Source: a virus
Strand: one strand, 5' to 3'
IMG/VR virus record: IMGVR_UViG_3300020477_000001
Location: 94,302-158,301 of that record
DNA length: 64,000 bases
Positions 1-64,000 of this stretch are shown here, one piece after another. A program made the translations under genes and the position numbers. The first letter of the stretch is position 1, and the number at the start of each line of letters is the position of its first letter. The notes beneath the pieces are model-generated. The model had not been told where the DNA came from. It did not search any database and was given only the letters and a program-made list of their open reading frames with translations.

Positions 1-1
1 A

Positions 2-442
2 GACATTTTTAGCATCTCGTCGTTTAAAGCTTGGAAGAATATAAAAAAGTTCAAAGGAGACTCCAAGTTTTCTACTTGGTTAACCCGTATAGCGATAAAT
101 GAGATCACAGATGAAACCAGAAAAAATCTTAGAAAGCACTCACTCTCCCTCGACTCCCTAATTGAATCCACTGGAGACAAATCTGCGCTTCAATATTGCG
201 AACAATCAACCAACCAAGCATTCGACAATTTATCGCATAAAGATATCAGAAAAATTTACGAAAAAGCTTTAACCAAATTATCCCCACAGCAAAGAATGGC
301 GATCCATCTTTTTGTAAACGATGGTTTAACCTACGGAGAGATTTCTAAGGTCTGCTGCGTCCCAATAGGGACAATAATGTCTAGGCTTTTCTATTCTAGA
401 AAAAAACTAAAAAAAGAAATAGAATTGCTTCTCAATAAATAA
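2..442 (+). CDS. ECF-type sigma-70 factor (5' truncated by window edge)
   Basis: Frame 2 reads KAWKNIKKFKGDSKFSTWLTRIAIN (region 2) and LSPQQRMAIHL..GLTYGEISK...PIGTIMSRLFYSRKKL (region 4); stop at 440-442; not in the ORF track. Confidence 0.85.
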   Translation, partial: DIFSISSFKAWKNIKKFKGDSKFSTWLTRIAINEITDETRKNLRKHSLSLDSLIESTGDKSALQYCEQSTNQAFDNLSHKDIRKIYEKALTKLSPQQRMAIHLFVNDGLTYGEISKVCCVPIGTIMSRLFYSRKKLKKEIELLLNK

Positions 443-461
443 TTAAAAAAAGTGTAATTAT

Positions 462-803
462 ATGTTGAAGAAGATGACTCAAAAACTACTATCTAAGGTA
501 CGTGATATCATGGGCACATGCGATACGCTAGACAACCCACTTGATAGAACTCTTTCTGTAGACGGAGACTCTTTCATACTTAAAAACCGACAAAACGGTA
601 AAAGTATATTAATAGGCGAGGCTTACATAATACCCAAAAAAGAAGGCGGGCATAAACACATACTAGCTTTCAAAATAAATTCTAAAAAATGGAAGTGGGC
701 AGAAAGCGAAGGCTTTACTAGGGACGAAATAATTGATATATTCGCAAATGAGATTTTTGAAGAACTGCATATCGATGACGCAACAGACTACTTAACGTCT
801 TAA
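462..803 (+). CDS. hypothetical protein
   Basis: ORF track; preceded by the GTGTAATTA motif. Confidence 0.6.
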   Translation: MLKKMTQKLLSKVRDIMGTCDTLDNPLDRTLSVDGDSFILKNRQNGKSILIGEAYIIPKKEGGHKHILAFKINSKKWKWAESEGFTRDEIIDIFANEIFEELHIDDATDYLTS

Positions 804-804
804 A

Positions 805-993
805 ATGAAAGACCCGAAAATAAAGAATTTGAAAAAGTTGATCGGTCACTTACTTGAGAAGGCCCAACAAGAAGATTTGATTCACAAAAAGAAATCACTA
901 GAATCAAATAAAGCCTCAGAAGCAATAGGTGATAGCTTCTGGGTGTTTCACTTAAAGGAAGCTCAACGACTCATAAATGATATCGAAAGATAA
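805..993 (+). CDS. hypothetical protein
   Basis: ORF track; operon-like spacing. Confidence 0.55.
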   Translation: MKDPKIKNLKKLIGHLLEKAQQEDLIHKKKSLESNKASEAIGDSFWVFHLKEAQRLINDIER

Positions 994-1705
994 AAACATA
1001 TACCTCTTTGACATAGATGGCACACTCACTGAGCCTCTATCCAAGATGGATTCCAGTTTTACTTATTCTTTTCTTTCATGGATGGCCGATAAAAAAGTGT
1101 TCTTAGTAGGGGGCAGCGATTTTAAAAAAATATCATTACAAGTTCCTCAAAGCGTAATTAGCAGATGTTCTGGAATTTTTTCTTGCATGGGAAATGAACT
1201 TAGAACTAAAGAAGGAATAAAATATCAAAAAGAATGGAAAGCCCCAGTTAAGTTGCTCGACGAATTACTAGAGATAAGGAAGTCTTCTAGATACGAAAAC
1301 AAACGTTCCAAATATATAGAATCAAGGCGCGGCATGATTAATTTCTCTGTGGCTGGCCGAGACTCAAGCGAGGAAGAAAGAAAAGATTACTTTCTCTGGG
1401 ACCAGAAAAGTAAAGAAAGAATAGTAATTTCGAAAAATTTAAAACGCAAATTCCCAGAGCTAGATATCTGCATAGGCGGCATGATAAGCTTAGACATCCA
1501 ACCTCGCGGATGGGATAAAGCCCAAGCTGTAGACTGGATAAAAAGTCAAAGACAGTACGAAAACTGCAAAATGTTTTTCTTCGGAGATAAGTGTCACAAC
1601 GGGGGCAACGACGAGTCCCTGTTTAAGAGGGTTACGAAAGAAGGCGGGGAAGCATACAATGTAGAAGGCCCGAAAGAGACACTAGAAATAATCAGCAGAC
1701 TTTAG
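977..1705 (+). CDS. HAD-IIB phosphomannomutase-like enzyme (PMM2/Sec53 type)
   Basis: LFDIDGTLT, RGMINFSVAGR, GGMISLDIQPRGWDK and FFGDK..GGND motifs. Confidence 0.8.
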   Translation: MISKDKNIYLFDIDGTLTEPLSKMDSSFTYSFLSWMADKKVFLVGGSDFKKISLQVPQSVISRCSGIFSCMGNELRTKEGIKYQKEWKAPVKLLDELLEIRKSSRYENKRSKYIESRRGMINFSVAGRDSSEEERKDYFLWDQKSKERIVISKNLKRKFPELDICIGGMISLDIQPRGWDKAQAVDWIKSQRQYENCKMFFFGDKCHNGGNDESLFKRVTKEGGEAYNVEGPKETLEIISRL

Positions 1706-2057
1706 AGAGACTCTTTATTTGGCCTGTTAGATTTAAGGCGTTCTCGCAGCTAATAGAACTTGTTCTAATTGTCATTGGGTAGTTTAATTCCGTATCCAAT
1801 CGTATTCCTTCAATTTTCCATTCTGGATAAACAAAGTCATCAACGAAATCTATCCATCCCTTAGACTTCAAGGTCTTATAGTATGCATCTACTTCCTTCT
1901 GCCTAGCCTCAACCAGAACGTCTAGACCGATTTCCTCCTTAGATATCATTGTAACGTACCTAAAAAACAAACCCTCATTGCAAGTCAAATTTGACACAAC
2001 AATCAGATTCATATAGTATTTTACACTGAAAATGGACCAAATTAACAGCTTTTTCAT
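1692..2057 (-). CDS. hypothetical protein
   Basis: ORF track; real start probably the downstream ATG (MNLIVV...). Confidence 0.5.
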   Translation of the reverse strand: MKKLLIWSIFSVKYYMNLIVVSNLTCNEGLFFRYVTMISKEEIGLDVLVEARQKEVDAYYKTLKSKGWIDFVDDFVYPEWKIEGIRLDTELNYPMTIRTSSISCENALNLTGQIKSLSKVC

Positions 2058-2292
2058 ATCAGTTGCAGGAATTTTTTATTTTTTAAATTTATTTAAATTA
2101 TACAAAGACAAAGACGTAAAAGGTATTAGTGTCCTAAGTATTATGTTCTTTAGTTTTTGGAATTTCTGGACTTTATATTTTTTCTGGGGCACAGAATTTC
2201 TGTTAACTAAGTATGCATACATAGTCGTCTCCTTCGCCAACTTTCTTTACCTTTGCTTACTTTTTCGATACAAAGTGCTTGACAAGGATTAA
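2032..2292 (+). CDS. PQ-loop/SemiSWEET-like 3-TM membrane protein
   Basis: Three hydrophobic helices with LYKDKDVKGISV linker. Confidence 0.5.
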   Translation: MDQINSFFISVAGIFYFLNLFKLYKDKDVKGISVLSIMFFSFWNFWTLYFFWGTEFLLTKYAYIVVSFANFLYLCLLFRYKVLDKD

Positions 2293-2315
2293 AAAAAACA
2301 TTTTAATTCCCTCAC

Positions 2316-2519
2316 ATGACAGAAGTAAAAATCGAAAAAGGAATGACAGTAGACAGAGCGCTCAAACTTCTCAAGAAAAAATTAGACAGAGAAGGCACTC
2401 TAAAAGAAGTAAAAGAGAGAAAGCATTTTACCCCGAAAAGCAGGATTAGATACGACAAAAAAAGAACCGCCAAGTACAACGCGAAGCAGCAAGCGATTAG
2501 AGATAAGTACTGGAGATAG
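2316..2519 (+). CDS. rpsU: 30S ribosomal protein bS21
   Basis: VDRALKLLKKKLDREGTLKEVKERKHFTPKS; basic, 67 aa. Confidence 0.85.
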   Translation: MTEVKIEKGMTVDRALKLLKKKLDREGTLKEVKERKHFTPKSRIRYDKKRTAKYNAKQQAIRDKYWR

Positions 2520-2527
2520 ACGCCTAC

Positions 2528-3073
2528 ATGAGCCACCCCAACCTGCTTGAAAAAACTAAGACCTACCTCGTGGGTCATATGCAGTACGCCAGCGGTAGAG
2601 ATTGGCGAACACAGGTGGAGCTAGAGCTTGAAAAGCTAAACATCACAACTTTCAATCCCTACAGGAAGCCCTTCGTAAAAGACGTAGATGAAGCCGAGGG
2701 TGCTCGCGAAAAGCTGCACGAAGATATGGAGAATGGCTTTTACAATGATGTTGCTAGCTATATGAGCGTAATTAGGAGCTATGATTTAAATCTAGTCGAT
2801 AGATCAGACTTCATTATTGCTCACTTATTGCCAGATGTTGCAAGTTGGGGTAGCGCAGAAGAGCTAGTCACCGCAGTCAGAATGAAAAAACCCATATTCA
2901 TCTCCATGGAAGGCGGCAAAAACAAAACCCCTCTCTGGATGATGGGAATGATTCCACATAACTATATCTACAATAGCATCGAAGAAGTCTTAAAAATAAT
3001 TAAACAAATTGACTCTGGAGAAAAAACAATAGATAGCGACAGATGGAGGCTTTTGAGGAAAGATTTACGTTAA
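2528..3073 (+). CDS. nucleoside 2-deoxyribosyltransferase-like protein
   Basis: YLVG..WR..FNP, DLNLVDRSDFIIA, WGSAEEL. Confidence 0.65.
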   Translation: MSHPNLLEKTKTYLVGHMQYASGRDWRTQVELELEKLNITTFNPYRKPFVKDVDEAEGAREKLHEDMENGFYNDVASYMSVIRSYDLNLVDRSDFIIAHLLPDVASWGSAEELVTAVRMKKPIFISMEGGKNKTPLWMMGMIPHNYIYNSIEEVLKIIKQIDSGEKTIDSDRWRLLRKDLR

Positions 3074-3119
3074 TTTTTTTTGACTTAATTAAAAACATAT
3101 ATTACAGTTAATTAAGAAA

Positions 3120-3401
3120 ATGAGAATGGATAAGATAGTACTGGGTAGGTTTTACTTTGATAAAGAGGAAGAGCACGTTGTACAGGCTCGACAGAAAGCG
3201 AATACGTCGTCAATTTTAGCCACTAGACACAGCCCAACGCCTTTTTTTGTGAAAGCCTCGACTTTGAGGGAAGCCTCAAAACAAGAAGTAGATCAGTACA
3301 AAGAAGAGACAGAGCAAAGAAAAAACAATAACTTTAAACTCCAGAAGCGCACAGCTAAAGTCAAATCTATTAAGAAGAAGAAGAAGGAGGAGGTTGCTTA
3401 A
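3120..3401 (+). CDS. hypothetical basic protein
   Basis: ORF track; own TTGAC promoter. Confidence 0.55.
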   Translation: MRMDKIVLGRFYFDKEEEHVVQARQKANTSSILATRHSPTPFFVKASTLREASKQEVDQYKEETEQRKNNNFKLQKRTAKVKSIKKKKKEEVA

Positions 3402-3427
3402 AGGGTGGAGTCGAAGTGGTAACCACG

Positions 3428-3468
3428 AACCCCCGTCGTCTCCCCCACTTAGGACGGCGGGGGTTTTT
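3428..3468 (+). terminator. Rho-independent terminator
   Basis: AACCCCCGTCGTC...GACGGCGGGGGTT stem followed by a T-run. Confidence 0.7.
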
Positions 3469-3499
3469 AGTTTAGAGACAACAGTACGCACAAGAAATA

Positions 3500-4597
3500 A
3501 TGGTAAAAGATAACGAAATAAATATATCCCCAGAAGAGTGGCTGCGGTTAAATGAGTCTTTCCCTAAAGAGGAAATTAAGAAAATGATCTCTGACGCCAT
3601 AGGAGACAATAACTTACCTATGCCCATGAGAAAAATCTCCGAGATGGACTCTATCTCAGACTTCGACAAACTAATCTCCTTTGACGATAAAGAAATAATT
3701 AAAAAAGAAGAGTGGTTCACTAGGTACGATTATAGCAGTAAGTATCCATTGTCGAATGTTCTTTTTTCGACATGTAATACTGGCAACAAAGCCTCCGACT
3801 ACTACCAGCAAGAAAACCGTTGGCGATGCGATAGCATAAACTCCCCAAGCCCATACAGAACTTGGACCACGGAAAAATTTAGAATGACGCTCCTAAACGC
3901 CCTATGGAGTCTTAAGCTAGAAGAGGTAAACTCAAAAAATCTTAGAGCGTGTATCGCACTTAGAAAATACATAGCAAACCAGTTTAGACCTTCCGCAGCC
4001 AAAGCAATTTACAACTATTTCGGTGCTCAAAAAACATTAGATTTTAGCTCTGGGTGGGGAGACAGATTGTGTGGCTTTTTGGCTAGTGACGCAGAATCTT
4101 ATGTAGGAATAGACCCCAATGAAAAATTATTTTCTGGCTATGAAAATATGTACGACATGTTCCTAGGGGAAAAGGAAATAGAAATCATAAATTGCTGCGC
4201 GGAAGATGTAAAGCTACCCGATAATGATTTTGACTTGGTATTTACATCTCCTCCATACTTTAATATAGAAAGATACACCCAAGAAGATAATCAATCTTGG
4301 AAGAAATACAGGAAAATTAATTCTTGGCTTGAAAACTTTTTATTCGTAGCACTGCAAAAGTCTTGGGATAGCTTGATAAATGGAGGATACTTGGCTATAA
4401 ATATAAGTGATGTATACTCAAATCATACTATAAATAAAATTTGTGACCCAATGAACGATTTTATATCTGAATTAAAAAATTCTAAATACATTGGCTGCTA
4501 CGGGTATCAAATGAGAAAAAGGCCGAGTAGTGGAGCGTTAAAGGGCAAAAAAGGTAAATTCGCTGAGCCGATTTGGGTTTGGCAAAAAATAAAATGA
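3500..4597 (+). CDS. amino (N4-C/N6-A) DNA methyltransferase
   Basis: LDFSSGWGDRL SAM-binding motif and FTSPPYF catalytic motif. Confidence 0.8.
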   Translation: MVKDNEINISPEEWLRLNESFPKEEIKKMISDAIGDNNLPMPMRKISEMDSISDFDKLISFDDKEIIKKEEWFTRYDYSSKYPLSNVLFSTCNTGNKASDYYQQENRWRCDSINSPSPYRTWTTEKFRMTLLNALWSLKLEEVNSKNLRACIALRKYIANQFRPSAAKAIYNYFGAQKTLDFSSGWGDRLCGFLASDAESYVGIDPNEKLFSGYENMYDMFLGEKEIEIINCCAEDVKLPDNDFDLVFTSPPYFNIERYTQEDNQSWKKYRKINSWLENFLFVALQKSWDSLINGGYLAINISDVYSNHTINKICDPMNDFISELKNSKYIGCYGYQMRKRPSSGALKGKKGKFAEPIWVWQKIK

Positions 4598-5251
4598 GAT
4601 TATTTTTATTTAAATTACTATTTAAGATAACTTGGTGGATCGCGCCCGATCAACGCCGCGTAAATAGGCTATTTGAAATGTACTTAGAGTACATTAAAGC
4701 AGAAGAAGATTACATTGCTTGCCAGAAAAGACAAGCCGAAATGGATGCTTGCATCCAGCCCAGAACCGAGACTTACGAGCATCTCACCACTAAAAAACAA
4801 AGAGACCTATATCGCGCAAGTATGCCCCCTAGGTCTTCTGATTCGAGTCAACCAAGAAGCCATTATTCTGACTATGAAGAAGCGAAAGCCTACCATGAAG
4901 GCCGATAAAATGTCCAAAGATTTTGAAGATATTAAGTACTACATCAAACAAGCAGAAGAATATGGCCTCCTGCAAGAAGTAATAATTACTGCGATTAAAA
5001 CTGCACAAGTAAACCCCAACTACGAACCAGAGGTTATAATGGACATGGCCTGTGACGACTGGGATATCTAAAGCTACTTCTTTCCTACCCTAAAAGCTAT
5101 CACGCACACACCGATTGCCGTAGCGAGCTTACACAAAGAATCCAAAATGGCCATAGTTAATGCTAGTTCATTCATAAATATAATTACACTTAAAAAAGTT
5201 ATACAATTAAAAATATTATATTGATAACCGCAACACGGTGTATATATTTAT

Positions 5252-5479
5252 ATGGCCTCGAAAGAAGACAAGTACGAAGACAATGTAGCTGGTAAATTTT
5301 ACGTTGATACGGAATGCATTGATTGTAATTTATGCCGAGAATTAGCGCCAGAAAATTTCACCAACCACGAAGACGGATACTCTTACGTCTACAAACAACC
5401 GAAAGAACAAGGTGAAGCAGACGCTTGCTTAGAAGCAATGGATAACTGCCCCGTCGAAGCCATAGGTGACGATGGATAA
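5252..5479 (+). CDS. ferredoxin
   Basis: CIDCNLC...CP Fe-S motif; N-terminus resembles PVC-type ferredoxins. Confidence 0.85.
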   Translation: MASKEDKYEDNVAGKFYVDTECIDCNLCRELAPENFTNHEDGYSYVYKQPKEQGEADACLEAMDNCPVEAIGDDG

Positions 5480-5550
5480 AAGAAGCTCAAAACTTACGCC
5501 ACAGAAGCCTTAAAGAAGTGTAATTAATTTTAATTAAAAAAGGAATTAAC

Positions 5551-6777
5551 ATGCCCCTTCCGTCTCCAAATAAAGGACAAAAAAAAGAAGAATTCGTAAA
5601 CATCTGTATGGACAATACTAAAATGCTAAACGAATTCCCAGACGACAAACAAAGAGCCGCTGTATGCTACTCCCAGTGGGACAAGTCAAATGGCTCCGTA
5701 GAGATGGATTTTTCGGGGCAGTACGTTCAAGCCAAGGAAGGCAAAACCCTAAACAAGCCATTCAGAACGCCAAAGGGTCCAAAGAAATTTTCTGTGTACG
5801 TTAAGAACGAAAAAGGCAACGTAGTAAAGGTTAACTTTGGCGATCCGAACATGGAGATTAAGAGGGACGACCCGAAACGCAGAAAGAACTTCAGAGCAAG
5901 ACATAACTGCGAAAACCCCGGTCCTAAAACCAAAGCTAGATACTGGTCCTGCAAGATGTGGAGCAAGAAGAGCGTTACCAAAATGACCAAGGGCTCAGAA
6001 GACTGCGAATGGGATGGCGAAACTTTTTTCGATCACGACGAACTATTAACCCTTAACCCATCATTAGCCTTCGTAGAAACAGAAATCACCGAAAATGACG
6101 ACATCTGCGAGTGCGAACCCAATGAGGCTACTCTCGCCAAGAAGGAAAAAACCCTTCCGCCCGCCCTCCAAAAACAAATCTTAAAGAAAAAGGGCAAGAA
6201 AAAAGAAGAGAATTCTAAAGAGGAAGAAGAGAAAGCTGAGAATAAATCCAAGGCAGACGAAGACGATAAAGTAGTGCTTCCATACTTGAGGCAGAAAAAA
6301 ACTGCCGACGCTTACGAAATGAGTTACAATGAGTACAATCAAGTAATGAATTTCAATGACGCAGTAGAGACTAGGGATGACTTGCCAGTAGAAGACCTAG
6401 AAGAGGCTATTTCTGCGAAGCGTAGAGGACCAAAGTCTTCAGCGCAAACACCAGCTAAGCCCAGTGAAAGAAAAAAAGGTTCATCCAAAAATAAAAAAGG
6501 TAGCGCTGGCAAGAGCGGACCCGCAATTACTTTCTCAGCAAAAGTAACTGAGTCTCTAAAAAACAAAGTAAAAGAACACAACTCAAAATACCCTAAAAAA
6601 GTAACACTAAGCCAACTTAAAAAAGTATACAGAAGAGGTGCAGGAGCTTTCTCTTCATCGCACAGACCGGGTAAAACAAGAGGTCAATGGGCTATGGCCA
6701 GAGTCAACATGTTCTTAAAAATGAAAGCTGGTAAAAAAGTAAAAGACAGCTACAGAGCGGCTGACGGAGACATATAG
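5551..6777 (+). CDS. multi-domain basic phage protein
   Basis: ORF track; NFRARHNC..RYWSCKMW and KVYRRGAGAF..QWAMARVN modules recalled from large-phage proteins. Confidence 0.6.
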   Translation: MPLPSPNKGQKKEEFVNICMDNTKMLNEFPDDKQRAAVCYSQWDKSNGSVEMDFSGQYVQAKEGKTLNKPFRTPKGPKKFSVYVKNEKGNVVKVNFGDPNMEIKRDDPKRRKNFRARHNCENPGPKTKARYWSCKMWSKKSVTKMTKGSEDCEWDGETFFDHDELLTLNPSLAFVETEITENDDICECEPNEATLAKKEKTLPPALQKQILKKKGKKKEENSKEEEEKAENKSKADEDDKVVLPYLRQKKTADAYEMSYNEYNQVMNFNDAVETRDDLPVEDLEEAISAKRRGPKSSAQTPAKPSERKKGSSKNKKGSAGKSGPAITFSAKVTESLKNKVKEHNSKYPKKVTLSQLKKVYRRGAGAFSSSHRPGKTRGQWAMARVNMFLKMKAGKKVKDSYRAADGDI

Positions 6778-6778
6778 A

Positions 6779-7216
6779 ATGATATACTTGCTCTACGGTC
6801 AGCCAGCTTCTGGTAAGACGACCCTAGGCAAATTACTATCCGAATATTTAGACTCTCCGTTTTTCATAGACGGAGACGAGTTTCGCTCTTTATTTTCCAA
6901 TGAAGACTATGGCCCAAGCGGGCGGTATTCTAACATCAAAAACGCAAACGCAGCTTGTACGTATTTAAACAAAGGTTTAAATTATGACGTGGTATTATCT
7001 TTGGTCAACCCATACGAAAGCCTCAGAAAAGAACTAAAGGAAAACAACCCAGACGAAGTTCTTGAGATTTTTTTACACTCAGAAAGAGAACTCAGAAAAG
7101 AATTCCACGTACAAGAATTCGAAATAGGTAATCCAGACATAACAATCAGTACTGATAAGCCTACAGAGATCACCTTCGTAAGCTTACTAGCTTACATATC
7201 TGTCACTCTAAATTGA
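6779..7216 (+). CDS. adenylyl-sulfate kinase-like P-loop kinase
   Basis: GQPASGKTT, IDGDEFR, DY..GR..NI, VLSLVNPY..R. Confidence 0.65.
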   Translation: MIYLLYGQPASGKTTLGKLLSEYLDSPFFIDGDEFRSLFSNEDYGPSGRYSNIKNANAACTYLNKGLNYDVVLSLVNPYESLRKELKENNPDEVLEIFLHSERELRKEFHVQEFEIGNPDITISTDKPTEITFVSLLAYISVTLN

Positions 7217-7265
7217 TTTTTTAATTGACTTAAATTAAAAAACAAAATACCTTGTTACGCACGAC

Positions 7266-7613
7266 ATGGAAAAAGAGAAATGCGACAAGTGTGACTGCGA
7301 GGTGACAACTGAGAACTGCGCCATAACTATGCACGCAATTGCATGGGACGAGCCTTACGCTGGGTTATTTGCTAGGCGTAGGTGCATCAACTGCTCTCCA
7401 TCAAGAGCGCAGCACATTGTTCACCCAGACTTTCCGCCAGTAGTAGACGACAGGGAGCAGTTCGACAAACGCAATCGGGAAGTATTCCCCGCAGAGGAAA
7501 AGGTAAGAGAGTTTGAAAAACGATGGACCGCTGCATGGCTTATGTGCCAACACCCAGAGGTAGCGGAAGCGCAACTACAAAAACTCGCAGCGACATGGAA
7601 GTCGCCCGATTAA
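7266..7613 (+). CDS. hypothetical Cys-containing protein
   Basis: ORF track; upstream TTGAC promoter. Confidence 0.55.
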   Translation: MEKEKCDKCDCEVTTENCAITMHAIAWDEPYAGLFARRRCINCSPSRAQHIVHPDFPPVVDDREQFDKRNREVFPAEEKVREFEKRWTAAWLMCQHPEVAEAQLQKLAATWKSPD

Positions 7614-7824
7614 TTATGAACGGAATCGAAATAAATGGAAAATACGTGCGAGCCTTTAAGTCTGGCAAGTTACCGAACGGCAAGCCTAGATGGGCCGTAG
7701 GTCTATGGGAGTTCGGGGATAGTGAAACAGAATACACGTACCCTAAAAGTTTTGAGAGTAAGGAAGACGCCCAAGTCTTCATAGCAGAACTAAACATAAG
7801 AGAATCGTAGAATTAGATTATAGA

Positions 7825-8172
7825 ATGAAAGACTTAGCCCCCGATATATGTAGACAGAGGATCGTTATTGAAGGTACTCTTTATAACGCTTTCAGCCCAG
7901 AAGACATGGACAGGTACTGCCGCGAAATGACCAAAGTCTTAGGTATGACTGAAGTCACCGCCCCATTCTGCAATCATGACCCCCAGTATGGATGGTGTGC
8001 TTACGCACACTGGAAAGAAAGCGGAATGCATGTTTATGCATGGGACAACAGAAAGCCTCCGTTTTTCTCTGTTGATGTTTATACCTGCAAGCCATTTAAC
8101 CCAGATCATGCAGTAAACTTCACAAGAGAGTTTCTTGGGGAGAATCTAATTGAGCTAGCATGGAAAGAGTAA
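7825..8172 (+). CDS. speD: S-adenosylmethionine decarboxylase-like proenzyme
   Basis: KES self-cleavage site, HVYAW, SVDVYTCKPF. Confidence 0.65.
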   Translation: MKDLAPDICRQRIVIEGTLYNAFSPEDMDRYCREMTKVLGMTEVTAPFCNHDPQYGWCAYAHWKESGMHVYAWDNRKPPFFSVDVYTCKPFNPDHAVNFTREFLGENLIELAWKE

Positions 8173-8434
8173 CAAAAAAATACTGGAACCATGACGGTCC
8201 TCCCTCCCATTATCATGTTGAGGTAGATGGAGAGTTGGCCTTTAGAGGTAGCTATGACCAAGGGATACTGTTCATAAAGTCGCTCGACAACAATGGCATG
8301 ATAAACTTTAAAGACGACTTCATTCCCTATGCTGATATGCTTTGCAAAAGATATTACAGAGCCTTGATGTGCGAAAGGGAATTAAGGCGAGAAATAATTA
8401 AATTAAAAAAAGAAATAAAAAATAAAGCATCGTA

Positions 8435-9349
8435 ATGTCTTTAGTTAGATACAAAATTTATTACAAAGGAAAGCCTTGTCACGAGGTTAATGCACTTAAC
8501 AGACAAGACGCTGCCAGAAAGGCAAAATACTGGTTTTACAAACGTGTCGATAGAGGTGAGCTCAGCGGTAAGGTAAGAATGGTACTAACCATAGATGACC
8601 CAAATAAAGAGGGCGAGTTTGTCCCGAACTTTAACGTACAGTTAGCTAAAAATAACTTCTTCCTAAAAGAAGACGCCGATAGGATAATCCAGCAGTCCAA
8701 TGGAATGCTAAGATACTCCACCAAAAGAGAAATAGAAAAAGCTTCTCAAAAAATCGGACACATAACGCAGTTTACTCGCATAAAAAGGCACAGGGTATTA
8801 CCTAAAAAAGTTAAAGGAATCCCTTACCTCTATAAATGGTACGATAATTACTACTACAATATTACTTTCAAAAATCAAAAAACCGTAGGCACAGTTTGGA
8901 GGAAAGGCGGCTCCCTAAATGTTGAGAGTAGCCCCAGATGGGAAGGTGACGGAAGAAAAGTTTGGAATAGCAAATCAATTAAAAAATCACCTGCTTGCAT
9001 CAAAAAAGGCAAAATGACCAGCAAGCACCGGAGTAAGCTACTGAGATTACAATCACCCACGGAGCTTGAGGCCATTTCCGAAATCCTAGACAAAAGACTT
9101 TACGAACTAGACAAATCTAGGGATGTAAAGAAGAAGATCGAAAAGATCAGAGACGCTAAATTAGAACTACAATTAAAAGAGGCGTTATCCTTCTTCCCTA
9201 ATCTATGCAATATGCAAACCTCAGCCATCCTAAAAGATGGTATGAAAATCATAAATAATAAAGTATTCTACAGTAAAGACTGGCTTAGATTAATTGTAAA
9301 CGACGAACAACAACTCTACTCTGCTATCCGCAGCTTAATCAGACCATGA
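8435..9349 (+). CDS. hypothetical basic protein
   Basis: 304-aa ORF coupled to its neighbours. Confidence 0.55.
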   Translation: MSLVRYKIYYKGKPCHEVNALNRQDAARKAKYWFYKRVDRGELSGKVRMVLTIDDPNKEGEFVPNFNVQLAKNNFFLKEDADRIIQQSNGMLRYSTKREIEKASQKIGHITQFTRIKRHRVLPKKVKGIPYLYKWYDNYYYNITFKNQKTVGTVWRKGGSLNVESSPRWEGDGRKVWNSKSIKKSPACIKKGKMTSKHRSKLLRLQSPTELEAISEILDKRLYELDKSRDVKKKIEKIRDAKLELQLKEALSFFPNLCNMQTSAILKDGMKIINNKVFYSKDWLRLIVNDEQQLYSAIRSLIRP

Positions 9350-9696
9350 TAAAATATACAATTCAAGAAAGATTCTTCATTTTCCTAGGTTTAGTGTGTC
9401 TCGGCATGGTGTCTATTAATCACTATTACTTAAACAAGTACGATAAAGATATACAGGAGTCCTTAAATGAAAATTACGATATCTCTAAAAGACATATAGC
9501 AAACTCAATCAACAAAAGCATGGCCATAGAACACTGGAAATCCATGTACCTTGGCCAAAAAAGTTACTGCGAAATGCTAGAAAAACAGGTCAACGTAATA
9601 AATGACTACTGGGGCAAAGAAAATTTAAAATTGAAAGATGAGCTTTTCGATCTAAAACACTCAAATACAAACAACTCAACCACCCCTAAAAAATGA
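9346..9696 (+). CDS. N-terminally membrane-anchored hypothetical protein
   Basis: One TM helix followed by a helical region. Confidence 0.5.
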   Translation: MIKYTIQERFFIFLGLVCLGMVSINHYYLNKYDKDIQESLNENYDISKRHIANSINKSMAIEHWKSMYLGQKSYCEMLEKQVNVINDYWGKENLKLKDELFDLKHSNTNNSTTPKK

Positions 9697-10202
9697 ATCG
9701 TAGAGACTTTATAAAGTCAACAAGTGCGAGCGCGGTAGCACTCGCAACAGTACCCGCATCTATAGCAAGCGAATCAGAGCACTCTCCTCCAAGGCTAAAG
9801 CCAGAGTATCCTTATTTTGTAAATTGCTATATTCAAAATCAAAGATATTGGCCCCTAGAGGAATACAAAGATGGTATTTTTGGCGGTGATCATGAAGGTA
9901 TAAAAGATGAGGGGTACATGGGAGAAAAATGGATTGACGGTCAATTACGTTTTAATAGTTTCGGTGCAGCGGTTGAGTTTATAGATGTTCATAGCTTGGT
10001 AGTTCCTTTTTATAATGAAATTATGTATGAAGTATTTCATGAGAGAGTAAAAGACCAAATGGTTCCGCCAAAACATATTTTTAATTACTGGGTTAAATTA
10101 ATGCCCGATGGTTTGGTGGATAACTTTCCAGAAACTATTAGGTGGATTCACCCAGACTATATTGATCACACTGCTGATGGAGCCTTAATTGAATATGTAT
10201 AG
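9693..10202 (+). CDS. Tat (twin-arginine) signal-peptide protein
   Basis: MNRRDFIK plus hydrophobic stretch plus small-residue cleavage region. Confidence 0.65.
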   Translation: MNRRDFIKSTSASAVALATVPASIASESEHSPPRLKPEYPYFVNCYIQNQRYWPLEEYKDGIFGGDHEGIKDEGYMGEKWIDGQLRFNSFGAAVEFIDVHSLVVPFYNEIMYEVFHERVKDQMVPPKHIFNYWVKLMPDGLVDNFPETIRWIHPDYIDHTADGALIEYV

Positions 10203-10217
10203 AAGTTAAAGATCGCA

Positions 10218-10757
10218 TTATTTAGCTTCGCCCTCAATGTTGTCTTTGTATATTACCCCATACCAAGAATCAGACCTGTTATCCCCAATTACCCAATATT
10301 CGTCTTTCTTTAGTTTGGCGAATTTTACATTTTCATTTTCATATACGATTTGATTCGTTCTCCAATCTCTTAAAGGGATTCCTGCTGCGCCGACAAGCAT
10401 TACTCTTATTTTTTGGTGACTGAATTCGTCTTTGTGCAAAATCCCGTCTATATATATATCGCCATCAATTATTTCAATCACTTCATTAGGTAAACCTATT
10501 ATTCTTTTGATCATGTACTCATCATCTTTCCTGCTAACGAAAACAACCACATCCCCACGTTTAATTTGATTCATTTTGTGAGTAGTTTTATCCACCATAA
10601 CAGTCTCGCCATCGGCATAACTCCCCTTCATGCTTCCACCCACTACTTTAAATTTTTTATAACCTACATTTATTATCACGCCGAATACTAAAAGCAGAAC
10701 AAAAAGCCTAAAATATTTATTTTTAAAATTTATTTGATTTAAAACGTCTTTTTTCAT
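10218..10757 (-). CDS. lepB: signal peptidase I
   Basis: TM helix, GGSM (Ser), IKRIIGLP (Lys), GDNR..S. Confidence 0.85.
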   Translation of the reverse strand: MKKDVLNQINFKNKYFRLFVLLLVFGVIINVGYKKFKVVGGSMKGSYADGETVMVDKTTHKMNQIKRGDVVVFVSRKDDEYMIKRIIGLPNEVIEIIDGDIYIDGILHKDEFSHQKIRVMLVGAAGIPLRDWRTNQIVYENENVKFAKLKKDEYWVIGDNRSDSWYGVIYKDNIEGEAK

Positions 10758-10825
10758 AGCTATACCCCTAAGCTGTACATTTTTATTCCGGTACTTTAAT
10801 TACACTTGTATTGAGTTTTTTGCTA

Positions 10826-11614
10826 TTAAATTGATTCGCGTTTTATATTTGGAAATGGTTTGAAGTAATTTTTTTCGTAATTCCACATTAATTGGTCTAC
10901 ATCTTCAATAGTATTTACTTTTGAATCATTTTTGCACATTTTGATAAACATATCTCTATCGTTGCTCCATCTAGTGCCGTCCCAAAATTCGAATCCTTGA
11001 AAGGAGCTTTTGTAAACGCAAATGTTTTCGTATGCGGGCATTATATATACATAGTTTAAACCTTTTTCCTTCGCCACTTCCAGTTCTTTTATCATACTGT
11101 ATTTGCCTAAGAACATTTTGGGTTTATGATAATCCCAACAAAATTGTATCGAAGTCATCGCCTTTGAGTTGCGATGCATTCTACAAATAGTAAAAGCCCT
11201 AAGAATCCCTTCGTCCCTGTGCTCTAGGATATATTTGTCTTCGATGTCTAAATCATATAAATCTTTTATTTCCATATCATGACCAAAGCCACGTAGGTTT
11301 TGATATTTCTCATGTATGCGACTCAAGTCTTTTAAATTTGATTCTTTAAGTGGTTTGAATTCGGACTTTATATTTGCACAAGGCTTTAGCATTTTTCTTG
11401 TTTTTTTATTATATTTTAATTCAGAAACTTTTAATCTGGTTTGCCTACCTTGAATCCAAACTCTTTGCCTTTCATCTTTGGCCCACTCGTATATAAACCA
11501 CCCATTGTCCAGAGCGTACTCTTCTTCTTCTGGGTCGAAGTAAGCGCATACCTCGCAAAAAATGACGCTGGCATTCGACATCTTCCCACAGACGTGTTGA
11601 AAAAATAGTTTCAT
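10826..11614 (-). CDS. Ate1/Bpt-like aminoacyl-tRNA--protein transferase
   Basis: ALDNGW at the N-terminus; LGKYSMIKELEVAKEKGLNYVYI...YK..F resembles the ATE_C domain. Confidence 0.6.
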   Translation of the reverse strand: MKLFFQHVCGKMSNASVIFCEVCAYFDPEEEEYALDNGWFIYEWAKDERQRVWIQGRQTRLKVSELKYNKKTRKMLKPCANIKSEFKPLKESNLKDLSRIHEKYQNLRGFGHDMEIKDLYDLDIEDKYILEHRDEGILRAFTICRMHRNSKAMTSIQFCWDYHKPKMFLGKYSMIKELEVAKEKGLNYVYIMPAYENICVYKSSFQGFEFWDGTRWSNDRDMFIKMCKNDSKVNTIEDVDQLMWNYEKNYFKPFPNIKRESI

Positions 11615-11926
11615 TTATTTGGGGCAGCAAATGGGGCACTGTTCGCCTTTAGTTTTATCGCAGTCACATTCTTTATTATCTTTCATTTTTTTACTCCAAG
11701 GTCTGGGGTTAGTTTTGGGTTTTTCATGATAAGGTATCCCGAAAGTCTCATTCCCGCAGACCCTCAAATCGTTAGAATCGAAATGTTTGACCATTCCAGA
11801 ATCAGTTAAAAAAACCACCCAGATAGTATTAAAATCTGGACTATAATCTATAACTAATTGAGCCCACCCCTCGCCCAGCGGGGTTTCTACTGGTATAGGC
11901 GGATTAAGCTGAAGCATGTTCATCAA
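11615..11926 (-). CDS. hypothetical protein
   Basis: ORF track; GTGTAATTA motif upstream on the minus strand. Confidence 0.55.
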   Translation of the reverse strand: MMNMLQLNPPIPVETPLGEGWAQLVIDYSPDFNTIWVVFLTDSGMVKHFDSNDLRVCGNETFGIPYHEKPKTNPRPWSKKMKDNKECDCDKTKGEQCPICCPK

Positions 11927-12014
11927 TAATAATTACACCTAAATAAAAAAAGGTATTGACCTTTGCTAAAAATCTGTATATTATGCATTTCCTCCCATTG
12001 AGAGGAACATATAT

Positions 12015-12236
12015 ATGAAAACCATTAAATACCTAGTATTAGGCGCTGTTATTGCCACTTTTTCGGTGGGATGCGCCTTTACCAACAAGCTCCCCTCCGT
12101 TACAGTTGGTGGAGCAGCAAACAAAGATGCGGTCTTAGACGCAAAAGTTAACAAGCAAGGCGCTGCTTTGACATTGCCCCTAGTTAACGTGGATGTCCCA
12201 TTCCCGTCTGTTAAAACTGGTGACGACGTTAAGTAA
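12015..12236 (+). CDS. small lipoprotein
   Basis: Signal peptide ending in SVGC lipobox. Confidence 0.6.
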   Translation: MKTIKYLVLGAVIATFSVGCAFTNKLPSVTVGGAANKDAVLDAKVNKQGAALTLPLVNVDVPFPSVKTGDDVK

Positions 12237-12258
12237 AACTAACGTCTATTTCCCCTTA

Positions 12259-12291
12259 GCACCCCCCCTTTACAGGGGGGCTTTTTTTTTT
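12259..12291 (+). terminator. Rho-independent terminator
   Basis: C-run/G-run stem followed by a 10-T tract. Confidence 0.7.
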
Positions 12292-12371
12292 GCTATATAT
12301 TAAATTAGAAAATGAGCTAATTATGTGTAATTAAATAAGTGAGAATACAACCGACAACCCCCATAACCCCC

Positions 12372-12479
12372 ATGAATTCTAACGACAAAAAATCCTGTCA
12401 ATGTGGCTGCGGCTGTAAAACTTGCAATGATAGCTGCTCTTGTAAAGAGGGTTGTTCTTGCAAAAAACAAGAGGAATAA
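12372..12479 (+). CDS. metallothionein-like Cys-rich microprotein (35 aa)
   Basis: MNSNDKKSCQCGCGCKTCNDSCSCKEGCSCKKQEE; 9 Cys, mostly in CxC motifs; below the ORF-track size cutoff. Confidence 0.55.
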   Translation: MNSNDKKSCQCGCGCKTCNDSCSCKEGCSCKKQEE

Positions 12480-12593
12480 ATGATCCTACCACACGACGCA
12501 GACAAAGGGAAGCCGCCCAAAGACGCAAAAGCGTTTGGCTTTTTTGTTGTTTTAGTTATTGTTATTATAGGTGTAGTAATCTACAACATGTGA
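12480..12593 (+). CDS. small membrane protein (37 aa)
   Basis: MILPHDADKGKPPKDAKAFGFFVVLVIVIIGVVIYNM; TAA-ATG and TGATG coupling to neighbours. Confidence 0.45.
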   Translation: MILPHDADKGKPPKDAKAFGFFVVLVIVIIGVVIYNM

Positions 12594-12985
12594 TGGCTAA
12601 AAAAGATAAAATAACTTACAATAGCGAGCTAGACTACTTAGATATACAGGTAGACAGAAAACAGTGCAGCGATGTTTTTATTTCTAAGCCCCATCAAAAT
12701 GTTAGCCTAACTTTCAACAAAGACACGGGCGGTCTCATACAAGTAATGATTTCCGACTTCTTTGAAGTGATAAAACACTCTGATGGCGCTGTCAATTGGG
12801 ACATGGACTCTGACTCGCTATCCGTTAGTTTAACAAAAGATCACACAGTCGATGCTCTTTGCGACTTGGTTTATTTCGATGACAAGACCCAGACAATGGT
12901 AACCTTAAACAGAAATGAATATGGAAACCTAACGGGCATGGAAATAATTAATGTCCACAAACTCATCAAAAAATTCTCGACTTAA
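12593..12985 (+). CDS. DUF2283-like tandem-domain protein
   Basis: ITYNSELDYLDI and VNWDMDSDSLSV...GNLTGMEII; start moved to the coupled ATG. Confidence 0.45.
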   Translation: MAKKDKITYNSELDYLDIQVDRKQCSDVFISKPHQNVSLTFNKDTGGLIQVMISDFFEVIKHSDGAVNWDMDSDSLSVSLTKDHTVDALCDLVYFDDKTQTMVTLNRNEYGNLTGMEIINVHKLIKKFST

Positions 12986-13023
12986 TAATTGACTTAAATT
13001 AAAAAAAGCCTCTTAATGTTTTC

Positions 13024-13500
13024 ATGAGGTTTATGAAAGTCATTTTATTTATTTTATTTTTTAATTTCAGCTTACAAGCTCAAGACTTAACGCCTCAGCA
13101 GCGCATACTTACAGAGACGATTCTCGGAGAAGCGCGTGGCGAGGGGGAAGCTGGTATGTATGCAATCGCCTGTATTGTGAAGCGTCGTATGGAGCTAAAG
13201 AGCTACCCCAACACAGCAATTGGAGTTTGCCTTGAGCCTAGCCAGTTTGATTACTGGACACAGCACAAGCGTGTAAAGTGGGACGACCAAAACCGCGCTA
13301 ACGTGCGCCGACTCATGAAGGGCAACAATAAGCTTGTGCGCTATGCTAAGATGCTTGCCGTTAATATAGATAAAGTAGACTTAAACTATATAAACAACGC
13401 TGATCACTACTGCGCTCTAAGGACTCATAATTATTGGACTAAAAAAAATAAACCTGTAAAGATCATTGGTAATCATAAATTCTTTAAATTAAGAAACTAA
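13024..13500 (+). CDS. SleB/Hydrolase_2 cell-wall hydrolase (candidate endolysin)
   Basis: Signal peptide; TILGEARGEGEAGMYAIA, YPNT..GVCL.PSQF, IGNHKF. Confidence 0.85.
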   Translation: MRFMKVILFILFFNFSLQAQDLTPQQRILTETILGEARGEGEAGMYAIACIVKRRMELKSYPNTAIGVCLEPSQFDYWTQHKRVKWDDQNRANVRRLMKGNNKLVRYAKMLAVNIDKVDLNYINNADHYCALRTHNYWTKKNKPVKIIGNHKFFKLRN

Positions 13501-13580
13501 TTGATATTATAACAATGTATACTATATTGTGGTGGCTTTCTGTGTTGGGTTGTTTCAAGAGCACAGTCGTCGCCAGTGAA

Positions 13581-13612
13581 GGGAGCGGGCTTTTGCCCGC
13601 TCTCTTTTTTTT
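13581..13612 (+). terminator. Rho-independent terminator
   Basis: GAGCGGGC-TTTT-GCCCGCTC followed by a T-run. Confidence 0.8.
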
Positions 13613-13621
13613 AAAAACTTC

Positions 13622-13653
13622 TTGACCGAAATTAAAAAACCATATAGCATAAT
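13622..13653 (+). promoter_or_regulatory. sigma70-type promoter of the ncRNA/TnpB unit
   Basis: TTGACC-17 bp-TAGCAT, with the ATTAAAAAAC spacer shared by other promoters in this window. Confidence 0.65.
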
Positions 13654-13657
13654 CCCC

Positions 13658-13819
13658 AGTCGCTAACAGACTGCTACGGTGGGTTGCACCGGAAGGGGAG
13701 GGAAACCTCCAAATGCCGAATAGGTATGGTTCGCTTGCGAAGCAGATTCGGAAAGTTCCTAGGGGTCAACGGGGGGAGGATCATCCCGATCCTCCTCCCG
13801 CCCCCAAACCCTACAACAC
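13658..13819 (+). ncRNA. putative tracrRNA/omegaRNA-like scaffold upstream of the TnpB-like gene
   Basis: Hairpins CGGTG-GGTTG-CACCG, GGAGG-GAAA-CCTCC and CCGAAT..TTCG-CTTG-CGAA..ATTCGG, then AGTTCCT (13754-13760, complementary to the repeat core), a long GC stem and terminal CTACAACAC. Confidence 0.65.
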
Positions 13820-13828
13820 ATCTTTAAA

Positions 13829-15337
13829 ATGAAAAAAAAATCTAAACTTCAAAAGGTTGAACAAGAAACTATTCCTGTTAAATACCGAATCTACCCAAAC
13901 CTTAAGCAACGCAAATACCTTGACAGATGCTTTCTTTCCAGCCGAATCGTATGGAACTGGCTGCTAGGAGTACAGAAAGATTATGACCGTGGTCTTACTG
14001 AATGGGTAAAAGAAAAGTATGCCAAAGAGCTACAGAAATTCTGCAAGAAAGAAGGCTTCGAATTAAGCAGTCCATTTGAGCACGAAAAAATAAAAGAATT
14101 AAAAAAAGGAGAAGCGAAAAAATTTCACACGGAAGTCATTCGCCTCAAGAAGGAGGAAGTTTTCCCCTCTGTCTTAGGGATAGAACTCCTTAAAGCCATT
14201 ATTCCTAATGCAGAAGAAGACGAAATCAAGAAGATGATAGTCAACAAAAAGAATCCTTCCGCTTCTAACAAGACTATCAACATCATGGACTTAAAAAGGC
14301 AAGTAAAAAACCTTCGAGAAGATAAACCAATCTTAAACCAAGTCGCATCCCAAGGAATCCATCACGTACCGCTTAACCTAGCTAAAGCTTGGAAGGCGTG
14401 CTACGACAAGAACCGCCCAGATTCCGGTGAGCCTAAATTCAAGAACAAATTCGCGAAGCAGTCATTCACTTTTGACACAGCAAAGCTTCAAGGAAATAAG
14501 TTATTCCTCCCGCCTAAAAGCAAAAACATTTTCATTAAAACAAAAGTCCATCGAGAGATGGAGGGTGAGCAAAAAACAATTACTGTTACTAAAAGCAAAA
14601 CAGGAGAATACTACGCCTCAGTTAACTTTAGGCAAGATGTATTCTTCCCGAAGCCCAAAAGTTTTAGTAAATCGAGCACGGTTGGCATTGACCTAGGAAT
14701 TAAAGATGACTACATCATTATGTCTAACGACATGGGGTCAATCAAAAACCCAAAATTTTTCAAGAAGCATGAGCGCAAAATCGCAATGCTAAATCGAAAA
14801 TTATCGCGCTCCCAGCCGAATAGCAATTCACGCAACAAAGTTCTACACGAGCTTAACCGCGAGTACGAGAAGCTCTCTAAAGCAAGGGAAGATTTTCAGC
14901 ATAAGGTAACACACCAGATCGTAACTAACCCAAACATCAAGGCGGTGGCTGTCGAGGACTTGAATGTGAAGGGCATGACAGCTAAGAACAAACCAAAGGA
15001 GGGCGAAAATGGCCACTACTTACCAAACAATCAGTGCGCCAAACGAGGACAAAACAAAGCCACTCTGGACGCTGGGTTTGGAAGAGTTAGGCAGATGCTT
15101 GACTACAAATGTAAGCGCAATGGCAAAACGTTTGGAAAAGTTGACAGGTTCTTTGCATCCTCCAAAACATGCAACAACTGCGGTCATATCAATAAAGAGC
15201 TCAAAGTTTCCGACCAGTACTGGACCTGCGAAAAATGTGGCGAGCATCACGAGAGGAACTTTAATGCGGCAAATAACGTGCGAGATGAATTTATACGCGC
15301 AAGCAAGCAGAAAAAGAAAACCAAGAACTCGAAATAA
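13829..15337 (+). CDS. tnpB: TnpB/Cas12f-like RNA-guided RuvC protein, RuvC-III D>N
   Basis: KYRIYPN HTH-OrfB start, PKFK, GIDLG (D288), VEDLNVKGM (E376), CNNCG..CEKCG Zn finger, ERNFNAA (N477); no tnpA nearby. Confidence 0.9.
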   Translation: MKKKSKLQKVEQETIPVKYRIYPNLKQRKYLDRCFLSSRIVWNWLLGVQKDYDRGLTEWVKEKYAKELQKFCKKEGFELSSPFEHEKIKELKKGEAKKFHTEVIRLKKEEVFPSVLGIELLKAIIPNAEEDEIKKMIVNKKNPSASNKTINIMDLKRQVKNLREDKPILNQVASQGIHHVPLNLAKAWKACYDKNRPDSGEPKFKNKFAKQSFTFDTAKLQGNKLFLPPKSKNIFIKTKVHREMEGEQKTITVTKSKTGEYYASVNFRQDVFFPKPKSFSKSSTVGIDLGIKDDYIIMSNDMGSIKNPKFFKKHERKIAMLNRKLSRSQPNSNSRNKVLHELNREYEKLSKAREDFQHKVTHQIVTNPNIKAVAVEDLNVKGMTAKNKPKEGENGHYLPNNQCAKRGQNKATLDAGFGRVRQMLDYKCKRNGKTFGKVDRFFASSKTCNNCGHINKELKVSDQYWTCEKCGEHHERNFNAANNVRDEFIRASKQKKKTKNSK

Positions 15338-15348
15338 TTTTTGCCCAA

Positions 15349-15407
15349 GTGGCTGGCGGCGGCAGAGACTTTTATCTCTTCGGTCCTTGCTCCGCCAGCC
15401 ACATTTT
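15349..15407 (+). terminator. strong stem-loop after tnpB (terminator or structured 3' RNA)
   Basis: GTGGCTGGCGG...CCGCCAGCCAC 11-bp stem with an internal hairpin, then ATTTT. Confidence 0.55.
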
Positions 15408-15538
15408 AAAATAAATAAAAATGAAAAGCGACAATCCAAACCGAGGCAACGGCAAGCACATTCATAAGTCACCAATCAATATGGACAATCCACAAAAAAA
15501 AGAGGATAGTGACTGGTGGGCAGAATTGTGTAAAAAAC

Positions 15539-16111
15539 ATGGAGCAAAAAACGCTTGGAAAAAAGAGAACAAAAAGAAGGTATGACTACGCTCATGGCTC
15601 TGAATCAGCAGTGATCGCCAGAGATGAATACCTCGAAAGAATAAAATGGAAGCCGCACGAATATGAAGTCATAAAAAACAATTACAATAATCATTCTGAT
15701 GCGGAAATAAGCCTCAAGTTCCTGCCTCACCGCACACCCGAATCAATAAGAAGATGTAGGCGCTCAATGAAATGTCACAGAAAGCCGAGCCACCAAATTT
15801 GGACAGAAGAAGAATTAGAATTACTGTATATCCATTGGAGAGACTACGACCAGAGGGAGCTTAAGGAAAAATTCTTCCCAAACAAAACCGTTGAGCAGGT
15901 TAGGAATGCTAAAATGCATCGCGGGCTAAAGAAGCCCCCAGTCTGGACCAATGAAGAGAGAGGCTTGCTGATAGACCACGGAGCGAACTATGACAGAGGA
16001 CAGCTACAGAAGCTGTTTTTCCCAAATAAAACCAAGGACCAAATAAGCCACATGAGAAAGCACCTCGGAATCAGAAGAAACCTAGGCGATAAAGAGATTA
16101 AAAAAGTGTAA
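15539..16111 (+). CDS. Myb/SANT-like repeat DNA-binding protein
   Basis: Three repeats of W..EE..L......F.P.[RK]T. Confidence 0.6.
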   Translation: MEQKTLGKKRTKRRYDYAHGSESAVIARDEYLERIKWKPHEYEVIKNNYNNHSDAEISLKFLPHRTPESIRRCRRSMKCHRKPSHQIWTEEELELLYIHWRDYDQRELKEKFFPNKTVEQVRNAKMHRGLKKPPVWTNEERGLLIDHGANYDRGQLQKLFFPNKTKDQISHMRKHLGIRRNLGDKEIKKV

Positions 16112-16441
16112 TTGATATTGATGAAATCAGAGTATTTCCCTATTCTAATGCTTCTGTCATTTTTATTTTTATTATTTTTTGTCTTGAGATGGAATCGAAT
16201 TAAGATGAAGAATTTCCCAGAGGATATCTCCTTCAAGGATACGCTTAAACAAGTTTTCTTCATTGAGTCTTGACATAGATTAAAAAATCCCCCACCCTAC
16301 ACTCCTTGAAAGAAAAAGACAGCCGCATTAAAAGTTGCGAAAAATGTGGCGTATCAATGCTAAAGATGTTTAATGCTTGCCCGTACTGCGGTTTCTGCCA
16401 AAAGCAAAAAACTAAATTAGCGCAGACAACTAAGGAGAAAC

Positions 16442-16876
16442 ATGAGGAAAAACAAGATTTCATTAGTAAGCGGCGGATTTGATCCAATTCACGTTGGACA
16501 CATAGAACTCTTTAACAGGGCTAGAGAAATCTCTGACGGGCTATTCGTGATCTTGAATAGTGATAGGTTCCTCACAGAAAAGAAGGGCAAGCCCTTCATG
16601 CAGCAACCAGAAAGAAAAGTCATTATTGAAAACTTACAGATGGTTGACTTGGTTATACCTTCAATAGACGAAGACCAAACGGTTTGTGCTACCCTGCGAA
16701 AACTAGCTAGCCTCAAGGACGCAGTTGACTCTGAATTATATTTCTGCAATGGTGGAGACAGGACGGACGGCGAGAACACGCCAGAACACAAAGTCTGCGA
16801 AGAAGTCGGAATACACAACGTTTATGGATTAGGTGAAAAAATCCAAAGCAGTAGTTGGCTTACGAAAGGGAACTGA
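16442..16876 (+). CDS. cytidylyltransferase-family protein
   Basis: SGGFDPIHVGH (HxGH), NGGDR, KIQSSS. Confidence 0.85.
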   Translation: MRKNKISLVSGGFDPIHVGHIELFNRAREISDGLFVILNSDRFLTEKKGKPFMQQPERKVIIENLQMVDLVIPSIDEDQTVCATLRKLASLKDAVDSELYFCNGGDRTDGENTPEHKVCEEVGIHNVYGLGEKIQSSSWLTKGN

Positions 16877-16898
16877 AACACATAAAATCACCGTCGCG

Positions 16899-17450
16899 AT
16901 GAAGAATTTAACCTGCGATAGCAAGAAGGGGAGAGAGTATGAAGCTCACGAAGAGAAAGCTATACTCTATATACAAGAGAAAAGAAATGTTGTAATAACC
17001 TCTACGAGGTCAGAGCTCAATGAGGAATCAAAAATCCTAGAACAAGATATCTTAATCTCCAAAAAAGATGAAAGAGGAATCTTCAGACTAAGGGCGGTAG
17101 GCGAATTTAAGAACAGGAATGAATTCAAAAGAGGCTCTGGAATCCCGTTGACGCTAGAGAAGCTAAAAGGAGATAGACCTAATGACGGCTACATGATTAG
17201 CCTCAGAAAGCTAAAGAGTGGCCAAGCAATGTCTACGTCCCTAAAGGTTCCTTTCGTTGTTATTGTTAATTTAATGAATGATAAATACATTCTCTGCTGG
17301 AAGCTGACCAACGAGAAAGGTCAATGGGTTAAAAGACCGGAATCACTCAAACAAGAGACGCAGAAGAACATTGCAGGGGGAAATAAGCTTGACGACGTAG
17401 TTTATCTTAAATTATCAGAAACAGCTTTTCAACTTGAAAAAAACTACTAA
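16899..17450 (+). CDS. putative PD-(D/E)xK nuclease
   Basis: G.EYE, QD, GEFKNR pattern; weak match. Confidence 0.35.
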   Translation: MKNLTCDSKKGREYEAHEEKAILYIQEKRNVVITSTRSELNEESKILEQDILISKKDERGIFRLRAVGEFKNRNEFKRGSGIPLTLEKLKGDRPNDGYMISLRKLKSGQAMSTSLKVPFVVIVNLMNDKYILCWKLTNEKGQWVKRPESLKQETQKNIAGGNKLDDVVYLKLSETAFQLEKNY

Positions 17451-17479
17451 TAGGTTAAACTGAGAAAACTTAAAAAATT

Positions 17480-17842
17480 ATGAGCGAAGATAACAATAAC
17501 TCTAATACCGAAGAAACTACAAAAAACTCCAAAGACTTTTCGAGGCAAGAGGAAAACTGGAAAATTATGATTTTCTGTAATATTTCTTGGGAAGAGGCTT
17601 CGAAGGTAGAAGGCGACGACAGGGAGTTCCTTTTGCTGAAGGCTGACGAGCAGAAAGTAGAAGTACTCAAAAGGAAAAAAGAGTTGGCCGAGCAACAGAT
17701 GGCAGAGCAGCAGCAACAGGCCATGATGCAACAGCAAGCCTTGATGCAACAGCAGCAAATGATGCCCCAGCAGATGCCAATGCAGCAGCAAATGCCTATG
17801 AACGGCGGCGGTATGCCTCCCCAGATGCCCCAGAGAGTCTAG
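17480..17842 (+). CDS. protein with Q/M/P-rich low-complexity C-terminal tail
   Basis: AEQQMAEQQQQAMMQQQALMQQQQMMPQQMPMQQQMPM. Confidence 0.6.
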   Translation: MSEDNNNSNTEETTKNSKDFSRQEENWKIMIFCNISWEEASKVEGDDREFLLLKADEQKVEVLKRKKELAEQQMAEQQQQAMMQQQALMQQQQMMPQQMPMQQQMPMNGGGMPPQMPQRV

Positions 17843-17849
17843 AGGGAGC

Positions 17850-18167
17850 ATGGATGGCCATTTAAAGCTTCTAAATCCGAAAAGGATAAGAGTTAAGTCG
17901 CTGTGCTGCTCTTATTGTGATCTTTCTTATAACAGAGAACACTATAAGGCTTTATTCGAGGCTAAAAAATTAATTTATTTTAAATCTCTAGATACAAACA
18001 TATTTAGAGAGAAGGAAATAATTTGCCATGACTGTTTAGTTAATCTAGCAGACAAAGAGTCACTTTCATTCAAAGTAGAAACAGATACACATATTCTTAA
18101 ATTAGATATAGACCCAACGATAGGCAATAAAGGCGACACAGATGACTTTTTAGATGATTTAATATAG
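17850..18167 (+). CDS. hypothetical Zn-finger-like protein
   Basis: CSYC and CHDC pairs. Confidence 0.5.
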   Translation: MDGHLKLLNPKRIRVKSLCCSYCDLSYNREHYKALFEAKKLIYFKSLDTNIFREKEIICHDCLVNLADKESLSFKVETDTHILKLDIDPTIGNKGDTDDFLDDLI

Positions 18168-18205
18168 ACTTGACTTAACTTAAAAAACTCTATATCTTCC
18201 TATGC

Positions 18206-19129
18206 ATGTACAATTTGTGCTGCATATCAAATTCATTAGCCAAAGAGGGTCACAAGTTTCAGACCATGACTTGGGCTAGGTTCTCCAAGTTACCCCGCGA
18301 AGAAGCTATTGCAATCGTTTCTGCTCGCACTCTTAACAATCTGAAAGTTACGCGCAAGATTCTTGAGCAGTGTGCAGAGCATGGCTGGGGCTATCGCGTT
18401 AGCTCTGCTTTATTTCCACTTCTTACTTACGATGTAGCAGAACTCAAAATTCAAGACTACCCAGACTGGATTGACATACAAGCTGCATTTGCAGACTGCA
18501 ATATGTTCATCAATGACAATCGTATCCGCATCTCATGTCATCCAGATCAGTTCAATGTTCTTGCAAGCTTGGGTAAAGCGCAGGTAGAAAAGACTATCAA
18601 AGAACTCAATCATCATGGTTGGTTCATGGATATGCTTGGTGCTCCTCGCGACTATCGCGCACCCATCAACATTCATGTCAACAACACCAAAGGCGAGCCT
18701 TCAGAAATTGCTGACCGTTTTATGCTCAACCTTTACAAGTGCGACCAATCTGTACGCTCACGACTAGTCATAGAGAACGAAGACAAAGGCATCTGGACTC
18801 CAGCGTTACTTGTCGAGCATTTCACCACATTGCCCATTACTTACGACAACCTACACCACAAATGCTTACCCGATGGCCTCACAGAGGATGAAGCCTATCG
18901 CTTGTGCTATAACACATGGCAAGATAACGGTTACTTCAAACCACTGTTTCATTACTCAGAGTCTCACCCAGACAAAAACAATCCACGTAGCCATGCCGAC
19001 ACACCCACCGAGATACCGCTGGACGGCGGACATTCTTTCCCTGTTGACTACGACATAGAACTCAAGTCAAAAGATGACGCCATTAAAGAGATACAAAGAT
19101 TAGAACTGAAGGGGTTAATAAATGGATAA
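18206..19129 (+). CDS. uvsE: UV DNA damage endonuclease
   Basis: YRVSSALFP, ISCHPDQFNVL, ENEDK, DNLHH, HYSES, SHAD, ELKSKD. Confidence 0.9.
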   Translation: MYNLCCISNSLAKEGHKFQTMTWARFSKLPREEAIAIVSARTLNNLKVTRKILEQCAEHGWGYRVSSALFPLLTYDVAELKIQDYPDWIDIQAAFADCNMFINDNRIRISCHPDQFNVLASLGKAQVEKTIKELNHHGWFMDMLGAPRDYRAPINIHVNNTKGEPSEIADRFMLNLYKCDQSVRSRLVIENEDKGIWTPALLVEHFTTLPITYDNLHHKCLPDGLTEDEAYRLCYNTWQDNGYFKPLFHYSESHPDKNNPRSHADTPTEIPLDGGHSFPVDYDIELKSKDDAIKEIQRLELKGLING

Positions 19130-20039
19130 AAAAGAGAAAACAAAATCGACAGATAGAAATATAGTTTGCATAGATTGCGGGGAGGAGTTTACAGGATGCT
19201 ATAGAACCAAGAGATGCAAACCCTGCGCGAAAGAGAGGGCGAACGCTTTAGCTAGAAAGAGGAGGGCAGCTAACCCAGAGAAATATCGCACTTACGATAG
19301 AGCTAGATATGCCGCCTCCCCGAAGAGACGTGAGCAATCGCTTGCAAGTCAGCATCGCAATATAGAGAGAACTAGAGCAACCAGAAGAAAGAGTTACAAT
19401 AATAATAGAGATAAAATTTTAGCCAAAGCAAAATCGGATCGCGAGGCTAACCCAGAGAAATATCGTGAACGGAAGAGGGTTGCTTACCGCGCTAACCCAG
19501 AGAAACACCGAAAAGAGGCAAGAGACCGAAGGGCGGCTAATCCAGAAAAGTACCGCGCCCAAGCTAAGGCTAGGTATCATGCCAACCCGCAAAAATTCCG
19601 CGATCAAAGGAAAAAGTCTTTTGAAAACAACCGAGAGGAAGTAAACAGACGAGCTAAGGAGAAAAGGGCAGCTAACCTAGAGAAATATCGCGCTAGAGAC
19701 AAAGAGGCTGAAAAAAGACGACCTGCTGGGCAAGCACTGGCGAAATCCAATGCGAGAAAAGCACTTAAACAGTCTGCAATCTTACCTACAACAGATTTTG
19801 ATAAAATAAAAAATCTTTACAAAGAAAGGACTAGACTAACAAAAAAAACAGGCATAGAGCATCACGTTGATCATATAATCCAATTAACCCTAGGAGGCGC
19901 ACACCATCAAGACAATTTGCGCGTGATAACAGCAAAAGAAAACCTCACAAGGGGTTACGACTACGACCCCACTCTTGGTGGTGTATGGGCAAACAATGAC
20001 CGAGCAAGGAAAACTAAGAAAAAATTAGGAATCAAATAA
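19122..20039 (+). CDS. HNH endonuclease with N-terminal Zn ribbon and ANPEKYR helical repeats
   Basis: CIDC..CKPC; several ANPEK repeats; HVDHIIQL..GGAH..DNLRVITAKEN. Confidence 0.85.
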   Translation: MDKKEKTKSTDRNIVCIDCGEEFTGCYRTKRCKPCAKERANALARKRRAANPEKYRTYDRARYAASPKRREQSLASQHRNIERTRATRRKSYNNNRDKILAKAKSDREANPEKYRERKRVAYRANPEKHRKEARDRRAANPEKYRAQAKARYHANPQKFRDQRKKSFENNREEVNRRAKEKRAANLEKYRARDKEAEKRRPAGQALAKSNARKALKQSAILPTTDFDKIKNLYKERTRLTKKTGIEHHVDHIIQLTLGGAHHQDNLRVITAKENLTRGYDYDPTLGGVWANNDRARKTKKKLGIK

Positions 20040-20207
20040 TGATAACGCCCCCGAAGATCATAGGTTTTATATGGGTAGCATTCTTAACACTGTTTTACTT
20101 CTTCGCCTCAATAGCTGTTTTTATTGTTACTTCAATCGCTAATATTTTTAAAAAAGAATAAATAAAAAACCTTGACTAAAGTTAAAAAACTCTCTATTAT
20201 ATTACCC

Positions 20208-21089
20208 ATGAAGAGAATTGATACTTATTTCGCAAAAGAGTACGAGGCAGACACACCCACTGCCTCTATGCGTAAGTTGCGCCCAGTGGCTGAAGCAGCT
20301 AGTGCTGCTGGTTACGCAAACATCTTGAAGACATCCTCCAGCGAAGGCGTTAGCGACAAGCTAAAAAAAATTCACAATGCAGATTACGTGGAAGCCTTCT
20401 CTAACGGTACTTATCCGCTCAGCGAAAGCAATGGATGGGGCTGGAGCAAAGAGATTAGGGACGGCGTTTTCAGAATTAACACAGGGCAGCTTGACGCTGC
20501 TAAAGCTGCGTTAAGCAACGGCATTGCAGCAAATGTAGCGCAGGGGTTTCACCATGCTGGAATCGAAAGAGGCTGCGGTTATTGTACCTTCAATGGGTTA
20601 GCACTAGTCGCTAATGAATACAAGACCAAGAAAGTATTCGTTTTAGACTGCGATGAGCATGGAGGCAATGGTACGGCTGAGTTTACCAACATACTGGACA
20701 ACTTATCGCAGGTAACCATCAACGGCTCTAATTTCGGAACCGAAGAGAACCCCCGCAGCCGATGCATTACTCTTCCTCGAATCACTAACCGATTTGAGCT
20801 TTACGAAGATGCACTGGAAGAAGGCTTCTCTATAATGGATAGGTTCGAGCCCGACTTGGTTATCTACCAAGCTGGTGCTGATCCTCACATTGACGATCCC
20901 TTGGGCTCTCTGGGTATGACAACCGAACAAATGTACAACAGAGACAAGAAAGTATTTACGAAGCTCAAAGCTTCAAATATACCGACAATGTTCGTACTGG
21001 CGGGGGGCTATCAAACCCCGATTGAGGAAAAACTTGTACCGCTGCACTTGAACACCTTCAAGGCTGCTCACGAAGTATACAACAATTAA
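20208..21089 (+). CDS. histone deacetylase/acetylpolyamine amidohydrolase-family protein
   Basis: GFHHAG, GYCTFN, LDCDEHGGNGT, QAGADPH.DDPLG, GGY; start moved to the leaderless ATG. Confidence 0.9.
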   Translation: MKRIDTYFAKEYEADTPTASMRKLRPVAEAASAAGYANILKTSSSEGVSDKLKKIHNADYVEAFSNGTYPLSESNGWGWSKEIRDGVFRINTGQLDAAKAALSNGIAANVAQGFHHAGIERGCGYCTFNGLALVANEYKTKKVFVLDCDEHGGNGTAEFTNILDNLSQVTINGSNFGTEENPRSRCITLPRITNRFELYEDALEEGFSIMDRFEPDLVIYQAGADPHIDDPLGSLGMTTEQMYNRDKKVFTKLKASNIPTMFVLAGGYQTPIEEKLVPLHLNTFKAAHEVYNN

Positions 21090-21134
21090 AGGAACAACAA
21101 CACAGCACCAAAGATACTATCTCCGTAGCATACT

Positions 21135-21545
21135 ATGAACATCAAAAGAGAAACAACAACAGCATGGGTAGTTTTCCCAGAATATACCCAATGGGAAAAC
21201 AAGGACAATAAAATGTTCTGGGATGAAGATTACGACCTAGAAGCTGCCGCAGATGCTGCCGTAAAACATTCATGGAAAAAGCCCATAATGACTAGAAAAT
21301 GGCCTCGGCCTGTCACTTTCGGTGACTTTGTGCTTGTTACCAATAGCAATTCAAGCGAGTGGTTTAAGATGATTCGCTGTAAAGGCGGATGTAATGGCTA
21401 TGAGTGGCAAGTCTCATCTTGGGAAGAGGTTTTTGGCGAAGAGGCGGCAGTTAGGAAAGACATGAAAGGATACCTTGAAGACGCTGCTAAAGTAAATGAC
21501 GCCCTAACTGAATTTGAGGAGAAACAATGCACAACGGAAAAGTAG
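21135..21545 (+). CDS. hypothetical protein
   Basis: ORF track. Confidence 0.5.
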   Translation: MNIKRETTTAWVVFPEYTQWENKDNKMFWDEDYDLEAAADAAVKHSWKKPIMTRKWPRPVTFGDFVLVTNSNSSEWFKMIRCKGGCNGYEWQVSSWEEVFGEEAAVRKDMKGYLEDAAKVNDALTEFEEKQCTTEK

Positions 21546-21961
21546 GATTTACTTGTAGCTGCTTTGACCTTTTACACGCTGGCCACTGCTTGATGCTGAA
21601 GGACTGCAAAGAGCAGTGCGACTGGCTTGTCGTTGGCCTCCAAACCGACCCCAGCGTCGATAGACCAGAGAAAAACAAACCAGTCCAGTCACTTGAAGAA
21701 AGAAAGATACAATTAGAAAGCATAAAGTACGTTGATCAAGTGCAAATATACGAAACAGAATCAGACCTAGTAAAACTGATTGAGGATGTCCATCCAGACG
21801 TAAGGATACTCGGTAGCGATTATATAAATAAAAAATTCACTGGCGATCACCTAGACATTCCCGTATACTACCACGAAAGAAACCACGATTGGTCCACTAG
21901 CGATTTAAGAAAAAGAATCAAAGGGGAATGGCCTCACCATACAGACTATCTGGATGACTAA
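21527..21961 (+). CDS. glycerol-3-phosphate cytidylyltransferase-like protein
   Basis: FDLLHAGH, LVVGLQTDPS.DRPEKNKP, STSDLR. Confidence 0.85.
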   Translation: MHNGKVGFTCSCFDLLHAGHCLMLKDCKEQCDWLVVGLQTDPSVDRPEKNKPVQSLEERKIQLESIKYVDQVQIYETESDLVKLIEDVHPDVRILGSDYINKKFTGDHLDIPVYYHERNHDWSTSDLRKRIKGEWPHHTDYLDD

Positions 21962-22189
21962 CCAGCGTACTGCAACACAATAAAAAAACGCGATTAATAA
22001 AATAATGAAAGCCTTTCCTTTAGTTCTTTTAATTTTATTTATTTTTATTTCTGGCCCTTTAGTTACCATTTGGATGCTTAATACTCTATTTTCTGTAGAT
22101 ATTCCATACACTTTGGAAACTTGGGCTGCTGCTTTTGTATTAGGAGCCGCGCTTTACGGTCCTAACGCAAGGAAAGAACTACGCGATAA

Positions 22190-22468
22190 ATGAAGAGAGT
22201 AGATATACAAAATCATATAAATGAACACTACCCAGAAATGGATGAAGATATTCTTTTAGCTGATGGATTCGAGAAAGCTTTTTTGGGGATTGCTAATAGT
22301 TATTGCTCCGCGCCCAGAGCTTGCTATGATGCTGATAAATGTATAGAAATCCTAGAAAAGAGAGACGGAATGAGTCATGAGGAAGCTATTGAATTTTTTA
22401 ATTTTAATGTTTCTTCTGCTTATGTCGGGGAGTTTACGCCAGCATTTATGAAATTGGCGCATAGTTGA
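22190..22468 (+). CDS. conserved phage hypothetical protein
   Basis: ADGFEKAFLG...EEAIEFFNFNV..AYVGE.TP. Confidence 0.55.
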   Translation: MKRVDIQNHINEHYPEMDEDILLADGFEKAFLGIANSYCSAPRACYDADKCIEILEKRDGMSHEEAIEFFNFNVSSAYVGEFTPAFMKLAHS

Positions 22469-22738
22469 TATTTCTTGACACTGTTTTTGTTTATGTTATT
22501 TTTTCGGCCATGAGAATGGCCGACTTCGTGAAAGGGCATAATAAGCTGAAAATTAGCAGTTTTCAGTACCTTTGTGCGTTTCAAGCTGGCCACTTAGATA
22601 AAGACAAGGATGATTCTTATTGTCCTTATACATTTCCGCCGCAAATAGAAGCATATTTTCAAGGTAAAAAAAATAAAAACAAAAAAATTATTAACAAATT
22701 CTTGACTTAATTAAAAATGAATGGAATAGTGGGACTCC

Positions 22739-23692
22739 ATGAGTAGCTACCTAGAAGAAAAGTCGTCGGAAGATTTATATTTTAATGAAATTTCAAGATA
22801 CGATTTAATCTCCTCGGATCGAGAAAAAGAGTTAGCAAAAAAAATAAAAAAAGGCGGAAGAACTGGCAAAAAAGCCCTTGAAGAATTAGTTAATGCTAAT
22901 TTAAGATTAGTCGTAAAGATAGCTGGAGAGTTCAAAGGCTTTGGGTTGGATTCTGGCGATTTAATCAACGAGGGAAACCTCGGATTGATGAGGGCCGCTG
23001 AAAAGTATGATGGCCGCGAAGGCGTTAAGTTTTCAACATATTCCGCGTATTGGATAAGGCAAAGTATCTACAGAGCCCTCTCGAATAAGAGCAGAACAAT
23101 TAGGCTTCCCGTTCATGTTTGCGCTGCTAATTCTAAAATAATTAAATTTATTTCAAAATACCAAGAATCCAACAATGGAAAAAAGCCTTCAGTTAAGCAG
23201 ATAGCGAAAGCCACCAACGCAACAGAAAGATTGGTGTCGGATGTAATAAATGGTGGAGTGACCAACGTAAACTCTCTAGACAGAGAAATCGGAACTGATG
23301 ACAGCGGCTCTAAAGAGACCCTAGGGAACATAATTGAGGACCAAAACGCTGAATCCCCCGACCAAATCTGGAAAAACGTGGAAGATGTTAGTATTCTATT
23401 AAAATTGATACAAAAATTAAATAATAGAGAAAGATACATAATTTGCAATAGATATGGAATAGGAACCAAGACCCCAAAAACTCTAGAAGAAATTGGGGAA
23501 CACTTCGGCGTTACTAGGGAAAGAATAAGGCAGGTACAAAAAGTAGCAATGATGAAGTTAAAAAACTACATGGATAAGTATTATAGATACAAGCCAGAGG
23601 TTGAGGATCATTATGTTGAAGGCCGAAGATTTGTAGCAAGGGTTAAAAGAGAAGAAAAAGCCAGAGAAAAGAAAAAAAAGGTTAAAAAATAG
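22739..23692 (+). CDS. RpoD/RpoS-like sigma-70 factor
   Basis: ANLRLVVKIA, DLINEGNLGLMRAAEKYD, FSTYSAYWIRQ, TLEEIG..FGVTRERIRQ. Confidence 0.92.
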   Translation: MSSYLEEKSSEDLYFNEISRYDLISSDREKELAKKIKKGGRTGKKALEELVNANLRLVVKIAGEFKGFGLDSGDLINEGNLGLMRAAEKYDGREGVKFSTYSAYWIRQSIYRALSNKSRTIRLPVHVCAANSKIIKFISKYQESNNGKKPSVKQIAKATNATERLVSDVINGGVTNVNSLDREIGTDDSGSKETLGNIIEDQNAESPDQIWKNVEDVSILLKLIQKLNNRERYIICNRYGIGTKTPKTLEEIGEHFGVTRERIRQVQKVAMMKLKNYMDKYYRYKPEVEDHYVEGRRFVARVKREEKAREKKKKVKK

Positions 23693-23944
23693 TGTAATTT
23701 TTTTAAGAACTGCTACACTGGTTCAATAATAGAATAACAATCAAACTAAATATGTAAACACAACAACAATAAAGGGGGCGCATGAAAGATTCAGAATTAT
23801 TATTAAGGGAGGTTTCTTTTGAGTTATTAGGCAAGTTGAACGATACTTACGAAAGTGATTCCGAATATGCGGCGGGGCAAAGGTTTGCATACCTTAAATC
23901 AATTTTAATCATTAAAAAGAAACTATCTGAAACTAGGAATAATA

Positions 23945-24514
23945 ATGCCAAGACACCCAATTGATGATGAGGTTTACACGTTCGACGATATAGGCAAAAA
24001 TGCGCCAAGGTTGAGCTACAATCGTAAAATTAAAAAGATCGTCTTCGAGAACTACGAAGCTTTCTGGCTTTTGCTTCACGCCACAAAACACCCAGATATT
24101 ATTAATGGAGTTATCTTTGAAACAGATGACAACTTCAAGGCTCATTATATAAAACAAACAGGGGATAAAGACTTAAATAATCTTTATATAAATAAATTTA
24201 TTTTAAAAGAGATGATGGAGGCTATGAACATAAGCGACCAGCATGATACCTTCCAAGGGTCATTCCAAGATAAGAATATGCACCTCTGGATGACCAACCA
24301 AAATGAATCCGAGAACATGGAGGATGCCAAGGTTCTCAGCAGTAAGTCTCAGTCAGAGCGGCAGAAGAGATTTGATCAAAAGACCAAGGAGAGAGAGCAA
24401 CAAGGAGAAGAAAGAATGAACGCACAAGAATTCCTTGAGTGGTCATCGGAGCATGTAGAAGAAGACTTAAAAAAGAGAATAGATGCAGGAGACACAAATT
24501 GGAAATTCTTATAA
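23945..24514 (+). CDS. hypothetical protein
   Basis: ORF track. Confidence 0.5.
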   Translation: MPRHPIDDEVYTFDDIGKNAPRLSYNRKIKKIVFENYEAFWLLLHATKHPDIINGVIFETDDNFKAHYIKQTGDKDLNNLYINKFILKEMMEAMNISDQHDTFQGSFQDKNMHLWMTNQNESENMEDAKVLSSKSQSERQKRFDQKTKEREQQGEERMNAQEFLEWSSEHVEEDLKKRIDAGDTNWKFL

Positions 24515-25381
24515 TGCAAAAGCCAGACAACAAAATGAAGCGCTGGCTAAACTCTCAGACCAAAGATTTAAAAAAAATTAATTTTAATTCTCTGGTAAAT
24601 TCATTCAAAGACAAGTTTAAGGTCAGTATCAACGATGCTCGTATGTACGTGATGCAATGGGACCACGACAGAAACAAGCATTAAACCGCCGTATTAGATG
24701 CTTGACATATATTAAAAAACTCCTTATCATATATCTACAGACATACCTTAAGATATATATAGGAACAAACAATGGACTTAATATTTGCGGCAATAGTGAT
24801 ATACTTCTTCTGCTTTGCTTTTAAGCAGCTAGTCAAGGATTTGTAAATCGAGGGGGAGCTACAACACAACAAATTGTGAAAACAATAGCCCTGTTTTTAC
24901 GAGCTTTTTACACATTTTTTAAAACACTCACAGTGAACTACAACACTATAAGCTAGTATGGAACTAATAAACACAATAAAGCATTTCAAAAGAATAAAAT
25001 AAAATATTGAAGTGTATTAAAATGGGTTAATGTGGGGTGCATATTATATATATATCCGTCAAGCATTAAATTTAAAAACTATTCACATATTTATTAACAC
25101 TGAAACCACGTCAAGCAAAAACAACAAAAAACAATAAAAAACTTATTAATATTTTCTAAGTCAAGAAAAAACAAACAAAAACTTAAAAAATTATTATTGA
25201 CTATATAGCAAATATATGGGCTTAAAACCAAGAAAAGAAGGAGAAGCAAAAAGAATAGCAACATACATAATATTAATCATATATGGAATTGTTATACTTA
25301 TAGTTTATCTATTAAATAAATTATTTTCTTGACACAGATAAATGGAATTAAAACACAATAAAGAATAGAGGGTTTTTTTTG

Positions 25382-25482
25382 TTGACTTAACTTAAATAAA
25401 TTAGTATAATGTTTCCAAAGGGGCTTCATCACAACAAAGGTAAGATTTTTCTTGACTTAAGTTAAATAATATATTAAAATTT
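25382..25482 (+). promoter_or_regulatory. tandem duplicated sigma70 promoters upstream of the repeat region
   Basis: TTGACT-17-TATAAT at 25382-25410 and a near-copy at about 25453, both followed by TTTCCAAAGGG; no ORF downstream. Confidence 0.6.
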
Positions 25483-25577
25483 TCCAAAGGGATTTTTTTT
25501 ATTTTTTTTAATTCTTATAATAGGAATTATTTTTTTCTTGACAAGTAAATAATGTTTCTTATTCTTATTATGCTTAA

Positions 25578-25795
25578 GGAGCTACACCACGTTATTAACA
25601 CCAACGTACACGGAACTACACCACCCATTTGCCGACGATTGATTTTTAAGGAACTAAAGCACGGATTCGAACTCACGTCTGGAACTACGACACCCATTTA
25701 CCAAGGAGCCGCAACACGTCGAATGCAGTGGTATATTTGTGAACGCAATCGAGCCAAATAATAGGAACTAAATACACGAGGTCGGGAGTTCAGAA
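25578..25795 (+). repeat. mini-array of 13-nt cores GGARCT-NNNN-CAC
   Basis: Cores at 25578, 25612, 25650, 25681, 25705 and 25764, separated by unique sequence. Confidence 0.7.
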
Positions 25796-25800
25796 AAGCC

Positions 25801-25829
25801 TTGACTCATCTTAAAAAACTCTTCATAAT
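25801..25829 (+). promoter_or_regulatory. promoter of the CRISPR array
   Basis: TTGACT-catcttaaaaaactctt(17)-CATAAT; same class as the tnpB-unit promoter. Confidence 0.7.
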
Positions 25830-25925
25830 AGTCCCCAGATTAAGAAACTGATCTTTGACATAGGCACTGCAACACACGAGGCCAAAGACATTCAAGGGAC
25901 TACAACACAACATTATGGTATTCCT

Positions 25926-26476
25926 TAGCAATTTAAGGGACTGCAACACAGTAAGGCGATTATAACATCGCGCTCGACGGTTCGCACTGGTACTAATTTA
26001 AGGGACTGCAACACTGCAACCATGCTAACTAACGTGGTTACACAGCTTCGCACTGGTAGCAATTTAAGGGACTGCAACACTGTTACACACATCGCTGCGA
26101 TGAAGCGGCGGCTTCGCACTGGTACAGATTTTAGGGACTGCAACACCGTATCAGAACGAGATATCGTCCCGCCTTGGGCTTCGCACTGGTAGCAATTTAA
26201 GGGACTGCAACACTTAGTCGAACCGCATAACGTCGAGTGTCTGCTTCGCACTGATAGCAATTTAAGGGACTGCAACACAATGAGGCAGATAATGGAAGGG
26301 GTAGCTAGCTTCGCACTGATAGCAATTTAAGGGACTGCAACACAAAACTGCACCAACAGGAAGCGGAATCACAGTTTTGCACTGGTACTAATTTAAGGGA
26401 CTGCAACACAAGGGGTGACGTAGTGGAAGCGACCACATAAGCTTCGCACTGGTACAGATTTTAGGGACAACAACAC
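25926..26476 (+). CRISPR. CRISPR array: 8 full repeats plus 1 partial, 36 bp (GCTTCGCACTGGTAGCAATTTAAGGGACTGCAACAC), 8 spacers of 29-31 bp, no adjacent cas genes
   Basis: Repeats start at 25926 (partial), 25979, 26045, 26111, 26178, 26243, 26308, 26374, 26441; spacers are unique, lengths 29,30,30,31,29,29,30,31. Confidence 0.92.
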
Positions 26477-26495
26477 AGTAAAGAACCCTACGTAC

Positions 26496-27358
26496 ATATT
26501 TGTGAATGATTTTTGGACAAATAAAGGAACAACAACACTGAATCTCTAGGCGATATTTGTGAATGATTTTAAGGCAAATAAAGGGAACTACAACACTCTG
26601 TTAAAGTCCGTCCAACACGAGGCGGCGAGAATTGATGCCGATCAAAATACTTAATTATTGATTGACTAATTTTTTTGTCGCTCATTTGTGAACGTCAAAG
26701 AGGCAAATAATATAGGGGAATTAAATTAGATATTTTAGATTAATAGGGACTAATTAAACACGATGCTCAATCCCAATATTGTTAATTTATGAATGATTTT
26801 TTGCCAAATAAGGGTTATTTAACATAAGGGAATTTCGTATACAAGAAAAATGTTGCCCCGGAGAAAACACCCCCTTATAAGAAATATATTAAAGGAACTA
26901 AAACACAACAAAAGTGATGAAGAATTTAATTTTAATTATTATTATTTTAATTATTACTGGTTGTTATACAGCCAAGGAAAGAGTAATGCCTCTTGGTCCC
27001 CATGATGATAGCTATGGTAAGAATTGGGTAAGTAATTAAGGAACTGTAACACCAAATCCAGCATGGCGTTTAGATATTTTGGGAACTAAAACACGGGTAT
27101 AGCTCATTTGAAATAGGAACTAGAACACATGTGGTGCGCCATTATATTTGTGAACGCGATTTTTGCAAATAAAGGAACTACAACACCAGCGGTTTCAGAA
27201 GCTATCTGTGAACGCGATTTTTGCAAATAAAGGAACTACAACACCCGTCATGGAATTATAACACTAACTCCTCAGATGGAACTACAACACGTTGAGATAC
27301 TGCTTTCGCGGGAGCTATCTGTGAACACAATTTTTGCAAATATAGGGAACTACAACAC
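26496..27358 (+). repeat. second repeat family (~43 bp) ATATTTGTGAAYG..TTTT.GCAAATAAAGGAACTACAACAC
   Basis: Copies at 26496-26538, 26553-26596, 27144-27186, 27203-27244, 27316-27358 (also 25733-25777; decayed copies near 26684 and 26785). Confidence 0.75.
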
Positions 27359-27510
27359 GACGGGAACTCACGACGGAGAGTTAATCAAGGAACAACAACA
27401 CGAAAACTTTTTCTGTATTCTTGATCTTGTAATGGAACTACAACACTCAAGGGCGGCTCATTTTAATTTAAAATAAAAAAGGGAACTACGACACTTGCTA
27501 TTATTAATTG
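27040..27510 (+). repeat. mini-array of 13-nt cores
   Basis: Cores at 27040, 27082, 27116, 27174, 27232, 27252, 27278, 27346, 27389, 27434, 27482. Confidence 0.75.
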
Positions 27511-27589
27511 TATCTTTAATTAGTGTAATTATTATTGTCTATAAGTTTTTATTGACTGTAATTAAATTGCTCTATATAAAAGGATACAC

Positions 27590-27826
27590 ATGAAAAAAAA
27601 GAAACTATCCCCGCAAGCCCAAATATACGAGAAGGCTTGGAACGACGTAGTGTCCGAAATGAGTGACCATAAAAGAAATATTATTATTAATAATTTTACT
27701 GTTGTCAGTGGTCATCATGTATATGAGAATAAATATGATCAAAGGGTAGCAGATGAAGCAGCTAAGGAAGCCCGTATACGAGGTGACCAACAAATAGAAG
27801 CACTGTTTCCAACTGGCAAGTATTAA
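27590..27826 (+). CDS. hypothetical protein
   Basis: ORF track; upstream TTGACT promoter. Confidence 0.5.
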   Translation: MKKKKLSPQAQIYEKAWNDVVSEMSDHKRNIIINNFTVVSGHHVYENKYDQRVADEAAKEARIRGDQQIEALFPTGKY

Positions 27827-27827
27827 A

Positions 27828-27925
27828 GGTACTACAACACGAGCGGGCACTACAGTGGTAGGAACAACAACACAGTCCCCTGCTATAATCTATGGAACTA
27901 AAGCACGAGTGCATATAGTAGAAAA
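27828..27925 (+). repeat. three-unit mini-array, 33-bp period (13-nt core plus 20-nt spacer)
   Basis: Cores at 27828, 27861 and 27894, directly after a stop codon. Confidence 0.75.
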
Positions 27926-27977
27926 AAATAAAAAAAAATAATTGACTTAAATTAAAAAAAACTTCATACTGGTCGCC

Positions 27978-28220
27978 ATGAAGAGAAAAGGTTCTGGCAA
28001 AACAAAGGGAGCGACCAGCTTCGTACAAGTGACACTGGGAGAGCTCAACCGCGTACTCAAAGAGGGTGCAGTGGTTGTGGTCAGTCGCAAGTACGCCGAG
28101 CAACTGGAGCTCGATTCTAAGCCCATGTATTCTAATTACAAGAATCTTGAGGCCCACTCAAACCAAATCGATGTCAAGATCGATGAACCGGAGGACACAA
28201 TTGATTTCAAAGTAGAATAA
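27978..28220 (+). CDS. hypothetical protein
   Basis: ORF track; leaderless promoter architecture. Confidence 0.6.
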   Translation: MKRKGSGKTKGATSFVQVTLGELNRVLKEGAVVVVSRKYAEQLELDSKPMYSNYKNLEAHSNQIDVKIDEPEDTIDFKVE

Positions 28221-28293
28221 TGGAATAACAACACGAACGAAAAGACTTCATAAAAGTCTTGACCTAACTTAAAAAACTATATAATATATCCCT

Positions 28294-29253
28294 ATGACGA
28301 ACGAACGAACTATCCCCAACCCTTTCGAGGGTATCATTGGCCAAAAGAAGGCTAAGAAACAGATAAACTTTTACAGGCGAGGCTACAATGCCACAGGTAT
28401 TCTTCCTCACCTATTGTTTGTTGCTCCGAAAGGATGCGGCAAGACCATGCTGGCTAAGGCTGTTAAAGACACTCTTATGTCCAGAGAGAACCCAGAGAAA
28501 GCTAAGAAGTTTCTGGAGATTAACTGCTCTACGCTTCGCAACGTCAAGCAGTTCTTTAATCAAATCATGATTCCTCATGTTCAACACGAGGAAGTCACAA
28601 TCTTATTCGATGAATCCTCTGAGATTCCTCACGATGTTTCGATGGCACTGCTTACGTGCTTAAACCCGAACAAGCATAATCGTAACGAGTTCTCTTACGA
28701 GGACTATACGGTAGAGATTGACTTCTCGCGACACACTTTCATGTTCGCCACCACCGAGGTGCAGACCATGTTCCACGCTCTTATTGACCGATGCAAGCGC
28801 ATCGATCTACAGGAGTACTCTTTAAAGCAACTCGGACAGATTCTCAAGGTTAACCTTGAGGGTATCGAGTTCGAGGAGGGTCTGATGCCCGACATCGCCT
28901 CTACTCTTAGGGGCAATGCTCGTAAAGCAGTTCAGACTGCCAACGACATTTCCTCGTACATGGCGGCGGAGGAGCGAGGTTACTTCACTCGCAAGGACTG
29001 GAACCTGTTCAAAGATGAGCTAGGAATCGAGCCACTCGGATTGTCTCCGATTGAGATTCAACTCTTAGAGATTCTCAACGACAAACCAGAGTGCAGCTTG
29101 ACCTACCTGTCAGCCAAGACTGGCATGACCAAGGCGGCAGTACAGAGGGACATTGAGATGTACCTTCTCAAGAACGATCTAATGGAGATCGGCACTGGCG
29201 GACGCAAGATCACCAACAATGGACGTGAGACCTTGGAGGTCATCAATGGATAA
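28294..29253 (+). CDS. ruvB: Holliday junction branch migration ATPase, RuvB-like
   Basis: IIGQ, HLLFVAPKGCGKT, LFDE, FATTE, LIDR, RGNARKA, C-terminal winged helix E.YL..GRKIT. Confidence 0.8.
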   Translation: MTNERTIPNPFEGIIGQKKAKKQINFYRRGYNATGILPHLLFVAPKGCGKTMLAKAVKDTLMSRENPEKAKKFLEINCSTLRNVKQFFNQIMIPHVQHEEVTILFDESSEIPHDVSMALLTCLNPNKHNRNEFSYEDYTVEIDFSRHTFMFATTEVQTMFHALIDRCKRIDLQEYSLKQLGQILKVNLEGIEFEEGLMPDIASTLRGNARKAVQTANDISSYMAAEERGYFTRKDWNLFKDELGIEPLGLSPIEIQLLEILNDKPECSLTYLSAKTGMTKAAVQRDIEMYLLKNDLMEIGTGGRKITNNGRETLEVING

Positions 29254-30332
29254 AGTTACTGCGGAACAGCTTAAGAGAGAGCCATCGGCTCCCTTCGATA
29301 GAATCGTTCGTCATATGGAGGATTTCCTCGCTGCGCGGATGTGCAGCGAGGAGTCCTTCAACCAAGTGAAGCGTAACACCTACAAGTACACAGACTGCGG
29401 CGCTTGGATTGACGAGGACGAGAACGGTATTACTGTAGGAAGTATTGTCGAAGGAGCAGACTACGGAACCTCGACTTACGTTTTAATCTACCCATTCAAG
29501 ATTCAAGAATTCTGGGATGCATTGAATGAAGTAGAGATGGAGGCTAAACAAATCTGGGAGGAGGTCAATGGAGAAGAACAATGACATAGACTTCGCAATA
29601 TTAAACCAAAAAAGATATGAAAAATATAAAGGAATTAATTTAAGTACTTGTTTCTTAGTACATGAATCAGAAAAGGGACACATGAAGGACTGGACTTGTA
29701 TCACGCGGAATGATGACTTCTTTAGAGTAAACATTATCGCAGGTATGGTCTCAATGATGAGAGGAGAAACAGAGTACGACATTACGGGACCAGCAACAAA
29801 TATACTAAACCCCGTACTAGGATTACAGAACAAAGAAGATTTGGAAAAATGTAAATTCTCTGATATAAAGAAGTTTATGAAATGGAGAATCAATAAAGAT
29901 AACTATATAGAATAAGATTATGAATAAGAAAGATACAAATACATATGTTGTTAAGATGACCGAAACCAGCAACGGAGTGGTCGTAGACTCAGTGCAGCAA
30001 CTCGTACAAGTGCTCGGTGTAGATCGTGAGAAGTATAAGACTATCGACAAGCGCGACTTCACCAGCAAGCATCTCAATACTGTTACTAAATTCACAGCGC
30101 GTTAATGAAGAAGTCTCACTGGAAAGAAGGTCTTGAAATACCCAAGCCACCAAAGGGAATCACTCACGCCCAAATAAAGTGTGGCAAGAAGAAGTCTACC
30201 GTAACTATAAACGACTTCGACACTTTCCGAGGGGTAGAGGGAATGGTGCGCTGGGGTAAGCAAAAGAAGAACAGTAAAACAATTGAATTAATAGGAGAAG
30301 AATTCTTTTGGGACGGATTTAAAGTAGAATAG
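29246..30332 (+). CDS. run of four small hypothetical genes (29246-29584, 29568-29915, 29920-30105, 30105-30332)
   Basis: ORF track; overlapping starts and stops. Confidence 0.5.
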
Positions 30333-30400
30333 GAACTACAACACAACATAATATTCGCGACTCGCAAGGGAACTACAACACGTTCAAGGACTTGGTATAA
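30332..30400 (+). repeat. two 13-nt cores GGAACTACAACAC at a stop codon
   Basis: 30332-30344 and 30369-30381, 24-nt spacer. Confidence 0.7.
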
Positions 30401-30906
30401 AAATTTCCTCCCAAACCGTGGGCTATCCCAACCCCACACCGGAGTCGATGGAATAGAGGCGGAAGAGAGCTCCGCACTAGCGATGGGGATATCGCTACGT
30501 TTAACACCATCGGCTCCTTGACTTCTTTCAAATAACCTCGTATACTAATACCAGCAAACCAAATAATACAATTTTATCTTTCCTGTATTATTGAAAGTTC
30601 AAACTTCTTAATGTCTCTATGCAATTTAGGGACAACTTCTGCCCTTCATCGGCAAACAAAAATGAATCAAATAACACCAAATAAAAGCGAACCATATACG
30701 AACAAATAATAGACAAATAAAATAGATATAAGAATATAAGAATATAAAATTTGGCGGGTGACCCTATAATAATAGAACAACAATTGTTAATAACTTTTTA
30801 ATAATGTTAATAATTTTTTCTTGACTTAAACATACAGAAAAACGGAATAACAATTATTTTTTTCTTGACAAGCAAAATCGTGTAGAAAATTTTTTATATT
30901 TTTTTG

Positions 30907-30968
30907 TTGACTCGAAAACCTCGGCGCGAGACAATTGCATTGTCGCCCGCCACGTTTTGGCCTGTCAA
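30907..30968. repeat. TTGAC...GTCAA palindromic element, copy 1
   Basis: CGGCGCGAGACAAT-n-ATTGTCGCCCGCC core. Confidence 0.85.
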
Positions 30969-31385
30969 GCATTTAATTAAATTATTTTACCAAGCCACAG
31001 TACCTTTCGTATTACTATTAATACAAGTAATATTATTATAAGATTATTATAGTTCATTTATTCTAGTGATAAGATTGTCGATTCCGTCTTGCTTCTTTTG
31101 GTAGCTCTCTTTATCTCTGCCTATGTGGGGACTTAAGTCACTAAGGAAAGACACACGCCACCGCTGCCATTCTAATAAAGAAACCTTTAATAATTCTAGT
31201 TCTTGTTTTGATATTTCTATTTTCATTATTGTTATAAGATTCGAAGGGTTTACCCGCCCCCATTACGGGGGCGGGGTGGGCGCAGATACTATCGCGTGAG
31301 CTTTTCCATCTCACAAAACAATACTATCAACACATACGCCCCGATGATGTATCCGAATATTTCGCCACGCATCACCTCCTTCCAA

Positions 31386-32132
31386 CTACTTCCACTCAAC
31401 AAAGCCAGTGATTTGCTCTGGTTGACGTAGAAACTTTTTGATATTCCCAATCTCAGCAATGCTAGGCTTGTATTTAAGGCCCACGATTTTACCAATTGGG
31501 TCTGTAAAGCGCAAGTCTGATTCATCGCCGTTAATCACTTCCCAACCCCCGAAGTCTGTAGCAGGTAGTTCACCCGCGTATACTACAGCAACATTGACGC
31601 CCCAGCCCAGAAATTGCGCTACTTGCTCGTCACTGGTGTTTTCACTGCGGGAATAAGTTAGGTGGTAGTTCTTGGGCAGTTTACCCTGTGCATATTCTAC
31701 AACGCGGGAAATGTGCTTGGTATAATCATAGAACTGTAAATTGGGGAAAGCTTCAAAGATGTTCTGCCCGTCCAGCTTGTAATCCTCCCAACGTAAATCA
31801 CTTGTACCGTTGAGACGTTCGCAGGGAATGAGATTCTTTTTATTGGATAGCTTGATATGATTTGCTGTTTCCTTCCATAGTTGACGCAAAAATGCTTCTT
31901 CATCATTGACAAGAAACTTTGTCTTTTTGATTCGTGCCTCTTGAATTGGATTCATGCGCCCACGGCCAGAAGTAAACAAACACGCCTTGCGGCATTCTTT
32001 GGATGCGCTTGTGCAGGTGTTCGTTACTCCGCTGACGTTACTTGGGGCAAGGTAAATGATGGCGGTGGAGTATTGCTTTTTGCGTCCTTTGACAGTCTTT
32101 GCGTTGTTATCGATACCGAGAATCTTTTGCAT
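31386..32132 (-). CDS. GP88-family phage protein
   Basis: C..AS..C...CL, RLNGTSD, FYDYTK, NYHLTYS, GDESDLRF. Confidence 0.7.
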   Translation of the reverse strand: MQKILGIDNNAKTVKGRKKQYSTAIIYLAPSNVSGVTNTCTSASKECRKACLFTSGRGRMNPIQEARIKKTKFLVNDEEAFLRQLWKETANHIKLSNKKNLIPCERLNGTSDLRWEDYKLDGQNIFEAFPNLQFYDYTKHISRVVEYAQGKLPKNYHLTYSRSENTSDEQVAQFLGWGVNVAVVYAGELPATDFGGWEVINGDESDLRFTDPIGKIVGLKYKPSIAEIGNIKKFLRQPEQITGFVEWK

Positions 32133-32200
32133 GAGTAGATTATAGGGATAAGAATAAAGAGAGTCCAGAATAAAATTTAATTATTTTTAAAATTAAATGC

Positions 32201-32264
32201 TTGACTCTGAAAACGCGGCGCGAGACAATCTCTGATTGTCGCTCGCCGAGCTTTAGCGTGTCAA
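32201..32264. repeat. 64-bp palindromic element, copy 2
   Basis: TTGACTCTGAAAACGCGGCGCGAGACAATC-TCT-GATTGTCGCTCGCCGAG...GTCAA. Confidence 0.9.
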
Positions 32265-32615
32265 TAAAAAAAGCCCACCTTTCGGCGGGCTGTGAATTGC
32301 AAGAACTAAATTAAGCCGAGTAGCCTAAGCCAGCTATCTGGATGGTCTGGCTCTACTGGGTCTCCGTCTGGCGTTTCGCATACAGAGTCCCAGACCCATT
32401 CCTCAATTTGTTCCATGTCGGGAGTCATAAATTCCCGCCCTTGCCATGTTATTACTTTAGGTATCATAATATTTTAGTCCTCCAATCTTTCGTTATCGCG
32501 AGCCATGTTCTCAAGTTTGCCCCGCTTGTCTTCACTGAGTTTCTCCATTTCTTCGCGGTTTAACTCCTCATCCCATAATATGTCTTCTCTTGATACACTC
32601 ATTGTTTTCCTTTGG

Positions 32616-32810
32616 TTAGTCGTTAAAAATGTTCATTGCCCTCTCCAAGCCTTGTCGAACTTCGTATGGGTAAGAGCTATGTTGCTCTATGATTCTCTTG
32701 GCTTGATGCTCTACGGTTTCGGCAACCTCAAGTGATATTCTGAGCTTCTGGGTGATTTCTTGCATTTGCCTCACCCTTTCGTCTTGCTTCTCGCGTTCTT
32801 CGTTCGACAT
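32616..32810 (-). CDS. hypothetical protein (leaderless)
   Basis: TATAAT-6 nt-ATG. Confidence 0.5.
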   Translation of the reverse strand: MSNEEREKQDERVRQMQEITQKLRISLEVAETVEHQAKRIIEQHSSYPYEVRQGLERAMNIFND

Positions 32811-32887
32811 GGTTCTATTATAGGGACACGAATAAGGAACACAAGAAAAAAAGAAAAAAAGTTTTTTTAAAAAAGAGAAGAATAAGC

Positions 32888-32951
32888 TTGACCCAAAAAA
32901 CGCGGCGCGAGACAATCTTCGATTGTCGCCCGCCGAGCTTTCGCTCGTCAA
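32888..32951. repeat. 64-bp palindromic element, copy 3
   Basis: Same consensus; loop TTC. Confidence 0.9.
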
Positions 32952-33387
32952 GCTTTTTTTATCGCTGCGGCGGAAGTTCTATCGAGTCGCCGCCAGAGAA
33001 GTCAAGATTATCTTCATCTGGGTATGATTGTTGCCACGCGATAAAATCCAGCATTATTTTTTCGGGGTTCGGCGTATTCCGCACAACCCTGCTCAACTTA
33101 CAAGCTACCTCGTATGCGTTGGGGCTTTCGTCTTTTATGATTTTATTGTCAAATTTGTATTCAACTGCGCGAGTTTTGTCATTTAATAGAATTGCAAAGT
33201 GTTTGTCCATAATGTTTCGGGGATTTGCCCCGCCCCGAAAGGGGCGAGGCTTTTGTTTTTGTTTTAATTAAAGGCATCCCAAAAGATTGCCAGCATTATT
33301 ATTAGTAGGAACCACGAGGCATCGCCAACGCATCACCTCCCTTCATCTTAAAAAGTTCCCCGCCCCCGAAGGGGCGGGGTGTGATTG

Positions 33388-34284
33388 TTAAGCCTCGACG
33401 GCTACGAGTTCCTCCTCTTTAGGAGCCTCGACCTTGAGCACTAGCTCGGAGCGATTCTCTGGAATCGCGAGCCGATTTACTGCCTTGGTGAACCGCTGAG
33501 TCAGCGTGTTCGCTTGCAGGTAGCGACCATCCGCAACGCTGGTTTGGTGCGTGAAGTGCTGAGTGCCAGCATTCAGCAGATTCCACAAGTTGCGGTCACT
33601 GTCCTCCTCATGGCGAGGATCGTTCCAGACTTGCGCGATGCCCTCGCGGACAACCTCGCTCACCACTTTGTCCTTCACCATGTGCTGAAGGATGTTCAAG
33701 CCCTGTTCTTGGGTCAACTCGACAGCAGCCATGCGGCTGAAGATGTTGTCCTCATTCCGCAATGCGCGGAACGAATCCAGAGCCTTGCTCAACCCATCGG
33801 CAATGCCGCCTAGGTTGATGATGCCAGTGTGGCGCTTGGAGAAGTCAAACTCCTTGTCCATAGCGACCATGCCGTTGCTGCAAACCAGTCGCAGCATACC
33901 CAAAGCGAAACTCGCTTTCTGGGTTTTGTCGAAGGAATTACCCAGTGTAAGGCGCATTCCCATAGCGTCCCCAACTTTGACGTTGGGAATGTTGACAACC
34001 TCATTCGGGAAGTTGTATTCGGCCCACACACTCGCGCCATCGGCGGTTGCGCGGATAGTCCTCTCCCAATCGAGATTGGCAGAGCGGAACGCGTCCTCGG
34101 CGGTATTCACCAAGTCGCGTGTTTGAACCACTTTGTAGTGGTCGGAGACGGGAGCGATTAGCTGACCAGTGTCCATACGCTTGGTGAAGAAACCGGGAGC
34201 TTTGACTCCCTCGCCATCACGGACGCGCACTAACTCAACGTCATAATCCCAAACGTCATTTAGCTTACGGGCTGTTCGTGCCAT
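33388..34284 (-). CDS. DUF932-family protein
   Basis: VSDHYKVVQ, NSFD, RLVCSNG, RH, NLWNLLNA.T. Confidence 0.75.
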   Translation of the reverse strand: MARTARKLNDVWDYDVELVRVRDGEGVKAPGFFTKRMDTGQLIAPVSDHYKVVQTRDLVNTAEDAFRSANLDWERTIRATADGASVWAEYNFPNEVVNIPNVKVGDAMGMRLTLGNSFDKTQKASFALGMLRLVCSNGMVAMDKEFDFSKRHTGIINLGGIADGLSKALDSFRALRNEDNIFSRMAAVELTQEQGLNILQHMVKDKVVSEVVREGIAQVWNDPRHEEDSDRNLWNLLNAGTQHFTHQTSVADGRYLQANTLTQRFTKAVNRLAIPENRSELVLKVEAPKEEELVAVEA

Positions 34285-34470
34285 AAGTTGTCCTTTCGCT
34301 TTCGGGGTTTCGTTTCGCGAGGTACTGCCTGTTTCCCTCGCACTGGGAATATTAAACCATTATTTTTAAGTTCGTACAAGATTAAAATGTAACTATTTTA
34401 AGTAGTCACAGGAATGATCACGGGGGAAAGTCAAGAATAAAAAGAAACTTTAATTGTGAGTATTTAGGGC

Positions 34471-34534
34471 TTGACTCTGAAAACGCGGCGCGAGACAATC
34501 GGAGATTGTCGCCCGCCGAGCCTTCGCTCGTCAA
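34471..34534. repeat. 64-bp palindromic element, copy 4
   Basis: Same consensus; loop GGA. Confidence 0.9.
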
Positions 34535-34611
34535 GCTTTTATTTTAATAAAATTACTCGAAAAACATTGCTATAATACTTATCGAAATTACTATTGCACT
34601 AATCGCTTCCA

Positions 34612-34968
34612 TTATATCACCTCCAGTTTTTTTATTGATTTTGTTTTAACTTTAAGCATCCAAGACTCGGCGTTTTCTCCGATGGCTTGCAACCAATCTT
34701 TAGGGGTAGGTACGAACCCGCAGTCTTCCTCAACGTGTTGTTCTGCCAGCATCTTCGTGGGAATCAACTTACCATTTGAGTTTCGGATAACGTGTCCGAA
34801 CCTTTCAACGGCCCATTGAATACCCGCAGAATGATGACGCAATGCGCGGTGAGTCCAATCACCTGTGAATGCTTTGGTTTCATCAAACCAATCGTGCAGA
34901 GCAATGTAGTCAGTAGGGTTACCTCCCCACTTTTTAGCAGATGACTCACTGTGTTTCCAAGGTGTCAT
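34612..34968 (-). CDS. DUF6915-like protein
   Basis: P..H..SSAKKWGG...DYIALHDWFDETK, HRALRHHS.G, EQHV.EDCG..PT..DW. Confidence 0.65.
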   Translation of the reverse strand: MTPWKHSESSAKKWGGNPTDYIALHDWFDETKAFTGDWTHRALRHHSAGIQWAVERFGHVIRNSNGKLIPTKMLAEQHVEEDCGFVPTPKDWLQAIGENAESWMLKVKTKSIKKLEVI

Positions 34969-35305
34969 GGTACTCCTCCCCTTTCTGAACGGCGTGATAC
35001 CATTCTTGCGTTGACATTGTTTGGTTGTTGAGGTCATAAGTGATAGTGTCACCATAGCTTGTCCCATCACCAGCACCACTGTATTGGTAAACAGTCCATA
35101 CCCATTCTTCAATGTCTGATTCTAGGTCACGGATTTTTTTACGAACCTCATCCGTTTGTTCACCGTATTGGGCCATGTTATCACCTCGTATTTCAACGTA
35201 AAGGTATCCTTCATCGCTACCTCCCGAAAATTCGAGAGTGACAATATCGCCTCCGAGGGCGACGACTCTTTCGTATAGTTCTTTCTTTAATGGTTTTGCG
35301 TCCAT
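34946..35305 (-). CDS. DUF6878-like protein
   Basis: LEFSGGSDEG motif; adjacent to the DUF6915-like gene. Confidence 0.5.
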   Translation of the reverse strand: MDAKPLKKELYERVVALGGDIVTLEFSGGSDEGYLYVEIRGDNMAQYGEQTDEVRKKIRDLESDIEEWVWTVYQYSGAGDGTSYGDTITYDLNNQTMSTQEWYHAVQKGEEYHDTLETQ

Positions 35306-35692
35306 GATTTATTCTCCTATTAGGGTTACTCCAACCACTTTCTCGTGGGGATATGTTTGTTCGAATTTCCTCAATGCATGCGCCCGACTCTCGGCAAGGA
35401 TAGATACCCTTTCTCCGAACTGGGTGCAGATTGCGTATAGTTTACATTTTACTTTCATGTTAGCTCCTTTTTAGTCTCTGTCTTTCAAGTCAAGAGGGGC
35501 GTTGAATTGGGCATCCCACTGGGCTTGCTCTTCATCACGCTTGCGGTTGATCTCCTGCCTTCTTTTCATCTCAGCGAGCCACTCGTGGAGGTCTTTCTTG
35601 AATTCGTTTTTGTTGTCTTTCATGTGTCTGATTATAGAGAGTTTAATAATAATGTCGAGAATTATTTTTAATTATTTTTATCAATTATATGC

Positions 35693-35756
35693 TTGACTTG
35701 AAAAACGCGGCGCGAGACAATCTTCGATTGTCGCCCGCCGAGCTTTCGTTCGTCAA
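35693..35756. repeat. 64-bp palindromic element, copy 5
   Basis: Same consensus. Confidence 0.9.
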
Positions 35757-35871
35757 GCTTTTATTTTAATAAAAAAACCCCAGCAGTGAAGCCGCACTGC
35801 TGGGGAGTCTAGTGGTAATGATGCCGACGTTTGAGCAGCGAATCTCGCCCGTCAACATACTCCGTTCAATT

Positions 35872-37863
35872 TTACGAAATTGTCCCGTGATATTCTTGTT
35901 CTATCTTTTCAACATTCGTTTGGGACTTCGGGCTGTAGTCGTGGACTTTTATGTGATTCTTTTGGAATCTGTGATAGTCTTCCTTTTCTATGCTACTAAT
36001 CCACTCTTCGGCCTTCTTTTCCAAGAGTTTTTCCATAGCCTCTTCTTCTTCCAAACTATCGTAACTAGCCGCGCCGTACTTCATATCCAATGCGCTTTTG
36101 AGTCCGCGCTTGAGGCGTTGCCTGTTGGTCCAGACGAACGCGCAGTATGGTGCGTGTGTTTCATTAATCCAGTCTAGCTCTTTGCTGCCCGTGGCGTTGT
36201 TGTTGTACAAAGACCAGTAGCGAGCGATTAGTGCTTCCTTGTCGTCGGATGTTAGCACCAGCTTCATCACTGAGCCGTTCTTGGCGCAACTAAGTTTTAC
36301 TCCGTCGTTATTCATGTTCTAGTATTCTCCTCTCTGTAATTCGAGTTGTTCTTGGTGGTCGGCAGCGCATTCGCGTTCGCTCGGCATTTCCTCTGGGTTG
36401 TTTTGCACATAGGCTTCCGCGTGCTCCATAAGAAACTTTTCAATGTCTTTGCTCCAGCTAACTAGTTCCACCTCTTTATCGCCCATCCACTCTGTGGCTT
36501 TCGTGATGTAGATATGCTCTGGTTGTCCGTGCTTATCCCACTCGACTTCAAACTCCGCGTAGAGTTCGATTCCGTCTTTTTCTAGTTCTTCTAAACTGTG
36601 TTTCGTTGTCATGCTTCTGATTATATAGATTAGCTTTTATGAGTCAAGATATTTTTATTTGAGTGGCACGAAATATCCTTCTTCCTCATAAATACCCAAG
36701 GGCAAATTCTTTGATTTAAGTCTTTCGTATGTTTCTAATTCAAGCGCAACTTCATCTTCGATAAGTTCATTTACATAGTATGCACCATTACTAAATTCTT
36801 CAGCGTAGAATTTCTTGTAGTATTTTCTAGCTTTAGCTTCAATAGCTTCTGCTTCAGCAATTGATTCTTCTAAATGGGGATTTGTTTCGTTTTTCATAAT
36901 TGTTATTCTTTTTCTTCTAGATATTCTTCCATGTAGTTCTGCATCTCGGAATGAGCCTTGTTCATCTTCACCAACCAAGGCGGAAGGTTAGGGTTGTCGT
37001 GCCAAATTCCATAGCGTTCATAGAGTTCGCAAAGTATGGTGTCGATTTTGTCTTCGTAGTACTTTAAGTCTTCGTGTGTCATGATATTAATGAATTACTT
37101 TTGTATTGGTCACCATGTCAAAGTTTAGCTGAACGTGTTTAGACCTATCTTCGTAATAGGGTTGTCGTGTGTCACTTATGGCATCTTCGACACAACCATA
37201 TGGGCCTTGTTCAACAAACCAGCCATTTTGGCTTGTTATAAACCAGCATTCGTCTGCGGGATGTGTTCCCGCTTGGATGACTCGCTTTTCGATTTGAAAG
37301 ATTTCGTTTGTCATGGTGTTGATTATAGGGATATGGGCTTCATTGGTCAAGATTATTTATCCTCCATAAATTAATATTTTAAGTTCTTTTGCGACGTTGA
37401 CTAGAATAAACCAATCAACAGATATCAATATTGTTTCTATAATTGTTTTCATATTAAAATGTCCTATGTTTCAAGTCTTTTGGCGTAGTAGTTGGTGGTC
37501 GCCACCCTTGATCGCATTTGCAATACTTTGGGCAATCATCTTCCGCGTTGCCTTCTTTCGCTGCCGTTTCGTGACAGGTGGGACAAAGAAATAGATGCCT
37601 CATCTGCGGATGGTCTTGGCAGAACTTTTTAGTTAACGGGCCGTATTTCATTAGTATATCCAGTTCGTTACTTGTGCGTGAACGAAATCGGATGGTAGAC
37701 TATCCAATTCGTCATCAGTTAAATCTCTCACTTCACCATCTGGCGTGTCTGGGTCATCGTATTTTGCGCTCTCGATGTAAGCATCTACATAGTCGGGAGC
37801 ATCCTCATGGTTGATTCCATCGATTTTCACGTCTTCAATAAATGCTAGGTTAATCTCTTTCAT
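35872..37863 (-). CDS. run of small minus-strand hypothetical genes (35872-36315, 36319-36612, 36655-36897, 37087-37314, 37454-37651, 37651-37863)
   Basis: ORF track; several have TTGAC/TATAAT promoters 6-7 nt from the ATG. Confidence 0.5.
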
Positions 37864-37930
37864 GCCTCGATTATACAGACCTCAATAACTATGTCGAGAA
37901 TTATTTTGAGAAAGTTTTTTAATTATATGC

Positions 37931-37994
37931 TTGACCTAGAAAACGCGGCGCGAGACAATCGGAGATTGTCGCCCGCCGAGCTTTAGCTCGTCAA
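37931..37994. repeat. 64-bp palindromic element, copy 6 (at the strand switch)
   Basis: Same consensus. Confidence 0.9.
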
Positions 37995-38061
37995 GCTTTT
38001 CTTTCTTTTATTTTCTTTATTTTTTACTGTACTTATATTTTCGTATCTCTATAATGGAGCC

Positions 38062-38598
38062 ATGCAAAGCACAAGAAGGAGAGACTTGAAGATAAAGGTC
38101 AATCAAAGGATTGATGAGTTAGATGAGATGACTACTCGCAAGTGGGGTTCTGGTGCAGTTCCAGAGGTGTCATTGGATTACGGTCTTAAAGGTCACGTTG
38201 GTGGTCGCGCTAACTATCTCAAGGAAGAGATTCAGATTAATTATTATTTGTTGGATAAGTATGAAGATGATTATATCCACCAAACCATCGGGCATGAATA
38301 TGCCCACCTTGTAGCTTTCAAGGTTTATGGTCGCTCTATATTAGGCAAGCCACATGGCAAGGCTTGGAAGTATGTGATGCGTTGCTTGGGCATGGAACCA
38401 AAGCGCTGTCACAACTACGAGACGAAAGCGGCACGCAGAACACGTACTCATTCCTGTGAGTGTAGTCGCTGTGGTAAAAGATTTGAATTGAGTACTATAC
38501 GATTTAATCGAATATTGAGAGGCACGCGCTACCTGTGTCCAAAATGTAAAGGTAGAATTGAGCCTGTGATGATTGAAGGCCCGAAGATGTATTCTTAA
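38062..38598 (+). CDS. SprT-family zinc metalloprotease
   Basis: GGRA, HEYAH, PHGKAWK.VM, C.C..C...CPKC. Confidence 0.85.
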   Translation: MQSTRRRDLKIKVNQRIDELDEMTTRKWGSGAVPEVSLDYGLKGHVGGRANYLKEEIQINYYLLDKYEDDYIHQTIGHEYAHLVAFKVYGRSILGKPHGKAWKYVMRCLGMEPKRCHNYETKAARRTRTHSCECSRCGKRFELSTIRFNRILRGTRYLCPKCKGRIEPVMIEGPKMYS

Positions 38599-38703
38599 AA
38601 AAAAGATTGACTATGATATTTGATAATGTTAATCTCTTTTCAGTCATAGGTGAAGTACATTAAACGCCCGTTAAGAGGTAGCGGCCTGTGACAATTAATT
38701 TAT

Positions 38704-38851
38704 GTTGGTGAAATTGGTGCTATGACGAGGGAAACATTGCGAACGCCTTTAAGAATAGCAGCCCGACGCAGGAAAGCCCCTAGTGGAAGCGCGACGAAGC
38801 TAGACGGTGACACGATACTGGTCGGGTCGGGTTCGAATCCCGACACCAGCA
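38704..38851 (+). ncRNA. tRNA-like RNA (acceptor stem plus T-arm, ~148 nt, no canonical anticodon arm)
   Basis: GTTGGTG/CACCAGC-A acceptor stem; TCGGG-TTCGAAT-CCCGA T-arm; internal CCCGAC/GTCGGG stem. Confidence 0.6.
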
Positions 38852-38858
38852 ACAATTT

Positions 38859-39072
38859 GAGAGAAACATACTCGTTGAAATGAAGGCGCAGCCTTAAATG
38901 CCACTATACGAAGAAAGTGGAGCCGAAAGGTGGGGAAACGGGAAACCGCCGATGTTCCTCTCTAGGGGGTCGTTGTTAGTAGGTGATTGGTATAACGTAA
39001 AACCAGATGCCGATGATAACGGCTCCTGCCAATTTCTCGCAATAACGCGGGGATGTAAACAAAAACTCCTAG
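38859..39072 (+). ncRNA. two adjacent multi-hairpin structured RNAs
   Basis: Closing stems GAGAGAAACAT/ATGTTCCTCTC and CTAGGGG/CTCCTAG; GAAA tetraloops; ATAAC-containing loops. Confidence 0.45.
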
Positions 39073-39151
39073 TATAAAACCGTGAAGCATCGGACTAGGA
39101 CAAAAAAGGTCTGTGTGGGGATCACAGAAAAAAAAACTCCCCATATTTTTC

Positions 39152-39215
39152 TTGACTCTTAAAAACGCGGCGGGGTACAATCGGAGATTGTCTCGCGCCG
39201 AGATTTCGATGTCAA
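39152..39215. repeat. 64-bp palindromic element, copy 7
   Basis: Variant with TACAAT in the left arm. Confidence 0.85.
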
Positions 39216-39282
39216 TGTTTTTCTTTTTTTATTTTTTTTATTTTTCTCTAGACATAATTTCTTGAGTCTGTATAATCGGGGC

Positions 39283-41690
39283 ATGACAAACGAAGAAGCA
39301 ATGGAAATAGTATTAGAGGCAGCAAAACACAGGGCGAGTATTCTCCCACCTCAAAACGATACAGGAAAGAAAATCCTAGCAGCGTCTCGGCAACTACAAG
39401 CCCGATTACAATGGCAAAAGCTCGCCGCGTATGACGCAAAGTACGCATCACATTATTTAATATTGGAGGACTAAATGAAGTATCAAGGAAACATCAAAAT
39501 TATAGTAGAAGGCGAGGACAATTATTCTCGCGCAACCGAACACTGGCTTCACTCAATCGTGCAAGAGGGTGTTGGGGAGCAATGCGACGAAACAGGGCTA
39601 TCTATCGTTGGCGCATGGTGCGTTGATGTTAAAAAATTGGAGGACTAATAATGAAAGAAGATAATATAACTTATTTAGAAATGGCGCGAATAGCAATGGC
39701 TACAATCCCAGAAGATTTAGCCGAAGGAATGGACATATCCGACGATGAACTAATTCGCTTACGCGATCAACTACATATTTATTTAGATTGGGAGGTTAAA
39801 GAATGAAGGTAAAAGATATTATTGAAACACTAAAGAAGAACTATAATCCAGAAGATAGTCTGGTTGTAGCTACATGGGACAAAGAACAGTTTGCTCCCTT
39901 ACTGGAGGAAGATGACGATTGGGCCGAGATTGCTCAATCCTGTATGGACGAAGTGGATTGGGCTGATATAAGCCAAGACATTATCGAACACATTCAATCA
40001 CACCAAGGCACTCATTACGGAGATAGTATCTTTGAAGGAGTCGAGGAATAGTTCTTGACTTATTAAACCAAGTCTTTATAATCAAACGCATGATGACCAA
40101 AGAAGAATGCAGAGAACAAATTCAAGAGGATATACTTACATTTATGGATGATAGGTTTGTGGAAGATGGTTGGGATGCCGAGTTCTTGAAAGACAATCTT
40201 TGCCAAATCGTAGTTGATAACTTTAAGAAATTGGAGGACTAAATGAAAACATACGAAGTAGAATTCAAATCAACAACCTATCGCACCTACCATGTGGAGG
40301 CTCCAAGCAAAAAGTTTGCAGAGGAGGCAGCGATAGAAGAATTACAAATGGATACCGAAGTTAGTAACGCTTGGGTTGAGAACGCAGAAGTTTCCGCTAT
40401 CACCGCAGATGTGGATGTGTGTGGTAACAAATTGGAGGATTAAATGAAACTAAACATAGAAATTAGAACTCACGACAAGGATCAAATACCTTCTATAATC
40501 GAGCGTATCGCTAACGATGTAGAGTACGATTTGTTGGCATATAAAAACAACGGTAGAGCGATCATCAGCGCAGACATTGGAGTAGTTGTTGATGGTGATT
40601 TAGTTGGGCATTATAGAATGGAGGAGGACTAAATGAGACGACTAAAAAAAGCCAAAGAAAACCTTTCGCGTACTGAAAGACTACACCGCATTGTTACCCG
40701 TGGATTCTTCAAGGGCGACGGACACCAACGTAAAGGTCGAACCATTAGAATGTGGCCTAGCTTTCACGAAAACGACGAAAATGTTGAATTAGTTTTTGAT
40801 ATTCTTTCTGAAGAACTAGACAAATTATTAAAAGAATAATCCTTGACTTATTAACCTAAATCTCTATAATCAAACGCATGACGAAAGAAAAACAAGCTAT
40901 ATTAGAAGTATTGGAATACTATGCTAATAATGAAGCGAACCTAACTTCTGAATTCGCAAGAGAACACATCGCAGACGCTATTATGGAAGCTCAGAAACAA
41001 GTATGGACTGAAGCATTACTCGACGTAGGCATTGAACTAACAACAAAGGAGGAGGACTAAATGAAATACAATCACGCATACGATATCGCCTTCTCTCTTG
41101 AGTCTAATGATGAATATGGAGAGGATGTAACACCAGATATGTTGAGGACGGCATTACTTAACAGAATCAAAGACTTGGATAGAGCAAACGAATGGGGAGA
41201 GATTCACGCGAACTCTGTACCTTTTGATACATACGAAGTGGAGGAGGATTAAATTATGAAAACAGAACTCATTGAAGTTTACATTTATTACTACGAAAAT
41301 ACTCCCTACGATGAGGTGGAAGCCTACCTCGCAGAGAAGCAGAAGGTCAATGGCAAAAAATGGGCTGACGAAGCATGGGATTTGTACGCTAAATGGAGCA
41401 GCGGAAAATTAGGAGATTAAATTATGGGATACAAGATACTAGACGTTAAAGCAGACATTCACGAAGATGTTGAGAAGTATATGGACTCTTGCATTAACGG
41501 GAACGAGATCAACCCGATATTGGGTCAGACCATTTTGGAGGATATGTGTGACATTGTAGACAAACACTTTGAGAAGATAGAAAGGTAATTAATAATGTTA
41601 GAATTAATTCACGGAGGGGCTATTGTTGTATCACTAATGATAGTCGCGTACATACAAGACTTGAACGACGAAGAAGAAGAAGGCAAATAG
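39283..41690 (+). CDS. chain of about 12 small acidic hypothetical genes joined by GGAGGAYTAAATG-type junctions
   Basis: ORF track (39283-39474, 39803-40051, 40243-40443, 40444-40632, 40633-40839, 40878-41060, 41061-41252) plus sub-60-aa ORFs in between. Confidence 0.6.
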
Positions 41691-41736
41691 GTCGTCGGCA
41701 AATAGGTTATCGGCAAATAGGGGTTAAGCAAATAGG
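41682..41736 (+). repeat. GGCAAATAGG direct repeat x4, 15-bp period
   Basis: Starts at 41682, 41697, 41712 and 41727 (last copy has one mismatch). Confidence 0.75.
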
Positions 41737-41788
41737 CCGCGCCATCGGGCGCGGCCTTTGCTGTTATAAGAATCTCGGCGGGCGACTA

Positions 41789-42223
41789 TTACAACTCGCC
41801 TTTCCGTGCTGAGTCATATAAATCACACTCGTGCTGATACTCTCTTTTCTCGGCGGGCGACATTAGGCTCACATCCAACTGTCTCAGCTTGGCGTGTTCT
41901 TGTAACAACATTTTAACCACGTTATCACTACCATTCTGCCATGCTTTTTCCATAGCTGCGCTCACCTTGGCGATCTCGCGATTGACGGATTCCCGTGTGA
42001 TGATTTGATTGCGCCAATCCTGTGGATCATCCACCCAACAACGATCAACGCAGTCCTCCACCTCGTTACGCAGCAGGAACGCACCCGATTCACTCTTGAA
42101 ACCGAATGACAGGGGTTCGGAAGAGGGTAGCTCATTCAACTGCTCGGCAATCGCATCGCGTGCGGGCATAGGGTTCTTACCTTTGTTTAACACTTTCTTT
42201 AGGTCGCTCATCTTAATTGGCAT
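41789..42223 (-). CDS. hypothetical protein (leaderless)
   Basis: TATAAT-6 nt-ATG (MPIKMSDL...). Confidence 0.55.
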   Translation of the reverse strand: MPIKMSDLKKVLNKGKNPMPARDAIAEQLNELPSSEPLSFGFKSESGAFLLRNEVEDCVDRCWVDDPQDWRNQIITRESVNREIAKVSAAMEKAWQNGSDNVVKMLLQEHAKLRQLDVSLMSPAEKREYQHECDLYDSARKGEL

Positions 42224-42428
42224 GACATGATTATAGGGATAACAATAAAGTAGCACAACAATAAAAATAAAAAAAATAAACGCACACGAATGCGAACGCG
42301 AGAGATACAAATACAAATACCTCAAATACAAATACCTTCTACAATATTTTATTATAATAATAAAAAAGGATTTTAAGGTTATTAACAATTTTTGGATTTT
42401 TTGTGAAAAACTTGTGGATAACTTTTTC

Positions 42429-42542
42429 TTGACAATCGAAAACGCGGCGGGCGACAATAGGGGGAGACTTGTCTCCCTAGGGACACCCGCCGAGATTCTT
42501 TCCCACTGTATAATTGTCTCACGCCGAGATTTGGCGTGTCAA
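42429..42542. repeat. expanded palindromic element with internal insertion; half-copies at about 41770-41790 and 42904-42932
   Basis: TTGAC..AAAACGCGGCGGGCGACAAT ... ATTGTCTCACGCCGAG..GTCAA. Confidence 0.75.
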
Positions 42543-42571
42543 CAAAAAAAACCCCTTTCGGGGTTTTTCTT

Positions 42572-42835
42572 CTAGTTTTCTTCTAGGTAAGCTTCGGCAA
42601 TTTCGCGCCAGTTAACTTCCCTTAATGATGCGTTGAGCATATCCGAAAACATACTTGCTTCGAGTTCTGGCTTAAACACCATCGCGAATTCTTCTAAACG
42701 CTCGGCAAGTTCTGCCTCGTTAGGAAATTCTTCCGCGAGGTCTACGCAATACCGATAAGTTGGCTCGTCATTTGAGAGCCACAAGTTTACATTCCATGTT
42801 TCGTAATTTGTCCAGCCGTTGTATTTATTTGACAT
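42572..42835 (-). CDS. conserved phage hypothetical protein (YNGWTNYETW family)
   Basis: YNGWTNYETWNVNLWLSND...VNWREIA. Confidence 0.6.
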   Translation of the reverse strand: MSNKYNGWTNYETWNVNLWLSNDEPTYRYCVDLAEEFPNEAELAERLEEFAMVFKPELEASMFSDMLNASLREVNWREIAEAYLEEN

Positions 42836-43208
42836 GGCTTTATAATACAGAAAAGCATGACGCTTGCCAAGAGAAATCGTATCATTGCAATACGATTTTT
42901 TGCTTGACTTGGAAAACGCGGCGCGTGAGAATTGATGGAAAACCCTAGACATAAGTCAAACAAATAGGATTACCACCCATTTACTAAAAAAAACAAATTG
43001 ACATCTGCCTAAATAGAGGCTTGGGGGTGTAATTTCAATCTCCACGGTCTTTTCAAATCAGTGCTTATCATATATAAACTTTCAATAACAACCATAAACC
43101 CCCCTTTTATAAAATTGTTATTATATTTTTTATATTTAAACGCCCGCTAACTAAAAAAATCCCCGAACAGCCCCCCAAAATCAAAGACTTGTGATATAAT
43201 AAACCTAA

Positions 43209-43928
43209 ATGCAAAAAAATAACTTTTTTAAAGCTAAAAAAAGGTTTTTAATAGTAGGCCCAAGGCTCAGTGGGTCTACTAGGGTTTTCAATTTACTTAG
43301 ATTTTTATCTGAATCAGCAGGATACTCTACATACAGCAGTAGTATTGTTGGATACGAATTCTCTAACCAAAACCAAGTACATATCATTAAAGCTCATGAT
43401 GGCTTTGTGAACGACGCTCAGAGAACAAAATATATACAATCTTCTTACGTAATCCTGCCGTACAGAGATTTTAGAGATTCCGCCGTATCTCGCAATGTAA
43501 GATGGCCAGAATCAGATAAAAGCTATCTTGAGGGTGTTCTTGATAGCATTGCCTTGTTTTATAAGTACGAGGGCTATTCTGATCTAACAATCAAGTATGA
43601 AAACTATGGATACGATCAAGTAGAGAAAATTTGCAAAATATTAAAGCTACCAGCAGAGCTTTCCGTGATAAACGACGCAATGAATTTAACTGATGAGCTT
43701 TACAACTCTGACATTGTTCCCGAAAACGAAGAAGAACTAGAAGATTTAAAGTCCGAAGAAGTATTGGTTAAAATGAGAGAATATAAAAAACACTTATATA
43801 CCAAAGCCACAAATACCTCTGGAGGAAAATCAGAAAAATACAAAGAATTCTTTACTGAAGAAGAAAATGAAGAAATTCTAAATAATTTAATTATTAAAAA
43901 TTTTTTAAATGAAAATGGATATCTGTAA
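43209..43928 (+). CDS. sulfotransferase-like P-loop protein
   Basis: GPRLSGST, KAH, YRDFRDSAVS, YE. Confidence 0.55.
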   Translation: MQKNNFFKAKKRFLIVGPRLSGSTRVFNLLRFLSESAGYSTYSSSIVGYEFSNQNQVHIIKAHDGFVNDAQRTKYIQSSYVILPYRDFRDSAVSRNVRWPESDKSYLEGVLDSIALFYKYEGYSDLTIKYENYGYDQVEKICKILKLPAELSVINDAMNLTDELYNSDIVPENEEELEDLKSEEVLVKMREYKKHLYTKATNTSGGKSEKYKEFFTEEENEEILNNLIIKNFLNENGYL

Positions 43929-44708
43929 ATGAAAACAGCAGTAATACTTTCTGGTCAACCAAGAAACCTAGAAGATAACTATAAAAATCTTTTAAGTAAT
44001 TTTGTTGATTGTAATGATGCTGACTTGTTTTGCCACTTTTGGGATGATCCACAGTCTTATGGAGAATATCATAGGCCCGACAGAGAAATGGGTAATGTCA
44101 CCACCAAACACCAAAACATAGATGATTTAGTTAAAGACATAAAAGCAACAAGAAGCGTTATAGAACAACAAGTAGATTTTCAATATAATCCTTTCTTTTG
44201 TGAGACTTATGGGAGAGAGATTAAAACGCCCGTAAATGACGATTTCCCCACCGAAAGAGGAACAACATATTCTGGCAGTAAAATTTGGACCCACGCAACG
44301 TTTCCGACTTGGGGAGCTAGACCCGGTCATAACATCAGCCAATGGTACTCGTGGAAGCAAGCCCTGCTTCTCTTAAAGAGCTACGAGCAAGAAAAAGACT
44401 TTCGCTACGACGCGATCATAAGAACCCGCACAGACTTTCGTATTAACTCCCCGTTCACCATCACTGGACCAATAGAAGGAGTATTATCAAGTAAACCAAC
44501 AGACCACACAGACTATTCCATCAACGACCACATAGGAATAGGTAAAAGAGACTATATGTTTAAATATTTAAGTATTATTGATTATATCAACGAATATTAC
44601 TTTTTTGATAAGATTCCATTTAATACTGAAGTATATCTAGGCTGGCACTTGAAGAAACAGAGAATCCCCGTTAGCTTTATGAACTTCGAAACAGTAATCA
44701 ATAGATGA
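43929..44708 (+). CDS. glycosyltransferase-like protein
   Basis: KTAVILSGQPR, DLFCHFW, SQWYS, YDAIIRTRTD, NDHIGIG. Confidence 0.5.
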   Translation: MKTAVILSGQPRNLEDNYKNLLSNFVDCNDADLFCHFWDDPQSYGEYHRPDREMGNVTTKHQNIDDLVKDIKATRSVIEQQVDFQYNPFFCETYGREIKTPVNDDFPTERGTTYSGSKIWTHATFPTWGARPGHNISQWYSWKQALLLLKSYEQEKDFRYDAIIRTRTDFRINSPFTITGPIEGVLSSKPTDHTDYSINDHIGIGKRDYMFKYLSIIDYINEYYFFDKIPFNTEVYLGWHLKKQRIPVSFMNFETVINR

Positions 44709-45409
44709 TACTACCCTCCTCTATAAATCCATTAGAAGCAGACAAATTAAAAGAACAATTTAATTTAAATAAAAAGGTCGTAATAAAAGACTTCTTAAAA
44801 GAAGAAACGGCTGATTTTTTATTTGATTTTTTGAGTGGAGAAGAATCCGCCGTTTATTGGTACACCGCCGTATTGGCTGGAAACGACGCTACCGGATACG
44901 AAGCTGAACCTAATTACTTCAGCCGTACAGATTCAATAGAAGATATTGAAGCAAATGAATTCGCCGCTATACAATCATTTGGAAGAGGATTTTTTTCTTA
45001 TTCTTTTGACAAAACTGGCGAGCATCCCAAGACTTGTACTTGTGAGATTTGTAATTTTACTAATTTGATTCAAAGCAGCGAAATCTTTGGAAAGATAGCG
45101 GAAATCTTTAACGCGGAATTAAAAAAGTCGGTTTTCTATGCAACGCGGTTTAAACAGGTGCAATTCTTTGCGCCGCATGAAATCAATTCTGGCAAAATCG
45201 GTTTCCGTTATGAACTAACCAAAAACTGGAGACCAGAGTGGGGCGGTAATACTTTCTTTACTGAAGAAGATAAAATTAAAGAAATAATTACTCCATCCTT
45301 TAATACTTTAACTCTTTTTGATATTTCTTCTTATAACAGTAAGTTTGTATCACAAGTAGCTGCGGGAGTCACAGATGGAGTGCATTCTATCGAAGGTTAT
45401 ATTAAATGA
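44705..45409 (+). CDS. 2OG-Fe(II) oxygenase-fold protein, degenerate metal ligands
   Basis: LTKNWRPEWGG.T.F and PSFNTLTLFD motifs; HxD and distal His not intact. Confidence 0.55.
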   Translation: MILPSSINPLEADKLKEQFNLNKKVVIKDFLKEETADFLFDFLSGEESAVYWYTAVLAGNDATGYEAEPNYFSRTDSIEDIEANEFAAIQSFGRGFFSYSFDKTGEHPKTCTCEICNFTNLIQSSEIFGKIAEIFNAELKKSVFYATRFKQVQFFAPHEINSGKIGFRYELTKNWRPEWGGNTFFTEEDKIKEIITPSFNTLTLFDISSYNSKFVSQVAAGVTDGVHSIEGYIK

Positions 45410-46005
45410 GTTATTGTTTTTTTGATTTAGATAAAGCTGGTAACGAGAGACAATTTTGTACTTATTATTATGCTCAAAAGCTTTTCAACGACGAAGAAGT
45501 AGAACAAATTAAAAAAATAGGAGATTCCTTATCTTCTGATAATGCATCCACTTTTGGCGGCGATTTAAAAGATGTGCGGCGAGGCAAAGTGGGTTGGGTT
45601 CCAAGAACACAAGATTATACTTGGATTTATGATCGTCTTTTTGGAATTGTTAAAGAAGCTAATGATAGTCTTTGGAGATTTGAATTAGCTGGTTTCCTAG
45701 AGGACTGCCAATACACCACTTATCATGGTTCTGCCAAGAAAGGTGGCAAATATGATTATCATCTTGATATAGATGGCCCAAGGGGCGTACATCGAAAGAT
45801 ATCGGGAGTACTACAGCTTACTGACCCGTCTGATTATGAAGGCGGCGAACTAGAGATTCTTTCTAGAGATACCCCTTTCACTGCATCCAAAGAAAAAGGT
45901 ACTATCACTCTTTTTCCTTCTTTCTTACTCCACAGGGTTAAAGAAGTCACAAAGGGCAAAAGAAACTCATTGGTTATTTGGGTTTCTGGATATCCATTTA
46001 AATAA
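45406..46005 (+). CDS. PKHD-type 2OG-Fe(II) hydroxylase
   Basis: YDYHLD, RKIS..QL..P.DYEGGEL, FPSFLLHRV..VTKG.RNSLV.W. Confidence 0.9.
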   Translation: MSYCFFDLDKAGNERQFCTYYYAQKLFNDEEVEQIKKIGDSLSSDNASTFGGDLKDVRRGKVGWVPRTQDYTWIYDRLFGIVKEANDSLWRFELAGFLEDCQYTTYHGSAKKGGKYDYHLDIDGPRGVHRKISGVLQLTDPSDYEGGELEILSRDTPFTASKEKGTITLFPSFLLHRVKEVTKGKRNSLVIWVSGYPFK

Positions 46006-46045
46006 TGGTTTTTTTTGTGGATAATTAAGTGTAATTAAATATAGA

Positions 46046-46843
46046 ATGCCAAGAAAATCTAGCAACGCGAAAAATCGCGCCTCAATGCTGAAAAAGATCA
46101 ATACCGCAGATCAACTTGATGAGATTTCAGACGCGATGTGTCCTATCATTGGAGAAAATCCAAATCCAATAAAAAGACAGATCAAAGTTCATCAATTACC
46201 TTGGACAAAAAAGCAAAAAGACTTCTTTAAGTTAGCTCTTGACGATGAAAGCAGAATCGTATTCGTAAACGGTCCTGCGGGCACTTCCAAAACGCTGTTA
46301 AGCGTTTACTGCGGCTTACAATTACTTAATAAAAAGGTTATTTCTGATATTATGTATTTGAGGTCGGCGGTTGAATCTTCTGAATCAAAGCTTGGTTTTT
46401 TACCCGGTTCTGCCGACGATAAATTAAGATTTTATAATTTGCCCTTCTTGGACAAACTAGACGAACTACTACCAGACACCAGAGTCGAGAAGCTTGAACA
46501 AGAGGGGCGCATTTCCATGTTTCCAGTGAATTTTGCGCGAGGCATGAACTGGGCGTCAAAATGTATAATTTTGGATGAAGCCCAAAATAGCACTTTAAAG
46601 GAAATTACTACTGTATTGACCAGAATGGGCAATCACAGTAGATGCTTTATCTTAGCGGACCCAATGCAAACTGATCTGCATCACAATAAAGATGGTGCGT
46701 TTGAAAAGTTATTTAAATTATTTTCAGATCAAGAAAGTCACGAAAAAGGCGTTAGAACGTTCGAGTTCGACGAAGAAGACATCATGAGGTCAGACTTAGT
46801 TAAGTTCTTAGTTAAGAAGATGAAAAATATTAACAAGCACTAA
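46046..46843 (+). CDS. phoH: PhoH-family ATPase
   Basis: GPAGTSKT, R.AVE...LGFLPG, RG, ILDEAQN, LTRMG, D..Q.D, DI.RS.LVK. Confidence 0.9.
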   Translation: MPRKSSNAKNRASMLKKINTADQLDEISDAMCPIIGENPNPIKRQIKVHQLPWTKKQKDFFKLALDDESRIVFVNGPAGTSKTLLSVYCGLQLLNKKVISDIMYLRSAVESSESKLGFLPGSADDKLRFYNLPFLDKLDELLPDTRVEKLEQEGRISMFPVNFARGMNWASKCIILDEAQNSTLKEITTVLTRMGNHSRCFILADPMQTDLHHNKDGAFEKLFKLFSDQESHEKGVRTFEFDEEDIMRSDLVKFLVKKMKNINKH

Positions 46844-47074
46844 ACCTTTATGCCGTTAGACTCAAGTATATTTTTTATATCTTCTATTTTTAAAGTCTTC
46901 CTCTTGGAGAGTTTATAAATAGAATTTGATATATCTCTTTGAGTATTAGATTGTTCTTTCTTTAGGTCATAAATCTGATTATTGATTTTAACAGCCGCTT
47001 TAGAAACCTCAGCATCATCGTGCTCGCAAAGTTCATAAGATAAATCTAAAATCTCCTCTATTTTTTCAAAAAAA

Positions 47075-47464
47075 TTATTTGTCATTTTCTTCCCCCTTCT
47101 TTTTATTGGAAGACTTGCCCCTTTTTCTAGGAGGTGCTTGGAATTTTCTTTTTTCGAGTCTCCAACCATTTTGATACAAAAAATTAGAACAAACATCCGC
47201 AAATCTAGTAACGTCTGTTTCTGACTTGTCCCAGAAGAATGCATGAGCTATTTCATGAATACAAGTGTTTAATTCTGATTTTTTTGTTAAATACGGATTT
47301 ATGTAGATTTTAGGAGTATAATCTCCCTTAGCTTCACTGGGGTCTACGCACAACCCAAAGGTATCGCTCCCATAAGCATCTTTTCTGGGCTTACGAAAAA
47401 CAATCTCATACGTAACACCTTTAGTGTTCGTAAAAAGAAAGCTTTCCTGTTGTTGTTTTCCCAT
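47075..47464 (-). CDS. HExxH metallopeptidase-like protein
   Basis: IHEIAHA. Confidence 0.5.
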   Translation of the reverse strand: MGKQQQESFLFTNTKGVTYEIVFRKPRKDAYGSDTFGLCVDPSEAKGDYTPKIYINPYLTKKSELNTCIHEIAHAFFWDKSETDVTRFADVCSNFLYQNGWRLEKRKFQAPPRKRGKSSNKKKGEENDK

Positions 47465-47568
47465 GTTAAATAATATTACAGTTATTTAAGTCTAAGTACA
47501 TATTAAATTACATATTAAATAAGTCGGGGTTTGATTTTATTTAAATCCGTGTATATTTAAAATTATTT

Positions 47569-47940
47569 ATGAAAAAATATTGCACATCTTGCGGTTCGCA
47601 GATTGTTTACTCTGTAACTAACAAACCTAAGTTTTGTGCTAGTTGTGGCGCTAAGCTTGATTTAGGTAAAAATTACGCTTCATCAAAAAAGCAAGAAGAG
47701 CAAGTGGAGGTAGAGCAGGAGGTCTTGGGTGTCGAGGAGGAAGAATCGACGGACGGCTACTCTACGAAGATAAATAAACTGGATTTCGACATTGAAAGAT
47801 TTGAAGCTCCTAAAGAAACCCTAGGGGGACTAATTGACAGTCCAGTGCAAAGCAGTAACGAAGGAGAAAGGCAACTACCCAACAACGAGAATTTTTTGAA
47901 TGATTTTCGAAAAGAGGCTGGATCGATAAGGAAAAAATAA
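47569..47940 (+). CDS. zinc-ribbon protein
   Basis: YCTSCG...KFCASCG. Confidence 0.6.
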   Translation: MKKYCTSCGSQIVYSVTNKPKFCASCGAKLDLGKNYASSKKQEEQVEVEQEVLGVEEEESTDGYSTKINKLDFDIERFEAPKETLGGLIDSPVQSSNEGERQLPNNENFLNDFRKEAGSIRKK

Positions 47941-48651
47941 TTGGACGATCCAGACCGAGACGAGGATAAGAAAGAAATTAAGATCAGTTTCGAGGATTTT
48001 ATCCACGAAATTGATTTTGAAATAAATAAGCGTAGAAAAAAATGGAGCCTAACGGCTATATCATGGATGGATTTCGAAGATGTAGCCCAGATACTAAGGA
48101 TACACATATATACTAAATGGGAGTTATACGACCCACAAAAGCCCTTAGCTCCTTGGTTGAACAGAATAATATCTAATCAAATAAAAAACTTAATAAGGAA
48201 TAACTATTCTAATTTTACAAGACCCTGTTTAAAATGTTCAGCCTCAGAGGGTATAGATTACTGTTCTATATACGGGAAACAAGACAATAGATGTCCTTTG
48301 TATGCATTTTGGGAAAGAAGCAAGAAAAAAGCTCACGACGTTAAAATACCCCTCCCTTTAGAAAACCACTCTCAAGAAATATTTAAATCATCTGGAGAAG
48401 ACTGCGATTTAGAAAGCAACTTTAAAAGACTAAACAAGGCGCTGGAAACTCACCTCAAGCCAACGGAGTGGAAAGTCTATCAGTATCTATACATAGAAAA
48501 CTTATCTGAGGAAGAAACAGCCAAGAAAATGGGATACAGAAGCACAGAAAAAAACAGACCACCGGGTTATAAGCAAATCAAGAATATTAGAAAATCTATA
48601 ATCGAAAAAACAAAAAGCCTTATAAACTCTGGGAAGTTAGATATTTTTTAG
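47941..48651 (+). CDS. ECF-like sigma factor with a Cys4 insertion (candidate late sigma)
   Basis: DFEDVAQ..YDP.KPLAPWLNRII.NQIKNLIR (region 2); CLKC..C..C; LSEEETAKKMGY (region 4 HTH). Confidence 0.65.
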   Translation: MDDPDRDEDKKEIKISFEDFIHEIDFEINKRRKKWSLTAISWMDFEDVAQILRIHIYTKWELYDPQKPLAPWLNRIISNQIKNLIRNNYSNFTRPCLKCSASEGIDYCSIYGKQDNRCPLYAFWERSKKKAHDVKIPLPLENHSQEIFKSSGEDCDLESNFKRLNKALETHLKPTEWKVYQYLYIENLSEEETAKKMGYRSTEKNRPPGYKQIKNIRKSIIEKTKSLINSGKLDIF

Positions 48652-48653
48652 TT

Positions 48654-49772
48654 ATGGAACGTGATGAATTTTGTTTAGAGGAAATATGCTTATCTTCAGA
48701 TGGGCAAAATTCTATAATTGAAGAATGGAACTCTAACAAAGAGAATCCCCCTTCTTTAAAGAAATTAGTTCAAGTTGGCTTTCCAGAAATACCGGAAGAA
48801 CTACAAGACGGTAGAAGTAAATACGGTAAGTGCATCAAAGCTTTCTTAAGCTCTGTAAACATATCCGCTAAAAAGGCTCACGAGAGTAAAAGTAAGGACA
48901 TAGTTCTAACCGAAGAACATAAAGAATTTATAGTTAATAATGTAGGCACTATGAGGGGTCACGAGATGGCTCGCGTGCTTTTCGAAGATCACAAGCTAAA
49001 CAACTTAAGCTCAGAAGCTAGAGTCGTAAATGATTACATAGCTACTCTACCTAGCCAAGTATCTGTATTTGAGCCAGAATCAAATGAAGAGATCGTAGAA
49101 TACAAGCCACCCAAGACTTTTGATAAAACTTTAGCTAGAATCAATAAGTTTGTTTTAGATGGGGTTGATAAGAATAACATACCCGCAAGCACAAAGAAGG
49201 GCATAAACGCCCTAATAGGCTATATGCATACCTACAGATTTTTGCATATCATAAATGGTTACGACAGCTTCACAGACAGAGAGTTGTACGAATCGAGTTT
49301 TATTAGGTATACATACGACAAACCAGATTTAACCCAAGAGGAAGTAGACCAATACATAGTACTATCTGCGGAAGTTGTTATCTCTTCTAACATCCAAAGA
49401 AGAGTAGAGCACCTTCAAGCACTGCTAGATCAAAACGCAGACCAAACAGACGGCGCGAGAATATCTATGGCTTTGGTAGAATCGATCAACACCGCGCAAA
49501 ACGAATACAATCAATGTGTTAATAGACAGCAAAAGCTTCTTAACGATCTAAAAGAAAAAAGAAGCGATAGACTCAAGAATCAAATCAAAGAGAACGCGAG
49601 TATCTTAAACCTAGTTCAACTCTGGAAAGAAGAAGAGTCTAGAAAGAAACTTATAGAGCTAGCAGAGAGAAAGAAGCAAGTAATCTCCGAAGAAGTAGAC
49701 AAGTTCGAGGATATGGACGACGTAAAGTGTAGGATAATGGGTTTATCTAAAGATGAAGCAGTTAATGGTTAA
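48654..49772 (+). CDS. hypothetical coiled-coil protein in the packaging operon
   Basis: 372-aa ORF upstream of the terminase. Confidence 0.55.
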   Translation: MERDEFCLEEICLSSDGQNSIIEEWNSNKENPPSLKKLVQVGFPEIPEELQDGRSKYGKCIKAFLSSVNISAKKAHESKSKDIVLTEEHKEFIVNNVGTMRGHEMARVLFEDHKLNNLSSEARVVNDYIATLPSQVSVFEPESNEEIVEYKPPKTFDKTLARINKFVLDGVDKNNIPASTKKGINALIGYMHTYRFLHIINGYDSFTDRELYESSFIRYTYDKPDLTQEEVDQYIVLSAEVVISSNIQRRVEHLQALLDQNADQTDGARISMALVESINTAQNEYNQCVNRQQKLLNDLKEKRSDRLKNQIKENASILNLVQLWKEEESRKKLIELAERKKQVISEEVDKFEDMDDVKCRIMGLSKDEAVNG

Positions 49773-50697
49773 ATGCGCTGTTTGCGGCAAAGAGTTTGAG
49801 TCAGATAGAAAGCTACACGCTCATCTTAAGGCTCATAAGCTCAGAATGGTTGAGTACTATCAAAAGTACTTCCCTAGGTACGACAAGCATGATAATAAAA
49901 TCATTAAATTTAAAAACAAGAAACAATACTTCAGTACAGATTTTAACTCTAGAGAAAACCTAAGAAACTGGCTTAAGTCGTCAGATGAAGAAACAGTTAA
50001 AAATTACTGCGAAGATTTACTTACAAAGAGAAAAGAAGAAAAGTCTTTAGTTTATTCCCCTACTCAAGTAGAGCTAAGAACTCTATTGTTTCCCCCTATC
50101 CAATTCTACCATAAGAGGTTCGGAAATTACTATAAGTTATGTGAGTCAATAGGTTACCAGAATAGATTCGAAAACGTAACTAAAATCCCAGAACCAGAAG
50201 AGTATGATAAGAATGAATACAAAATTTTTATAGATACCAGAGAGCAAACGCCACTGAAATTCGACAGAGACTTCAGAGTGAGAAAGCTCAAGTTTGGAGA
50301 TTATACCTTCAGCGACAGGTCGGTATCCTGTAATTCCTATATAGAGAGAAAGTCCTTAAACGACTTCATAGGAACGATAAGCGGAGGCTTTGATAGGTTC
50401 CAGAGAGAAATAGAAAGAGCAGAGTCCGAAGACGCATACTTGATTATAGTTGTTGAAAAGAAGTTGAGCTCTGCATTGAATTTTAATTCTTTAAGAGAAC
50501 TATCTAGCAAAATTAAAGCTACGCCAGAATTCATATTCCATAGAGTAAGGCAGCTTATACAAAACAATAATCACATCCAATTCTTATTTGTTGATGGCCA
50601 AGATGAAGCGTCTAGGGTTACTGAAAAAATTCTAACTGTAGGATGTATAGTGAGGGGCGTAGATTTACAGTTATGCTACGATACTAAAAATCTATAA
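49765..50697 (+). CDS. C2H2 Zn finger plus ERCC4/XPF-type nuclease
   Basis: CAVC...LHAHLKAH; IDTREQ, GDY, IERKSLND. Confidence 0.8.
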   Translation: MVKCAVCGKEFESDRKLHAHLKAHKLRMVEYYQKYFPRYDKHDNKIIKFKNKKQYFSTDFNSRENLRNWLKSSDEETVKNYCEDLLTKRKEEKSLVYSPTQVELRTLLFPPIQFYHKRFGNYYKLCESIGYQNRFENVTKIPEPEEYDKNEYKIFIDTREQTPLKFDRDFRVRKLKFGDYTFSDRSVSCNSYIERKSLNDFIGTISGGFDRFQREIERAESEDAYLIIVVEKKLSSALNFNSLRELSSKIKATPEFIFHRVRQLIQNNNHIQFLFVDGQDEASRVTEKILTVGCIVRGVDLQLCYDTKNL

Positions 50698-52526
50698 TGT
50701 GGTACGCAACTGACAACGAAAAAGAATTCCCTAATCTAAACGAAGGTTTTGTTAGGTTAGAGGGAGAGCTAGAGGATAAAGAAGCTAAGATATCTTTAGC
50801 TAAATTTCTTCGACATAACTTAAGCTTTACTACAGAGCTTATCTCTGGCTTAAAGCTAGCGCCCTTTCAAGAGATTACTTTGAAAGGTTTAATGAACAAA
50901 AACTTTTCCATGTGTGTGTGGGGTCGTGGTTGCGGAAAAACATTTATTGCTTCTGTATTTTGTTTCCTGCAATGCATTTTTAATCCCGGTACTAAGATTC
51001 TTATAGCTGGCCCAACTTTTCGTACCGCTCGTTTTATTTTTAATAATTTAGAAAAGCTAGTAAAAACAAAGGGAGCAGAGTTACTCATGCAAGCTTTCTC
51101 TGTAAATCCGTCCAAAAGGAATGACCAATATGAGTGGCAAATCAATGGAGGGACGATTACAGCTATTCCTTTGTCTGGTGAAAAAATTCGTGGTTTTAGA
51201 GCAAACGTTCTTGTGCTGGATGAGTTCTTGCTGCTCCCAGAAGAAACAATTAAAACAGTGTTAATGCCATTCCTTGTAGCTCCTCAAGACATGGCAGAAA
51301 GAATTAAAATAAGGGAAATGGAAGACTCTCTTATAGAGAAAGGCGCTATGGAGGAAAAAGACCGCATGGTGTTCGAGAACAACACCAAGATGGTAGCTTT
51401 ATCTTCTGCTAGTTATACTTTTGAAAATCTATATAAAACGTACCAAGACTGGACAGAGAAAATATACAACCCAGATAAAGATAGCACTGCGTCGTATTTT
51501 ATTTCACAAATGAGCTACGAAGCTCTACCAGAGCAGATGATCGATAAGACCATTATCGAAGAAGCTCAAAGCGGTGGTCAGTCTCACTCCTCGTTCCAAA
51601 GAGAGTATTGCGCTCAGTTTACCGATGGCTCAGATAGCTATTTCAGCGCTAAGAAGATGCATGAATGCACAATACCGAATGGAGAGGAGCCGACAACTCT
51701 TATAAAAGGAAAGCCTTCAGAGAAATATATAATTGGAATTGACCCGTCTTTCTCTAATAGTCCTAGCTCTGACTTTTTTGCTATGTCGGTTTTGGAAATA
51801 GACGAAGAACATAAAACTGGAACGTTAGTTCATAGTTATGCAGTCGCTGGTGGAGACTTAAAGAATCATATAAAGTATCTACATTATTTAGTAAGCAACT
51901 TTAATGTAGAGATGATATGTATTGATAATGCGGGCTATCAGTTTATCGACTCCGCTTGCCAAAGCGAAATATTCGTTAAGAGCGGAACTAAATTAGGATT
52001 CTTTGATTTCAATAGTAATGCTGATGGCGCTGATTACCAAAAAGCTTTAATGGAGGCTAAATCTAAATACAATAAAGAACTTGGGAGTATTTGTTTTAAG
52101 CAAATTTTCACTAGCGACTTTATACGGAGAGCAAACGAATACCTGCAAACTTCTATCGACCACAAGAGAATATGGTTCTCGTCAAAAACAACAGCTAATG
52201 GCTCAGTTTTCGATAAAACCGTAAATCAAAGAATACCAATAAAAGAAACTAACGCGGAAAGCATTCTAGACCTTATTGAAACGCAAGACGACCTAATACA
52301 CCAAACTAAGAAGCAATGCGCTTTAATTGAGGTTAAAAGCACAGCTAAGGGCACTCAGACATTCGACTTGCCACATCATTTAAAAAGAAGCACCTCTGTT
52401 AATAGAGCTAGACGAGATAACTACACTACATTAATGTTAGCTAACTGGGCTTTAAGGAGTTATTTTGACATGAAAAACCTAAAAGTAGAAAATGTAGCTG
52501 CTACTTTTACTCCCAGATTAATTTAA
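50697..52526 (+). CDS. terminase large subunit
   Basis: GRGCGKT Walker A, VLVLDE Walker B, QREY.A.F, GIDP..D nuclease motif. Confidence 0.85.
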   Translation: MWYATDNEKEFPNLNEGFVRLEGELEDKEAKISLAKFLRHNLSFTTELISGLKLAPFQEITLKGLMNKNFSMCVWGRGCGKTFIASVFCFLQCIFNPGTKILIAGPTFRTARFIFNNLEKLVKTKGAELLMQAFSVNPSKRNDQYEWQINGGTITAIPLSGEKIRGFRANVLVLDEFLLLPEETIKTVLMPFLVAPQDMAERIKIREMEDSLIEKGAMEEKDRMVFENNTKMVALSSASYTFENLYKTYQDWTEKIYNPDKDSTASYFISQMSYEALPEQMIDKTIIEEAQSGGQSHSSFQREYCAQFTDGSDSYFSAKKMHECTIPNGEEPTTLIKGKPSEKYIIGIDPSFSNSPSSDFFAMSVLEIDEEHKTGTLVHSYAVAGGDLKNHIKYLHYLVSNFNVEMICIDNAGYQFIDSACQSEIFVKSGTKLGFFDFNSNADGADYQKALMEAKSKYNKELGSICFKQIFTSDFIRRANEYLQTSIDHKRIWFSSKTTANGSVFDKTVNQRIPIKETNAESILDLIETQDDLIHQTKKQCALIEVKSTAKGTQTFDLPHHLKRSTSVNRARRDNYTTLMLANWALRSYFDMKNLKVENVAATFTPRLI

Positions 52527-52566
52527 AAAAGTGTAATAGATTCTGTAAATTGGAGAAAAAAACGAG

Positions 52567-53574
52567 ATGCCCGACAACAAGATAAGAGTAAATCAAATTT
52601 ATAAACCAGAATTATCTGGTTATATTCTAGATGTTGGTCAATCGGGTCCAAGCGGCACAGATGGCCAAATTCAATTTGCTAGCGGCCATGCTGGGCAGAA
52701 TTATTTTAAAGGCGCTTATGGCTTGTTCTATGATCATACTGGAGATCAACTGTCCATAGGAGAAGGATTAATCCCCCAGCACAAGCTTCACGTATCTGGG
52801 CATGTTTCAGCGCAAGATGTAATAGTTAATGGTACTGGAGTTTTTACGGCAAGTGGCTCTACTAGTATTAATAATTATATTTACGTAGACACTACGAATG
52901 ATAATCTAATAGTAAGAAAAGCAAATAATACAAATAATTGTTTTATATTTGATGGAGACGTAGGTAATTACGGTGTTGGCTTTCCAGAAAGCTATGTCCC
53001 CGCTTTTGATTTAGATGTTTCTGGCAACCAAGGAGTTAGATCAGTAAGTTCATTAAGCGACTCTAAAGGCCAGATTGAGCATGAGGCTGGAGGAACTAAT
53101 TTAGTTGTTTACGATCTATCTGGAGTTGCAAAGGGTAAGGTCTCATCTCATGAGGATTCTTACATGTTAGGAGGGGGCTTGTCTGTGGGTACGGGAGCTT
53201 TAGCTAGCTATTCTAGTACTTACAAAGGGCTAAATGTAGTAGGGGATAACTTTGTTAGCGGTAACGTGGAGCTTCATGGCACTGGCTATTTCAAGAACGA
53301 TTTAAATATAGGCGGAAATACTGTATCTAGCGGAAATATTACTGATAAAGGTACTTTAGTCGTAGACGGAACTAGCCACCATAATAGTAGTTTAAGCGTG
53401 GGAGGTAGCGGTATCGTAAGCGGGGGTCTAATTGCTCAGTCTCCGCACGTTCCAACTAGCACTGGTTCTCATGGAGTTAGTGGGCAAATAGCCTTTGATA
53501 CTGGTTATCTCTACTTATGTATCAATACAGATCACTGGACTAGGGTTCAATTACTAACTGGGGCTTGGACTTAA
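52567..53574 (+). CDS. virion structural/fibre-like protein
   Basis: Gly/Ser-rich beta repeats (LHVSG, LDVSGN); C-terminal G..GQIAFD..YLYLC....W.R. Confidence 0.55.
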   Translation: MPDNKIRVNQIYKPELSGYILDVGQSGPSGTDGQIQFASGHAGQNYFKGAYGLFYDHTGDQLSIGEGLIPQHKLHVSGHVSAQDVIVNGTGVFTASGSTSINNYIYVDTTNDNLIVRKANNTNNCFIFDGDVGNYGVGFPESYVPAFDLDVSGNQGVRSVSSLSDSKGQIEHEAGGTNLVVYDLSGVAKGKVSSHEDSYMLGGGLSVGTGALASYSSTYKGLNVVGDNFVSGNVELHGTGYFKNDLNIGGNTVSSGNITDKGTLVVDGTSHHNSSLSVGGSGIVSGGLIAQSPHVPTSTGSHGVSGQIAFDTGYLYLCINTDHWTRVQLLTGAWT

Positions 53575-53684
53575 ACCTAGTTTTTTTCCTCTTTTAAAAA
53601 AACTGTATTTTTTACGTTGAATACGTAAGAATATAGTGTAATTTTAAACGAATAAATTTACACCGTTAATTTTATAGGTCGAAA

Positions 53685-55679
53685 ATGAGCAAAAAACCAG
53701 AAAACACCCCACGTCAGACTCAGACATCACTTCCTTTGCCGCTAATGTCTGAAGGCTCTTCACCCAAAGTCGCTACGGCCTCCACTAGAACCAGAAGAAA
53801 TGCTTCTTCGACCATAGAAAGAACTGACAAATATAAAAACATTGATGACGGACTAGTACCGTTCAAGTACTCATCCGATGGCTACGGTAGTGGTAACCGG
53901 AACTTAATTGATGTAAGAGATGCCGTTAAGTTGTGTCAAAAGGCTTATTATAATTTTTCAGTTTTCAGAAACACAATCGATTTAATGACTGAGTTTTCAG
54001 TCAATCAAATTTACTTCAAGGGTGGCAGTAAAAAGTCTAGAGAATTCTTTAATGCTTTATTTAAGAAAATTAATATTCTAGCTTTTCAAGATAAGTTCTT
54101 TAGGGAGTATTATCGCTCTGGCAATGTTTTCACTTATAGGTTTGATGCTGAGCTTAAGCAGAACGACTTGAGAAACTTAAACAGAGTTTTTGGCAACTTG
54201 AATCTAGCTGCTGAGGAATCAGTTAGCTTACCAGTAAAATACATTATCTTAAACCCAGCAGACGTTAGACTAACTGGAACCTTATCTTTCTCTGCTGGTA
54301 AATACAGTAAATACGTAACTGACTACGAGTTGGAGAGATTGAAAAATCCTCAAACTGACGAAGAGATACAGCTACTAGATTCTCTACCAGATAACATAAA
54401 GAAAGAATTAGAAAAACATAAGAAAGATAAAAGAAGCACCTATGCTCTTCACCTCCCACTAAGCGAAGACAAGGTAAGTGCGGTTTTCTATAAAAAACAA
54501 GATTACGAGCCTTTCGCTGTGCCAATGGGTTACCCAGTTCTGGAGGACTTAAACGCAAAAGCGGAGATGAAGAAAATCGATATGGCTATCGCTCGCACAA
54601 TGCAGCAAGCAATATTGCTCGTTACAATGGGTACTGACCCAGACAAAGGAGGCGTCAATCAGAAAAACCTAGAGGCCATGCAGAAGCTGTTTACCAATGA
54701 GTCTGTTGGTAGAGTTTTAATTGCCGACTATACGACTAAAGCGGAATTCATTGTTCCTAATATTTCTGCTCTTTTAAATTCTTCCAAGTACGAAATTTTT
54801 GAAAGGGATATTAGGATAGGTCTTAACAATATTCTAATCGGAGAAGGTGAGAAGTTCGCTAATGAGAGCATTAAAGTAAAAGTCTTCATCGAAAGACTTA
54901 AACAAGCTAGAGAGATTTTTATAAATGAATTCTTAGGTCAAGAAATAAAAAGAATTTCCAAGATCATGGGATTCAAAAGCGTTCCGACTCCTCACTTCGA
55001 TGATATTGATCTGAGGGATGGCCTTTCTTATAGTCGAGTTTACACTAGACTTATTGAGCTTGGAATCTTAACTCCAGAGGAAGGATTGGAGGCTATCGAA
55101 AAGGGAAGACTGCCCGACGAAAGCTTAATCCCTCAATCTCAAAAAGAGTACAGAGAAATGAGAGACAAGGGATTCTTCGAGCCATTAATCGGAGGTGCAA
55201 AAGCAGCGCCTCAAGACAGGGGCGAAGACGACAACAAAAAAGAAGAGCCAAAAGATAAAGAAGAGAATGAGGTTCCAAATCAAGTTGGTAGACCCGCAGA
55301 CTCGAAAGGACCAAGAGAAGAAGGCGAGAGAGCGCCTATGGGCGGCGAAGTAGTTTCTAGTTTTTACAGTTTGGAAAAAGTAAAGAATAACTTAATACAA
55401 GCACAAAAATTAAATCTTGAAGTTGAAAAACACTTAAGAAGTAAGCATAATAAGAGAAAGCTAAGTAACGCCCAAAAGGATATAGCTAGTAAGATTACTG
55501 AGACCATTATAGCTAATGAAGAACCGGAAAACTGGAGTAAATCAGTTAAAAAATATTCTTCTAATCCAGTTGATCATAACCCAGACAGAATAAAAAAAGT
55601 AAATGACATATCCTACGAGCACGGTTTAGATACATATCTATCTAGTATTTTATGTGCTAGTAAAAAAGAGGATTTATAA
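53685..55679 (+). CDS. portal protein
   Basis: FRNTIDLM.EF and REYYRSGNVF motifs; size; position after the terminase. Confidence 0.7.
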   Translation: MSKKPENTPRQTQTSLPLPLMSEGSSPKVATASTRTRRNASSTIERTDKYKNIDDGLVPFKYSSDGYGSGNRNLIDVRDAVKLCQKAYYNFSVFRNTIDLMTEFSVNQIYFKGGSKKSREFFNALFKKINILAFQDKFFREYYRSGNVFTYRFDAELKQNDLRNLNRVFGNLNLAAEESVSLPVKYIILNPADVRLTGTLSFSAGKYSKYVTDYELERLKNPQTDEEIQLLDSLPDNIKKELEKHKKDKRSTYALHLPLSEDKVSAVFYKKQDYEPFAVPMGYPVLEDLNAKAEMKKIDMAIARTMQQAILLVTMGTDPDKGGVNQKNLEAMQKLFTNESVGRVLIADYTTKAEFIVPNISALLNSSKYEIFERDIRIGLNNILIGEGEKFANESIKVKVFIERLKQAREIFINEFLGQEIKRISKIMGFKSVPTPHFDDIDLRDGLSYSRVYTRLIELGILTPEEGLEAIEKGRLPDESLIPQSQKEYREMRDKGFFEPLIGGAKAAPQDRGEDDNKKEEPKDKEENEVPNQVGRPADSKGPREEGERAPMGGEVVSSFYSLEKVKNNLIQAQKLNLEVEKHLRSKHNKRKLSNAQKDIASKITETIIANEEPENWSKSVKKYSSNPVDHNPDRIKKVNDISYEHGLDTYLSSILCASKKEDL

Positions 55680-55681
55680 TT

Positions 55682-56845
55682 ATGAGTGAAGAAAACGACA
55701 ACAAAATTGAAGATGTAGTCAGCTACAATGTTGATATTGATTTTGACTGCGATATTCCAGAAATTCCAGTACCAGAACCACAAGAACCAGATGCAGAAAT
55801 AGAGGATGAATTTGAAGCTTCCTTCAAGTTCGCTTTCATTGGTGCTGGTCAAGGCGGTTCTCGCGTTGCTGAAACTTTTCATAAAATGGGATACAGAAAA
55901 GTTTGCGTTCTAAATACAGCCCAGCAAGACCTCAATACAATTAAGTTAGAGGACGAAAGAAAACTTTGCATCGGAGAAGGTGGCGCAGGAAAAAATCCTA
56001 AAAAAGCTGCTGAGAAATTCTCAGAAAGAAAAGATGATACTATCGACTTCATGAGAAAAAATTTCGGTAATGAAATCGATAGAGTGTTTGTATGTGCTGG
56101 AGGAGGCGGCGGAACGGGAACGGGTACAGGTATCCCAATTGCAAAAGCAGTAAAAGAAATGATTGGCCTCTCAGACGTAAACTGTAAGAGCGATAAAGTG
56201 GGGCTAATACTAACCTTACCCAAAGTGTCAGAAGGAAAGAAGGTCTGTAAAAATGCAGCAGACGCTTTAAATGAAGCTTACGAGCATGTGAAAAACGGGC
56301 TCATATCTCCTCTGATCGTAATCGATAATGAGAAAATAAATTCGTTGTACCCCAACCTACCTGTAGGTAAATTTTGGGAGACTGCTAACAGAAGCATTGC
56401 GGGCCTTTTTCATTTATTTAATATGACCGCTAACAAAGACAGCAGTTTTTCGTCTTTTGACGCTAATGACTACAAGCATGTTTTAGATTCTGGAATGTTA
56501 TCTTTTGGAGCTTCTCCTGTTAGGGAATGGAAAGATACTTTTTCAATTTCAAAAACAGTTAGAGATAATCTTAAGAATAATTTACTTACAGGTGGAGTCG
56601 ATTTATCTAGCGCTAACTCCGCAGGAGTAATAGTAATAGGAAGTAACGATATACTCAACGAGTTACCTCAAGAGAATCTAGATCATGCCTTCGAGCAGTT
56701 TTCTAGAATGATGAAAGGTAACAGCACCGTACATAGAGGAATCTATAGCGGAACCAAACAAAGCTTAACCGTATACACATGTATGGGCGGATTTGCTAAA
56801 CCAGACGAAAAAATAGAAGAGTTGCATAAGTACGCTAATTCTTAA
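55682..56845 (+). CDS. tubulin/FtsZ-family GTPase
   Basis: IGAGQGG, NT..QDL, GAGKNP, GGGGGTGTG signature, IDNEK, FDAND. Confidence 0.85.
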   Translation: MSEENDNKIEDVVSYNVDIDFDCDIPEIPVPEPQEPDAEIEDEFEASFKFAFIGAGQGGSRVAETFHKMGYRKVCVLNTAQQDLNTIKLEDERKLCIGEGGAGKNPKKAAEKFSERKDDTIDFMRKNFGNEIDRVFVCAGGGGGTGTGTGIPIAKAVKEMIGLSDVNCKSDKVGLILTLPKVSEGKKVCKNAADALNEAYEHVKNGLISPLIVIDNEKINSLYPNLPVGKFWETANRSIAGLFHLFNMTANKDSSFSSFDANDYKHVLDSGMLSFGASPVREWKDTFSISKTVRDNLKNNLLTGGVDLSSANSAGVIVIGSNDILNELPQENLDHAFEQFSRMMKGNSTVHRGIYSGTKQSLTVYTCMGGFAKPDEKIEELHKYANS

Positions 56846-56910
56846 AAAATCGTTTGACTTTAAAAACTTTCCCGCTAGGTTTGCGGGGAACATTAATAAA
56901 CCTAAATATT

Positions 56911-57123
56911 ATGGCTACTAAAAAAGAAGAAGTAAAACCCGGTTATAAAAGTACCGAGTTCTGGATCACGGTTTGCGTCACTTTGGCATCTCTCGCATGG
57001 GGTGCAGGAGTCGTAGACCCAGAGGGCAGTTCGAATGCAGATAAAGTTTTTGGATTTATCTGTAGTGCTGCCGCAGCGCTGGGTTATACCATTTCCAGAG
57101 GTCTCGCTAAAAAACAAGACTAA
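56911..57123 (+). CDS. putative holin
   Basis: KPGYKSTEFW followed by two TM helices and a basic tail. Confidence 0.55.
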   Translation: MATKKEEVKPGYKSTEFWITVCVTLASLAWGAGVVDPEGSSNADKVFGFICSAAAALGYTISRGLAKKQD

Positions 57124-57128
57124 GTTTT

Positions 57129-57314
57129 ATGGGCTGGTTAACTGCATTGTTTAAAGCTGTTTTAGAATGGCTCTCTGCTGAAGTAAAAAAAGATACTAAA
57201 GCGAGTGATGCAGATGCTACACCCAAGGACTTAAAGAATAAGTGGCGTAAGCGTATAGAAGAACAAGAAAGAAGGATGAAAGATGAAAAGAATTCTGATT
57301 CTAATTCTGATTAG
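57129..57314 (+). CDS. small amphipathic protein (possible spanin component)
   Basis: Lies between the putative holin and a lipoprotein. Confidence 0.35.
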   Translation: MGWLTALFKAVLEWLSAEVKKDTKASDADATPKDLKNKWRKRIEEQERRMKDEKNSDSNSD

Positions 57315-57501
57315 TTTATTTCTAGTTGGTTGCGGTTCGACTCGTGTTGTTTTCGTTGACACTCAGTCAAACCTAGTCCGTATCGGTCCAGATGTTTCGG
57401 GAAGAGTCTATGTCCAAAAGAATGGGGAATGGGTTCTTTCAAAGAACGAAGTAAAGTTACCGGAAGGATGGTATGCTGGCGGCTTGCCTACTGACGACTA
57501 A
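57283..57501 (+). CDS. lipoprotein (possible o-spanin)
   Basis: LVGC lipobox; overlaps the upstream gene. Confidence 0.5.
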   Translation: MKRILILILISLFLVGCGSTRVVFVDTQSNLVRIGPDVSGRVYVQKNGEWVLSKNEVKLPEGWYAGGLPTDD

Positions 57502-57524
57502 AATAATTAAAATATAAACAAACA

Positions 57525-57553
57525 CAGAGAGGCTTTTGCCTCTCTTTTTTTTT
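57525..57553 (+). terminator. Rho-independent terminator
   Basis: AGAGAGGC-TTTT-GCCTCTCT followed by a T-run. Confidence 0.8.
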
Positions 57554-57609
57554 ATAGCGAAATGTTTTTTAAGTTAGCTTGGCGATTTTAAGTGTAATTA
57601 TAATCGACC

Positions 57610-58056
57610 ATGAACTACAACAAGAACACGGAAAAAATGTCTCCTAGCAATAAGGCGGGATGGAGAGTTGATGATTTCTTTAAGAAGTTTAAAGATTTTT
57701 TTCAAGGAAAATATTTTATTGGCATCTTGTCCTCGGCGCTTATTTTCTTTCCTATAATGATTGTGCAAAAACAAAATCAGAAAGCAGAGATTGTTCGTAT
57801 GCAAGCTGATTTTGAGGGAGAGCTTGTTAATCAACATAATGAATTTATGGATATGAATTCTAAATTTAGGAAAAGCTTTATAGAAATGCAAAGAGAGCTA
57901 TACCAAAAGAATCAAGAGAGTGCGATTCAAAAAGAAATGATTATAGAGCTTAGCGACAGGATTAAAAATTACAGGCAAGCTATAGAGAGATACAATGAGG
58001 TCATAAAACAGTTACTAGAAAGACTCAATCAAGGTAAAAGTAGATCAGAGGCTTAA
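57610..58056 (+). CDS. TM plus coiled-coil protein
   Basis: One TM helix, long heptad region. Confidence 0.5.
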   Translation: MNYNKNTEKMSPSNKAGWRVDDFFKKFKDFFQGKYFIGILSSALIFFPIMIVQKQNQKAEIVRMQADFEGELVNQHNEFMDMNSKFRKSFIEMQRELYQKNQESAIQKEMIIELSDRIKNYRQAIERYNEVIKQLLERLNQGKSRSEA

Positions 58057-58293
58057 AAAATGAGGTATGAAAATAGAGGTAAAGAACATAAAAAAATCCA
58101 GTTTTCCTATTACTAGTCTTTTGACTGGTATATTAATTGTGTCCTTACTCGTAGCTAGCTTGGCTTTGAACTTTTATCAATTTAAGATAATAAGTTTATT
58201 AACTGAATAATTGATTTTTTTTTATTTATTGTTGTATATTTTTTTTTATTTTAGTGTATATACTTATGTTAACTTTTAAAGTTTATTAAAAAG

Positions 58294-58869
58294 ATGAGCG
58301 ATACTCCGAAAAAGAAAACTAAGCTTACCAAGCTTACCGCAGATTATTTCGTTCATCACTCGGCCAATAGAGGAATAGAAATAGACCTTACCGCCAACTT
58401 AAACACTCAAAGCGAACCCAAGGGAGAAGAAGGGGAAACTGGCTGTTCTGGAGAAGAGGAGCAATTAGAAGCAATAGATTTTTCTAATAGAATCATTAGT
58501 GCTTTAGAACATAAGGCTAAAAAATTCAATAAAGACCACTCTCCCAAAAGAGTTACTGTTAATAGGTTGAAATCTATATATTGCTCTATTGTTTCTCCTT
58601 GCTCGGAATCGGACAACAAGAATTTAATAGGGTTTGCTAGAGTCAACCAATTTTTACATACTATATCTAATTTTGATTCTTTAGGTAAAGCTAAGTATGA
58701 TTTAGTGCTGGAAGAATTAGATTTCTGTAGCGAAGCTCAACACAGTGACTTTATTAAAGACGCGGAACAAGATATAGAAGAATTTAATTTAAATTTTAAA
58801 TTTAAGAATCTAAATGAACTTTTTATCGAAATTCCGAAATCTTCTCTTGGATATGAAATCGAATTTTAA
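58294..58869 (+). CDS. hypothetical protein
   Basis: ORF track. Confidence 0.5.
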   Translation: MSDTPKKKTKLTKLTADYFVHHSANRGIEIDLTANLNTQSEPKGEEGETGCSGEEEQLEAIDFSNRIISALEHKAKKFNKDHSPKRVTVNRLKSIYCSIVSPCSESDNKNLIGFARVNQFLHTISNFDSLGKAKYDLVLEELDFCSEAQHSDFIKDAEQDIEEFNLNFKFKNLNELFIEIPKSSLGYEIEF

Positions 58870-60427
58870 CCAACCCAAGTTTACAACTTCTTTTAGTTCT
58901 GAGCTAAAACCTTTAGTTTCAGAGGAAAAAGATAAATTTCTCTCCTACGCTTCTTTACAGGAGATAGGGGACTTTATTCCAAAGGTAGATTCCGACAGAG
59001 ATATCGACCTGCTTCCGGTTGCATTTAACGCTTGTGTGATTAACAGGGCCAATAAAAACGGTGATGTAATTGATTCGGTTTCTGCAACTGATATATACAA
59101 AAATTTCATCAACAAGCCAATCAATATCGAACATAATCGAGAAAATGTTATTGGTGTTATACTAACGGCGGGCTTTAGTGAGTTTGGTACTGATAAACCA
59201 CTAACCGAAGAGCAAGCCTCCGAATTGAATGCTCCTTATAATATCACATTGGGTGGTGTTTTATGGAAGATCGTAAACGGTAACATCACTAGCTTAGTGG
59301 AGGAAGCTAGCGACCCTACCAGTGAATTTTACAAAAAAATTTCAGCTAGCTGGGAGCTAGGCTTTAGTGAATATGAGATTGCTGTCCTTAAGGACGACAA
59401 TAAAGACATAGCTGAAGCAGAATATATTTCAGATGTAGAGCAAATAGACGAGATGAAAGCCTTTCTTAAAGGCTTTGGAGGAAAAGGAAAGCTAGAAAAC
59501 GGTAAATCTGTTTACAGAAAGATTGTAGGCAGTATAGTTCCGTTAGGAATTGGCTTAACTGAGAATCCCGCCGCTGAAGTCGAAGGAGTTCTTACTGAAA
59601 AATACAAGGTAAAAGTAGAAGATTCCAAAGAAAATCTAAAAGTAGAAAGCTCTGAGGATGAACAGCAAAAGGAACAAGAAGAAGAAACTAACTTAAATAA
59701 CTCTGAAATCACAGAAAATATTTCACAATTTAGAGAAAATGATGTAATTGAAGATAAGGATTGTCTTATGGAAATCAAAACTATTAGCGATATCACAGAG
59801 GAAAATCTGAAGCAAATTACGGCTTCGGCTGTTTCTGATTATATCGAGACTGAACTCAAGAAGGCTTCTGAGCAGTTTAACGCTGAGAAGAAAGAGATTT
59901 CTCAGAAACTCGATGAGTCTAAACAGCAGAACGTCACTCTTGCTGAAGACATTAAAACACTGAAGAGCGACTTCGATTCTGTCCAGTCTGAGCTTGAAAC
60001 TCTTAAGGCCGAAAAGTCTGAGAGAGAAGCGACTGATAGATTCAATGAACGTATGTCTCTTCTAGACGAAAATTATGAGCTTTCCGCTGAGGAAAGAGAA
60101 GTTATTGCTTCTGACATCAAAAACCTCGACGATGAGGCTTTTGAAGCTCATATGAACAAAATTTCTGTCCTTCTTTCTCATAAGGATCGTAAAGCCATCG
60201 CTGAGGCTAAGGAAGCTGAAGAAGCTGCCGCCGCTGAAGAGAAGGTTACTGAAGAAGCGGTTGCTTCTGAAGACGATTCCGAAGCTGAAGAAGTGGTAGA
60301 AGAGGCTATCGATCAAGCAGAAGTTGAAGGTGAACAAATTCCTGTTTCTACCGCCGCTGAAGAGGAAACTCTTGGTGATAGATACAAGAAAGCTTTTAGC
60401 ATCGACAATTTCGATATCAAACTTTAA
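58853..60427 (+). CDS. prohead protease/scaffold fusion
   Basis: NKNGD, KPINIEH, SASWE protease-like N-half; acidic coiled-coil C-half; upstream of capsid genes. Confidence 0.65.
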   Translation: MKSNFNQPKFTTSFSSELKPLVSEEKDKFLSYASLQEIGDFIPKVDSDRDIDLLPVAFNACVINRANKNGDVIDSVSATDIYKNFINKPINIEHNRENVIGVILTAGFSEFGTDKPLTEEQASELNAPYNITLGGVLWKIVNGNITSLVEEASDPTSEFYKKISASWELGFSEYEIAVLKDDNKDIAEAEYISDVEQIDEMKAFLKGFGGKGKLENGKSVYRKIVGSIVPLGIGLTENPAAEVEGVLTEKYKVKVEDSKENLKVESSEDEQQKEQEEETNLNNSEITENISQFRENDVIEDKDCLMEIKTISDITEENLKQITASAVSDYIETELKKASEQFNAEKKEISQKLDESKQQNVTLAEDIKTLKSDFDSVQSELETLKAEKSEREATDRFNERMSLLDENYELSAEEREVIASDIKNLDDEAFEAHMNKISVLLSHKDRKAIAEAKEAEEAAAAEEKVTEEAVASEDDSEAEEVVEEAIDQAEVEGEQIPVSTAAEEETLGDRYKKAFSIDNFDIKL

Positions 60428-60457
60428 AACAACTATTTATTGGAGTAATAAAATATT

Positions 60458-61021
60458 ATGGCAACTAAATTAGGTCAATTCAGAGATTACGACGAGCATG
60501 ATGTAATCAATCTGTTTACCCTCAATGAGGATGCAATCGGTACTGACGGCGGAGTAACCAATGGTCACTTCGTTAAGATTTCAACCGCTAGTGGTTGGAT
60601 GAACACCGATGAGCTACAGATGATTGGTGCTGCTGGTCAAGATTATAACAACACCGAGTCTCAACGCTACGGAGTTAATGCTAAGGTGGTTCTGGCTGAC
60701 GCCAACGACCCCGTCTTAGGCATGATGCTCTATGATTGCAAAGAGACCGATGAAAACGGAGAGAAACTTCTCTACAATCCTCGCAAAGCTGCTGAGATGG
60801 GTGTTACCATCAGTGGTCAGTCTTGCCCGATTGTAACTAAGGGAATCTTCTCTTATAGCGGTTCAGTTCTCGCTACTGATCAAGTAGCTGGTACTGGTCA
60901 AGCATTGTATGTAGACGCCAATGGCGAACTTACTACTACCGATGGTGGTGGAACTAAAGTTGGTCAATGTCTTGGCTCTAAGGACACCAATGGTCATTTC
61001 TTGATCCGTATCGATCTGTAA
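60458..61021 (+). CDS. capsid decoration/cement-like protein
   Basis: Between scaffold and MCP; beta-rich, G..LYV..NG.L, KVGQCL. Confidence 0.5.
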   Translation: MATKLGQFRDYDEHDVINLFTLNEDAIGTDGGVTNGHFVKISTASGWMNTDELQMIGAAGQDYNNTESQRYGVNAKVVLADANDPVLGMMLYDCKETDENGEKLLYNPRKAAEMGVTISGQSCPIVTKGIFSYSGSVLATDQVAGTGQALYVDANGELTTTDGGGTKVGQCLGSKDTNGHFLIRIDL

Positions 61022-61050
61022 TTTAAACACTCAACGGAGAATAATTAAAG

Positions 61051-62157
61051 ATGAAATTAAAACTCAAAAACACTCCAGAACAAGTTGAGCTTATTAAGGC
61101 TATGGGTTCTAAGAACCAAACCGAAGCTCGTGAAGCCAATGAGGCTTTTGCGGCTTTTGTTGGCCCTGTAATTCAAGAAGTTCTGAATCACGCAGGTACT
61201 GCGAGTGCTGTTTACACCGACGCTCCTTACGACGAAGACGATAGCCCAAGCTTTCCTCTTGATTTGTACTACAATGCTAGCGATAACCACGTTAGCGTTT
61301 GGTCTCAAAACATGGCTGGCGGTCTTCCTTCCAGTCACGTAGAGGGCATGAACGAGCTCAAAATCGCTACCTATCGTTTGGATAGCGCGGTTAGCTTCCT
61401 TAAGAAGTATGCTCGTCGTGGTCGTTTAGACATCGTTAGCAAGGCTGTTGAAAGAATGGCTCAAGAGGTTCTTGTTAAGCAAGAGCGTAACGCTTGGGCA
61501 GTTATCCTCAAGGCTCTCGCTGAGGCGAGCACTGATAGCGCAGACCATTTGGTTGCCGCTGGCACTGCTGGTCAATTTGGCGTAGATGACTTGAGCACTC
61601 TGATGACTCGCATCAAGAGAATCAATCAGTCCTTCGCTGGTGGTACTCCCGAAAATGCTTACAGCAACGGAATCACTGACCTTTACGTCAGCCCCGAAGT
61701 TAAAGCTGAAATTCGTGGATTCGCTTATCAGCCGATGAACACTAGAGGCGTACCGGATACTGCTGAATCCACTGCGGTTCCTTTGCCCGATGCGGTTCGC
61801 GAAGAAATCTATCGCAATGCTGGTACTCAAGAAATCTTCGGTGTTAACATCGTAGAGATGAACGAGTTCGGTAAGAGCCAGAAGTACAACACCCTGTTCG
61901 ACGAGTTCGACAGCGGTAATATCTCCCCAGATGGTGGCGCATTCGCTACTGCTGGTGAAGAGGTTGCTGTCGGTATCGACAACAGCAGAGGCGCTTTCAT
62001 TCGTCCGGTTGCTCAGCAATCTGATAGTGGCAGCACCTTCGTTGCTCTTGCTGATGATCAATACACTTCCAGACAAGAGAAAATGGGCTTCTATGGCTCT
62101 CTCGAAGAAGGTCGTGTCTGCATCGACGCTCGCGCCGTATGCGGTATCATCATCTAA
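61051..62157 (+). CDS. major capsid protein
   Basis: 368 aa; position; highly biased codon usage; HK97-like layout; strong terminator follows. Confidence 0.7.
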   Translation: MKLKLKNTPEQVELIKAMGSKNQTEAREANEAFAAFVGPVIQEVLNHAGTASAVYTDAPYDEDDSPSFPLDLYYNASDNHVSVWSQNMAGGLPSSHVEGMNELKIATYRLDSAVSFLKKYARRGRLDIVSKAVERMAQEVLVKQERNAWAVILKALAEASTDSADHLVAAGTAGQFGVDDLSTLMTRIKRINQSFAGGTPENAYSNGITDLYVSPEVKAEIRGFAYQPMNTRGVPDTAESTAVPLPDAVREEIYRNAGTQEIFGVNIVEMNEFGKSQKYNTLFDEFDSGNISPDGGAFATAGEEVAVGIDNSRGAFIRPVAQQSDSGSTFVALADDQYTSRQEKMGFYGSLEEGRVCIDARAVCGIII

Positions 62158-62177
62158 CAAGTTAATAAACTTAACCA

Positions 62178-62203
62178 AAGCCCCACTTCGGTGGGGCTTT
62201 TTT
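62178..62203 (+). terminator. Rho-independent terminator
   Basis: AAGCCCCAC-TTCG-GTGGGGCTT followed by a T-run. Confidence 0.9.
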
Positions 62204-62248
62204 ATTGCATTTTTTAAATTTGAGTGTAATCTTTATTAAAGGAATTTT

Positions 62249-62644
62249 ATGCCAAGAAAAAAAAGTACATCTAAAGCCTCAGCTAAGAAGCCTAAACTAG
62301 AAAATTTAGCTCAAGCTGATGGTAGAGACGATAGCAAACAAGAAACAGTGATCGCAAGCAAGGCTAGAACTCTGAGCCAAGTTTGGGGTGATGATGGATT
62401 GTGGAAATACAGTACAATGAATGCCGATGAGTATAACGTTCAATTGGATGAAATGAATAAATCCGATTTACAAGCTCATGCTCAGTCCGTAGGTTTGATT
62501 CCGATTGATGATGTTGTTTTGCTTAGAAAAAGACTCAAAAACGAGTTTAAGAGTCATGTCGCTAAATACAAAAACATCGACCAACCTAAACAAACTACCA
62601 GTATTTCAAAGGAAGCAATGAATATACTTAAAGAAGGTAGATAA
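62249..62644 (+). CDS. hypothetical protein
   Basis: ORF track. Confidence 0.55.
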   Translation: MPRKKSTSKASAKKPKLENLAQADGRDDSKQETVIASKARTLSQVWGDDGLWKYSTMNADEYNVQLDEMNKSDLQAHAQSVGLIPIDDVVLLRKRLKNEFKSHVAKYKNIDQPKQTTSISKEAMNILKEGR

Positions 62645-62702
62645 AAGAAAAATATTATTTTTTTTGTGCTCCTTTTGTGTAATAACAGGGGGAGCTTTTT
62701 TT

Positions 62703-63041
62703 ATGGCTACTAATTATAATTTAAATATAACTCAAGGATCAGACTTCAATATCCGCTTGGCCGCTAAAGACGAAAACGGCACTCCTATAGATTTGACTAA
62801 TTATTCAGTGAGCGGTCAAGCGAAACGAAGATACTCTGACGCTACGCCTTTGTTGAATTTGTCTCCAAGTAAGGTAGACGGATATCTTGCGAGCGGATAC
62901 ATAGACATTAACATACCTGCGGAAACAGGCAAAGCTCTGCCCGTAGTTCAAGGTGTGTACGATGTGGAGATATACTCTGGAACATATCACCAGAAAGTGG
63001 TACAAGGCCGAATCAACGTATACCCAGAAGTAACGAGCTAA
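62703..63041 (+). CDS. BppU-like Ig-fold virion adaptor protein
   Basis: NL.I.QGSDF, PIDLT.Y, YDVEI, G.I.V.PEVT. Confidence 0.55.
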   Translation: MATNYNLNITQGSDFNIRLAAKDENGTPIDLTNYSVSGQAKRRYSDATPLLNLSPSKVDGYLASGYIDINIPAETGKALPVVQGVYDVEIYSGTYHQKVVQGRINVYPEVTS

Positions 63042-63044
63042 AAT

Positions 63045-64000
63045 ATGGCAACTGTAGACGTAATAGTTACAGGCAGTTCCCCTACTGCCGACGTAATAGT
63101 GAAAGGTCAGACAGTCTCTGCCTCCGCAGAGATTAAGGGTAGTCAAGGGCCAACTGGCCCAGTTGGTCCTACTGGCCCTGCTGGCGGCGCTGGGCCTTCT
63201 GGCCCTACTGGTCCTACAGGGGCGACAGGCTTAGATAATTTCGTAAAAGAATTTACCGTAACTGTAGCTAATCCGGGTTCTGGGAATAAGTATTATATTG
63301 ATTCGTCTCTTACTCCTACTCTAACTTTATATAGGGGGTTTTCTTACAAGTTTGTATTATCTAACTCCTCCAACGCAGAGCATGACTTAAAGTTTTCAAC
63401 TACATCAGATGGCTCACATAATTCTGGGACGGCTTATACGGATGGGGTAACTAGTTATGGCACTGATGGGAGTTCTGGGGCTTACGTAAGGTTCAAAGTT
63501 GGACATTCGGCCCCTTCTACTCTTTATTACTTTTGTAACAATCACTCTGGAATGGGTGGAACTATTAGTGTTATAGATTTAGCTAATGGACCTACCGGAC
63601 CCACTGGAGGCACTGGTCCAACCGGACCTACCGGACCCACTGGAAGTACTGGACCTACTGGTCCTGCTAGTACCGTAGCTGGACCTGCTGGACCCACTGG
63701 ACCCACTGGCGGAACTGGACCCACTGGTTCTGCTGGTCCTGCTGGTCCCACTGGACCTACTGGAGGCACTGGCCCAACCGGACCTGCTGGAAGCACTGGG
63801 CCTACTGGTCCTGCTAGCACCGTAGCTGGACCTACTGGACCTGCTGGACCCACTGGTCCCACTGGAGGCACTGGCCCAACCGGACCCGCTGGACCTACTG
63901 GTCCCACTGGAGGCACTGGCCCAACCGGACCCGCTGGAAGCACTGGTCCAACCGGACCTGCTGGACCTACTGGACCTACTGGAGGAACTGGACCCGCTGG
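63045..64000 (+). CDS. collagen-like fibre protein (runs off the window end)
   Basis: ATG at 63045; Gly-X-Y (GPT/GPA) repeats at about 63139-63231 and from 63588 to the end, flanking a globular domain ending [13 protein letters not shown]. Confidence 0.85.

Follow-up and report, generated by a model that had tools for sequence, protein, structure and literature searches.

A candidate minimal type V CRISPR-Cas system in a marine phage, built from a TnpB-derived effector, an upstream scaffold RNA and numerous 13-nt handle–guide units

The TnpB proteins of IS200/IS605 elements and their omega-RNAs (e.g. ISDra2) share their domain order, zinc finger and fold with a protein encoded by a marine phage of 158,301 bp (~158 kb), which was analysed in a stretch of 64,000 nucleotides (positions 94,302 to 158,301 of IMG/VR record IMGVR_UViG_3300020477_000001), referred to as the window. 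TnpBs are its best PDB matches by both sequence and structure, and in both cases the guide is placed 3' of a structured scaffold, with handle, scaffold and guide joined in a single RNA in the outgroup L099. In contrast to TnpB, the phage gene is a single syntenic copy without TnpA or transposon ends, its RNA is split, serves dozens of guides and is encoded upstream of the gene and not over its 3' end, and the protein is extended by ~100 residues at its N-terminus, carries 19 inserted residues after RuvC-II and has lost the Asp of RuvC-III. A comparable state between omega-RNA and the combination of tracrRNA and crRNA is found in the transposon-CRISPR intermediates TranC (LaTranC, PDB 9jfo), for which work from 2025 reportedly put forward the concept of 'RNA splitting', although the similarity of the phage effector to these proteins extends over the TNB domain only (E ~1e-18). 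TranCs are active nucleases and are, to our knowledge, known neither from phages nor with dispersed 13-nt units. Type V-F and V-U systems (Cas12f-like, with array and tracrRNA only) resemble the locus in their small TnpB-derived effector, in an array of 36-nt repeats without cas1/cas2, in the position of this array directly 3' of the gene, as in relatives of the phage, and in a guide 3' of the repeat, whose 3' part pairs with a separate RNA (PMC10691335). The phage effector is, however, closer to TnpB than to Cas12f in sequence and fold and altered in its RuvC-III residue, its functional repeat, which seems to have shrunk to 13 nt, is found in four formats, one of them that of solitary units within operons, its duplex with the anti-repeat spans just 5–8 bp and the guide set is partly fixed across lineages. 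The nuclease-dead regulators TldR and dCas12f-sigmaE, of which TldR is carried by phages, share with it an immobile, domesticated effector whose RuvC site is damaged, conserved guides of short length (14–16 nt in dCas12f) and host genes as targets (10.1101/2023.11.30.569447; PMC13472631). Whereas these proteins are C-terminally truncated or carry several RuvC changes and use one or few full-length single guide RNAs adjoining the gene, the phage protein is of full length with one changed residue and is accompanied by dozens of split guides and a true array; moreover, dCas12f pairs with an ECF sigma factor, whereas the sole nearby sigma gene of the phage (22739–23692, 7.4 kb from the effector) is of the full sigma-70 type. 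Finally, short arrays and single repeats without adaptation genes are carried by phages (PMC11656645), but these normally borrow or block host Cas proteins, whereas effector and scaffold are here phage-encoded and co-vary with the units. With moderate confidence, we interpret the locus as a vertically inherited, phage-borne and RNA-guided TnpB-derived system, which would be the counterpart of a minimal type V CRISPR-Cas system lacking adaptation genes.

The repertoire of this system consists of ~42–45 units on the same strand, in each of which unique sequence follows a 13-nt handle (Table 1). Exact matches to GGAACTNNNNCAC (n=18, with 0.31 predicted from shuffles) are all located on the + strand, and GGAACTACAACAC at ≤2 mismatches is found 45 times on the + and twice on the - strand of the whole 158,301-bp genome, in line with the about 45 same-strand cores counted in an earlier note on this DNA; a stricter definition leaves 42 units. 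Nearly all of them are concentrated at 24.8–28.3 kb of the window, most in arrays without ORFs, with outliers at 16869, 21091, 28222, 30332 and 30369, and hardly any cores are located in the 140 kb that make up the rest of the genome. The four formats described before are real and comprise an array of eight full 36-nt CRISPR repeats, which together with one truncated repeat occupies 25914–26476 (spacers 29–31 nt) and whose repeat ends in the 13-nt core, hairpin repeats of the type TATTTGTGAAC..GCAAATA (5–6 units), and bare cores (about 29 units) in mini-arrays besides solitary units. The sequence after each core is indeed unique, with no guide repeated within the window. As to whether homologues are accompanied by the same core, a check that the note had proposed, units are present in every clade member with sufficient flanking DNA, and both units and the same 36-nt repeat adjoin the clade genes in L011, L014, L106 and L012/L013. 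Since the array directly follows the gene in relatives, its distance of 10 kb from the gene is peculiar to this lineage. The idea of one scaffold serving many distant guides fits the comparison with respect to a trans-acting scaffold, whereas the distance is not a general property.

Table 1. Features of the effector locus and of the handle–guide units (window coordinates)
Feature	Position	Strand	Details
Promoter of scaffold/effector unit	13622..13650	+	TTGACC, 17 nt, TAGCAT; then TATAGCATAAT stretch; consensus scan
Scaffold (tracr-like) RNA	13652..13822	+	~170 nt; ends inferred, not mapped
Anti-handle AGTTCCTA	13754..13761	+	Unpaired in consensus structure
Degenerate cis handle AACCCTACAACAC	13807..13819	+	Scaffold 3' end, 9 nt before effector ATG
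TnpB-derived effector	13829..15337	+	502 aa; Pfam, PDB search, clade alignment, AF2 model
Terminator-like hairpin	15347..15405	+	3' of effector; sequence and fold
Solitary unit	16869..16898	+	Core overlaps stop codon of upstream gene, then 17 nt, then next ATG
Solitary unit	21091..21134	+	
Two bare units	24855..24946	+	Cores at 24855 and 24934
Bare unit GGAATTAAAACAC	25344..25356	+	Two early-type promoters downstream (25382, 25452)
Promoter-like site and six-unit mini-array	25538..25800	+	Site at 25538-25565; guide families A (25591), B1 (25625), B2 (25694), G5 (25778)
Early-type promoter, bare units, 5'-truncated repeat	25801..25949	+	Promoter 25801-25829; bare units 25863, 25896
CRISPR array	25979..26496	+	Eight 36-nt repeats with 3' end GGGAC[TA][GA]CAACAC, spacing 65-67; spacers 29-31 nt; terminal 20-nt guide; families D1 and D2
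Two hairpin-repeat units (D3)	26497..26613	+	Cores 26526 (conserved guide family C) and 26584
Bare unit	26894..26906	+	Small lipoprotein-like ORF 26917-27039 begins 10 nt downstream (ORF read from sequence)
Mixed mini-array	27040..27510	+	~12 units, bare and hairpin-type; guides 7-55 nt
Three bare units	27828..27926	+	Period 33 bp, guides 20 nt; second unit of conserved guide family AGTCYCCTGCT
Solitary unit	28222..28258	+	Directly 5' of early-type promoter
Exact-core pair	30332..30400	+	37 bp apart, 3' of ORF 30105-30332

The structured RNA that had been noticed upstream of the effector is well supported by its fold (z = -3.5, with none of 200 shuffles equally stable), by compensatory changes in 13 of the 29 pairs of its consensus structure and by its conservation 5' of the gene in every relative, including L009, L015-17, L011, L014, L106, L012 and L099; it matches no family in Rfam. 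It contains AGTTCC at 13754–13759 and thus complements 6–8 nt of the core but not all 13, which narrows the claim that it carries the complement. Within the anti-handle, GGAAAGTTCC is invariant in this phage (W), L009, L015, L011 and L014. Compensatory anti-repeat changes, also suggested as a check, are found in three lineage states: scaffold GUUCC goes with handles GGAAC, GGGAC, GGAGC or GGAAU (G.U variants included), GUCCC in L012 with GGGA[CT] in 8/8 handles, and AAUCC in L099 with GGAUU, where both are joined in cis. At handle positions 1–5, 49/60 substitutions preserve pairing via G.U, although these wobble counts are not independent because many of the counted units descend from one another, and the energy of the 5–8 bp duplex alone is not significant. 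Collectively, the co-variation across lineages supports a trans-acting scaffold that was split from an omega-RNA-like ancestor, and L099 contains an intact GGATTACGACAAC where this phage has a degenerate cis handle. The scaffold/effector unit is separated from the preceding operon by a terminator at 13578–13607. Early-type promoters precede both scaffold and arrays. The proposed sharing of a promoter type is confirmed, yet the type belongs to this phage in general, whose whole genome contains 12 copies.

The assignment of the effector to the TnpB family holds. It contains the Pfam domains HTH_OrfB_IS605, OrfB_IS605 and Cas12f1-like_TNB, its top named match in a PDB sequence search is ISDra2 TnpB, and the best Foldseek match of its AF2 model is TnpB 8h1j (E 7e-19). 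In the whole genome it is the only TNB-domain gene, with neither Y1 TnpA nor Cas1 detected, and no 3' omega-RNA-like element follows it (fold z = -0.66 for 15180–15500). The clade is rare and distinct, with 9 clusters among 5.8 billion proteins, and the gene order DUF2283–Hydrolase_2–effector is kept in contigs with effectors of 68–71% identity. Within the same architecture, the protein could be an active nuclease and the system a type V CRISPR-like weapon carried by the phage to cleave DNA of the host or of competitors, if the D-to-N change in RuvC-III were tolerated or compensated. This is compatible with a protein that is not truncated as TldR and dCas12f are, with the invariance of RuvC-I D288, RuvC-II E376, R476 and four zinc-finger cysteines in the clade alignment, and with known phage-borne type V nucleases such as Cas-lambda (PMC12141684) and the Cas12 'hacker' (10.1101/2025.01.20.633832). 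A single RuvC Asn is also no proof of lost cleavage, for which the conserved acidic E475, two positions before, could conceivably compensate. Still, we consider an active nuclease unlikely, since N477, found in 9/9 clade members, coincides exactly with the Asp of DxNAA (DRDxNAA in canonical TnpBs) that is present in all canonical relatives in the alignment. Its fixation across members that are only ~40% identical indicates an ancient change under selection, and guides that are conserved over such long evolutionary distances suit regulation better than an arms race. The clade-wide Asn thus makes target binding likelier than cutting, and the effector is probably not a cutting nuclease.

Several guide families are shared between phages whose effectors are ~40% identical, and the conserved guides vary with a codon-like period of three. 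The B1 guide contains a 17-mer that recurs without mismatch in at least 24 sulfatase genes, where it covers the codons for AIVGKW, and family B is antisense to the coding sequence in each of the 24 genomic matches. In family G5, all differences are synonymous in an antisense frame. The sole self-match concerns nucleotides 6–24 after the core at 21091 (21109–21127), which are identical (19/19) to 40016–40034 on the - strand of the window and antisense to ORF 39803–40051. The 29–31-nt array spacers yielded no target in the phage itself, related loci, IMG/VR or ~800 sampled genomes. Antisense guides are poorly oriented for a Cas12-type transcription roadblock (dCas12a), and an antisense orientation of the guides would count against a DNA roadblock of this kind. 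The complex might instead target RNA, with the handle–guide RNAs loaded on the protein and directed as antisense RNAs at mRNAs of the host and in some cases of the phage, which would agree with the orientation of family B, G5 and the self-match, with the weakness of antisense guides as DNA roadblocks and with the existence of RNA-targeting type V effectors such as Cas12g. We regard this as quite improbable, since families A and C show no clear orientation, with A favouring a sense frame, and the nearest folds are DNA-targeting TnpBs; no TnpB is known to target RNA.

Overlaps with stop codons, or positions directly 5' of start codons, are seen for some solitary cores. In the 95% relative L016, the core at 16869 is retained, whereas just 10 of the 17 following nucleotides are identical in an alignment with a mean column identity of 92%. 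Cores located 0–31 nt 5' of start codons, at 13810 (that of the effector), 16869, 21091, 26894 and 27116, hint at another or an added role, and some solitary cores may be incidental or of dual function. These positions, and the restriction of all cores to the transcribed strand, could be taken to define signals in phage transcripts, such as processing sites or 5'-leader elements, with an independent TnpB-like protein and the array as a separate relic. We find this very improbable in light of the location of most units in ORF-free arrays, the fact that a true CRISPR repeat terminates in the core, its co-variation with the RNA encoded beside the effector, its constant association with the gene in other lineages and its near absence from the remaining 140 kb. 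Phages are also known to interfere with host CRISPR by means of solitary repeat units and mini-arrays (for related cases see 10.64898/2026.06.01.729453 and 10.64898/2026.06.03.729762). Units acting as RNA anti-CRISPR decoys, which would sequester a host type V effector, are hardly credible in a phage with its own effector and scaffold, whose handles follow its own anti-handle across lineages and whose guides show a conservation and codon pattern that a decoy does not need.

The interpretation of the earlier note is partly supported, and the loading of the effector with RNA and its targeting are proposed as follows. In a minimal type V system, a scaffold split from an ancestral single RNA that comprised both scaffold and handle, as that of L099 does, would pair in trans with AGGRRY of each unit, whereas the protein would read ACAACAC and the following guide of 14–31 nt. 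The units would be transcribed from early-type promoters and excised from arrays and from intergenic parts of mRNAs. By analogy to TldR, dCas12f and Cas12m, the complex would most likely bind its targets instead of cutting them. One set of guides would be fixed and common to different phage lineages, its targets being conserved coding motifs that include at least the GKW motif of sulfatases, and a second, variable set would be provided by the CRISPR array. The likely purpose would be the manipulation of host genes or the exclusion of rival elements early in infection, and the phage probably employs a stripped-down CRISPR-type system to bind chosen sequences of its host or its rivals.

The effector of this system is a TnpB-derived protein, whose gene is listed in the table together with the other features of the region. 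Its architecture is that of TnpB (HTH/WED, RuvC and zinc-finger (TNB) parts), and ISDra2 TnpB is, among named proteins of solved structure, the closest to it in sequence (E 1e-30) and also its best fold match in a Foldseek search (8h1j, E 7e-19), with Fanzor, Cas12p, Cas12f and LaTranC obtaining lower scores. Together with its closest full-length relatives it forms a clade of nine clusters among 5.8 billion proteins (39-95% identity over the full ~500 aa), which is distinguished by an N-terminal extension of about 100 residues and by 19 additional residues inserted behind RuvC-II, whereas the remaining matches are ordinary TnpBs of 390-415 aa that cover the C-terminal two thirds only. A further pronounced feature of the clade concerns the RuvC-III motif, which reads H-E-R-N-x-N-A compared to H-D-R-D-x-N-A-A in canonical TnpBs. 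Asn (N477) takes the place of the Asp that stands two residues ahead of NAA in all nine members, while none of them varies at D288, E376, R476 or the zinc-finger cysteines. The D-E-D triad is therefore not intact, with D288 and E376 present and N477 in the third position. The Asp of the DxNAA motif is the third catalytic residue in TnpB and Cas12f, and we infer that the effector is unable to cut.

The earlier note had described this effector as solitary, which holds for the entire genome: it contains no Y1 transposase, no Cas1 and, besides this single TNB-domain gene, no second TnpB. A DUF2283 protein and a cell-wall hydrolase adjoin the gene both here and in contigs encoding effectors of 68-71% identity, from which it follows that the gene is domesticated and vertically inherited. 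A mobile insertion sequence is at odds with the absence of TnpA, the single TNB-domain gene of the genome and the fixed neighbours in relatives.

The structured RNA suspected upstream of the gene is borne out as a GC-rich scaffold of about 170 nt, which is located between a promoter at 13622 and the ATG. Its fold is more stable than 200 of 200 shuffles (z = -3.5) and it matches no Rfam family. A scaffold precedes every clade gene retrieved from other phages (loci L009, L011, L012, L014, L015-17 and L106) and also a TnpB of 27% identity in the outgroup locus L099, a 130-kb IMG/VR contig. RNAalifold applied to seven scaffold sequences defines 29 pairs, of which 13 have changed on both sides in a compensatory manner, and leaves GGAAAGUUCC unpaired. 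In TnpBs, an omega-RNA overlaps the 3' end of the gene and has its guide at the transposon end; downstream of this effector gene we found just a terminator hairpin, and the region does not fold like an omega-RNA (z = -0.66).

The proposed guides are contained in units, each headed by a 13-nt core, or handle, that is followed by the guide. The recurrence of this core on one strand proved to be real, with 18 copies of GGAACTNNNNCAC, all on the plus strand, compared to 0.31 expected. Allowing up to two mismatches, GGAACTACAACAC is found 45 times on the plus and twice on the minus strand of the whole genome, and a stricter definition of the unit yields 42. Nearly all units are located at 24.8-28.3 kb, with outliers at 16869, 21091, 28222 and 30332/30369. 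All four formats claimed in the earlier note are present, namely the 36-nt repeats of a CRISPR array, five or six hairpin repeats, where TATTTG, a 15-nt loop and CAAATA precede the core, mini-arrays comprising about 29 bare cores, and solitary units. No post-core sequence recurs within the window, consistent with the claim that each core precedes unique sequence. The hairpin repeat also occurs in two decayed copies with degenerate handles, which are probably dead units. Since several cores are found directly upstream of start codons, including that of the effector itself, and the core at 16869, which overlaps a stop codon, is kept in a 95% relative where just 10 of the next 17 nt are identical, the units may have an added role in mRNA processing. 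A scan of IMG/VR for tandem cores retrieved unrelated coding repeats with a 15-nt period. Such long repeats (GGAACTGCAACACCG, encoding G-T-A-T-P) are found in unrelated viruses (L245, L321, L325, L284 and other IMG/VR loci), and their resemblance to the core at the DNA level is a pitfall for searches by motif alone.

Features of the region (window coordinates unless marked as genome) and guide families recurring between phages
Feature	Position	Strand	Sequence or description
Effector ORF	13829-15337	+	502 aa; three TnpB Pfam domains above cut-off
UvdE-type UV endonuclease and histone-deacetylase-family genes	18206-21089		same early-type region
Self-matching guide	21109-21127		match begins at sixth base after solitary core 21091
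Site matched by this guide	40016-40034		19/19; guide is antisense of ORF 39803-40051 (82 aa)
Sigma-70-family gene	22739-23692	+	full length; regions 1.2, 2, 3, 4
69-aa ORF	25552-25761	+	overlaps first mini-array
First mini-array	25578-25720		
CRISPR array	25979-26476		eight 36-nt repeats (one further truncated repeat lies before them); spacing 65-67 bp
Decayed hairpin repeat	26684-26730		handle GGGGAATTAAATTAG
Decayed hairpin repeat	26784-26826		handle GGGTTATTTAACAT
40-aa ORF	26917-27039	+	lipoprotein-type signal peptide (MKNLILIIIILIITGC...); 10 nt after core
Single ORF upstream of window	genome 11595-25973		4,792 aa
tRNA genes Arg-TCT and Val-TAC	genome 92712-92870		directly before window
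Guide family A			GTTATTAAYACN
Guide families B1/B2			CCAYTTRCCNAYNAT
Guide family C			TGAATCTYYARGYGAT
Guide family G5			GAGGTCGGGARTTCA
Guide family AGTCYCCTGCT			

The relationship between scaffold and units is illustrated in their complementarity. The proposed anti-repeat is found in the scaffold pentamer that opposes the handle and its neighbouring base, with AGGAAC in the handle complementary to GUUCCU in the scaffold, but the complement extends over just 5-8 nt of the core and the energy of this short duplex is on its own not significant. We discarded a longer duplex formed by the 36-nt repeat with the 5' end of the scaffold, as the repeats of the array differ from one another in that part. 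Stronger constraints emerge from the comparison of lineages, where handle and anti-handle co-vary between three states, as the earlier note had proposed for homologues. In 83 units from four lineages with a GUUCC scaffold, 60 substitutions affect handle positions 1-5, and 49 of them are A-to-G or C-to-U changes in which pairing is retained as G.U, although the repeats of an array derive from one another and are thus not independent counts; there is a single case of the pairing-breaking G-to-A transition at positions 1-2, and position 6 varies freely. At the loci L012 and L013, the scaffold carries GUCCC and the handles read GGGA[CT] in eight of eight cases and GGAAC in none. In the outgroup L099, the scaffold carries AAUCC, and behind its terminal hairpin the same RNA continues with a full handle (GGAUUACGACAAC). 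In the clade of the window, this cis handle has decayed to AACCCUACAACAC, and in its L011-type members to UUUUCAAACAC, which would free the anti-handle. It is chiefly the co-variation of these three states that suggests a scaffold acting in trans, which would have arisen by the splitting of a single guide RNA.

Gene and core also co-occur, with units found at every clade locus that comprises enough flanking sequence. At L011 and L014, the same 36-nt repeat begins at the effector stop codon and is accompanied by bare and hairpin units, L106 contains six units, and L012/L013 contain two arrays, with the same 36-nt repeat near the gene in L012. The locus L009, which spans -2.3 to +4.8 kb, contains one unit, as does the corresponding part of the window. 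The effector is thus linked to a CRISPR array, as in type V systems, at a distance of 10.6 kb in the window, and the position of the array directly 3' of the gene in relatives implies that the 10-kb gap in this phage is derived. In L012, in minus orientation at about 5990-6060, a repeat 3' half with its guide lies directly 3' of the end of a tRNA gene (…GGTTCGAATCC…CCA), where the 5' end of the adjoining guide RNA could be freed by processing of the tRNA. Neither a megablast search of the region against GenBank phages nor a protein-pattern scan of IMG/VR revealed a close relative, and one metagenome scan returned ordinary TnpBs only (up to 39% identity) as its peptide patterns were too general.

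Several guides are kept over their first 9-16 nt between phages whose effectors are ~40% identical, and the window and L014 agree in the order G5 - array - C - AGTCYCCTGCT. In families A and B, differences fall at every third position, and one sense/antisense frame pair is set apart from the other four frames; seven of seven B guides in this analysis give [IMY][VIM]GKW in that frame. The 69-aa ORF does not account for the first mini-array: the guide families require different frames, and relatives contain frame-shifting indels within the core, with conservation confined to nucleotides, for which reason this ORF is probably spurious.

The B1 17-mer of the window was scanned against 185,579 species genomes, which gave at least 120 matches, and the context was examined for 119 of the matches listed. 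One sequence context is common to 28 of these 119 listed matches, at least 24 of which reside in sulfatase genes, where the guide is antisense to the A-I-V-G-K-W codons of the GYxTAIVGKWHLG motif. There is good evidence that family B was derived from sulfatase-type genes, which it probably also addresses. Family A could encode VINTN in sense or else read xVLIT, which resembles the N-terminal motif of sulfatases; its 21-mer has no match in GTDB genomes. The idea of a multi-copy 'genome shredding' was abandoned, as the degenerate family B pattern has just 1-7 sites per genome in five genomes, compared to 0-1 for a control, and tRNA targets of the tRNA-like guides at 25663 and 25778 are not supported. 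Five genomes with the B1 17-mer show no excess of matches to other guides. The 29-31-nt array spacers have no target in the phage itself, related loci, IMG/VR or ~800 sampled genomes, and BLAST of the array region against 400 genomes from each of two phyla, centred on a Planctomycetaceae and a Verrucomicrobia MAG, gave chance-level or low-complexity matches only. No common PAM/TAM-type flank is derivable from the matches obtained, nor did we find cross-targeting among the phage loci retrieved. The only significant self-match (see table) may reflect self-regulation or be the remnant of a duplication.

The phage record, a complete IMG/VR genome of 158,301 bp with direct terminal repeats whose last 64 kb (94302-158301) form the window, encodes a large terminase that shares about 24% identity with its counterparts in SPbeta-like and 949-like phages. 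Related contigs originate from marine and other metagenomes, with one TARA scaffold among them. The promoter type said to be shared by effector and array is indeed a single family found before the scaffold (13622) and the arrays (25382, 25452 and 25801), but it is a general class with 12 copies, probably the early class. The sigma-70-family gene between effector and arrays is also present in the contig of a 71% relative, and the histone-deacetylase-family gene has many metagenomic homologues of 50-74% identity. The 40-aa ORF within the array region falls below the ORF cut-off of 50 aa.

TnpB has given rise several times to array-only type V variants, in most of which the array follows the gene, and inactivated derivatives with regulatory roles are described as well (PMC10691335). 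Phage-borne TldR repressors (10.1101/2023.11.30.569447) and dCas12f-sigmaE, which confers RNA-guided transcription with 14-16-nt guides (PMC13472631), are also known. TldR and dCas12f are nuclease-dead by truncation or multiple RuvC changes and use a single guide RNA next to the gene, in contrast to the full-length effector with one changed residue, dozens of guides and an array encountered here, whereas their fixed host target is partly paralleled by the fixed guides. An operonic ECF sigma factor with a C-terminal extension, as in dCas12f-sigmaE, is absent, the only sigma gene being located 7.4 kb downstream of the effector. In case of TranC, whose effectors use CRISPR RNA as well as transposon-derived RNA, only the TNB domain aligns to LaTranC. 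Full-text searches of the literature found no description of the effector clade nor of a dispersed 13-nt handle. The new features are a handle that is split off, minimised and present in several formats, a scaffold encoded upstream of the effector gene, a full-length protein in which one RuvC residue is changed, and a fixed set of guides, conserved in a codon-like pattern, in the genome of a lytic-type phage.

Although we consider it improbable, a programmable, cleavage-impaired TnpB-derived carrier might employ dozens of antisense RNAs with 13-nt handles, all loaded by one trans scaffold, to silence whole host gene families via conserved coding motifs such as the GKW of sulfatases, possibly at the level of mRNA; if true, this would be an RNA-interference-like device for host takeover made from a transposon nuclease. 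The system would also capture in nature how an omega-RNA is split into a scaffold and minimal crRNAs, a related phage having kept the unsplit form. Its units suggest that type V handles can be as short as about 13 nt and dispersed across operons, which CRISPR finders do not inspect, and the combination of a 502-aa effector, a separable scaffold and 13-nt handles would be of interest for builders of multiplexed tools. Our analysis adds a phage lineage with an RNA-guided protein of altered active site and fixed, conserved guides that are apparently aimed at conserved coding motifs of cellular genes, and thereby points to a manipulation of the host by RNA guides that goes further than TldR with its single guide.

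Follow-up and report, generated by a model that had tools for sequence, protein, structure and literature searches.

The window, the whole 64,000-nucleotide stretch analysed here, is the last 64 kb of a complete virus record of 158,301 bp with direct terminal repeats, and belongs to a marine phage. It contains a gene for a TnpB-derived protein (the effector) preceded by a structured leader RNA (the scaffold), together with a CRISPR array and numerous short repeat-like units (mini-guides) on the same strand. The principal features are as follows.

13578-13607: intrinsic terminator that closes the upstream gene
13622-13650, + strand: sigma-70-type promoter, TTGACC-17 nt-TAGCAT, found by consensus scan
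13657-13805, + strand: structured tracrRNA-like scaffold RNA of seven helices, defined by fold, alignment and covariance model
13674-13695, + strand: helix P2/P3 of the scaffold, with the hairpin CGGUG-GGUUG-CACCG at 13677-13691 and its loop GGUUG at 13682-13686
13716-13751, + strand: helix P5, CCGAAU (13716-13721) with AUUCGG (13746-13751)
13727-13744, + strand: helix P6, enclosed by P5
13752-13761, + strand: single-stranded linker AAAGUUCCUA, unpaired in the consensus fold, between P5 and the terminal hairpin
13762-13805, + strand: terminal GC-rich hairpin P7, GGGG...CCCC around GGGGGGAGGAUC/GAUCCUCCUCCC; helices 6 and 7 contain covarying pairs
13806-13828, + strand: leader tail AAACCCUACAACAC plus AUCUUUAAA, with the handle-like ACAACAC at 13813-13819
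13829-15337, + strand: 502-aa TnpB-derived effector with Pfam domains HTH_OrfB_IS605, OrfB_IS605 and Cas12f1-like_TNB
24855-28234, + strand: field of about 30 mini-guides with the 13-nt handle GGAACUACAACAC, none of them on the - strand
25800-25831, + strand: promoter ahead of the array
25914-26499, + strand: CRISPR array of nine 36-nt repeats ending GGGACUGCAACAC, with spacers of 29-31 nt
16869, 21091, 30332 and 30369, + strand: outlying mini-guides

The consensus promoter sits directly after the terminator of the upstream gene. It belongs to a family with a conserved TTAAAAAAC spacer, other members of which are found at 18169, 20171, 24695, 25800 and 28252; the member at 25800 means that the array is preceded by a promoter of the same class as the scaffold. 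From the position of the promoter, transcription of the scaffold would start at about 13657. Some 171-172 nt of non-coding sequence then precede the effector ORF. A tRNA scan of the window detected no tRNA. In the same scan, two guide or leader sequences were seen to resemble a T-arm.

The effector is far closer to TnpB than to Cas12f, with phmmer E-values of 1e-30 to ISDra2 TnpB and about 6e-4 to Cas12f. The nearest solved structures, both by sequence and by predicted fold, are the ISDra2 and ISFba1 TnpBs, and Foldseek ranks TnpB first. PADLOC gave Cas12u4 (V-U4/Cas12n) as its top match, an assignment that was rejected; because ordinary TnpBs score the same or higher, matches to the PADLOC Cas12f and Cas12u4 profiles do not discriminate. 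The gene is present in a single copy in this genome and is syntenic in related phages, where it lies beside a Hydrolase_2 gene. Cas1 was not found in this phage.

Full-length relatives of the effector, of about 500 aa, form a small set of four lineages, which group in one clade (support 100/99) apart from ordinary TnpBs. All members of the clade carry a helical insertion of about 95 aa and an insertion in the RuvC domain, neither of which occurs in ordinary TnpBs. An exhaustive profile search added only lineage D, and a search of IMG/VR proteins for further members returned ordinary TnpBs only. A pattern scan of metagenomes gave 25 matches, five of them real members of lineage A or B and the rest due to chance. 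P0123 (locus L120) was considered as a member of the clade and rejected, as it belongs to a different system with an unrelated repeat. The lineages comprise the following loci and proteins, with identities given relative to the window protein.

Lineage A: the window, L004-6 and L002/3; proteins P0001-P0004; 68-95% identity
Lineage B: L007-9, L023, L027, L036 and L037; proteins P0006-P0010; 39-42% identity
Lineage C: L035 and L129; proteins P0005 (43% identity) and P0271
Lineage D: L118/119 and L130/131; protein P0122; 39% identity

The third catalytic Asp of the RuvC domain (RuvC-III) is replaced by Asn in the window protein (N477), while D288 and E376 are kept. The substitution extends throughout lineages A-C, in which the motif reads ERN[FH]NA in all ten proteins, compared with DRDxNAA in TnpBs. 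Lineage D, at 39% identity, retains the Asp, in the form HRDVNA. With Asn in lineages A-C set against Asp in lineage D, the effector of the former is probably a nuclease-dead variant, TranC-like or TldR-like, although an Asn at the metal-binding position may allow some residual activity.

Folding of the leader is more favourable than that of all 200 shuffled sequences (z = -3.0). The scaffold RNA is found upstream of the effector in all four lineages, across which protein identity falls as low as 39%; it precedes every clade effector for which DNA was to hand, and is absent elsewhere. An alignment of 11 sequences drawn from the four lineages yields a consensus fold of seven helices and 37 pairs. 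In this fold 95.5% of alignment cells are paired, as against 41-53% when the partners are slid by 1-3 columns, and compensatory, two-sided changes are seen at 16 pairs, where the slid controls give 1-3 and shuffles 8.5. An earlier reading made from the sequence only had picked out the stem CCGAAU/AUUCGG (P5), in which four of the six pairs show compensatory changes. In the hairpin at 13677-13691 (CGGTGGGTTGCACCG), which has a 5-bp stem, G:C is exchanged for C:G or U:A at two pairs. P7 is followed by CUCAAAUUUU in lineages B-D, where this sequence may serve as a weak terminator. Lineage A lacks the U-tract and has no terminator between the scaffold and the effector ORF, so that a discrete tracrRNA would require processing in this lineage.

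A covariance model built from the homologous upstream regions, a check that the sequence-only reading had proposed, is specific to the loci of clade effectors. In the phage genome it has a single match, at 13657-13808, with a score of 128 bits, and it also recovers held-out loci of lineages B and D. It has no match in 80 ordinary phage TnpB loci, nor in an unrelated type V locus, and no Rfam family matches the scaffold region. The central proposal of that reading, a tracrRNA-like RNA in front of a tnpB-like gene, is supported by this covarying fold together with an anti-repeat that changes along with the repeats; all the sequences it named lie where it had placed them.

The linker is the one long unpaired stretch of the scaffold fold and is flanked by two covarying helices. 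It contains the anti-repeat, AGUUCCU, at 13754-13760 (AGTTCCTA spans 13754-13761). Between this motif and (A)GGRACU, the first half of the handle, a short duplex of 6-8 base pairs can form, either Watson-Crick or wobble. When a 15-nt handle is folded together with a scaffold that is itself free to fold, docking of lowest energy occurs at the anti-repeat in each of the five scaffolds examined, with a ddG of -7 to -10 kcal/mol. That reading had warned that a match of 7-8 nt can arise by chance, and taken by itself the match is indeed not significant: the phage genome has 17 copies of AGTTCCT where 9 would be expected, and by estimate a 7-mer able to pair with some stretch of the core turns up in a few percent of 108-nt sequences. 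Two things raise it above chance, namely its position in the unpaired linker of a covarying RNA and its co-change with the repeats, as set out below.

Lineages A and B: anti-repeat AGUUCC; repeat core GG(A/G)AC(U)
Lineage C: anti-repeat UAUUCC; repeat core GGGAUA, in six repeats from two independent samples with different spacers
Lineage D: anti-repeat AGUCCU; repeat core AGGACU, in more than 45 repeats from four contigs

Relative to lineages A and B, a C:G pair has become U:A in lineage C and an A/A mismatch has become A:U, and 6-8 pairs are retained in both C and D. Duplex energies follow the same pattern. Pairing of the lineage D handle with its cognate linker scores -9.4 kcal/mol, as opposed to -3.8 to -5.6 for the other linkers, and the lineage C linker gives -10.3 with its cognate handle but -4.7 to -8.1 with handles of other lineages; scores for A and B, whose anti-repeat is identical, are alike. 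The covariation comprises two evolutionary events, with none within lineages A and B, and in locus L007 a U flanking the anti-repeat has become G, the repeats of this locus showing no corresponding change. The sequence-only reading had proposed that AGUUCCU(A) pairs with (U)AGGAACU, and had taken a lack of conservation or covariation of the anti-repeat among homologues as the sign that it was mistaken. The outcome was the opposite, in that lineages A and B have kept the anti-repeat and lineages C and D have altered it in step with the repeat.

A further complementarity in the same reading, that of TGCGAAGC (13736-13743) to the 5' end of the 36-bp repeat, did not hold up beyond lineage A and has no counterpart in B-D. 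TGCGAAGC falls within helix P6 and its loop. Lineages B-D have an unrelated sequence in its place, even though the 5' end of the repeat is conserved in them. This 8-bp match, with an estimated chance expectation of about 7%, was rejected as a functional pairing; being inside a helix and specific to lineage A, it is probably due to chance. Long duplexes between the whole repeat and the scaffold, returned by RNAduplex, were likewise discounted, as they differ between lineages and would melt conserved helices.

Matches to GGAACTACAACAC with at most two mismatches number 43 on the + strand and 0 on the - strand of the window. The core is GGGACT in eight of the nine array repeats and GGGACA in the last, GGAGCT at 24855 and 25578, and GGAATT at 25344 and 27252; exceptions (GGAACA, GGTACT at 27828 and GGCACT at 25863) are also present. 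The variants and exceptions listed in the sequence-only reading are thus all present, GGAGCT and GGAATT at the positions it gave. Its proposal that the variants preserve pairing through G.U wobble holds for core positions 3-5, at which 73 of the 82 substitutions among 118 cores of lineages A and B are A>G or C>U and hence compatible with G.U. Position 6 is not constrained by pairing and places A opposite A in most lineage B repeats. Hardly any change is seen at G1 and G2, at which a transition would abolish pairing. As array copies inflate the substitution counts, the wobble pattern is supporting rather than decisive.

The mini-guide field extends over 3.4 kb around the array; scattered mini-guides number about 35. 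Some units consist of a hairpin and the 13-mer, but most are a bare 13-mer followed by 15-30 nt of unique sequence. The array adjoins the effector gene in lineages B, C and D, and lies 10.6 kb downstream of it in lineage A. In lineages B and C the first handle overlaps the stop codon of the effector. Lineage D has an array and, in the 13.7-kb contig examined, no scattered units.

The handle itself is made up of a 6-nt stem strand, one linker nucleotide, a 4-nt candidate pseudoknot strand (CAAC) and two further nucleotides before the guide. In the ISDra2 omega-RNA and the Cas12f sgRNA, the stretch abutting the 5' side of the guide is base-paired to a segment near the 5' end, and the repeat:anti-repeat stem is built from the segment that comes next (PMC10097598). 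The layout of the handle fits this guide-pseudoknot-stem plan (PMC10097598), and the sequence-only reading had offered the hairpin at 13677-13691 as the partner in such a pseudoknot. The loop GGUUG is invariant across the four lineages despite its covarying stem, and has an unpaired probability of 0.93-1.0. CAAC is nearly invariant in the handles. Since both sides are invariant, there is no covariation between them to test, and the substitutions that do occur in CAAC have no bias towards wobble, 11 of 28 being compatible with pairing. A pseudoknot between the GGUUG loop and CAAC is plausible and has roughly an even chance of being correct.

Taken together with the protein, these features make it probable that the scaffold (about 13657-13805) acts in trans for the TnpB-derived protein encoded downstream, as the tracrRNA-like half of a split omega-RNA. 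According to this proposal, a phage promoter would transcribe the scaffold as the leader of the effector mRNA, and the scaffold would fold into its seven helices and bind the effector protein. The unpaired AGUUCCU would then pair with (A)GGRACU of a 13-nt handle, and the CAAC of the handle would probably pair with the GGUUG loop, rebuilding the guide-pseudoknot-stem core of TnpB and Cas12; the final AC of the handle and then the guide would follow. The handle would constitute the crRNA-like half, and as 13 nt would suffice, a guide could be part of the array of 36-nt repeats, belong to a very short array, or stand alone at the end of a gene. On account of the Asn that replaces the third RuvC catalytic Asp throughout lineages A-C, the effector most likely binds its targets without cutting them, as a TldR-like RNA-guided repressor.

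The leader might instead be complete in itself. It has a tail ending in ACAACAC, immediately ahead of the effector 5' UTR and start codon, and scaffold and tail could form an omega-RNA-like single guide that acts in cis, with the 5' UTR and start codon as its 'guide', to bring about autoregulation. TnpB omega-RNAs are natural single guides (PMC10097598). Lineages A, B and C all have a handle-like ending (CAAACAC, CAAGCAC, AACAACAC or ACAGCAC) at this position, which lineage D, the one that retains the RuvC-III Asp, lacks, and the absence of a terminator ahead of the ORF in lineage A is also in keeping with a cis guide. However, the GGAAC half, through which the anti-repeat is paired, is not present in the tail, inspection revealed no consistent partner in cis for AGUUCC across the lineages, and nowhere else in the phage genome is the 'guide' matched. 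A cis guide would also leave unexplained both the covariation between anti-repeat and array repeats and the presence of GGRAC in about 120 handles of related loci. As a replacement for the trans-acting RNA it is unlikely, with the match to the scattered handles then being secondary; a cis role, with possible self-regulation through the leader tail, could nevertheless coexist with the trans role.

Two other explanations do not require pairing between the leader and the repeats. The leader could be a mere structured 5' element that acts in mRNA stability or translational control, its complementarity to the repeats being coincidental, as contiguity with the ORF and a 7-nt match within chance expectation would allow. 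This is improbable, given that anti-repeat and repeat change together in two independent lineages, that the motif falls in the sole long unpaired linker, and that the GGUUG loop is invariant though its stem varies. Alternatively, GGAACT/AGTTCC could be a protein-binding site in DNA, present in two orientations, such that a regulator binds both the guide units and the region of the effector promoter. The reverse complement of the anti-repeat does equal a core variant in each lineage, and the co-change between lineages would then reflect an altered DNA-binding specificity. Yet only the first 6-7 nt of the handle are mirrored, and not its invariant CAACAC half, and the strand bias of the cores is total, at about 120 to 0. 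In lineage C, moreover, the repeat is GGGAUA and the mirrored sequence GGAAUA, a difference that is tolerated only as a G.U pair. With a substitution asymmetry that fits RNA pairing, and a site that lies within a covarying RNA, a DNA-level site is very improbable.

The split guide RNA proposed here has its closest parallels among systems intermediate between transposons and CRISPR. Such intermediates, termed TranC (Jin et al., Cell 2025), are described in bioRxiv 10.64898/2026.03.27.714800 and PMC13565253. According to these two sources, TranC systems have a TnpB-like effector of TnpB-like size and an omega-RNA split into tracrRNA and crRNA; their arrays are short, with repeats of about 36 nt and no adaptation genes nearby, and some are encoded by phages. 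The loci described here resemble them in each of these respects, combining a TnpB-like effector, an array and what appears to be a split guide RNA, and lineage D (L118, L130 and L131) fits the description as given there. Lineages A-C differ in their RuvC-III Asp-to-Asn substitution, which sets them apart from TranC systems, with their active RuvC nuclease. They also differ in that the effector gene has the scaffold as its 5' leader, and in that dozens of solitary or ultra-short units with a 13-nt handle occur beside the array. The sequence match to LaTranC (9jfo) is limited to residues 411-484, in the C-terminal zinc-ribbon region.

TldRs are TnpB-like nuclease-dead repressors (bioRxiv 10.1101/2023.11.30.569447; 10.64898/2026.09.22.753285). 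Like the effectors of lineages A-C, they are domesticated homologues of TnpB with a mutated RuvC domain that are not mobile, some of them phage-borne, and their guides are fixed by evolution rather than acquired; N477, conserved as Asn in A-C, would be the inactivating mutation here, and the gene, which is syntenic and single-copy, is probably not part of a transposon. TldR, however, has one contiguous guide RNA beside its gene, whereas here the scaffold is separate and 5', guides would be supplied in trans from more than 40 units, and only one of the three catalytic residues is changed. The guide of TldR is directed at a host site close to a promoter and flanked by a TAM; for the guides of this phage, no convincing target was found in the genomes searched.

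A likeness to the tracrRNA of Un1Cas12f1 (Cas14a, type V-F), noted in the sequence-only reading, stands with regard to architecture: both would dock the handle in two parts, through a 3'-proximal anti-repeat and probably an internal pseudoknot strand, and both have several stems in a scaffold of at least 150 nt. It does not extend to the protein, which is far nearer TnpB and does not group with Cas12f, and the anti-repeat is shorter here. Inactivated miniature type V effectors are also known as dCas12f-sigmaE and array-associated dCas12f, and resemble the present system in having repeat-like guide units scattered around the locus (PMC13472631). In that study no tracrRNA-like species was found, and inactivation was by C-terminal truncation (PMC13472631). 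Unlike dCas12f-sigmaE, there is no fused or operonic sigma-E at this locus; a sigma-70 gene lies about 9 kb away.

What distinguishes the system proposed here is a TnpB guide RNA split so far that the guide-bearing piece retains only 13 nt. With a common scaffold, these would suffice to restore the stem and probably also the pseudoknot. If so, guides could be embedded in transcripts of any kind, including across stop codons of unrelated genes. A single clade contains both states, with lineage D (Asp, array only) being TranC-like and lineages A-C (Asn, array and scattered guides) resembling the nuclease-dead regulators TldR and dCas12f; the Asp-to-Asn change of A-C, along with their scattered mini-guides, points to a shift from cutting to binding. 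It may tentatively be supposed, at somewhat less than an even chance, that lytic marine phages have turned a TranC-type system into multiplexed, hard-wired RNA-guided repression, with one promoter-driven scaffold, dozens of guides, a non-cutting protein and self-regulation via the handle in the leader. This raises the matter of the minimum handle length for a type V effector, and that of CRISPRi-like multiplexing by phages against hosts or rivals. It also suggests a design for compact multiplexing, in which one scaffold is combined with many 13-nt-handle guides placed inside ordinary transcripts.

Searches with the guides revealed no convincing target or TAM in the phage genome, cultured phages, IMG/VR or GTDB genomes. 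Matches in the phage's own genome were at chance level; one with a single mismatch, at genome position 48695, was rejected because it falls in a 29-aa non-gene. In cultured phages nothing was found below an E-value of 0.3. Exact scans of IMG/VR gave one unrelated GC-rich match of an 18-mer, taken as chance, and none to an array spacer, and in GTDB genomes there was no match to a 20-mer, while a degenerate start-codon pattern gave 49 taxonomically scattered matches, about the number expected by chance. The guides do differ in their conservation. Between lineages A and B, mini-guides form 19 matching pairs compared with 1.0 in shuffles, and the conserved ones show three-base periodicity in their variation, in the way expected of coding targets. 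The conservation of some guides across phages whose effectors share 40% identity would suggest fixed targets in hosts or competitors. Array spacers, in contrast, turn over, and are wholly different between the near-identical loci L035 and L129 and between L008 and L037.

Certain mini-guides, solitary or short handle units in which a 13-nt repeat end precedes the guide, belong to families common to phage lineages whose effectors share only about 40% identity: CCAYTTRCC..., GTTATTAACAC.AAC and TGAATCTYYARGYGAT. Across lineages, 19 near-matches were found among mini-guides, compared with 1.0 in shuffles. The families occur at the following positions (L-numbers denote related loci, here and below).

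Window 25578-25700 and 26526-26553
L007 5024-5100 and 8628
L008 2011-2100 and 4820-4900
L009 888-980
L027 3898-4000

Within these families, variation follows a three-nucleotide period, the pattern that coding targets would give, and two of the lineage-B variants match the antisense of ATG...CARATCGGCAAGTGG. Searches of the phage's own genome, cultured phages, IMG/VR and GTDB genomes found no target for the conserved mini-guides.

In some pairs of loci, scaffolds and effectors are identical or nearly so, yet the array spacers are wholly different.

L035 1661-1819 versus L129 2839-2987
L008 3930-4400 versus L037 1668-1900

As Cas1 is absent from the phage genome of the window, something else must account for spacer turnover, for example recombination or the adaptation machinery of the host. 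One guide, AACATTATGGTATTCCTTA, which follows the core at 25896 (window 25909-25927), recurs as the final spacer in an array of lineage D (L131 about 3246-3275, reverse strand); it is a spacer kept between Asn-bearing and Asp-bearing lineages. The small array in L120 (6130-6330), a different phage-like contig, has an unrelated 37-nt repeat, GTTCGGATGGTAGTTCTGACGGAACTAGGTTGGAAAC, and follows the gene for P0123, a 475-aa TnpB-like protein that keeps the RuvC-III Asp.

At several loci, handles overlap or adjoin stop codons; for the first handle in lineages B and C, the stop codon overlapped is that of the effector gene itself.

Window 16869, 21091, 28222 and 30332
L007 7649
L009 2811
L036 1891
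L035 1661

Several window handles are found where unrelated genes end, a placement which suggests that guides are cut from mRNA 3' ends. The tail (window 13806-13828) of the scaffold, the tracrRNA-like RNA upstream of the effector gene, is closed by a handle-like ACAACAC, directly 5' of the effector 5' UTR and ATG. Equivalent endings are present in lineages A-C and missing in lineage D, in which the RuvC-III Asp is kept. This tail is a candidate cis guide for self-regulation.

A second repeat type consists of a 7-bp hairpin (UAUUUGU...GCAAAUA) followed by AAGGAACUACAACAC, and the guides between such repeats are only about 15 nt long. The hairpin might determine the 3' boundary of the guide before it.

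Window 25734-25776, 26497-26596, 27145-27245 and 27316-27358
L007 10475-10511

A resemblance to a tRNA T-arm is seen in the motif of the array leader, GAGGTCGGGAGTTCAGAAAAG (lineage B: GAGGTCGGGAATTCAAAT), and a resemblance to T-arm antisense in the guide GGATTCGAACTCACGTCT (window 25663-25680); ARAGORN found no tRNA genes in the window. The leader motif lies at three positions.

Window 25778-25799
L008 about 3906-3929
L037 about 1644-1667

Elsewhere in the window (30889-42932), six or seven copies of an element about 100 nt long, TTGAC...AAAACGCGGCGCGAGACAATC-loop-GATTGTCGCCCGCCGAGC..., lie between genes at intervals of 0.7-5 kb, each comprising a promoter-like box and a strong hairpin. The record closes with a dense tandem repeat of 9-bp period (63578-63998), close to the terminal repeat.

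What the first reader, a model, noticed from the sequence alone, without database searches (positions are those of the whole stretch)
15251..15270. RuvC-III catalytic Asp replaced by Asn: possible programmable repressor rather than nuclease
D288 (GIDLG) and E376 (VEDL) are intact, but the third motif reads HERNFNAA where TnpB has HDRDxNAA (N477, codon AAC at 15257). The protein also has an insertion of roughly 100 aa after the N-terminal HTH. Known: nuclease-dead TnpB/Cas12 derivatives (TldR, Cas12m, dCas12f) act in transcription control and work with short pairing. Inference: this fits the very short (11-25 nt) spacers of the mini-arrays and suggests multiplexed silencing of host or competitor genes.
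Basis: partly seen in the sequence, partly recalled or inferred. Interest (0 to 1): 0.72.

Follow-up and report, generated by a model that had tools for sequence, protein, structure and literature searches.

The report
Phage TnpB effector with Asn catalytic site
A complete 158-kb marine phage carries a transposon-derived RNA-guided protein whose third catalytic aspartate is a conserved, selected asparagine, so it probably binds rather than cuts DNA, and a lineage nested inside the same clade has aspartate there and long ordinary CRISPR arrays.

Summary
ORF 13829-15337 (+) encodes a 502-aa TnpB-family protein with D288, E376 and N477 (AAC, 15257-15259). N477 aligns with the RuvC-III aspartate of ISDra2 TnpB (D361), ISFba1 TnpB (D371; D371A is inactive) and RdCas12n (D484).

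It is not a private variant or an error. All 11 Asn-type proteins, in three deep lineages, read ERN, with both AAC and AAT codons. Contigs from two other studies match this stretch exactly. All 110 sampled ordinary TnpBs have Asp.

The gene is single-copy, syntenic in related phages and under strong purifying selection (dN/dS 0.03-0.055). The genome has no tnpA, resolvase or cas1.

New here:
- A TNB arginine kept in 99% of ordinary TnpBs is Gln in most Asn-type proteins.
- The rest of the RuvC/TNB module is the best-conserved part of the protein, unlike TldR.
- An Asp-bearing lineage is nested among the Asn lineages (AU p=0.0017). It has long regular arrays, whereas Asn-type loci have short or no arrays plus many irregular short-guide units.
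- Several short guides are conserved between distant phages, with codon-like variation.

Loss of cleavage, repression and the targets remain untested. The reading as a binder or silencer is partly supported (about 0.55). Earlier notes of this scan cover this same genome only.

The parts
13829..15337 (+). Effector gene: 502-aa TnpB-derived, type V-like protein, Asn type, single copy in the phage genome
   Evidence: dN/dS is 0.03 against L166.
15257..15259 (+). Codon AAC = N477, at the RuvC-III catalytic Asp position (ISDra2 D361, ISFba1 D371, RdCas12n D484)
   Evidence: Asn in 11 of 11 Asn-type proteins; Asp in 110 of 110 ordinary TnpBs. The codon is AAC or AAT in different lineages.
15251..15253 (+). 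Codon GAG = E475, the -4 position. It is Asp in 93% of ordinary TnpBs, Glu in all Asn-type proteins and His or Tyr in the Asp-type lineage.
   Evidence: ISFba1 D371A is inactive although its -4 Asp is present.
14690..14692 (+). D288, RuvC-I catalytic Asp, intact and invariant
14954..14956 (+). E376, RuvC-II catalytic Glu, intact and invariant
15215..15217 (+). Q463, between the two CxxC pairs of the TNB zinc finger, at a position that is Arg in 99% of ordinary TnpBs. It is Gln in 9 of 11 Asn-type proteins and Lys in the Asp-type lineage.
   Evidence: That it corresponds to the active-site R490 of Un1Cas12f1 (R490A loses cleavage) is an inference and was not aligned here.
13985..14293 (+). Insertion 1 (residues ~53-155): helical REC-like expansion absent from ordinary TnpBs. 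It is the least conserved part of the clade.
14984..15073 (+). Insertion 2 (residues 386-415) after RuvC-II, in a lid-like position. It is highly conserved and shared with RdCas12n and some TnpBs.
15170..15238 (+). CxxC...CxxC zinc finger of the TNB domain (C448, C451, C467, C470), intact
13621..13828 (+). Phage-type promoter, then a structured RNA region upstream of the gene ending in ...CTACAACAC. The core GTGGGTTGCAC is conserved upstream of homologues (with changes in Asp-type L002).
   Evidence: (D11, D12). A 241-nt contig from an RNA library covers 13645-13885, which is only a weak hint.
25914..26500 (+). CRISPR-like array: 36-nt repeat ending GGGACTGCAACAC, period 65-67, 29-31-nt spacers
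24855..27873 (+). Cluster of handle-plus-short-guide units, all on the + strand (13-nt handle GGRACTRCAACAC, spacing mostly 32-68). Outliers lie at 16869, 21091, 30332 and 30369.
   Evidence: 34 matches against 0.17 expected; none in the rest of the genome at up to 1 mismatch.

Best explanation
The gene encodes a domesticated TnpB-derived effector of a phage-borne, type V/TranC-like guide-RNA system. It is not a transposon gene. It most likely loads guides that carry the 13-nt handle (array crRNAs and stripped-down short-guide units), presumably with the structured RNA encoded just upstream, and opens an R-loop on complementary DNA. The RuvC-III metal-ligand Asp is Asn (N477), and the near-universal TNB Arg is Gln (Q463). 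The complex is therefore probably unable, or barely able, to cut double-stranded DNA. It would act by occupancy, blocking transcription or replication at many fixed sites, several of which appear to lie in protein-coding genes of the host or of co-infecting elements. The rest of the RuvC/TNB pocket (D288, E376, R476, zinc finger, lid-like insertion) is kept under strong selection. That implies a remaining role, such as guide-RNA processing, Mg-dependent holding of the displaced strand, or residual nicking. In one nested lineage the residue is Asp and the guide repertoire is a long ordinary array, consistent with a cutting mode. Shown here: identity, conservation, selection, phylogeny, co-occurrence with handles, and the array contrast. 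Inferred: loss of cleavage, silencing, and the nature of the targets.
For: - Position. N477 maps to the catalytic Asp of three studied relatives, and ISFba1 D371A abolishes cleavage and interference.
- Conservation. Asn is present in 11 of 11 clade members across three lineages and Asp in 110 of 110 ordinary TnpBs. The Asn codon has turned over synonymously.
- Second hit. The 99%-conserved TNB Arg is Gln in 9 of 11. Cas12f R490A loses cleavage.
- Functional gene, not an IS. dN/dS is 0.03 and 0.055. The gene is single-copy. The complete genome has no Y1 TnpA, resolvase or Cas1. The position is syntenic in related phages.
- Handles co-occur with the effector in all lineages, always on its strand.
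- Array contrast. Asn-type loci have 5-9-unit arrays or none, plus many irregular units. Asp-type loci have 10-22 regular units and almost no scattered ones.
- Guide families are conserved between phages whose effectors are ~41% identical, with third-codon-position variation on either strand.
- Precedents. A natural NDD/HDD motif makes Cas12m DNase-free. Short guides give binding without cutting in TnpB. TldR and dCas12f use 9-16-nt guides.
Against: - No biochemical data exist, and Asp to Asn is a milder change than the tested Asp to Ala.
- D288, E376 and the whole RuvC/TNB module are the best-conserved part of the protein. This differs from TldR or dCas12f, where the site decays or is truncated, and would also fit a still-active enzyme.
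- Asn-type phages keep arrays with 29-31-nt spacers, as interference systems do.
- A nested Asp lineage may mean the pocket never lost competence.
- No target was found anywhere, so repression is unsupported by any target location.
- The array contrast is a single phylogenetic contrast, and several contigs are short.
Confidence: 0.55

Rival explanations
1. The Asn-type protein is still a DNA nuclease, full or attenuated, for example a nickase or a slow single-turnover cutter. Asn477, perhaps helped by the invariant Glu475, would still hold the metal. The system would be phage-borne interference against competitors or the host chromosome, with guide length deciding between cutting (array spacers) and mere binding (short units).
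For: D288, E376, R476, the zinc finger and the lid-like insertion are strictly conserved, and the RuvC/TNB module is the most conserved region. Arrays with 29-31-nt spacers are retained. Glu475 is invariant in all Asn-type proteins. An apparent Asn-to-Asp return in a nested lineage suggests the pocket stayed competent. In ISDge10 TnpB, guide length alone switches between binding and cutting.
Against: In ISFba1 the -4 Asp cannot rescue D371A. The -4 position varies freely among Asp-bearing TnpBs (H, N, G, V, R, Q, K, L, S), so it is not a catalytic position. Asp is kept in 110 of 110 ordinary TnpBs. The TNB Arg is also lost. A single carboxylate-to-amide or His change is reported to remove the second Mg and DNA cleavage in Cas12m.
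Confidence: 0.22
2. The protein is DNase-free but the retained D-E-N pocket works on RNA. It would cut the long guide transcripts into mature units, as in Cas12c-type processing and the RuvC-dependent omega-RNA processing of TnpB. The protein would be both processor and binder.
For: Dozens of guide units lie head to tail and need processing. The complete genome has no Cas1, and the proteins scanned next to the gene showed no RNase-type domain, although most of the genome's ORFs were not screened. TnpB is reported to process its own guide through RuvC (quoted). The pocket is strongly conserved.
Against: Two-metal catalysis on RNA should suffer from the same Asp loss. Host RNases could do the job, as assumed for TldR. 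There are no RNA end data; the only RNA-library contig is uninformative.
Confidence: 0.25
3. The bound complex recruits rather than blocks. It would be RNA-guided activation or recruitment of another factor, for example the phage sigma-70-family protein at 22739-23692 or the Myb-like repeat protein encoded directly downstream at 15509-16111, by analogy with dCas12f-sigmaE.
For: A sigma-70-family gene lies just before the guide cluster, and a weak Myb-like protein follows the effector in the window's subclade. dCas12f-sigmaE sets a precedent.
Against: The sigma is a full-length group-1-like factor, not an ECF type, and is not adjacent to the effector. The Myb-like gene is missing next to the effector in L001, L165 and L002, where arrays or sugar-metabolism genes follow. 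No interaction was tested.
Confidence: 0.08
4. It is an ordinary IS200/IS605/IS607 tnpB copy that picked up an inactivating mutation and is decaying.
For: TnpB-family domain hits.
Against: dN/dS is 0.03-0.055 with saturated dS. The genome has no tnpA or resolvase, and the gene is single-copy. The same syntenic slot is used in related phages. The Asn state is fixed over deep divergence.
Confidence: 0.01

Closest known systems
TldR (TnpB-like nuclease-dead repressors; bioRxiv 10.1101/2023.11.30.569447)
   Same: A TnpB-derived protein that is not linked to a transposase and is often phage-borne. It has a damaged RuvC site, short guides (9-16 nt) and fixed, conserved targets, and it acts by occupancy.
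   Different: TldRs were defined by fewer than two intact DED residues, and many lack the C-terminal ZnF/RuvC part. Here only one DED residue is changed and the ZnF/RuvC module is intact and highly conserved. TldR uses one adjacent scaffold-guide RNA. This system has a separate upstream structured RNA, a CRISPR-like array and dozens of handle-guide units. Targets are unknown here.
Cas12m and Cas12c (DNase-free type V effectors)
   Same: Array-guided DNA binders. In Cas12m a natural non-canonical RuvC motif (NDD or HDD) is reported to lose the second Mg and DNA cleavage while the fold is kept.
   Different: These are larger, distantly related proteins (sequence E about 1e-5; Foldseek ranks 26-35). 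In Cas12m the change is in RuvC-I/II, not RuvC-III. They are bacterial or plasmid systems and are not known to have short-guide mini-units.
TranC systems and Cas12n (type V-N), the TnpB-to-Cas12 intermediates
   Same: A TnpB-sized effector with a REC expansion, a nearby array of 32-38-nt repeats, a helper RNA and no adaptation genes. The C-terminal half is most like RdCas12n among natural solved proteins (E 1.6e-31), including the insertion after RuvC-II. TranCs are also found in phage genomes.
   Different: Described members have an intact DED triad and cut DNA. This clade has Asn at RuvC-III (except the nested Asp lineage), its helper RNA lies upstream of the gene, and it has scattered 13-nt-handle units. 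Assignment to a numbered TranC clade could not be tested.
dCas12f-sigmaE RNA-guided transcription (PMC13472631)
   Same: A small, naturally nuclease-dead type V relative with 14-16-nt guides and regulatory use.
   Different: dCas12f has lost part of RuvC by C-terminal truncation and works with an adjacent ECF sigma factor. Neither applies here.

Membership tests
TnpB family (IS200/IS605/IS607 RNA-guided endonuclease) | HTH/WED-REC-RuvC-TNB domain architecture recognised by family models | tested here: met
   PF12323, PF01385 and PF07282 all score above their cut-offs. NF040570 scores 227.7 bits against a cut-off of 100. The top Foldseek hits are TnpB structures.
TnpB family (IS200/IS605/IS607 RNA-guided endonuclease) | Complete RuvC D-E-D catalytic triad | tested here: not met
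   The triad is D288-E376-N477, and N477 aligns with ISDra2 D361.
TnpB family (IS200/IS605/IS607 RNA-guided endonuclease) | Part of a mobile IS element: tnpA or a serine recombinase nearby, multiple copies | tested here: not met
   The complete 158-kb genome has no PF01797 or PF00239 match and holds a single copy. The gene sits in the same syntenic slot in related phages. IS ends were not searched.
TldR | Fewer than two intact DED residues (original definition), often with C-terminal ZnF/RuvC truncation | tested here: not met
   Two of the three residues are intact, and the zinc finger and C-terminus are complete and conserved.
TldR | Guide-dependent DNA binding at promoters that represses transcription without cutting | not testable with these tools
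   No targets were found. ChIP-seq and reporter assays are needed.
Type V CRISPR / TranC-like system | TnpB-like effector genetically linked to a CRISPR array whose repeat supplies the guide handle | tested here: met
   Arrays abut the gene in L001, L165, L002 and L196-L200, and lie 10.6 kb away in the window. The same 13-nt handle occurs in all, on the effector's strand.
Type V CRISPR / TranC-like system | Separate helper RNA (tracrRNA) that pairs with the repeat | tested here: inconclusive
   A promoter plus a structured region with a conserved core lies upstream of the gene in the window, L165, L201 and L002. Pairing with the handle and expression were not tested by me.
Type V CRISPR / TranC-like system | RuvC-dependent cleavage of target DNA | not testable with these tools
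   The sequence argues against it for the Asn type (N477, Q463). The Asp-type sister lineage may retain it.
Type V CRISPR / TranC-like system | Adaptation module (cas1/cas2) | tested here: not met
   The complete genome has no Cas1 match. Cas2 was not searched. Absence of these genes is also usual for TranC.

The most novel reading that the evidence does not exclude
Residue 477 would act as a natural evolutionary switch in a phage-borne TnpB-derived guide system. The Asn state (with Gln463) makes a non-cutting binder that is fed by dozens of hard-wired short guides against coding genes. The otherwise intact catalytic pocket lets a single-base change return the protein to a cutting enzyme, as seems to have happened in the nested Asp lineage, which then built long ordinary arrays. 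That would be the first case of reversible toggling between silencing and cleavage in one RNA-guided lineage.
Probability: 0.3. Interest if true: 0.85.

Novelty: new variant of a known kind. Interest (0 to 1): 0.7.

Why it matters
Known nuclease-dead relatives (TldR, dCas12f, Cas12k) show decayed or truncated RuvC domains. Screens for them required two or more mutated catalytic residues, so a clade with one clean Asp-to-Asn change in a strongly conserved pocket would have been missed. If the Asn form binds without cutting, it is a compact (502 aa) natural multiplex DNA binder with a 13-nt handle. The Asn/Asp sister lineages would then give a ready-made natural experiment on how RNA-guided nucleases turn into regulators and perhaps back. 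It would also show lytic-type marine phages using programmable silencing on conserved coding genes.

Tried and rejected
- Sequencing error or private variant: rejected.
- Glu475 as a relocated catalytic residue: judged unlikely. The -4 position is variable in Asp-bearing TnpBs, and ISFba1 D371A is inactive with its -4 Asp present. The geometry could not be measured because the AF2 model gives no coordinates.
- Self-targeting: guides have no matches in the phage's own 158 kb beyond shuffled controls, nor in the related phage loci.
- Protospacers for array spacers: none in INPHARED and none for three spacers in IMG/VR.
- Targets of conserved short guides: an 18-mer scan of GTDB genomes gave 28 scattered hits against a hand estimate of about 17 by chance, with flanks no better than chance. 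In-frame hits to sulfatase (GKWHLG) and AbrB/MazE-like N-termini are leads only. A codon-degenerate 21-mer in IMG/VR gave 4 hits, about chance by hand estimate.
- IMG/VR and JGI metagenome scans with the clade alignment returned only ordinary TnpBs.
- No close relative exists among cultured phages.
- Rfam and tRNA scans of the window found nothing.
- The careful tree did not finish, so quick IQ-TREE trees were used.
- RNA evidence: one oligo-dT library contig over 13645-13885 does not show transcription.

Full report
**Observation.** The ORF at 13829-15337 (+) encodes 502 aa. GIDLG gives D288, VEDL gives E376, and HERNFNAA gives N477, with codon AAC at 15257-15259. Pfam finds the three TnpB modules: PF12323 at residues 17-52, PF01385 at 281-384 and PF07282 at 417-484. 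NCBIfam's guided_TnpB model scores 227.7 bits. The V-U2 c2c8 model aligns over residues 17-457 but stays below its cut-off. The stated coordinates are exact.

**Is N477 the catalytic position?** HMMER alignments to solved structures answer by numbering.
- In the ISDra2-numbered design 9YYG, D288 falls on residue 191 and E376 on residue 278.
- In ISDra2 TnpB itself (8BF8, 8H1J), N477 falls on D361. D191, E278 and D361 are the published triad.
- In 8IAZ the aligned residue is Ala. That entry is the ISFba1 D371A catalytic mutant, and D371A abolishes cleavage and plasmid interference.
- In RdCas12n the aligned residue is D484, its stated catalytic Asp.

**Is it conserved?** The first homologue search found nine proteins of about 500 aa (39-95% identical), all reading ERN. 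A search from the sister protein added a tenth, P0274.
- Of 268 homologues collected, 224 read DRD. The catalytic position is Asp in all but this clade and one Tyr. The -4 position varies freely.
- In a 125-sequence alignment, 64 positions are at least 85% conserved in 110 ordinary TnpBs. Position 477 is Asp in 110 of 110 and Asn in 11 of 11 Asn-type proteins.
- The Asn codon is AAC in the window group and in P0274, and AAT in L163, L165 and L001. The amino acid has therefore been kept through synonymous change.
- Contigs from two further studies match the region without differences.
- The finding's own refutation condition (a private variant or an error) therefore fails.

**Further changes and what is kept.**
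- The same alignment shows a second systematic change at residue 463. The Arg between the two CxxC pairs of the TNB domain is present in 99% of ordinary TnpBs. It is Gln in 9 of 11 Asn-type proteins, and His or Lys in the other two.
- The Asp-type lineage has Lys at 463.
- In Un1Cas12f1 an Arg from this domain (R490) sits in the active site, and R490A loses cleavage. That the two arginines correspond is my inference.
- D475 becomes Glu in all Asn-type proteins.
- Every other near-universal residue is retained: G286, I287, D288, E376, L378, M383, Y426, K427, the four Cys, R476, N479 and A480.
- Within the Asn clade the RuvC/TNB segments have 34-43% invariant columns, against 8-21% in the REC parts.
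- This is the opposite of TldR and dCas12f, where the site decays or is cut off.

**A working gene, not an IS.**
- dN/dS is 0.03 between the window and L166 (dS about 1), and 0.055 between L165 and L001.
- The genome is a complete 158,301-bp virus record with terminal repeats.
- It has one copy of the gene and no Y1 transposase, resolvase or Cas1.
- Relatives sit in the same slot after a cell-wall hydrolase gene in related phage contigs.
- A terminase gene in the window confirms a phage.

**Link to guides.**
- The 13-nt handle GGRACTRCAACAC occurs 34 times in the window (0.17 expected), always on the + strand, and nowhere else in the genome at up to one mismatch.
- The same handle accompanies the effector in L001 (24 matches at up to two mismatches), L165 (17), L201 and the Asp-type loci, always on the gene's strand.
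- A promoter and a structured region with a conserved core lie upstream of the gene in several lineages.

**Phylogeny.**
- The clade of 13 proteins has full support.
- The four Asp-bearing proteins (P0121, P0269-P0271, motif L[HY]RDVNAC) are sister to Asn-type P0274 with SH-aLRT 100. They are nested among Asn lineages.
- An AU test rejects Asn-type monophyly (p=0.0017). One caveat applies: the group was named after the tree had been seen.
- The residue has therefore changed at least twice.
- One gain plus one reversal needs 2 steps on the drawn tree, against 3 for gains only.
- The -4 residue also favours a reversal: it is Glu in all Asn types, His or Tyr in the Asp type, and Asp outside the clade.

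**Contrast in guide repertoire.**
- Five Asp-type contigs carry 10-22 regular units (period 64-67) immediately upstream of the gene. They have almost no scattered handles in about 10 kb of flank.
- Asn-type loci carry a 5-9-unit array or none, plus many irregular units with spacing of 32-62.
It is only one phylogenetic contrast, and some contigs are short.

**What the guides say.**
- Several short guides are conserved between phages whose effectors are about 41% identical.
- Their differences fall on third codon positions or give conservative replacements.
- One family reads V-I-N-T-[ND]-[VI]-H in the forward sense.
- Another reads [MI]-[VIL]-G-K-W in reverse.
- A third reads [YN]-[RH]-L-[EK]-I in reverse, with three different Leu codons.
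- Both orientations occur, which fits DNA rather than mRNA targets lying in coding genes.
- No target was found in the phage itself, related phages, cultured phages, IMG/VR or GTDB genomes.

**Comparison with known systems.**
- Short guides are typical of natural non-cutting relatives: TldR 9-16 nt, dCas12f 14-16 nt.
- An active TnpB given a 10-nt guide binds without cutting.
- In Cas12m a natural NDD or HDD motif is reported to lose the second Mg and DNA cleavage.
- The C-terminal half is most like RdCas12n among natural solved proteins, including the insertion after RuvC-II. The fold is closest to TnpB, Fanzor2, Cas12f and LaTranC.
- The AF2 model is of moderate quality (pLDDT 71.7) and gave no coordinates for measuring the site.

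**Verdict.**
- I put about 0.55 on a cleavage-impaired binder that silences fixed targets.
- I put about 0.22 on retained or attenuated cutting.
- A retained RNA-processing role for the pocket is compatible with the main reading.
- The system is a new variant of the known kind of naturally nuclease-impaired TnpB/Cas12 derivatives.
- Earlier notes of this scan describe the same system on this same genome only.

Noticed in passing
window 30889-42932: A family of 6-8 copies of a promoter-like TTGAC box followed by a long GC-rich palindrome (GCGGCGCGAGACAATC...GATTGTCGCCCGCCGAGC), spaced 0.7-5 kb apart (families D3, D4, D9, D10, D20).
   Followed up: no
window 7221, 13618, 18166, 20168, 24698, 25797, 27938, 28255: A recurring phage promoter-like consensus, CTTGACTTAAnTTAAAAAACTnTATA. 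One copy drives the RNA upstream of the effector and one sits before the array (D11, D12).
   Followed up: partly
window 15509-16111: A 200-aa protein with internal repeats and a weak Myb-like DNA-binding match lies directly downstream of the effector. It is present in L166 and L167 but not next to the effector in L001, L165 or L002.
   Followed up: partly
window 22739-23692; 20172-21089; 18206-19129: The phage encodes a full-length sigma-70-family factor just before the guide cluster. It also encodes a histone-deacetylase-family protein and a UvdE UV endonuclease.
   Followed up: no
L002 3990-4010, L199 4188-4208 and L001 8437-8456: An array spacer of the Asp-type phages (TGTAATACAATAAAGG...) overlaps, shifted by 2 nt, a short guide of an Asn-type phage (TAATACAATAAAGGAT). 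Both may aim at the same unknown sequence.
   Followed up: no
L002 4178, L199 4648, L196 3883, L198 824, L201 450: A terminal short guide, TCCTACATTGCT, after a degenerate last repeat is shared by all Asp-type loci and by Asn-type L201.
   Followed up: no
window 63578-63998: A long run of 9-bp-periodic imperfect repeats at the window's end, overlapping the minus-strand ORF 63542-63943.
   Followed up: no
window 13645-13885: A 241-nt contig from an oligo-dT marine RNA library covers the upstream structured RNA and the gene start, beginning near the predicted transcription start. DNA carry-over is not excluded.
   Followed up: partly

What the first reader, a model, noticed from the sequence alone, without database searches (positions are those of the whole stretch)
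16869..30381. Repeat-guide units parked at stop codons of unrelated genes
Cores sit on or within a few nt of stop codons: 16869-16881 (overlaps the TGA of the cytidylyltransferase), 21091 (HDAC, stop 21089), 21966 (degenerate; stop 21961), 27828 (stop 27826), 28222 (stop 28220) and 30332 (overlaps TAG). A weaker copy lies at 23706 after the sigma-70 gene. Inference: guides are harvested from mRNA 3' UTRs, tying each guide's timing to its carrier gene. Alternatively, effector/scaffold binding processes or regulates these polycistronic mRNAs.
Basis: partly seen in the sequence, partly recalled or inferred. Interest (0 to 1): 0.75.

Follow-up and report, generated by a model that had tools for sequence, protein, structure and literature searches.

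The report
Guide-RNA units flush against stop codons
In this compact 158-kb marine phage, short guide-RNA units for a probably non-cutting TnpB/Cas12f-like protein start exactly where unrelated genes stop, so they are most likely made from those genes' messenger RNAs; the exact fit probably reflects very tight genome packing, not a special link to stop codons.

Summary
The 13-nt core (consensus GGAACTACAACAC) is the 3' end of the 36-nt CRISPR repeat at 25914-26499. The complete genome has 40 strong copies. Twelve clusters can be told apart, and in six the first core lies within one base of a stop codon (21091, 27040, 27828, 28222, 30332, plus a minus-strand copy between nrdA and nrdB, 10.5 kb before the window). 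At 16869 the stop lies inside the core. Random noncoding placement gives P about 3e-8.

Strain variants keep these cores in place while the guides behind them are replaced or lost. A distant relative (effector 39% identical) shows three more cases at other genes. Eighty related phages lack the nrdA-nrdB unit. The weak copy at 23706 is not supported.

The units are co-oriented with their carrier genes and leave no room for a promoter, so co-transcription is likely. No RNA data could be obtained.

One control weakens any special meaning of the stop codon. The phage's own promoters and start codons also abut stop codons (median gap 6.5 nt). Tight packing of passenger guide modules is the best explanation.

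This scan noted scattered guide repeats in gaps between genes before, in another phage (e1-5795606).

The parts
13658..13819 (+). Structured scaffold (tracr/omega-like) RNA upstream of the effector. It ends in CCCTACAACAC and contains AGTTCC, which is complementary to the GGAACT of the cores.
   Evidence: fold z = -3.1. Conserved with compensatory changes in L144, L146 and L147. AGTTCC and GTGGGTTGCAC are also kept in L159. Duplex energy alone is no better than shuffled cores.
13829..15337 (+). 502-aa TnpB/Cas12f-like effector. RuvC-III reads ERN instead of DRD.
   Evidence: Pfam PF12323, PF01385, PF07282. Alignment to solved TnpB-like structures. E475-R476-N477 is invariant in 9 lineage members.
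16869..16898 (+). Core GGAACTGAAACAC containing the TGA of the CTP_transf_like gene (16442-16876), then 17 nt up to the ATG at 16899.
   Evidence: Strain L147 keeps the core with TGA changed to TAA. The 17 nt differ at 7 positions, which matches the neutral rate.
21091..21134 (+). Core GGAACAACAACAC one base after the HDAC TAA, then a 31-nt guide region up to the ATG at 21135.
   Evidence: L155 has the core at the same place but a different guide, only 11 nt before the ATG.
21966..21978 (+). Degenerate core CGTACTGCAACAC, 4 nt after the stop of the second CTP_transf_like gene. Possibly a decayed unit.
   Evidence: PWM 13.1, near chance level. Unchanged in L155, but so are its flanks.
23706..23718 (+). 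Weak look-alike after the sigma-70 gene. Rejected as a unit.
   Evidence: PWM 10.8, chance level. Decays in L155.
25914..26499 (+). Canonical CRISPR array: nine 36-nt repeats whose last 13 nt are the core, with spacers of 29-31 nt.
   Evidence: Spacer content differs among strains L154, L155 and L157.
26894..27052 (+). Core 26894, 10 nt, then the 41-aa lipoprotein-like ORF (26914-27039), then core 27040 directly after its TAA. A gene sits in the spacer position between two cores.
   Evidence: A similar lipobox ORF ending in TAG that shares its G with a core is present in L159.
27828..27926 (+). Three units (cores at 27828, 27861, 27894) starting one base after the TAA of orf78 (27590-27826). 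The last 8 codons of orf78 overlap a homologue of the full 36-nt repeat.
   Evidence: family D6; flank score p = 0.0025; orf78 under purifying selection.
28222..28257 (+). Core GGAATAACAACAC one base after the TAA of orf80 (27978-28220), then a 23-nt segment with a small hairpin, then the -35 of the next promoter.
   Evidence: Invariant in all 10 strain loci.
30332..30405 (+). Core sharing its first G with the TAG of orf75 (30105-30332), a 24-nt guide, then a second core at 30369 with its guide.
   Evidence: Three different guide states occur among strains, including loss of one unit by core-to-core recombination.

Best explanation
The stop-adjacent cores are real guide modules. Each is a 13-nt handle followed by roughly 11-30 nt of guide. 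They belong to the phage's own RNA-guided system, which has three other parts:
- a 502-aa TnpB/Cas12f-like protein with an Asp-to-Asn change in RuvC-III, so it probably binds DNA without cutting it;
- a scaffold RNA that ends in the same CTACAACAC;
- one CRISPR array.

The modules have no promoter of their own. They ride as passengers on the mRNAs of unrelated genes and are presumably released by processing at the handle.

They begin at the stop codon for two ordinary reasons. First, a module has to lie outside the reading frame but inside the transcript. Second, everything in this genome is packed end to end, so promoters and start codons abut stop codons in the same way.

Shown: the positions, the enrichment, conservation of the core with turnover of the guide, recurrence in a distant lineage, lineage-specific insertion at nrdA-nrdB, and the packing control.

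Inferred: co-transcription, processing, loading into the effector, and any effect on timing.
For: - Same handle as the array: 39 plus-strand and 1 minus-strand copies, against fewer than 0.6 expected by chance.
- Enrichment at stops: 6 of 12 clusters at spacer -1 to +1, P = 3e-8.
- Co-orientation: the only minus-strand core lies in the minus-strand nrdA-nrdB junction.
- No promoter can fit between stop and core, and no plus-strand terminator is predicted directly after a stop-adjacent unit.
- Array-like dynamics at the stop-adjacent sites. In 10 strain loci the core keeps its place. The guide is replaced at the HDAC and orf75 junctions, and units are lost by core-to-core recombination at the orf41 and orf75 junctions.
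- Independent recurrence in L159, whose effector is 39% identical and which has the same core and array repeat. There the effector's own TAG shares its G with the first core, an unrelated 80-aa gene has its TAA inside a core, and a lipoprotein-like ORF has a TAG sharing its G with a core.
- L144 (effector 68% identical) has a core 4 nt after the proline dehydrogenase stop, then 16 nt to the next ATG.
- The nrdA-nrdB unit is an insertion. Of 80 related phages (NrdB 84-92% identical), 52 show an nrdA-nrdB junction (the nrdA C-terminal motif was not found upstream of nrdB in the other 28). It is 45 nt or shorter in 43 and holds 172-241 extra nt in 9. No junction or upstream stretch holds a core.
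- Packing control: the median co-oriented gap is 6.5 nt. The -35 of the conserved phage promoter lies -8 to +8 nt from a stop in 6 of 14 cases.
- Some guides are conserved between the window phage and L159, which argues that bare-core guides are under selection.
- Precedents: PMC10278001 (TnpB processes its own mRNA), bioRxiv 10.64898/2026.04.20.719267 (one repeat is enough for a crRNA), PMC8224270 (crRNAs made from cellular mRNAs).
Against:
- No target was found for any guide, whether in the phage itself, in cultured phages, in IMG/VR or in species genomes.
- The guide at 16869 evolves at the neutral rate: 7 of 17 positions against 28.7% at third codon positions, Fisher p = 0.28.
- The guide at 28222 never varies and overlaps a hairpin and a promoter, so it may not be a guide.
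- Tests for purifying selection on the guides are confounded by mosaic recombination.
- The 6-bp handle-to-scaffold pairing is no more stable than shuffled cores.
- The cores sit closer to stops (0-1 nt) than the promoters do (2-8 nt). Packing may therefore not be the whole story.
Confidence: 0.55

Rival explanations
1. Specific coupling to translation termination or mRNA punctuation. The effector-scaffold complex binds or cuts the mRNA at the handle, exactly at the end of the upstream reading frame. This would define the 3' end of the upstream cistron and control the downstream one (for example nrdB or the 136-aa gene), perhaps by creating a leaderless downstream mRNA.
For: - The spacing is tighter than for promoters: 0-1 nt, or an overlap that shares the G of TAG in three independent cases.
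- In-operon units fill the whole junction, with the guide running up to the next ATG: 17, 31 or 11, 24, 16 and 18 nt.
- Promoter-proximal genes of this phage look leaderless, with the ATG 6-8 nt after the -10.
- Adjacency persists where plenty of noncoding DNA follows (orf75, orf78, orf41).
Against: - There are no RNA data.
- Lack of a Shine-Dalgarno motif is common genome-wide (only 35-44% of genes have one), so its absence after units says nothing.
- L159 and L144 also have units 4 and 9 nt from stops, and units unrelated to any stop.
- The packing control explains most of the pattern.
Confidence: 0.2
2. Recombination scars. The 13-nt cores act mainly as short homology for shuffling gene cassettes into and out of a degenerate array, so genes end at cores because cassette borders are cores. 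On this view the stop-adjacent copies need not yield working guides.
For: - Core-to-core deletions and replacements are seen between strains.
- From 24.8 to 30.4 kb, genes sit in spacer positions between cores.
- Divergence between strains is mosaic.
- There is no Cas1 to add spacers.
Against: - The nrdA-nrdB unit lies 27 kb from the array, in a conserved core operon, and brings no cassette with it.
- Cores keep the handle consensus in lineages as far apart as 39% effector identity.
- Some guides are conserved across lineages.
Confidence: 0.15
3. Built-in stop codon. The longer repeat forms carry TAA just before the core (AATTTAA|GGGAC, CAAATAAA|GGAAC). Any frame that runs into a repeat then ends there, and the link to stops would be a by-product or an ORF-calling artefact.
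For: - Position -2 is A in 80% of flanks and T is common at -4 and -5.
- The last 8 codons of orf78 overlap a homologue of the full 36-nt repeat (p = 0.0025).
- The site at 27040 is marginal (p = 0.09).
Against: - The flank score is not above that of random gene ends for 16869, 21091, 28222, 30332 or the nrdA site.
- TGA and TAG are used at three of the seven sites (16869, 30332, nrdA).
- The carriers are real genes with normal ends, by Pfam and by third-position divergence.
Confidence: 0.05
4. Chance resemblance of short A/C-rich words near gene ends.
For: - Core-like 13-mers do arise by chance inside nrdA of related phages, from a conserved R-N-S-N-T coding motif.
- The copies at 23706 and 21966 are near chance level.
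Against: - Strand bias of 39 to 1.
- Fewer than 0.6 hits are expected at the threshold used.
- P = 3e-8 for the positions.
- Conservation across strains and lineages.
Confidence: 0.01

Closest known systems
TranC (transposon-CRISPR intermediate) and other TnpB-derived type V systems with a split tracrRNA/crRNA (Jin et al., Cell 2025, known here through PMC13565253; LaTranC PDB 9jfo/9jfq)
   Same: A TnpB-like effector without a transposase. A scaffold RNA ends in the same sequence as the repeat handle. A CRISPR array is present. The PDB search hits LaTranC over the TNB domain only.
   Different: The effector has Asn at the RuvC-III catalytic position. The scaffold lies upstream of the gene. Most guides sit outside the array as bare 13-nt-handle units, several of them embedded in operons of unrelated genes. 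Membership in a TranC clade was not tested by phylogeny.
TldR, TnpB-like nuclease-dead repressors (PMC10705468; review PMC13565253)
   Same: A domesticated, phage-borne TnpB relative with a damaged RuvC site that is expected to bind DNA under RNA guidance.
   Different: TldRs use one guide RNA encoded next to the gene. Here there are about 40 guide units, an array and a separate scaffold. No promoter targets were found.
dCas12f-sigmaE RNA-guided transcription (PMC13472631)
   Same: A nuclease-dead miniature type V effector, short guides, and a sigma factor gene in the same region (22739-23692).
   Different: The sigma factor here is a full four-region sigma-70 type, not an ECF factor. No genetic fusion or strict adjacency is seen and no targets upstream of genes were found. 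This is a lead only.
TnpB omega-RNA cut out of the tnpB mRNA (PMC10278001)
   Same: A guide RNA is produced from the 3' part of a protein-coding transcript. In L159 the effector's own stop codon overlaps the first core.
   Different: In the window phage the carriers are unrelated genes (HDAC, cytidylyltransferase, nrdA and small ORFs), and only a 13-nt handle rather than the whole scaffold is embedded.
Noncanonical crRNAs derived from cellular mRNAs (Cas9, PMC8224270), and single-repeat crRNA production by phage LalCas12r (bioRxiv 10.64898/2026.04.20.719267)
   Same: An mRNA segment that pairs with a tracr-type RNA, or a single repeat followed by sequence, is enough to make a guide.
   Different: The Cas9 cases are fortuitous and the LalCas12r case was engineered on a plasmid. 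Here the units are conserved, numerous and placed at gene borders.
Integron attC sites and T4-type promoter/stem-loop cassettes (from my own knowledge, not checked here)
   Same: A short repeated element directly follows the stop codons of unrelated cassette genes in a hyperplastic region.
   Different: No integrase was looked for. The core has none of the imperfect inverted repeats of attC, and it is shared with a CRISPR array and an effector scaffold.

Membership tests
CRISPR-type guide units (repeat handle plus spacer) of a type V / TranC-like system | The same repeat handle as an array linked to an effector gene in the same genome | tested here: met
   The last 13 nt of the 36-nt array repeat equal the scattered core. 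The effector lies at 13829-15337.
CRISPR-type guide units (repeat handle plus spacer) of a type V / TranC-like system | Spacers vary between strains while repeats stay in place | tested here: met
   The HDAC and orf75 junctions carry different guides in L155/L158 and in L154/L157. Units are gained or lost at cores.
CRISPR-type guide units (repeat handle plus spacer) of a type V / TranC-like system | Anti-repeat in a tracr/scaffold RNA pairs with the handle | tested here: inconclusive
   AGTTCC in the scaffold complements GGAACT and is conserved in L144 and L159. Duplex energy equals that of shuffled cores.
CRISPR-type guide units (repeat handle plus spacer) of a type V / TranC-like system | Mature guide RNAs are produced and loaded | not testable with these tools
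CRISPR-type guide units (repeat handle plus spacer) of a type V / TranC-like system | Adaptation genes (cas1/cas2) | tested here: not met
   No Cas1 (PF01867) in the complete 158-kb genome. Cas2 was not searched.
TldR (nuclease-dead TnpB repressors) | Loss of RuvC catalytic residues | tested here: met
   RuvC-III reads E-R-N instead of D-R-D, and N477 is invariant in 9 relatives. RuvC-I Asp and RuvC-II Glu are kept.
TldR (nuclease-dead TnpB repressors) | A single adjacent guide RNA whose guide matches a promoter target next to a TAM | tested here: not met
   There are about 40 guides. No matches were found in the phage genome, and no host targets were found.
IS200/IS605 TnpB transposon | TnpA (Y1 transposase) or IS ends, with the omega-RNA overlapping the 3' end of tnpB | tested here: not met
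   No Y1 transposase in the genome. The scaffold lies upstream of the gene.
3'-UTR-derived or intercistronic regulatory RNAs | A stable RNA species with defined ends, cut from an mRNA | not testable with these tools
   No RNA data. The architecture only permits it (0-1 nt spacer, co-orientation).
Integron gene cassettes (attC) | An attC imperfect inverted repeat and an integron integrase | not tested
   The core is 13 nt with no inverted repeat visible by eye. The integrase was not searched.

The most novel reading that the evidence does not exclude
The phage runs a distributed guide programme. Guide modules are built into the mRNAs of accessory genes and even core genes (nrdA-nrdB). Each transcription unit would then deliver its own guides to a DNA-binding, non-cutting TnpB-like effector at its own time in infection. 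Excision of the guide at the handle would also cut the polycistronic mRNA exactly at the stop codon. This would set the fate of the downstream cistron, for example by leaving a leaderless nrdB message.
Probability: 0.15. Interest if true: 0.8.

Novelty: new variant of a known kind. Interest (0 to 1): 0.55.

Why it matters
Known RNA-guided systems keep their guides in dedicated arrays or next to the effector gene. Here a phage scatters minimal guide units (a 13-nt handle) into the junctions of unrelated operons, including the ribonucleotide reductase operon. Distant relatives do the same. If these units are loaded into the effector, messenger RNAs serve both as protein templates and as guide precursors, and guide supply would follow the expression of the carrier gene. 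That would be a natural example of multiplexed guide delivery from mRNAs with a very short handle. It would also give a way to study how a probably nuclease-dead TnpB derivative is used by a lytic marine phage. If only tight packing is at work, the finding still shows how small a working guide module may be and where to look for such units in other phage genomes.

Tried and rejected
1. Built-in TAA of the long repeat as the cause. A 23-nt flank profile from the array repeats is significant only at 27828 and marginal at 27040. It is not significant at the other five sites.
2. Paralogy of the carriers as a source of pseudo-replication. The two cytidylyltransferases are only 32% identical over their N-terminal half. 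orf80 and orf75 are unrelated. orf80 of the window and the 80-aa gene of L159 are unrelated.
3. Self-targeting. Neither whole guides nor 10-12-nt seeds match the phage genome more often than shuffled seeds do.
4. Protospacers.
   - The array zone searched against 50,697 phage records gave only noise.
   - Exact scans of IMG/VR with the nrd-junction guide and with an array spacer gave 0 hits.
   - The tRNA-like guide searched against 185,579 species genomes gave 2 unrelated MAG hits.
5. Faster evolution of the 16869 guide. The 7 of 17 differences to L147 looked high against 5% overall divergence, but third codon positions differ by 28.7%. The rate is therefore neutral.
6. Purifying selection on the guides after orf78 and orf80. 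There are 0 of 63 differences to L155, against 12.7% at third positions. However, the local block, including orf80, is itself nearly identical because of mosaic recombination. Inconclusive.
7. Handle-scaffold duplex energy is no better than for shuffled cores.
8. Lack of a Shine-Dalgarno motif downstream of units is uninformative, since only 35-44% of genes have such a motif.
9. Searches for relatives that led nowhere.
   - The effector alone against IMG/VR found nothing.
   - A two-core DNA pattern in IMG/VR returned mainly collagen-like coding repeats.
   - The effector-alignment scan of metagenomes returned generic TnpBs without cores.
   - The 36-kb contig of the 71%-identical effector has no DNA on hand.
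10. Sequencing runs.
11. Core-like words inside nrdA of related phages come from a conserved R-N-S-N-T coding motif. They are not units.

Full report
**What the window is.** The window is the last 64 kb of a complete 158,301-bp virus genome with direct terminal repeats and 39.6% G+C. The genome carries a 4792-aa tail protein and other large virion genes. At 13829-15337 it encodes a 502-aa TnpB/Cas12f-like protein (PF12323, PF01385, PF07282). RuvC-I Asp and RuvC-II Glu are present, but the RuvC-III motif reads E-R-N where TnpB has D-R-D. This E475-R476-N477 is invariant in the nine known members of the lineage. Upstream, behind a phage promoter, lies a G+C-rich structured RNA at 13658-13819. 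It ends in CCCTACAACAC and is followed directly by the effector's start region. This RNA is conserved, with compensatory changes, in relatives whose effector is 95% and 68% identical. The genome has no Cas1 and no Y1 transposase.

**The repeat.** A CRISPR array at 25914-26499 has 36-nt repeats ending in GGGACTGCAACAC. The same 13-nt core (consensus GGAACTACAACAC) recurs in two other forms. One is the end of a roughly 42-nt hairpin repeat. The other is a bare 13-mer followed by 11-30 nt of unique sequence. A position weight matrix of the 13 nt finds 39 copies on the plus strand and one on the minus strand at a score of 16 or more. A first-order Markov model of the genome gives fewer than 0.6 hits even at a score of 14. 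All but one copy lie between 16869 and 30381 of the window.

**Checking the observation.** 'Spacer' is the number of bases between the last base of the stop codon and the first G of the core.

| Core | Spacer | Upstream gene and stop |
|---|---|---|
| 16869 | -8 | Cytidylyltransferase-like gene; TGA lies inside the core |
| 21091 | 1 | Histone-deacetylase-family gene |
| 27828 | 1 | orf78 |
| 28222 | 1 | orf80 |
| 30332 | -1 | orf75; TAG shares its G with the core |
| 27040 (new) | 0 | 41-aa lipoprotein-like ORF |
| Minus strand, genome 83796-83808 (new) | 0 | nrdA TGA, then core, then 24 nt, then the nrdB ATG |

The minus-strand copy is the single strong minus-strand core in the genome.

- The degenerate copy at 21966 (spacer 4) scores near chance level.
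- The weak copy at 23706 scores at chance level and decays further in a strain variant. I do not count it.

The carriers are real genes. Four have Pfam assignments. orf78 differs from its homologue in strain L154 at 24 positions, all third codon positions, with 22 synonymous and 2 non-synonymous codon changes. orf75 shows 9 synonymous and 6 non-synonymous codon changes.

**Is this more than chance?** Six of the 40 strong cores lie at spacer -1 to +1 from the stop of an ORF of at least 40 aa. Only 0.7% of genome positions have this property, so 0.28 are expected. Array copies are not independent, so I grouped the cores into 12 clusters and took the first core of each. Six of 12 are at spacer -1 to +1, and a seventh overlaps the stop. 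A random placement in noncoding DNA meets the criterion with probability 0.018, which gives P = 3e-8. Placing each core uniformly within its own intergenic gap gives a product of 2.5e-10.

**Evidence from strain variants.** The exact orf80 protein occurs on many metagenome contigs. Ten loci of up to 20 kb were retrieved, from Tara Oceans and other metagenome assemblies. In all of them the stop-adjacent cores keep their position. What follows the core changes:
- At the HDAC junction, L155 has a different guide with only 11 nt before the next ATG.
- At the orf75 junction there are three states: two units, one unit after core-to-core recombination, and a different guide.
- At the orf41 junction one unit is lost in L154 and L157.
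- The unit after orf80 never varies. It contains a small hairpin and runs into the next promoter.

Strain L147 keeps the core on the cytidylyltransferase stop, with TGA changed to TAA.

**Evidence from distant lineages.** L159 has an effector only 39% identical. It has the same core, a nearly identical 36-nt array repeat, hairpin repeats and solitary cores. Three cores there meet stop codons of other genes:
- the effector's own TAG shares its G with the first core;
- an 80-aa gene unrelated to orf80 of the window has its TAA inside a core;
- a lipobox ORF ends in a TAG that shares its G with a core.

A further unit there lies 9 nt after a stop, and others are not next to stops at all. L144 (effector 68% identical) has one core 4 nt after the proline dehydrogenase stop and 16 nt before the next ATG. 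Several guides are conserved between the window phage and L159.

**The nrdA-nrdB unit is an insertion.** Eighty IMG/VR phages with NrdB 84-92% identical were retrieved. In 52 of them nrdA lies directly upstream of nrdB; in the other 28 the nrdA C-terminal motif was not found there. The junction is 45 nt or shorter in 43 and holds 172-241 extra nt in 9. No junction or upstream stretch contains a core. In the window phage the 37-nt unit fills the junction completely.

**Why at stop codons?**
1. I first suspected that the stop belongs to the repeat, since the long repeat forms read TAA just before the core. A 23-nt flank profile built from the array repeats is significant only for 27828, where the last eight codons of orf78 overlap a homologue of the full repeat. 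It is marginal for 27040 and not significant for the other five sites. This explains at most two cases.
2. I then asked whether other elements behave in the same way. They do.
   - The median gap between co-oriented genes is 6.5 nt, and a quarter of gene pairs overlap.
   - The phage's conserved promoter (TTGAC, five bases, TTAAAAAA) has 18 copies. Of the 14 with an upstream ORF of at least 60 aa, six have the -35 hexamer between -8 and +8 nt from the stop. Two more are separated from the stop only by guide units.
3. Flush packing against stop codons is therefore a property of the whole genome. A guide module must lie outside the reading frame yet inside the transcript, so in such a genome it ends up at the stop codon. 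The cores are somewhat tighter (0-1 nt) than the promoters. This leaves room for a specific coupling, but nothing here demands one.

**How the units are probably expressed.** There is no space for a promoter between stop and core. The units are co-oriented with their carriers on both strands. No plus-strand terminator is predicted directly after a stop-adjacent unit; the scan's only plus-strand hits past the effector promoter lie inside ORFs or inside the mini-array zone. The units must therefore be transcribed as part of the carrier mRNAs. Published precedents make harvesting plausible:
- TnpB cuts its own mRNA into omega-RNA (PMC10278001).
- A single repeat followed by 18 nt gives a working crRNA in the phage LalCas12r system (bioRxiv 10.64898/2026.04.20.719267, section 25).
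- Cas9 can take crRNAs from cellular mRNAs (PMC8224270).

The handle probably docks on the scaffold through GGAACT:AGTTCC. The AGTTCC is conserved in L144 and L159, but the pairing energy is not above that of shuffled cores. With Asn in RuvC-III the complex would bind DNA rather than cut it, as TldR repressors do (PMC10705468) or the dCas12f-sigmaE activators (PMC13472631). A sigma-70 gene lies among the units, but I found nothing that links it to the system.

**What remains open.**
- No target was found for any guide.
- The 17 nt after the 16869 core evolve at the neutral rate.
- Selection tests on the other guides are confounded by mosaic recombination.
- RNA data could not be obtained.

The claim that these units are loaded guides therefore rests on architecture and comparative dynamics only.

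**Comparison with known systems and novelty.** The system as a whole resembles TranC-type split-guide TnpB derivatives and TldR. The specific feature examined here, minimal guide units embedded at gene junctions of unrelated operons, has partial precedents: omega-RNA from tnpB mRNA, single-repeat crRNAs, and mRNA-derived crRNAs. I found no description of a natural, conserved, multi-gene arrangement of this kind. This scan has noted scattered guide repeats in gaps between genes of another phage (e1-5795606). I class the finding as a new variant of a known kind.

**Verdict.** The stop-codon fit is best explained by passenger modules in a genome with no spare bases (confidence 0.55). A specific coupling to termination or mRNA processing is the main rival (0.2).

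Noticed in passing
window 30889-43000 (copies near 30889, 32174, 32861, 34444, 35666, 37904, 39162, 42886): A repeated element of roughly 100 nt. It has a TTGACT promoter-like start, then GAAAACGCGGCGCGAGACAATC...GATTGTCGCCCGCCGAGC with a strong inverted repeat, then ...TCGTCAAGC. Copies lie 0.7-2.2 kb apart on the plus strand, in a region where the genes are on the minus strand (families D3, D4, D10, D11). Rfam has no match.
   Followed up: no
window 18170-18208, 20172-20210, 27942-27980, 28259-28296: The conserved phage promoter places the ATG of the first gene 6-8 nt after the -10 hexamer. Promoter-proximal genes therefore look leaderless. Only 35-44% of genes have any Shine-Dalgarno-like motif.
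   Followed up: partly
window 15338-15420: Directly after the effector's stop codon lies a long hairpin (GTGGCTGGCGGCGG ... CCGCCAGCCAC). It appears to be kept by paired changes in strain L147. It could be a terminator or another RNA.
   Followed up: no
window 25663-25680, and the matching unit in L155 at 5897: One mini-array guide (GGATTCGAACTCACGTCT) looks like the complement of a tRNA T-arm. The L155 counterpart keeps GGATTCGAAC but differs afterwards. An exact search of species genomes gave only two unrelated MAG hits.
   Followed up: partly
window 26526 and 25612/25681; L155 6502 and 5846; L159 8628, 5024 and 5063: Some guides are conserved between phages whose effectors are only 39% identical (TGAATCTCYARGCGATA, and a family starting CCAYTTRCC). 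This points to conserved but unknown targets.
   Followed up: partly
L165-L237, inside nrdA; in the window's genome at window -9921, minus strand: The conserved NrdA peptide R-N-S-N-T is encoded as AGGAACAGCAACAC. This mimics the core inside a reading frame in many related phages and is a source of false positives for motif scans.
   Followed up: yes
window 63578-63998: A long run of 9-nt-period tandem repeats inside an open reading frame that runs off the end of the window (families D1 and D2).
   Followed up: no
window 30400-30520: A G+C-rich stretch of about 120 nt without an ORF follows the last guide unit and precedes a promoter-like site at 30518. It may be structured RNA.
   Followed up: no
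L144 8740-8863 and L159 4885-4975: Both related phages carry a tRNA gene close to their guide units. In L159 two units follow the tRNA gene directly.
   Followed up: no
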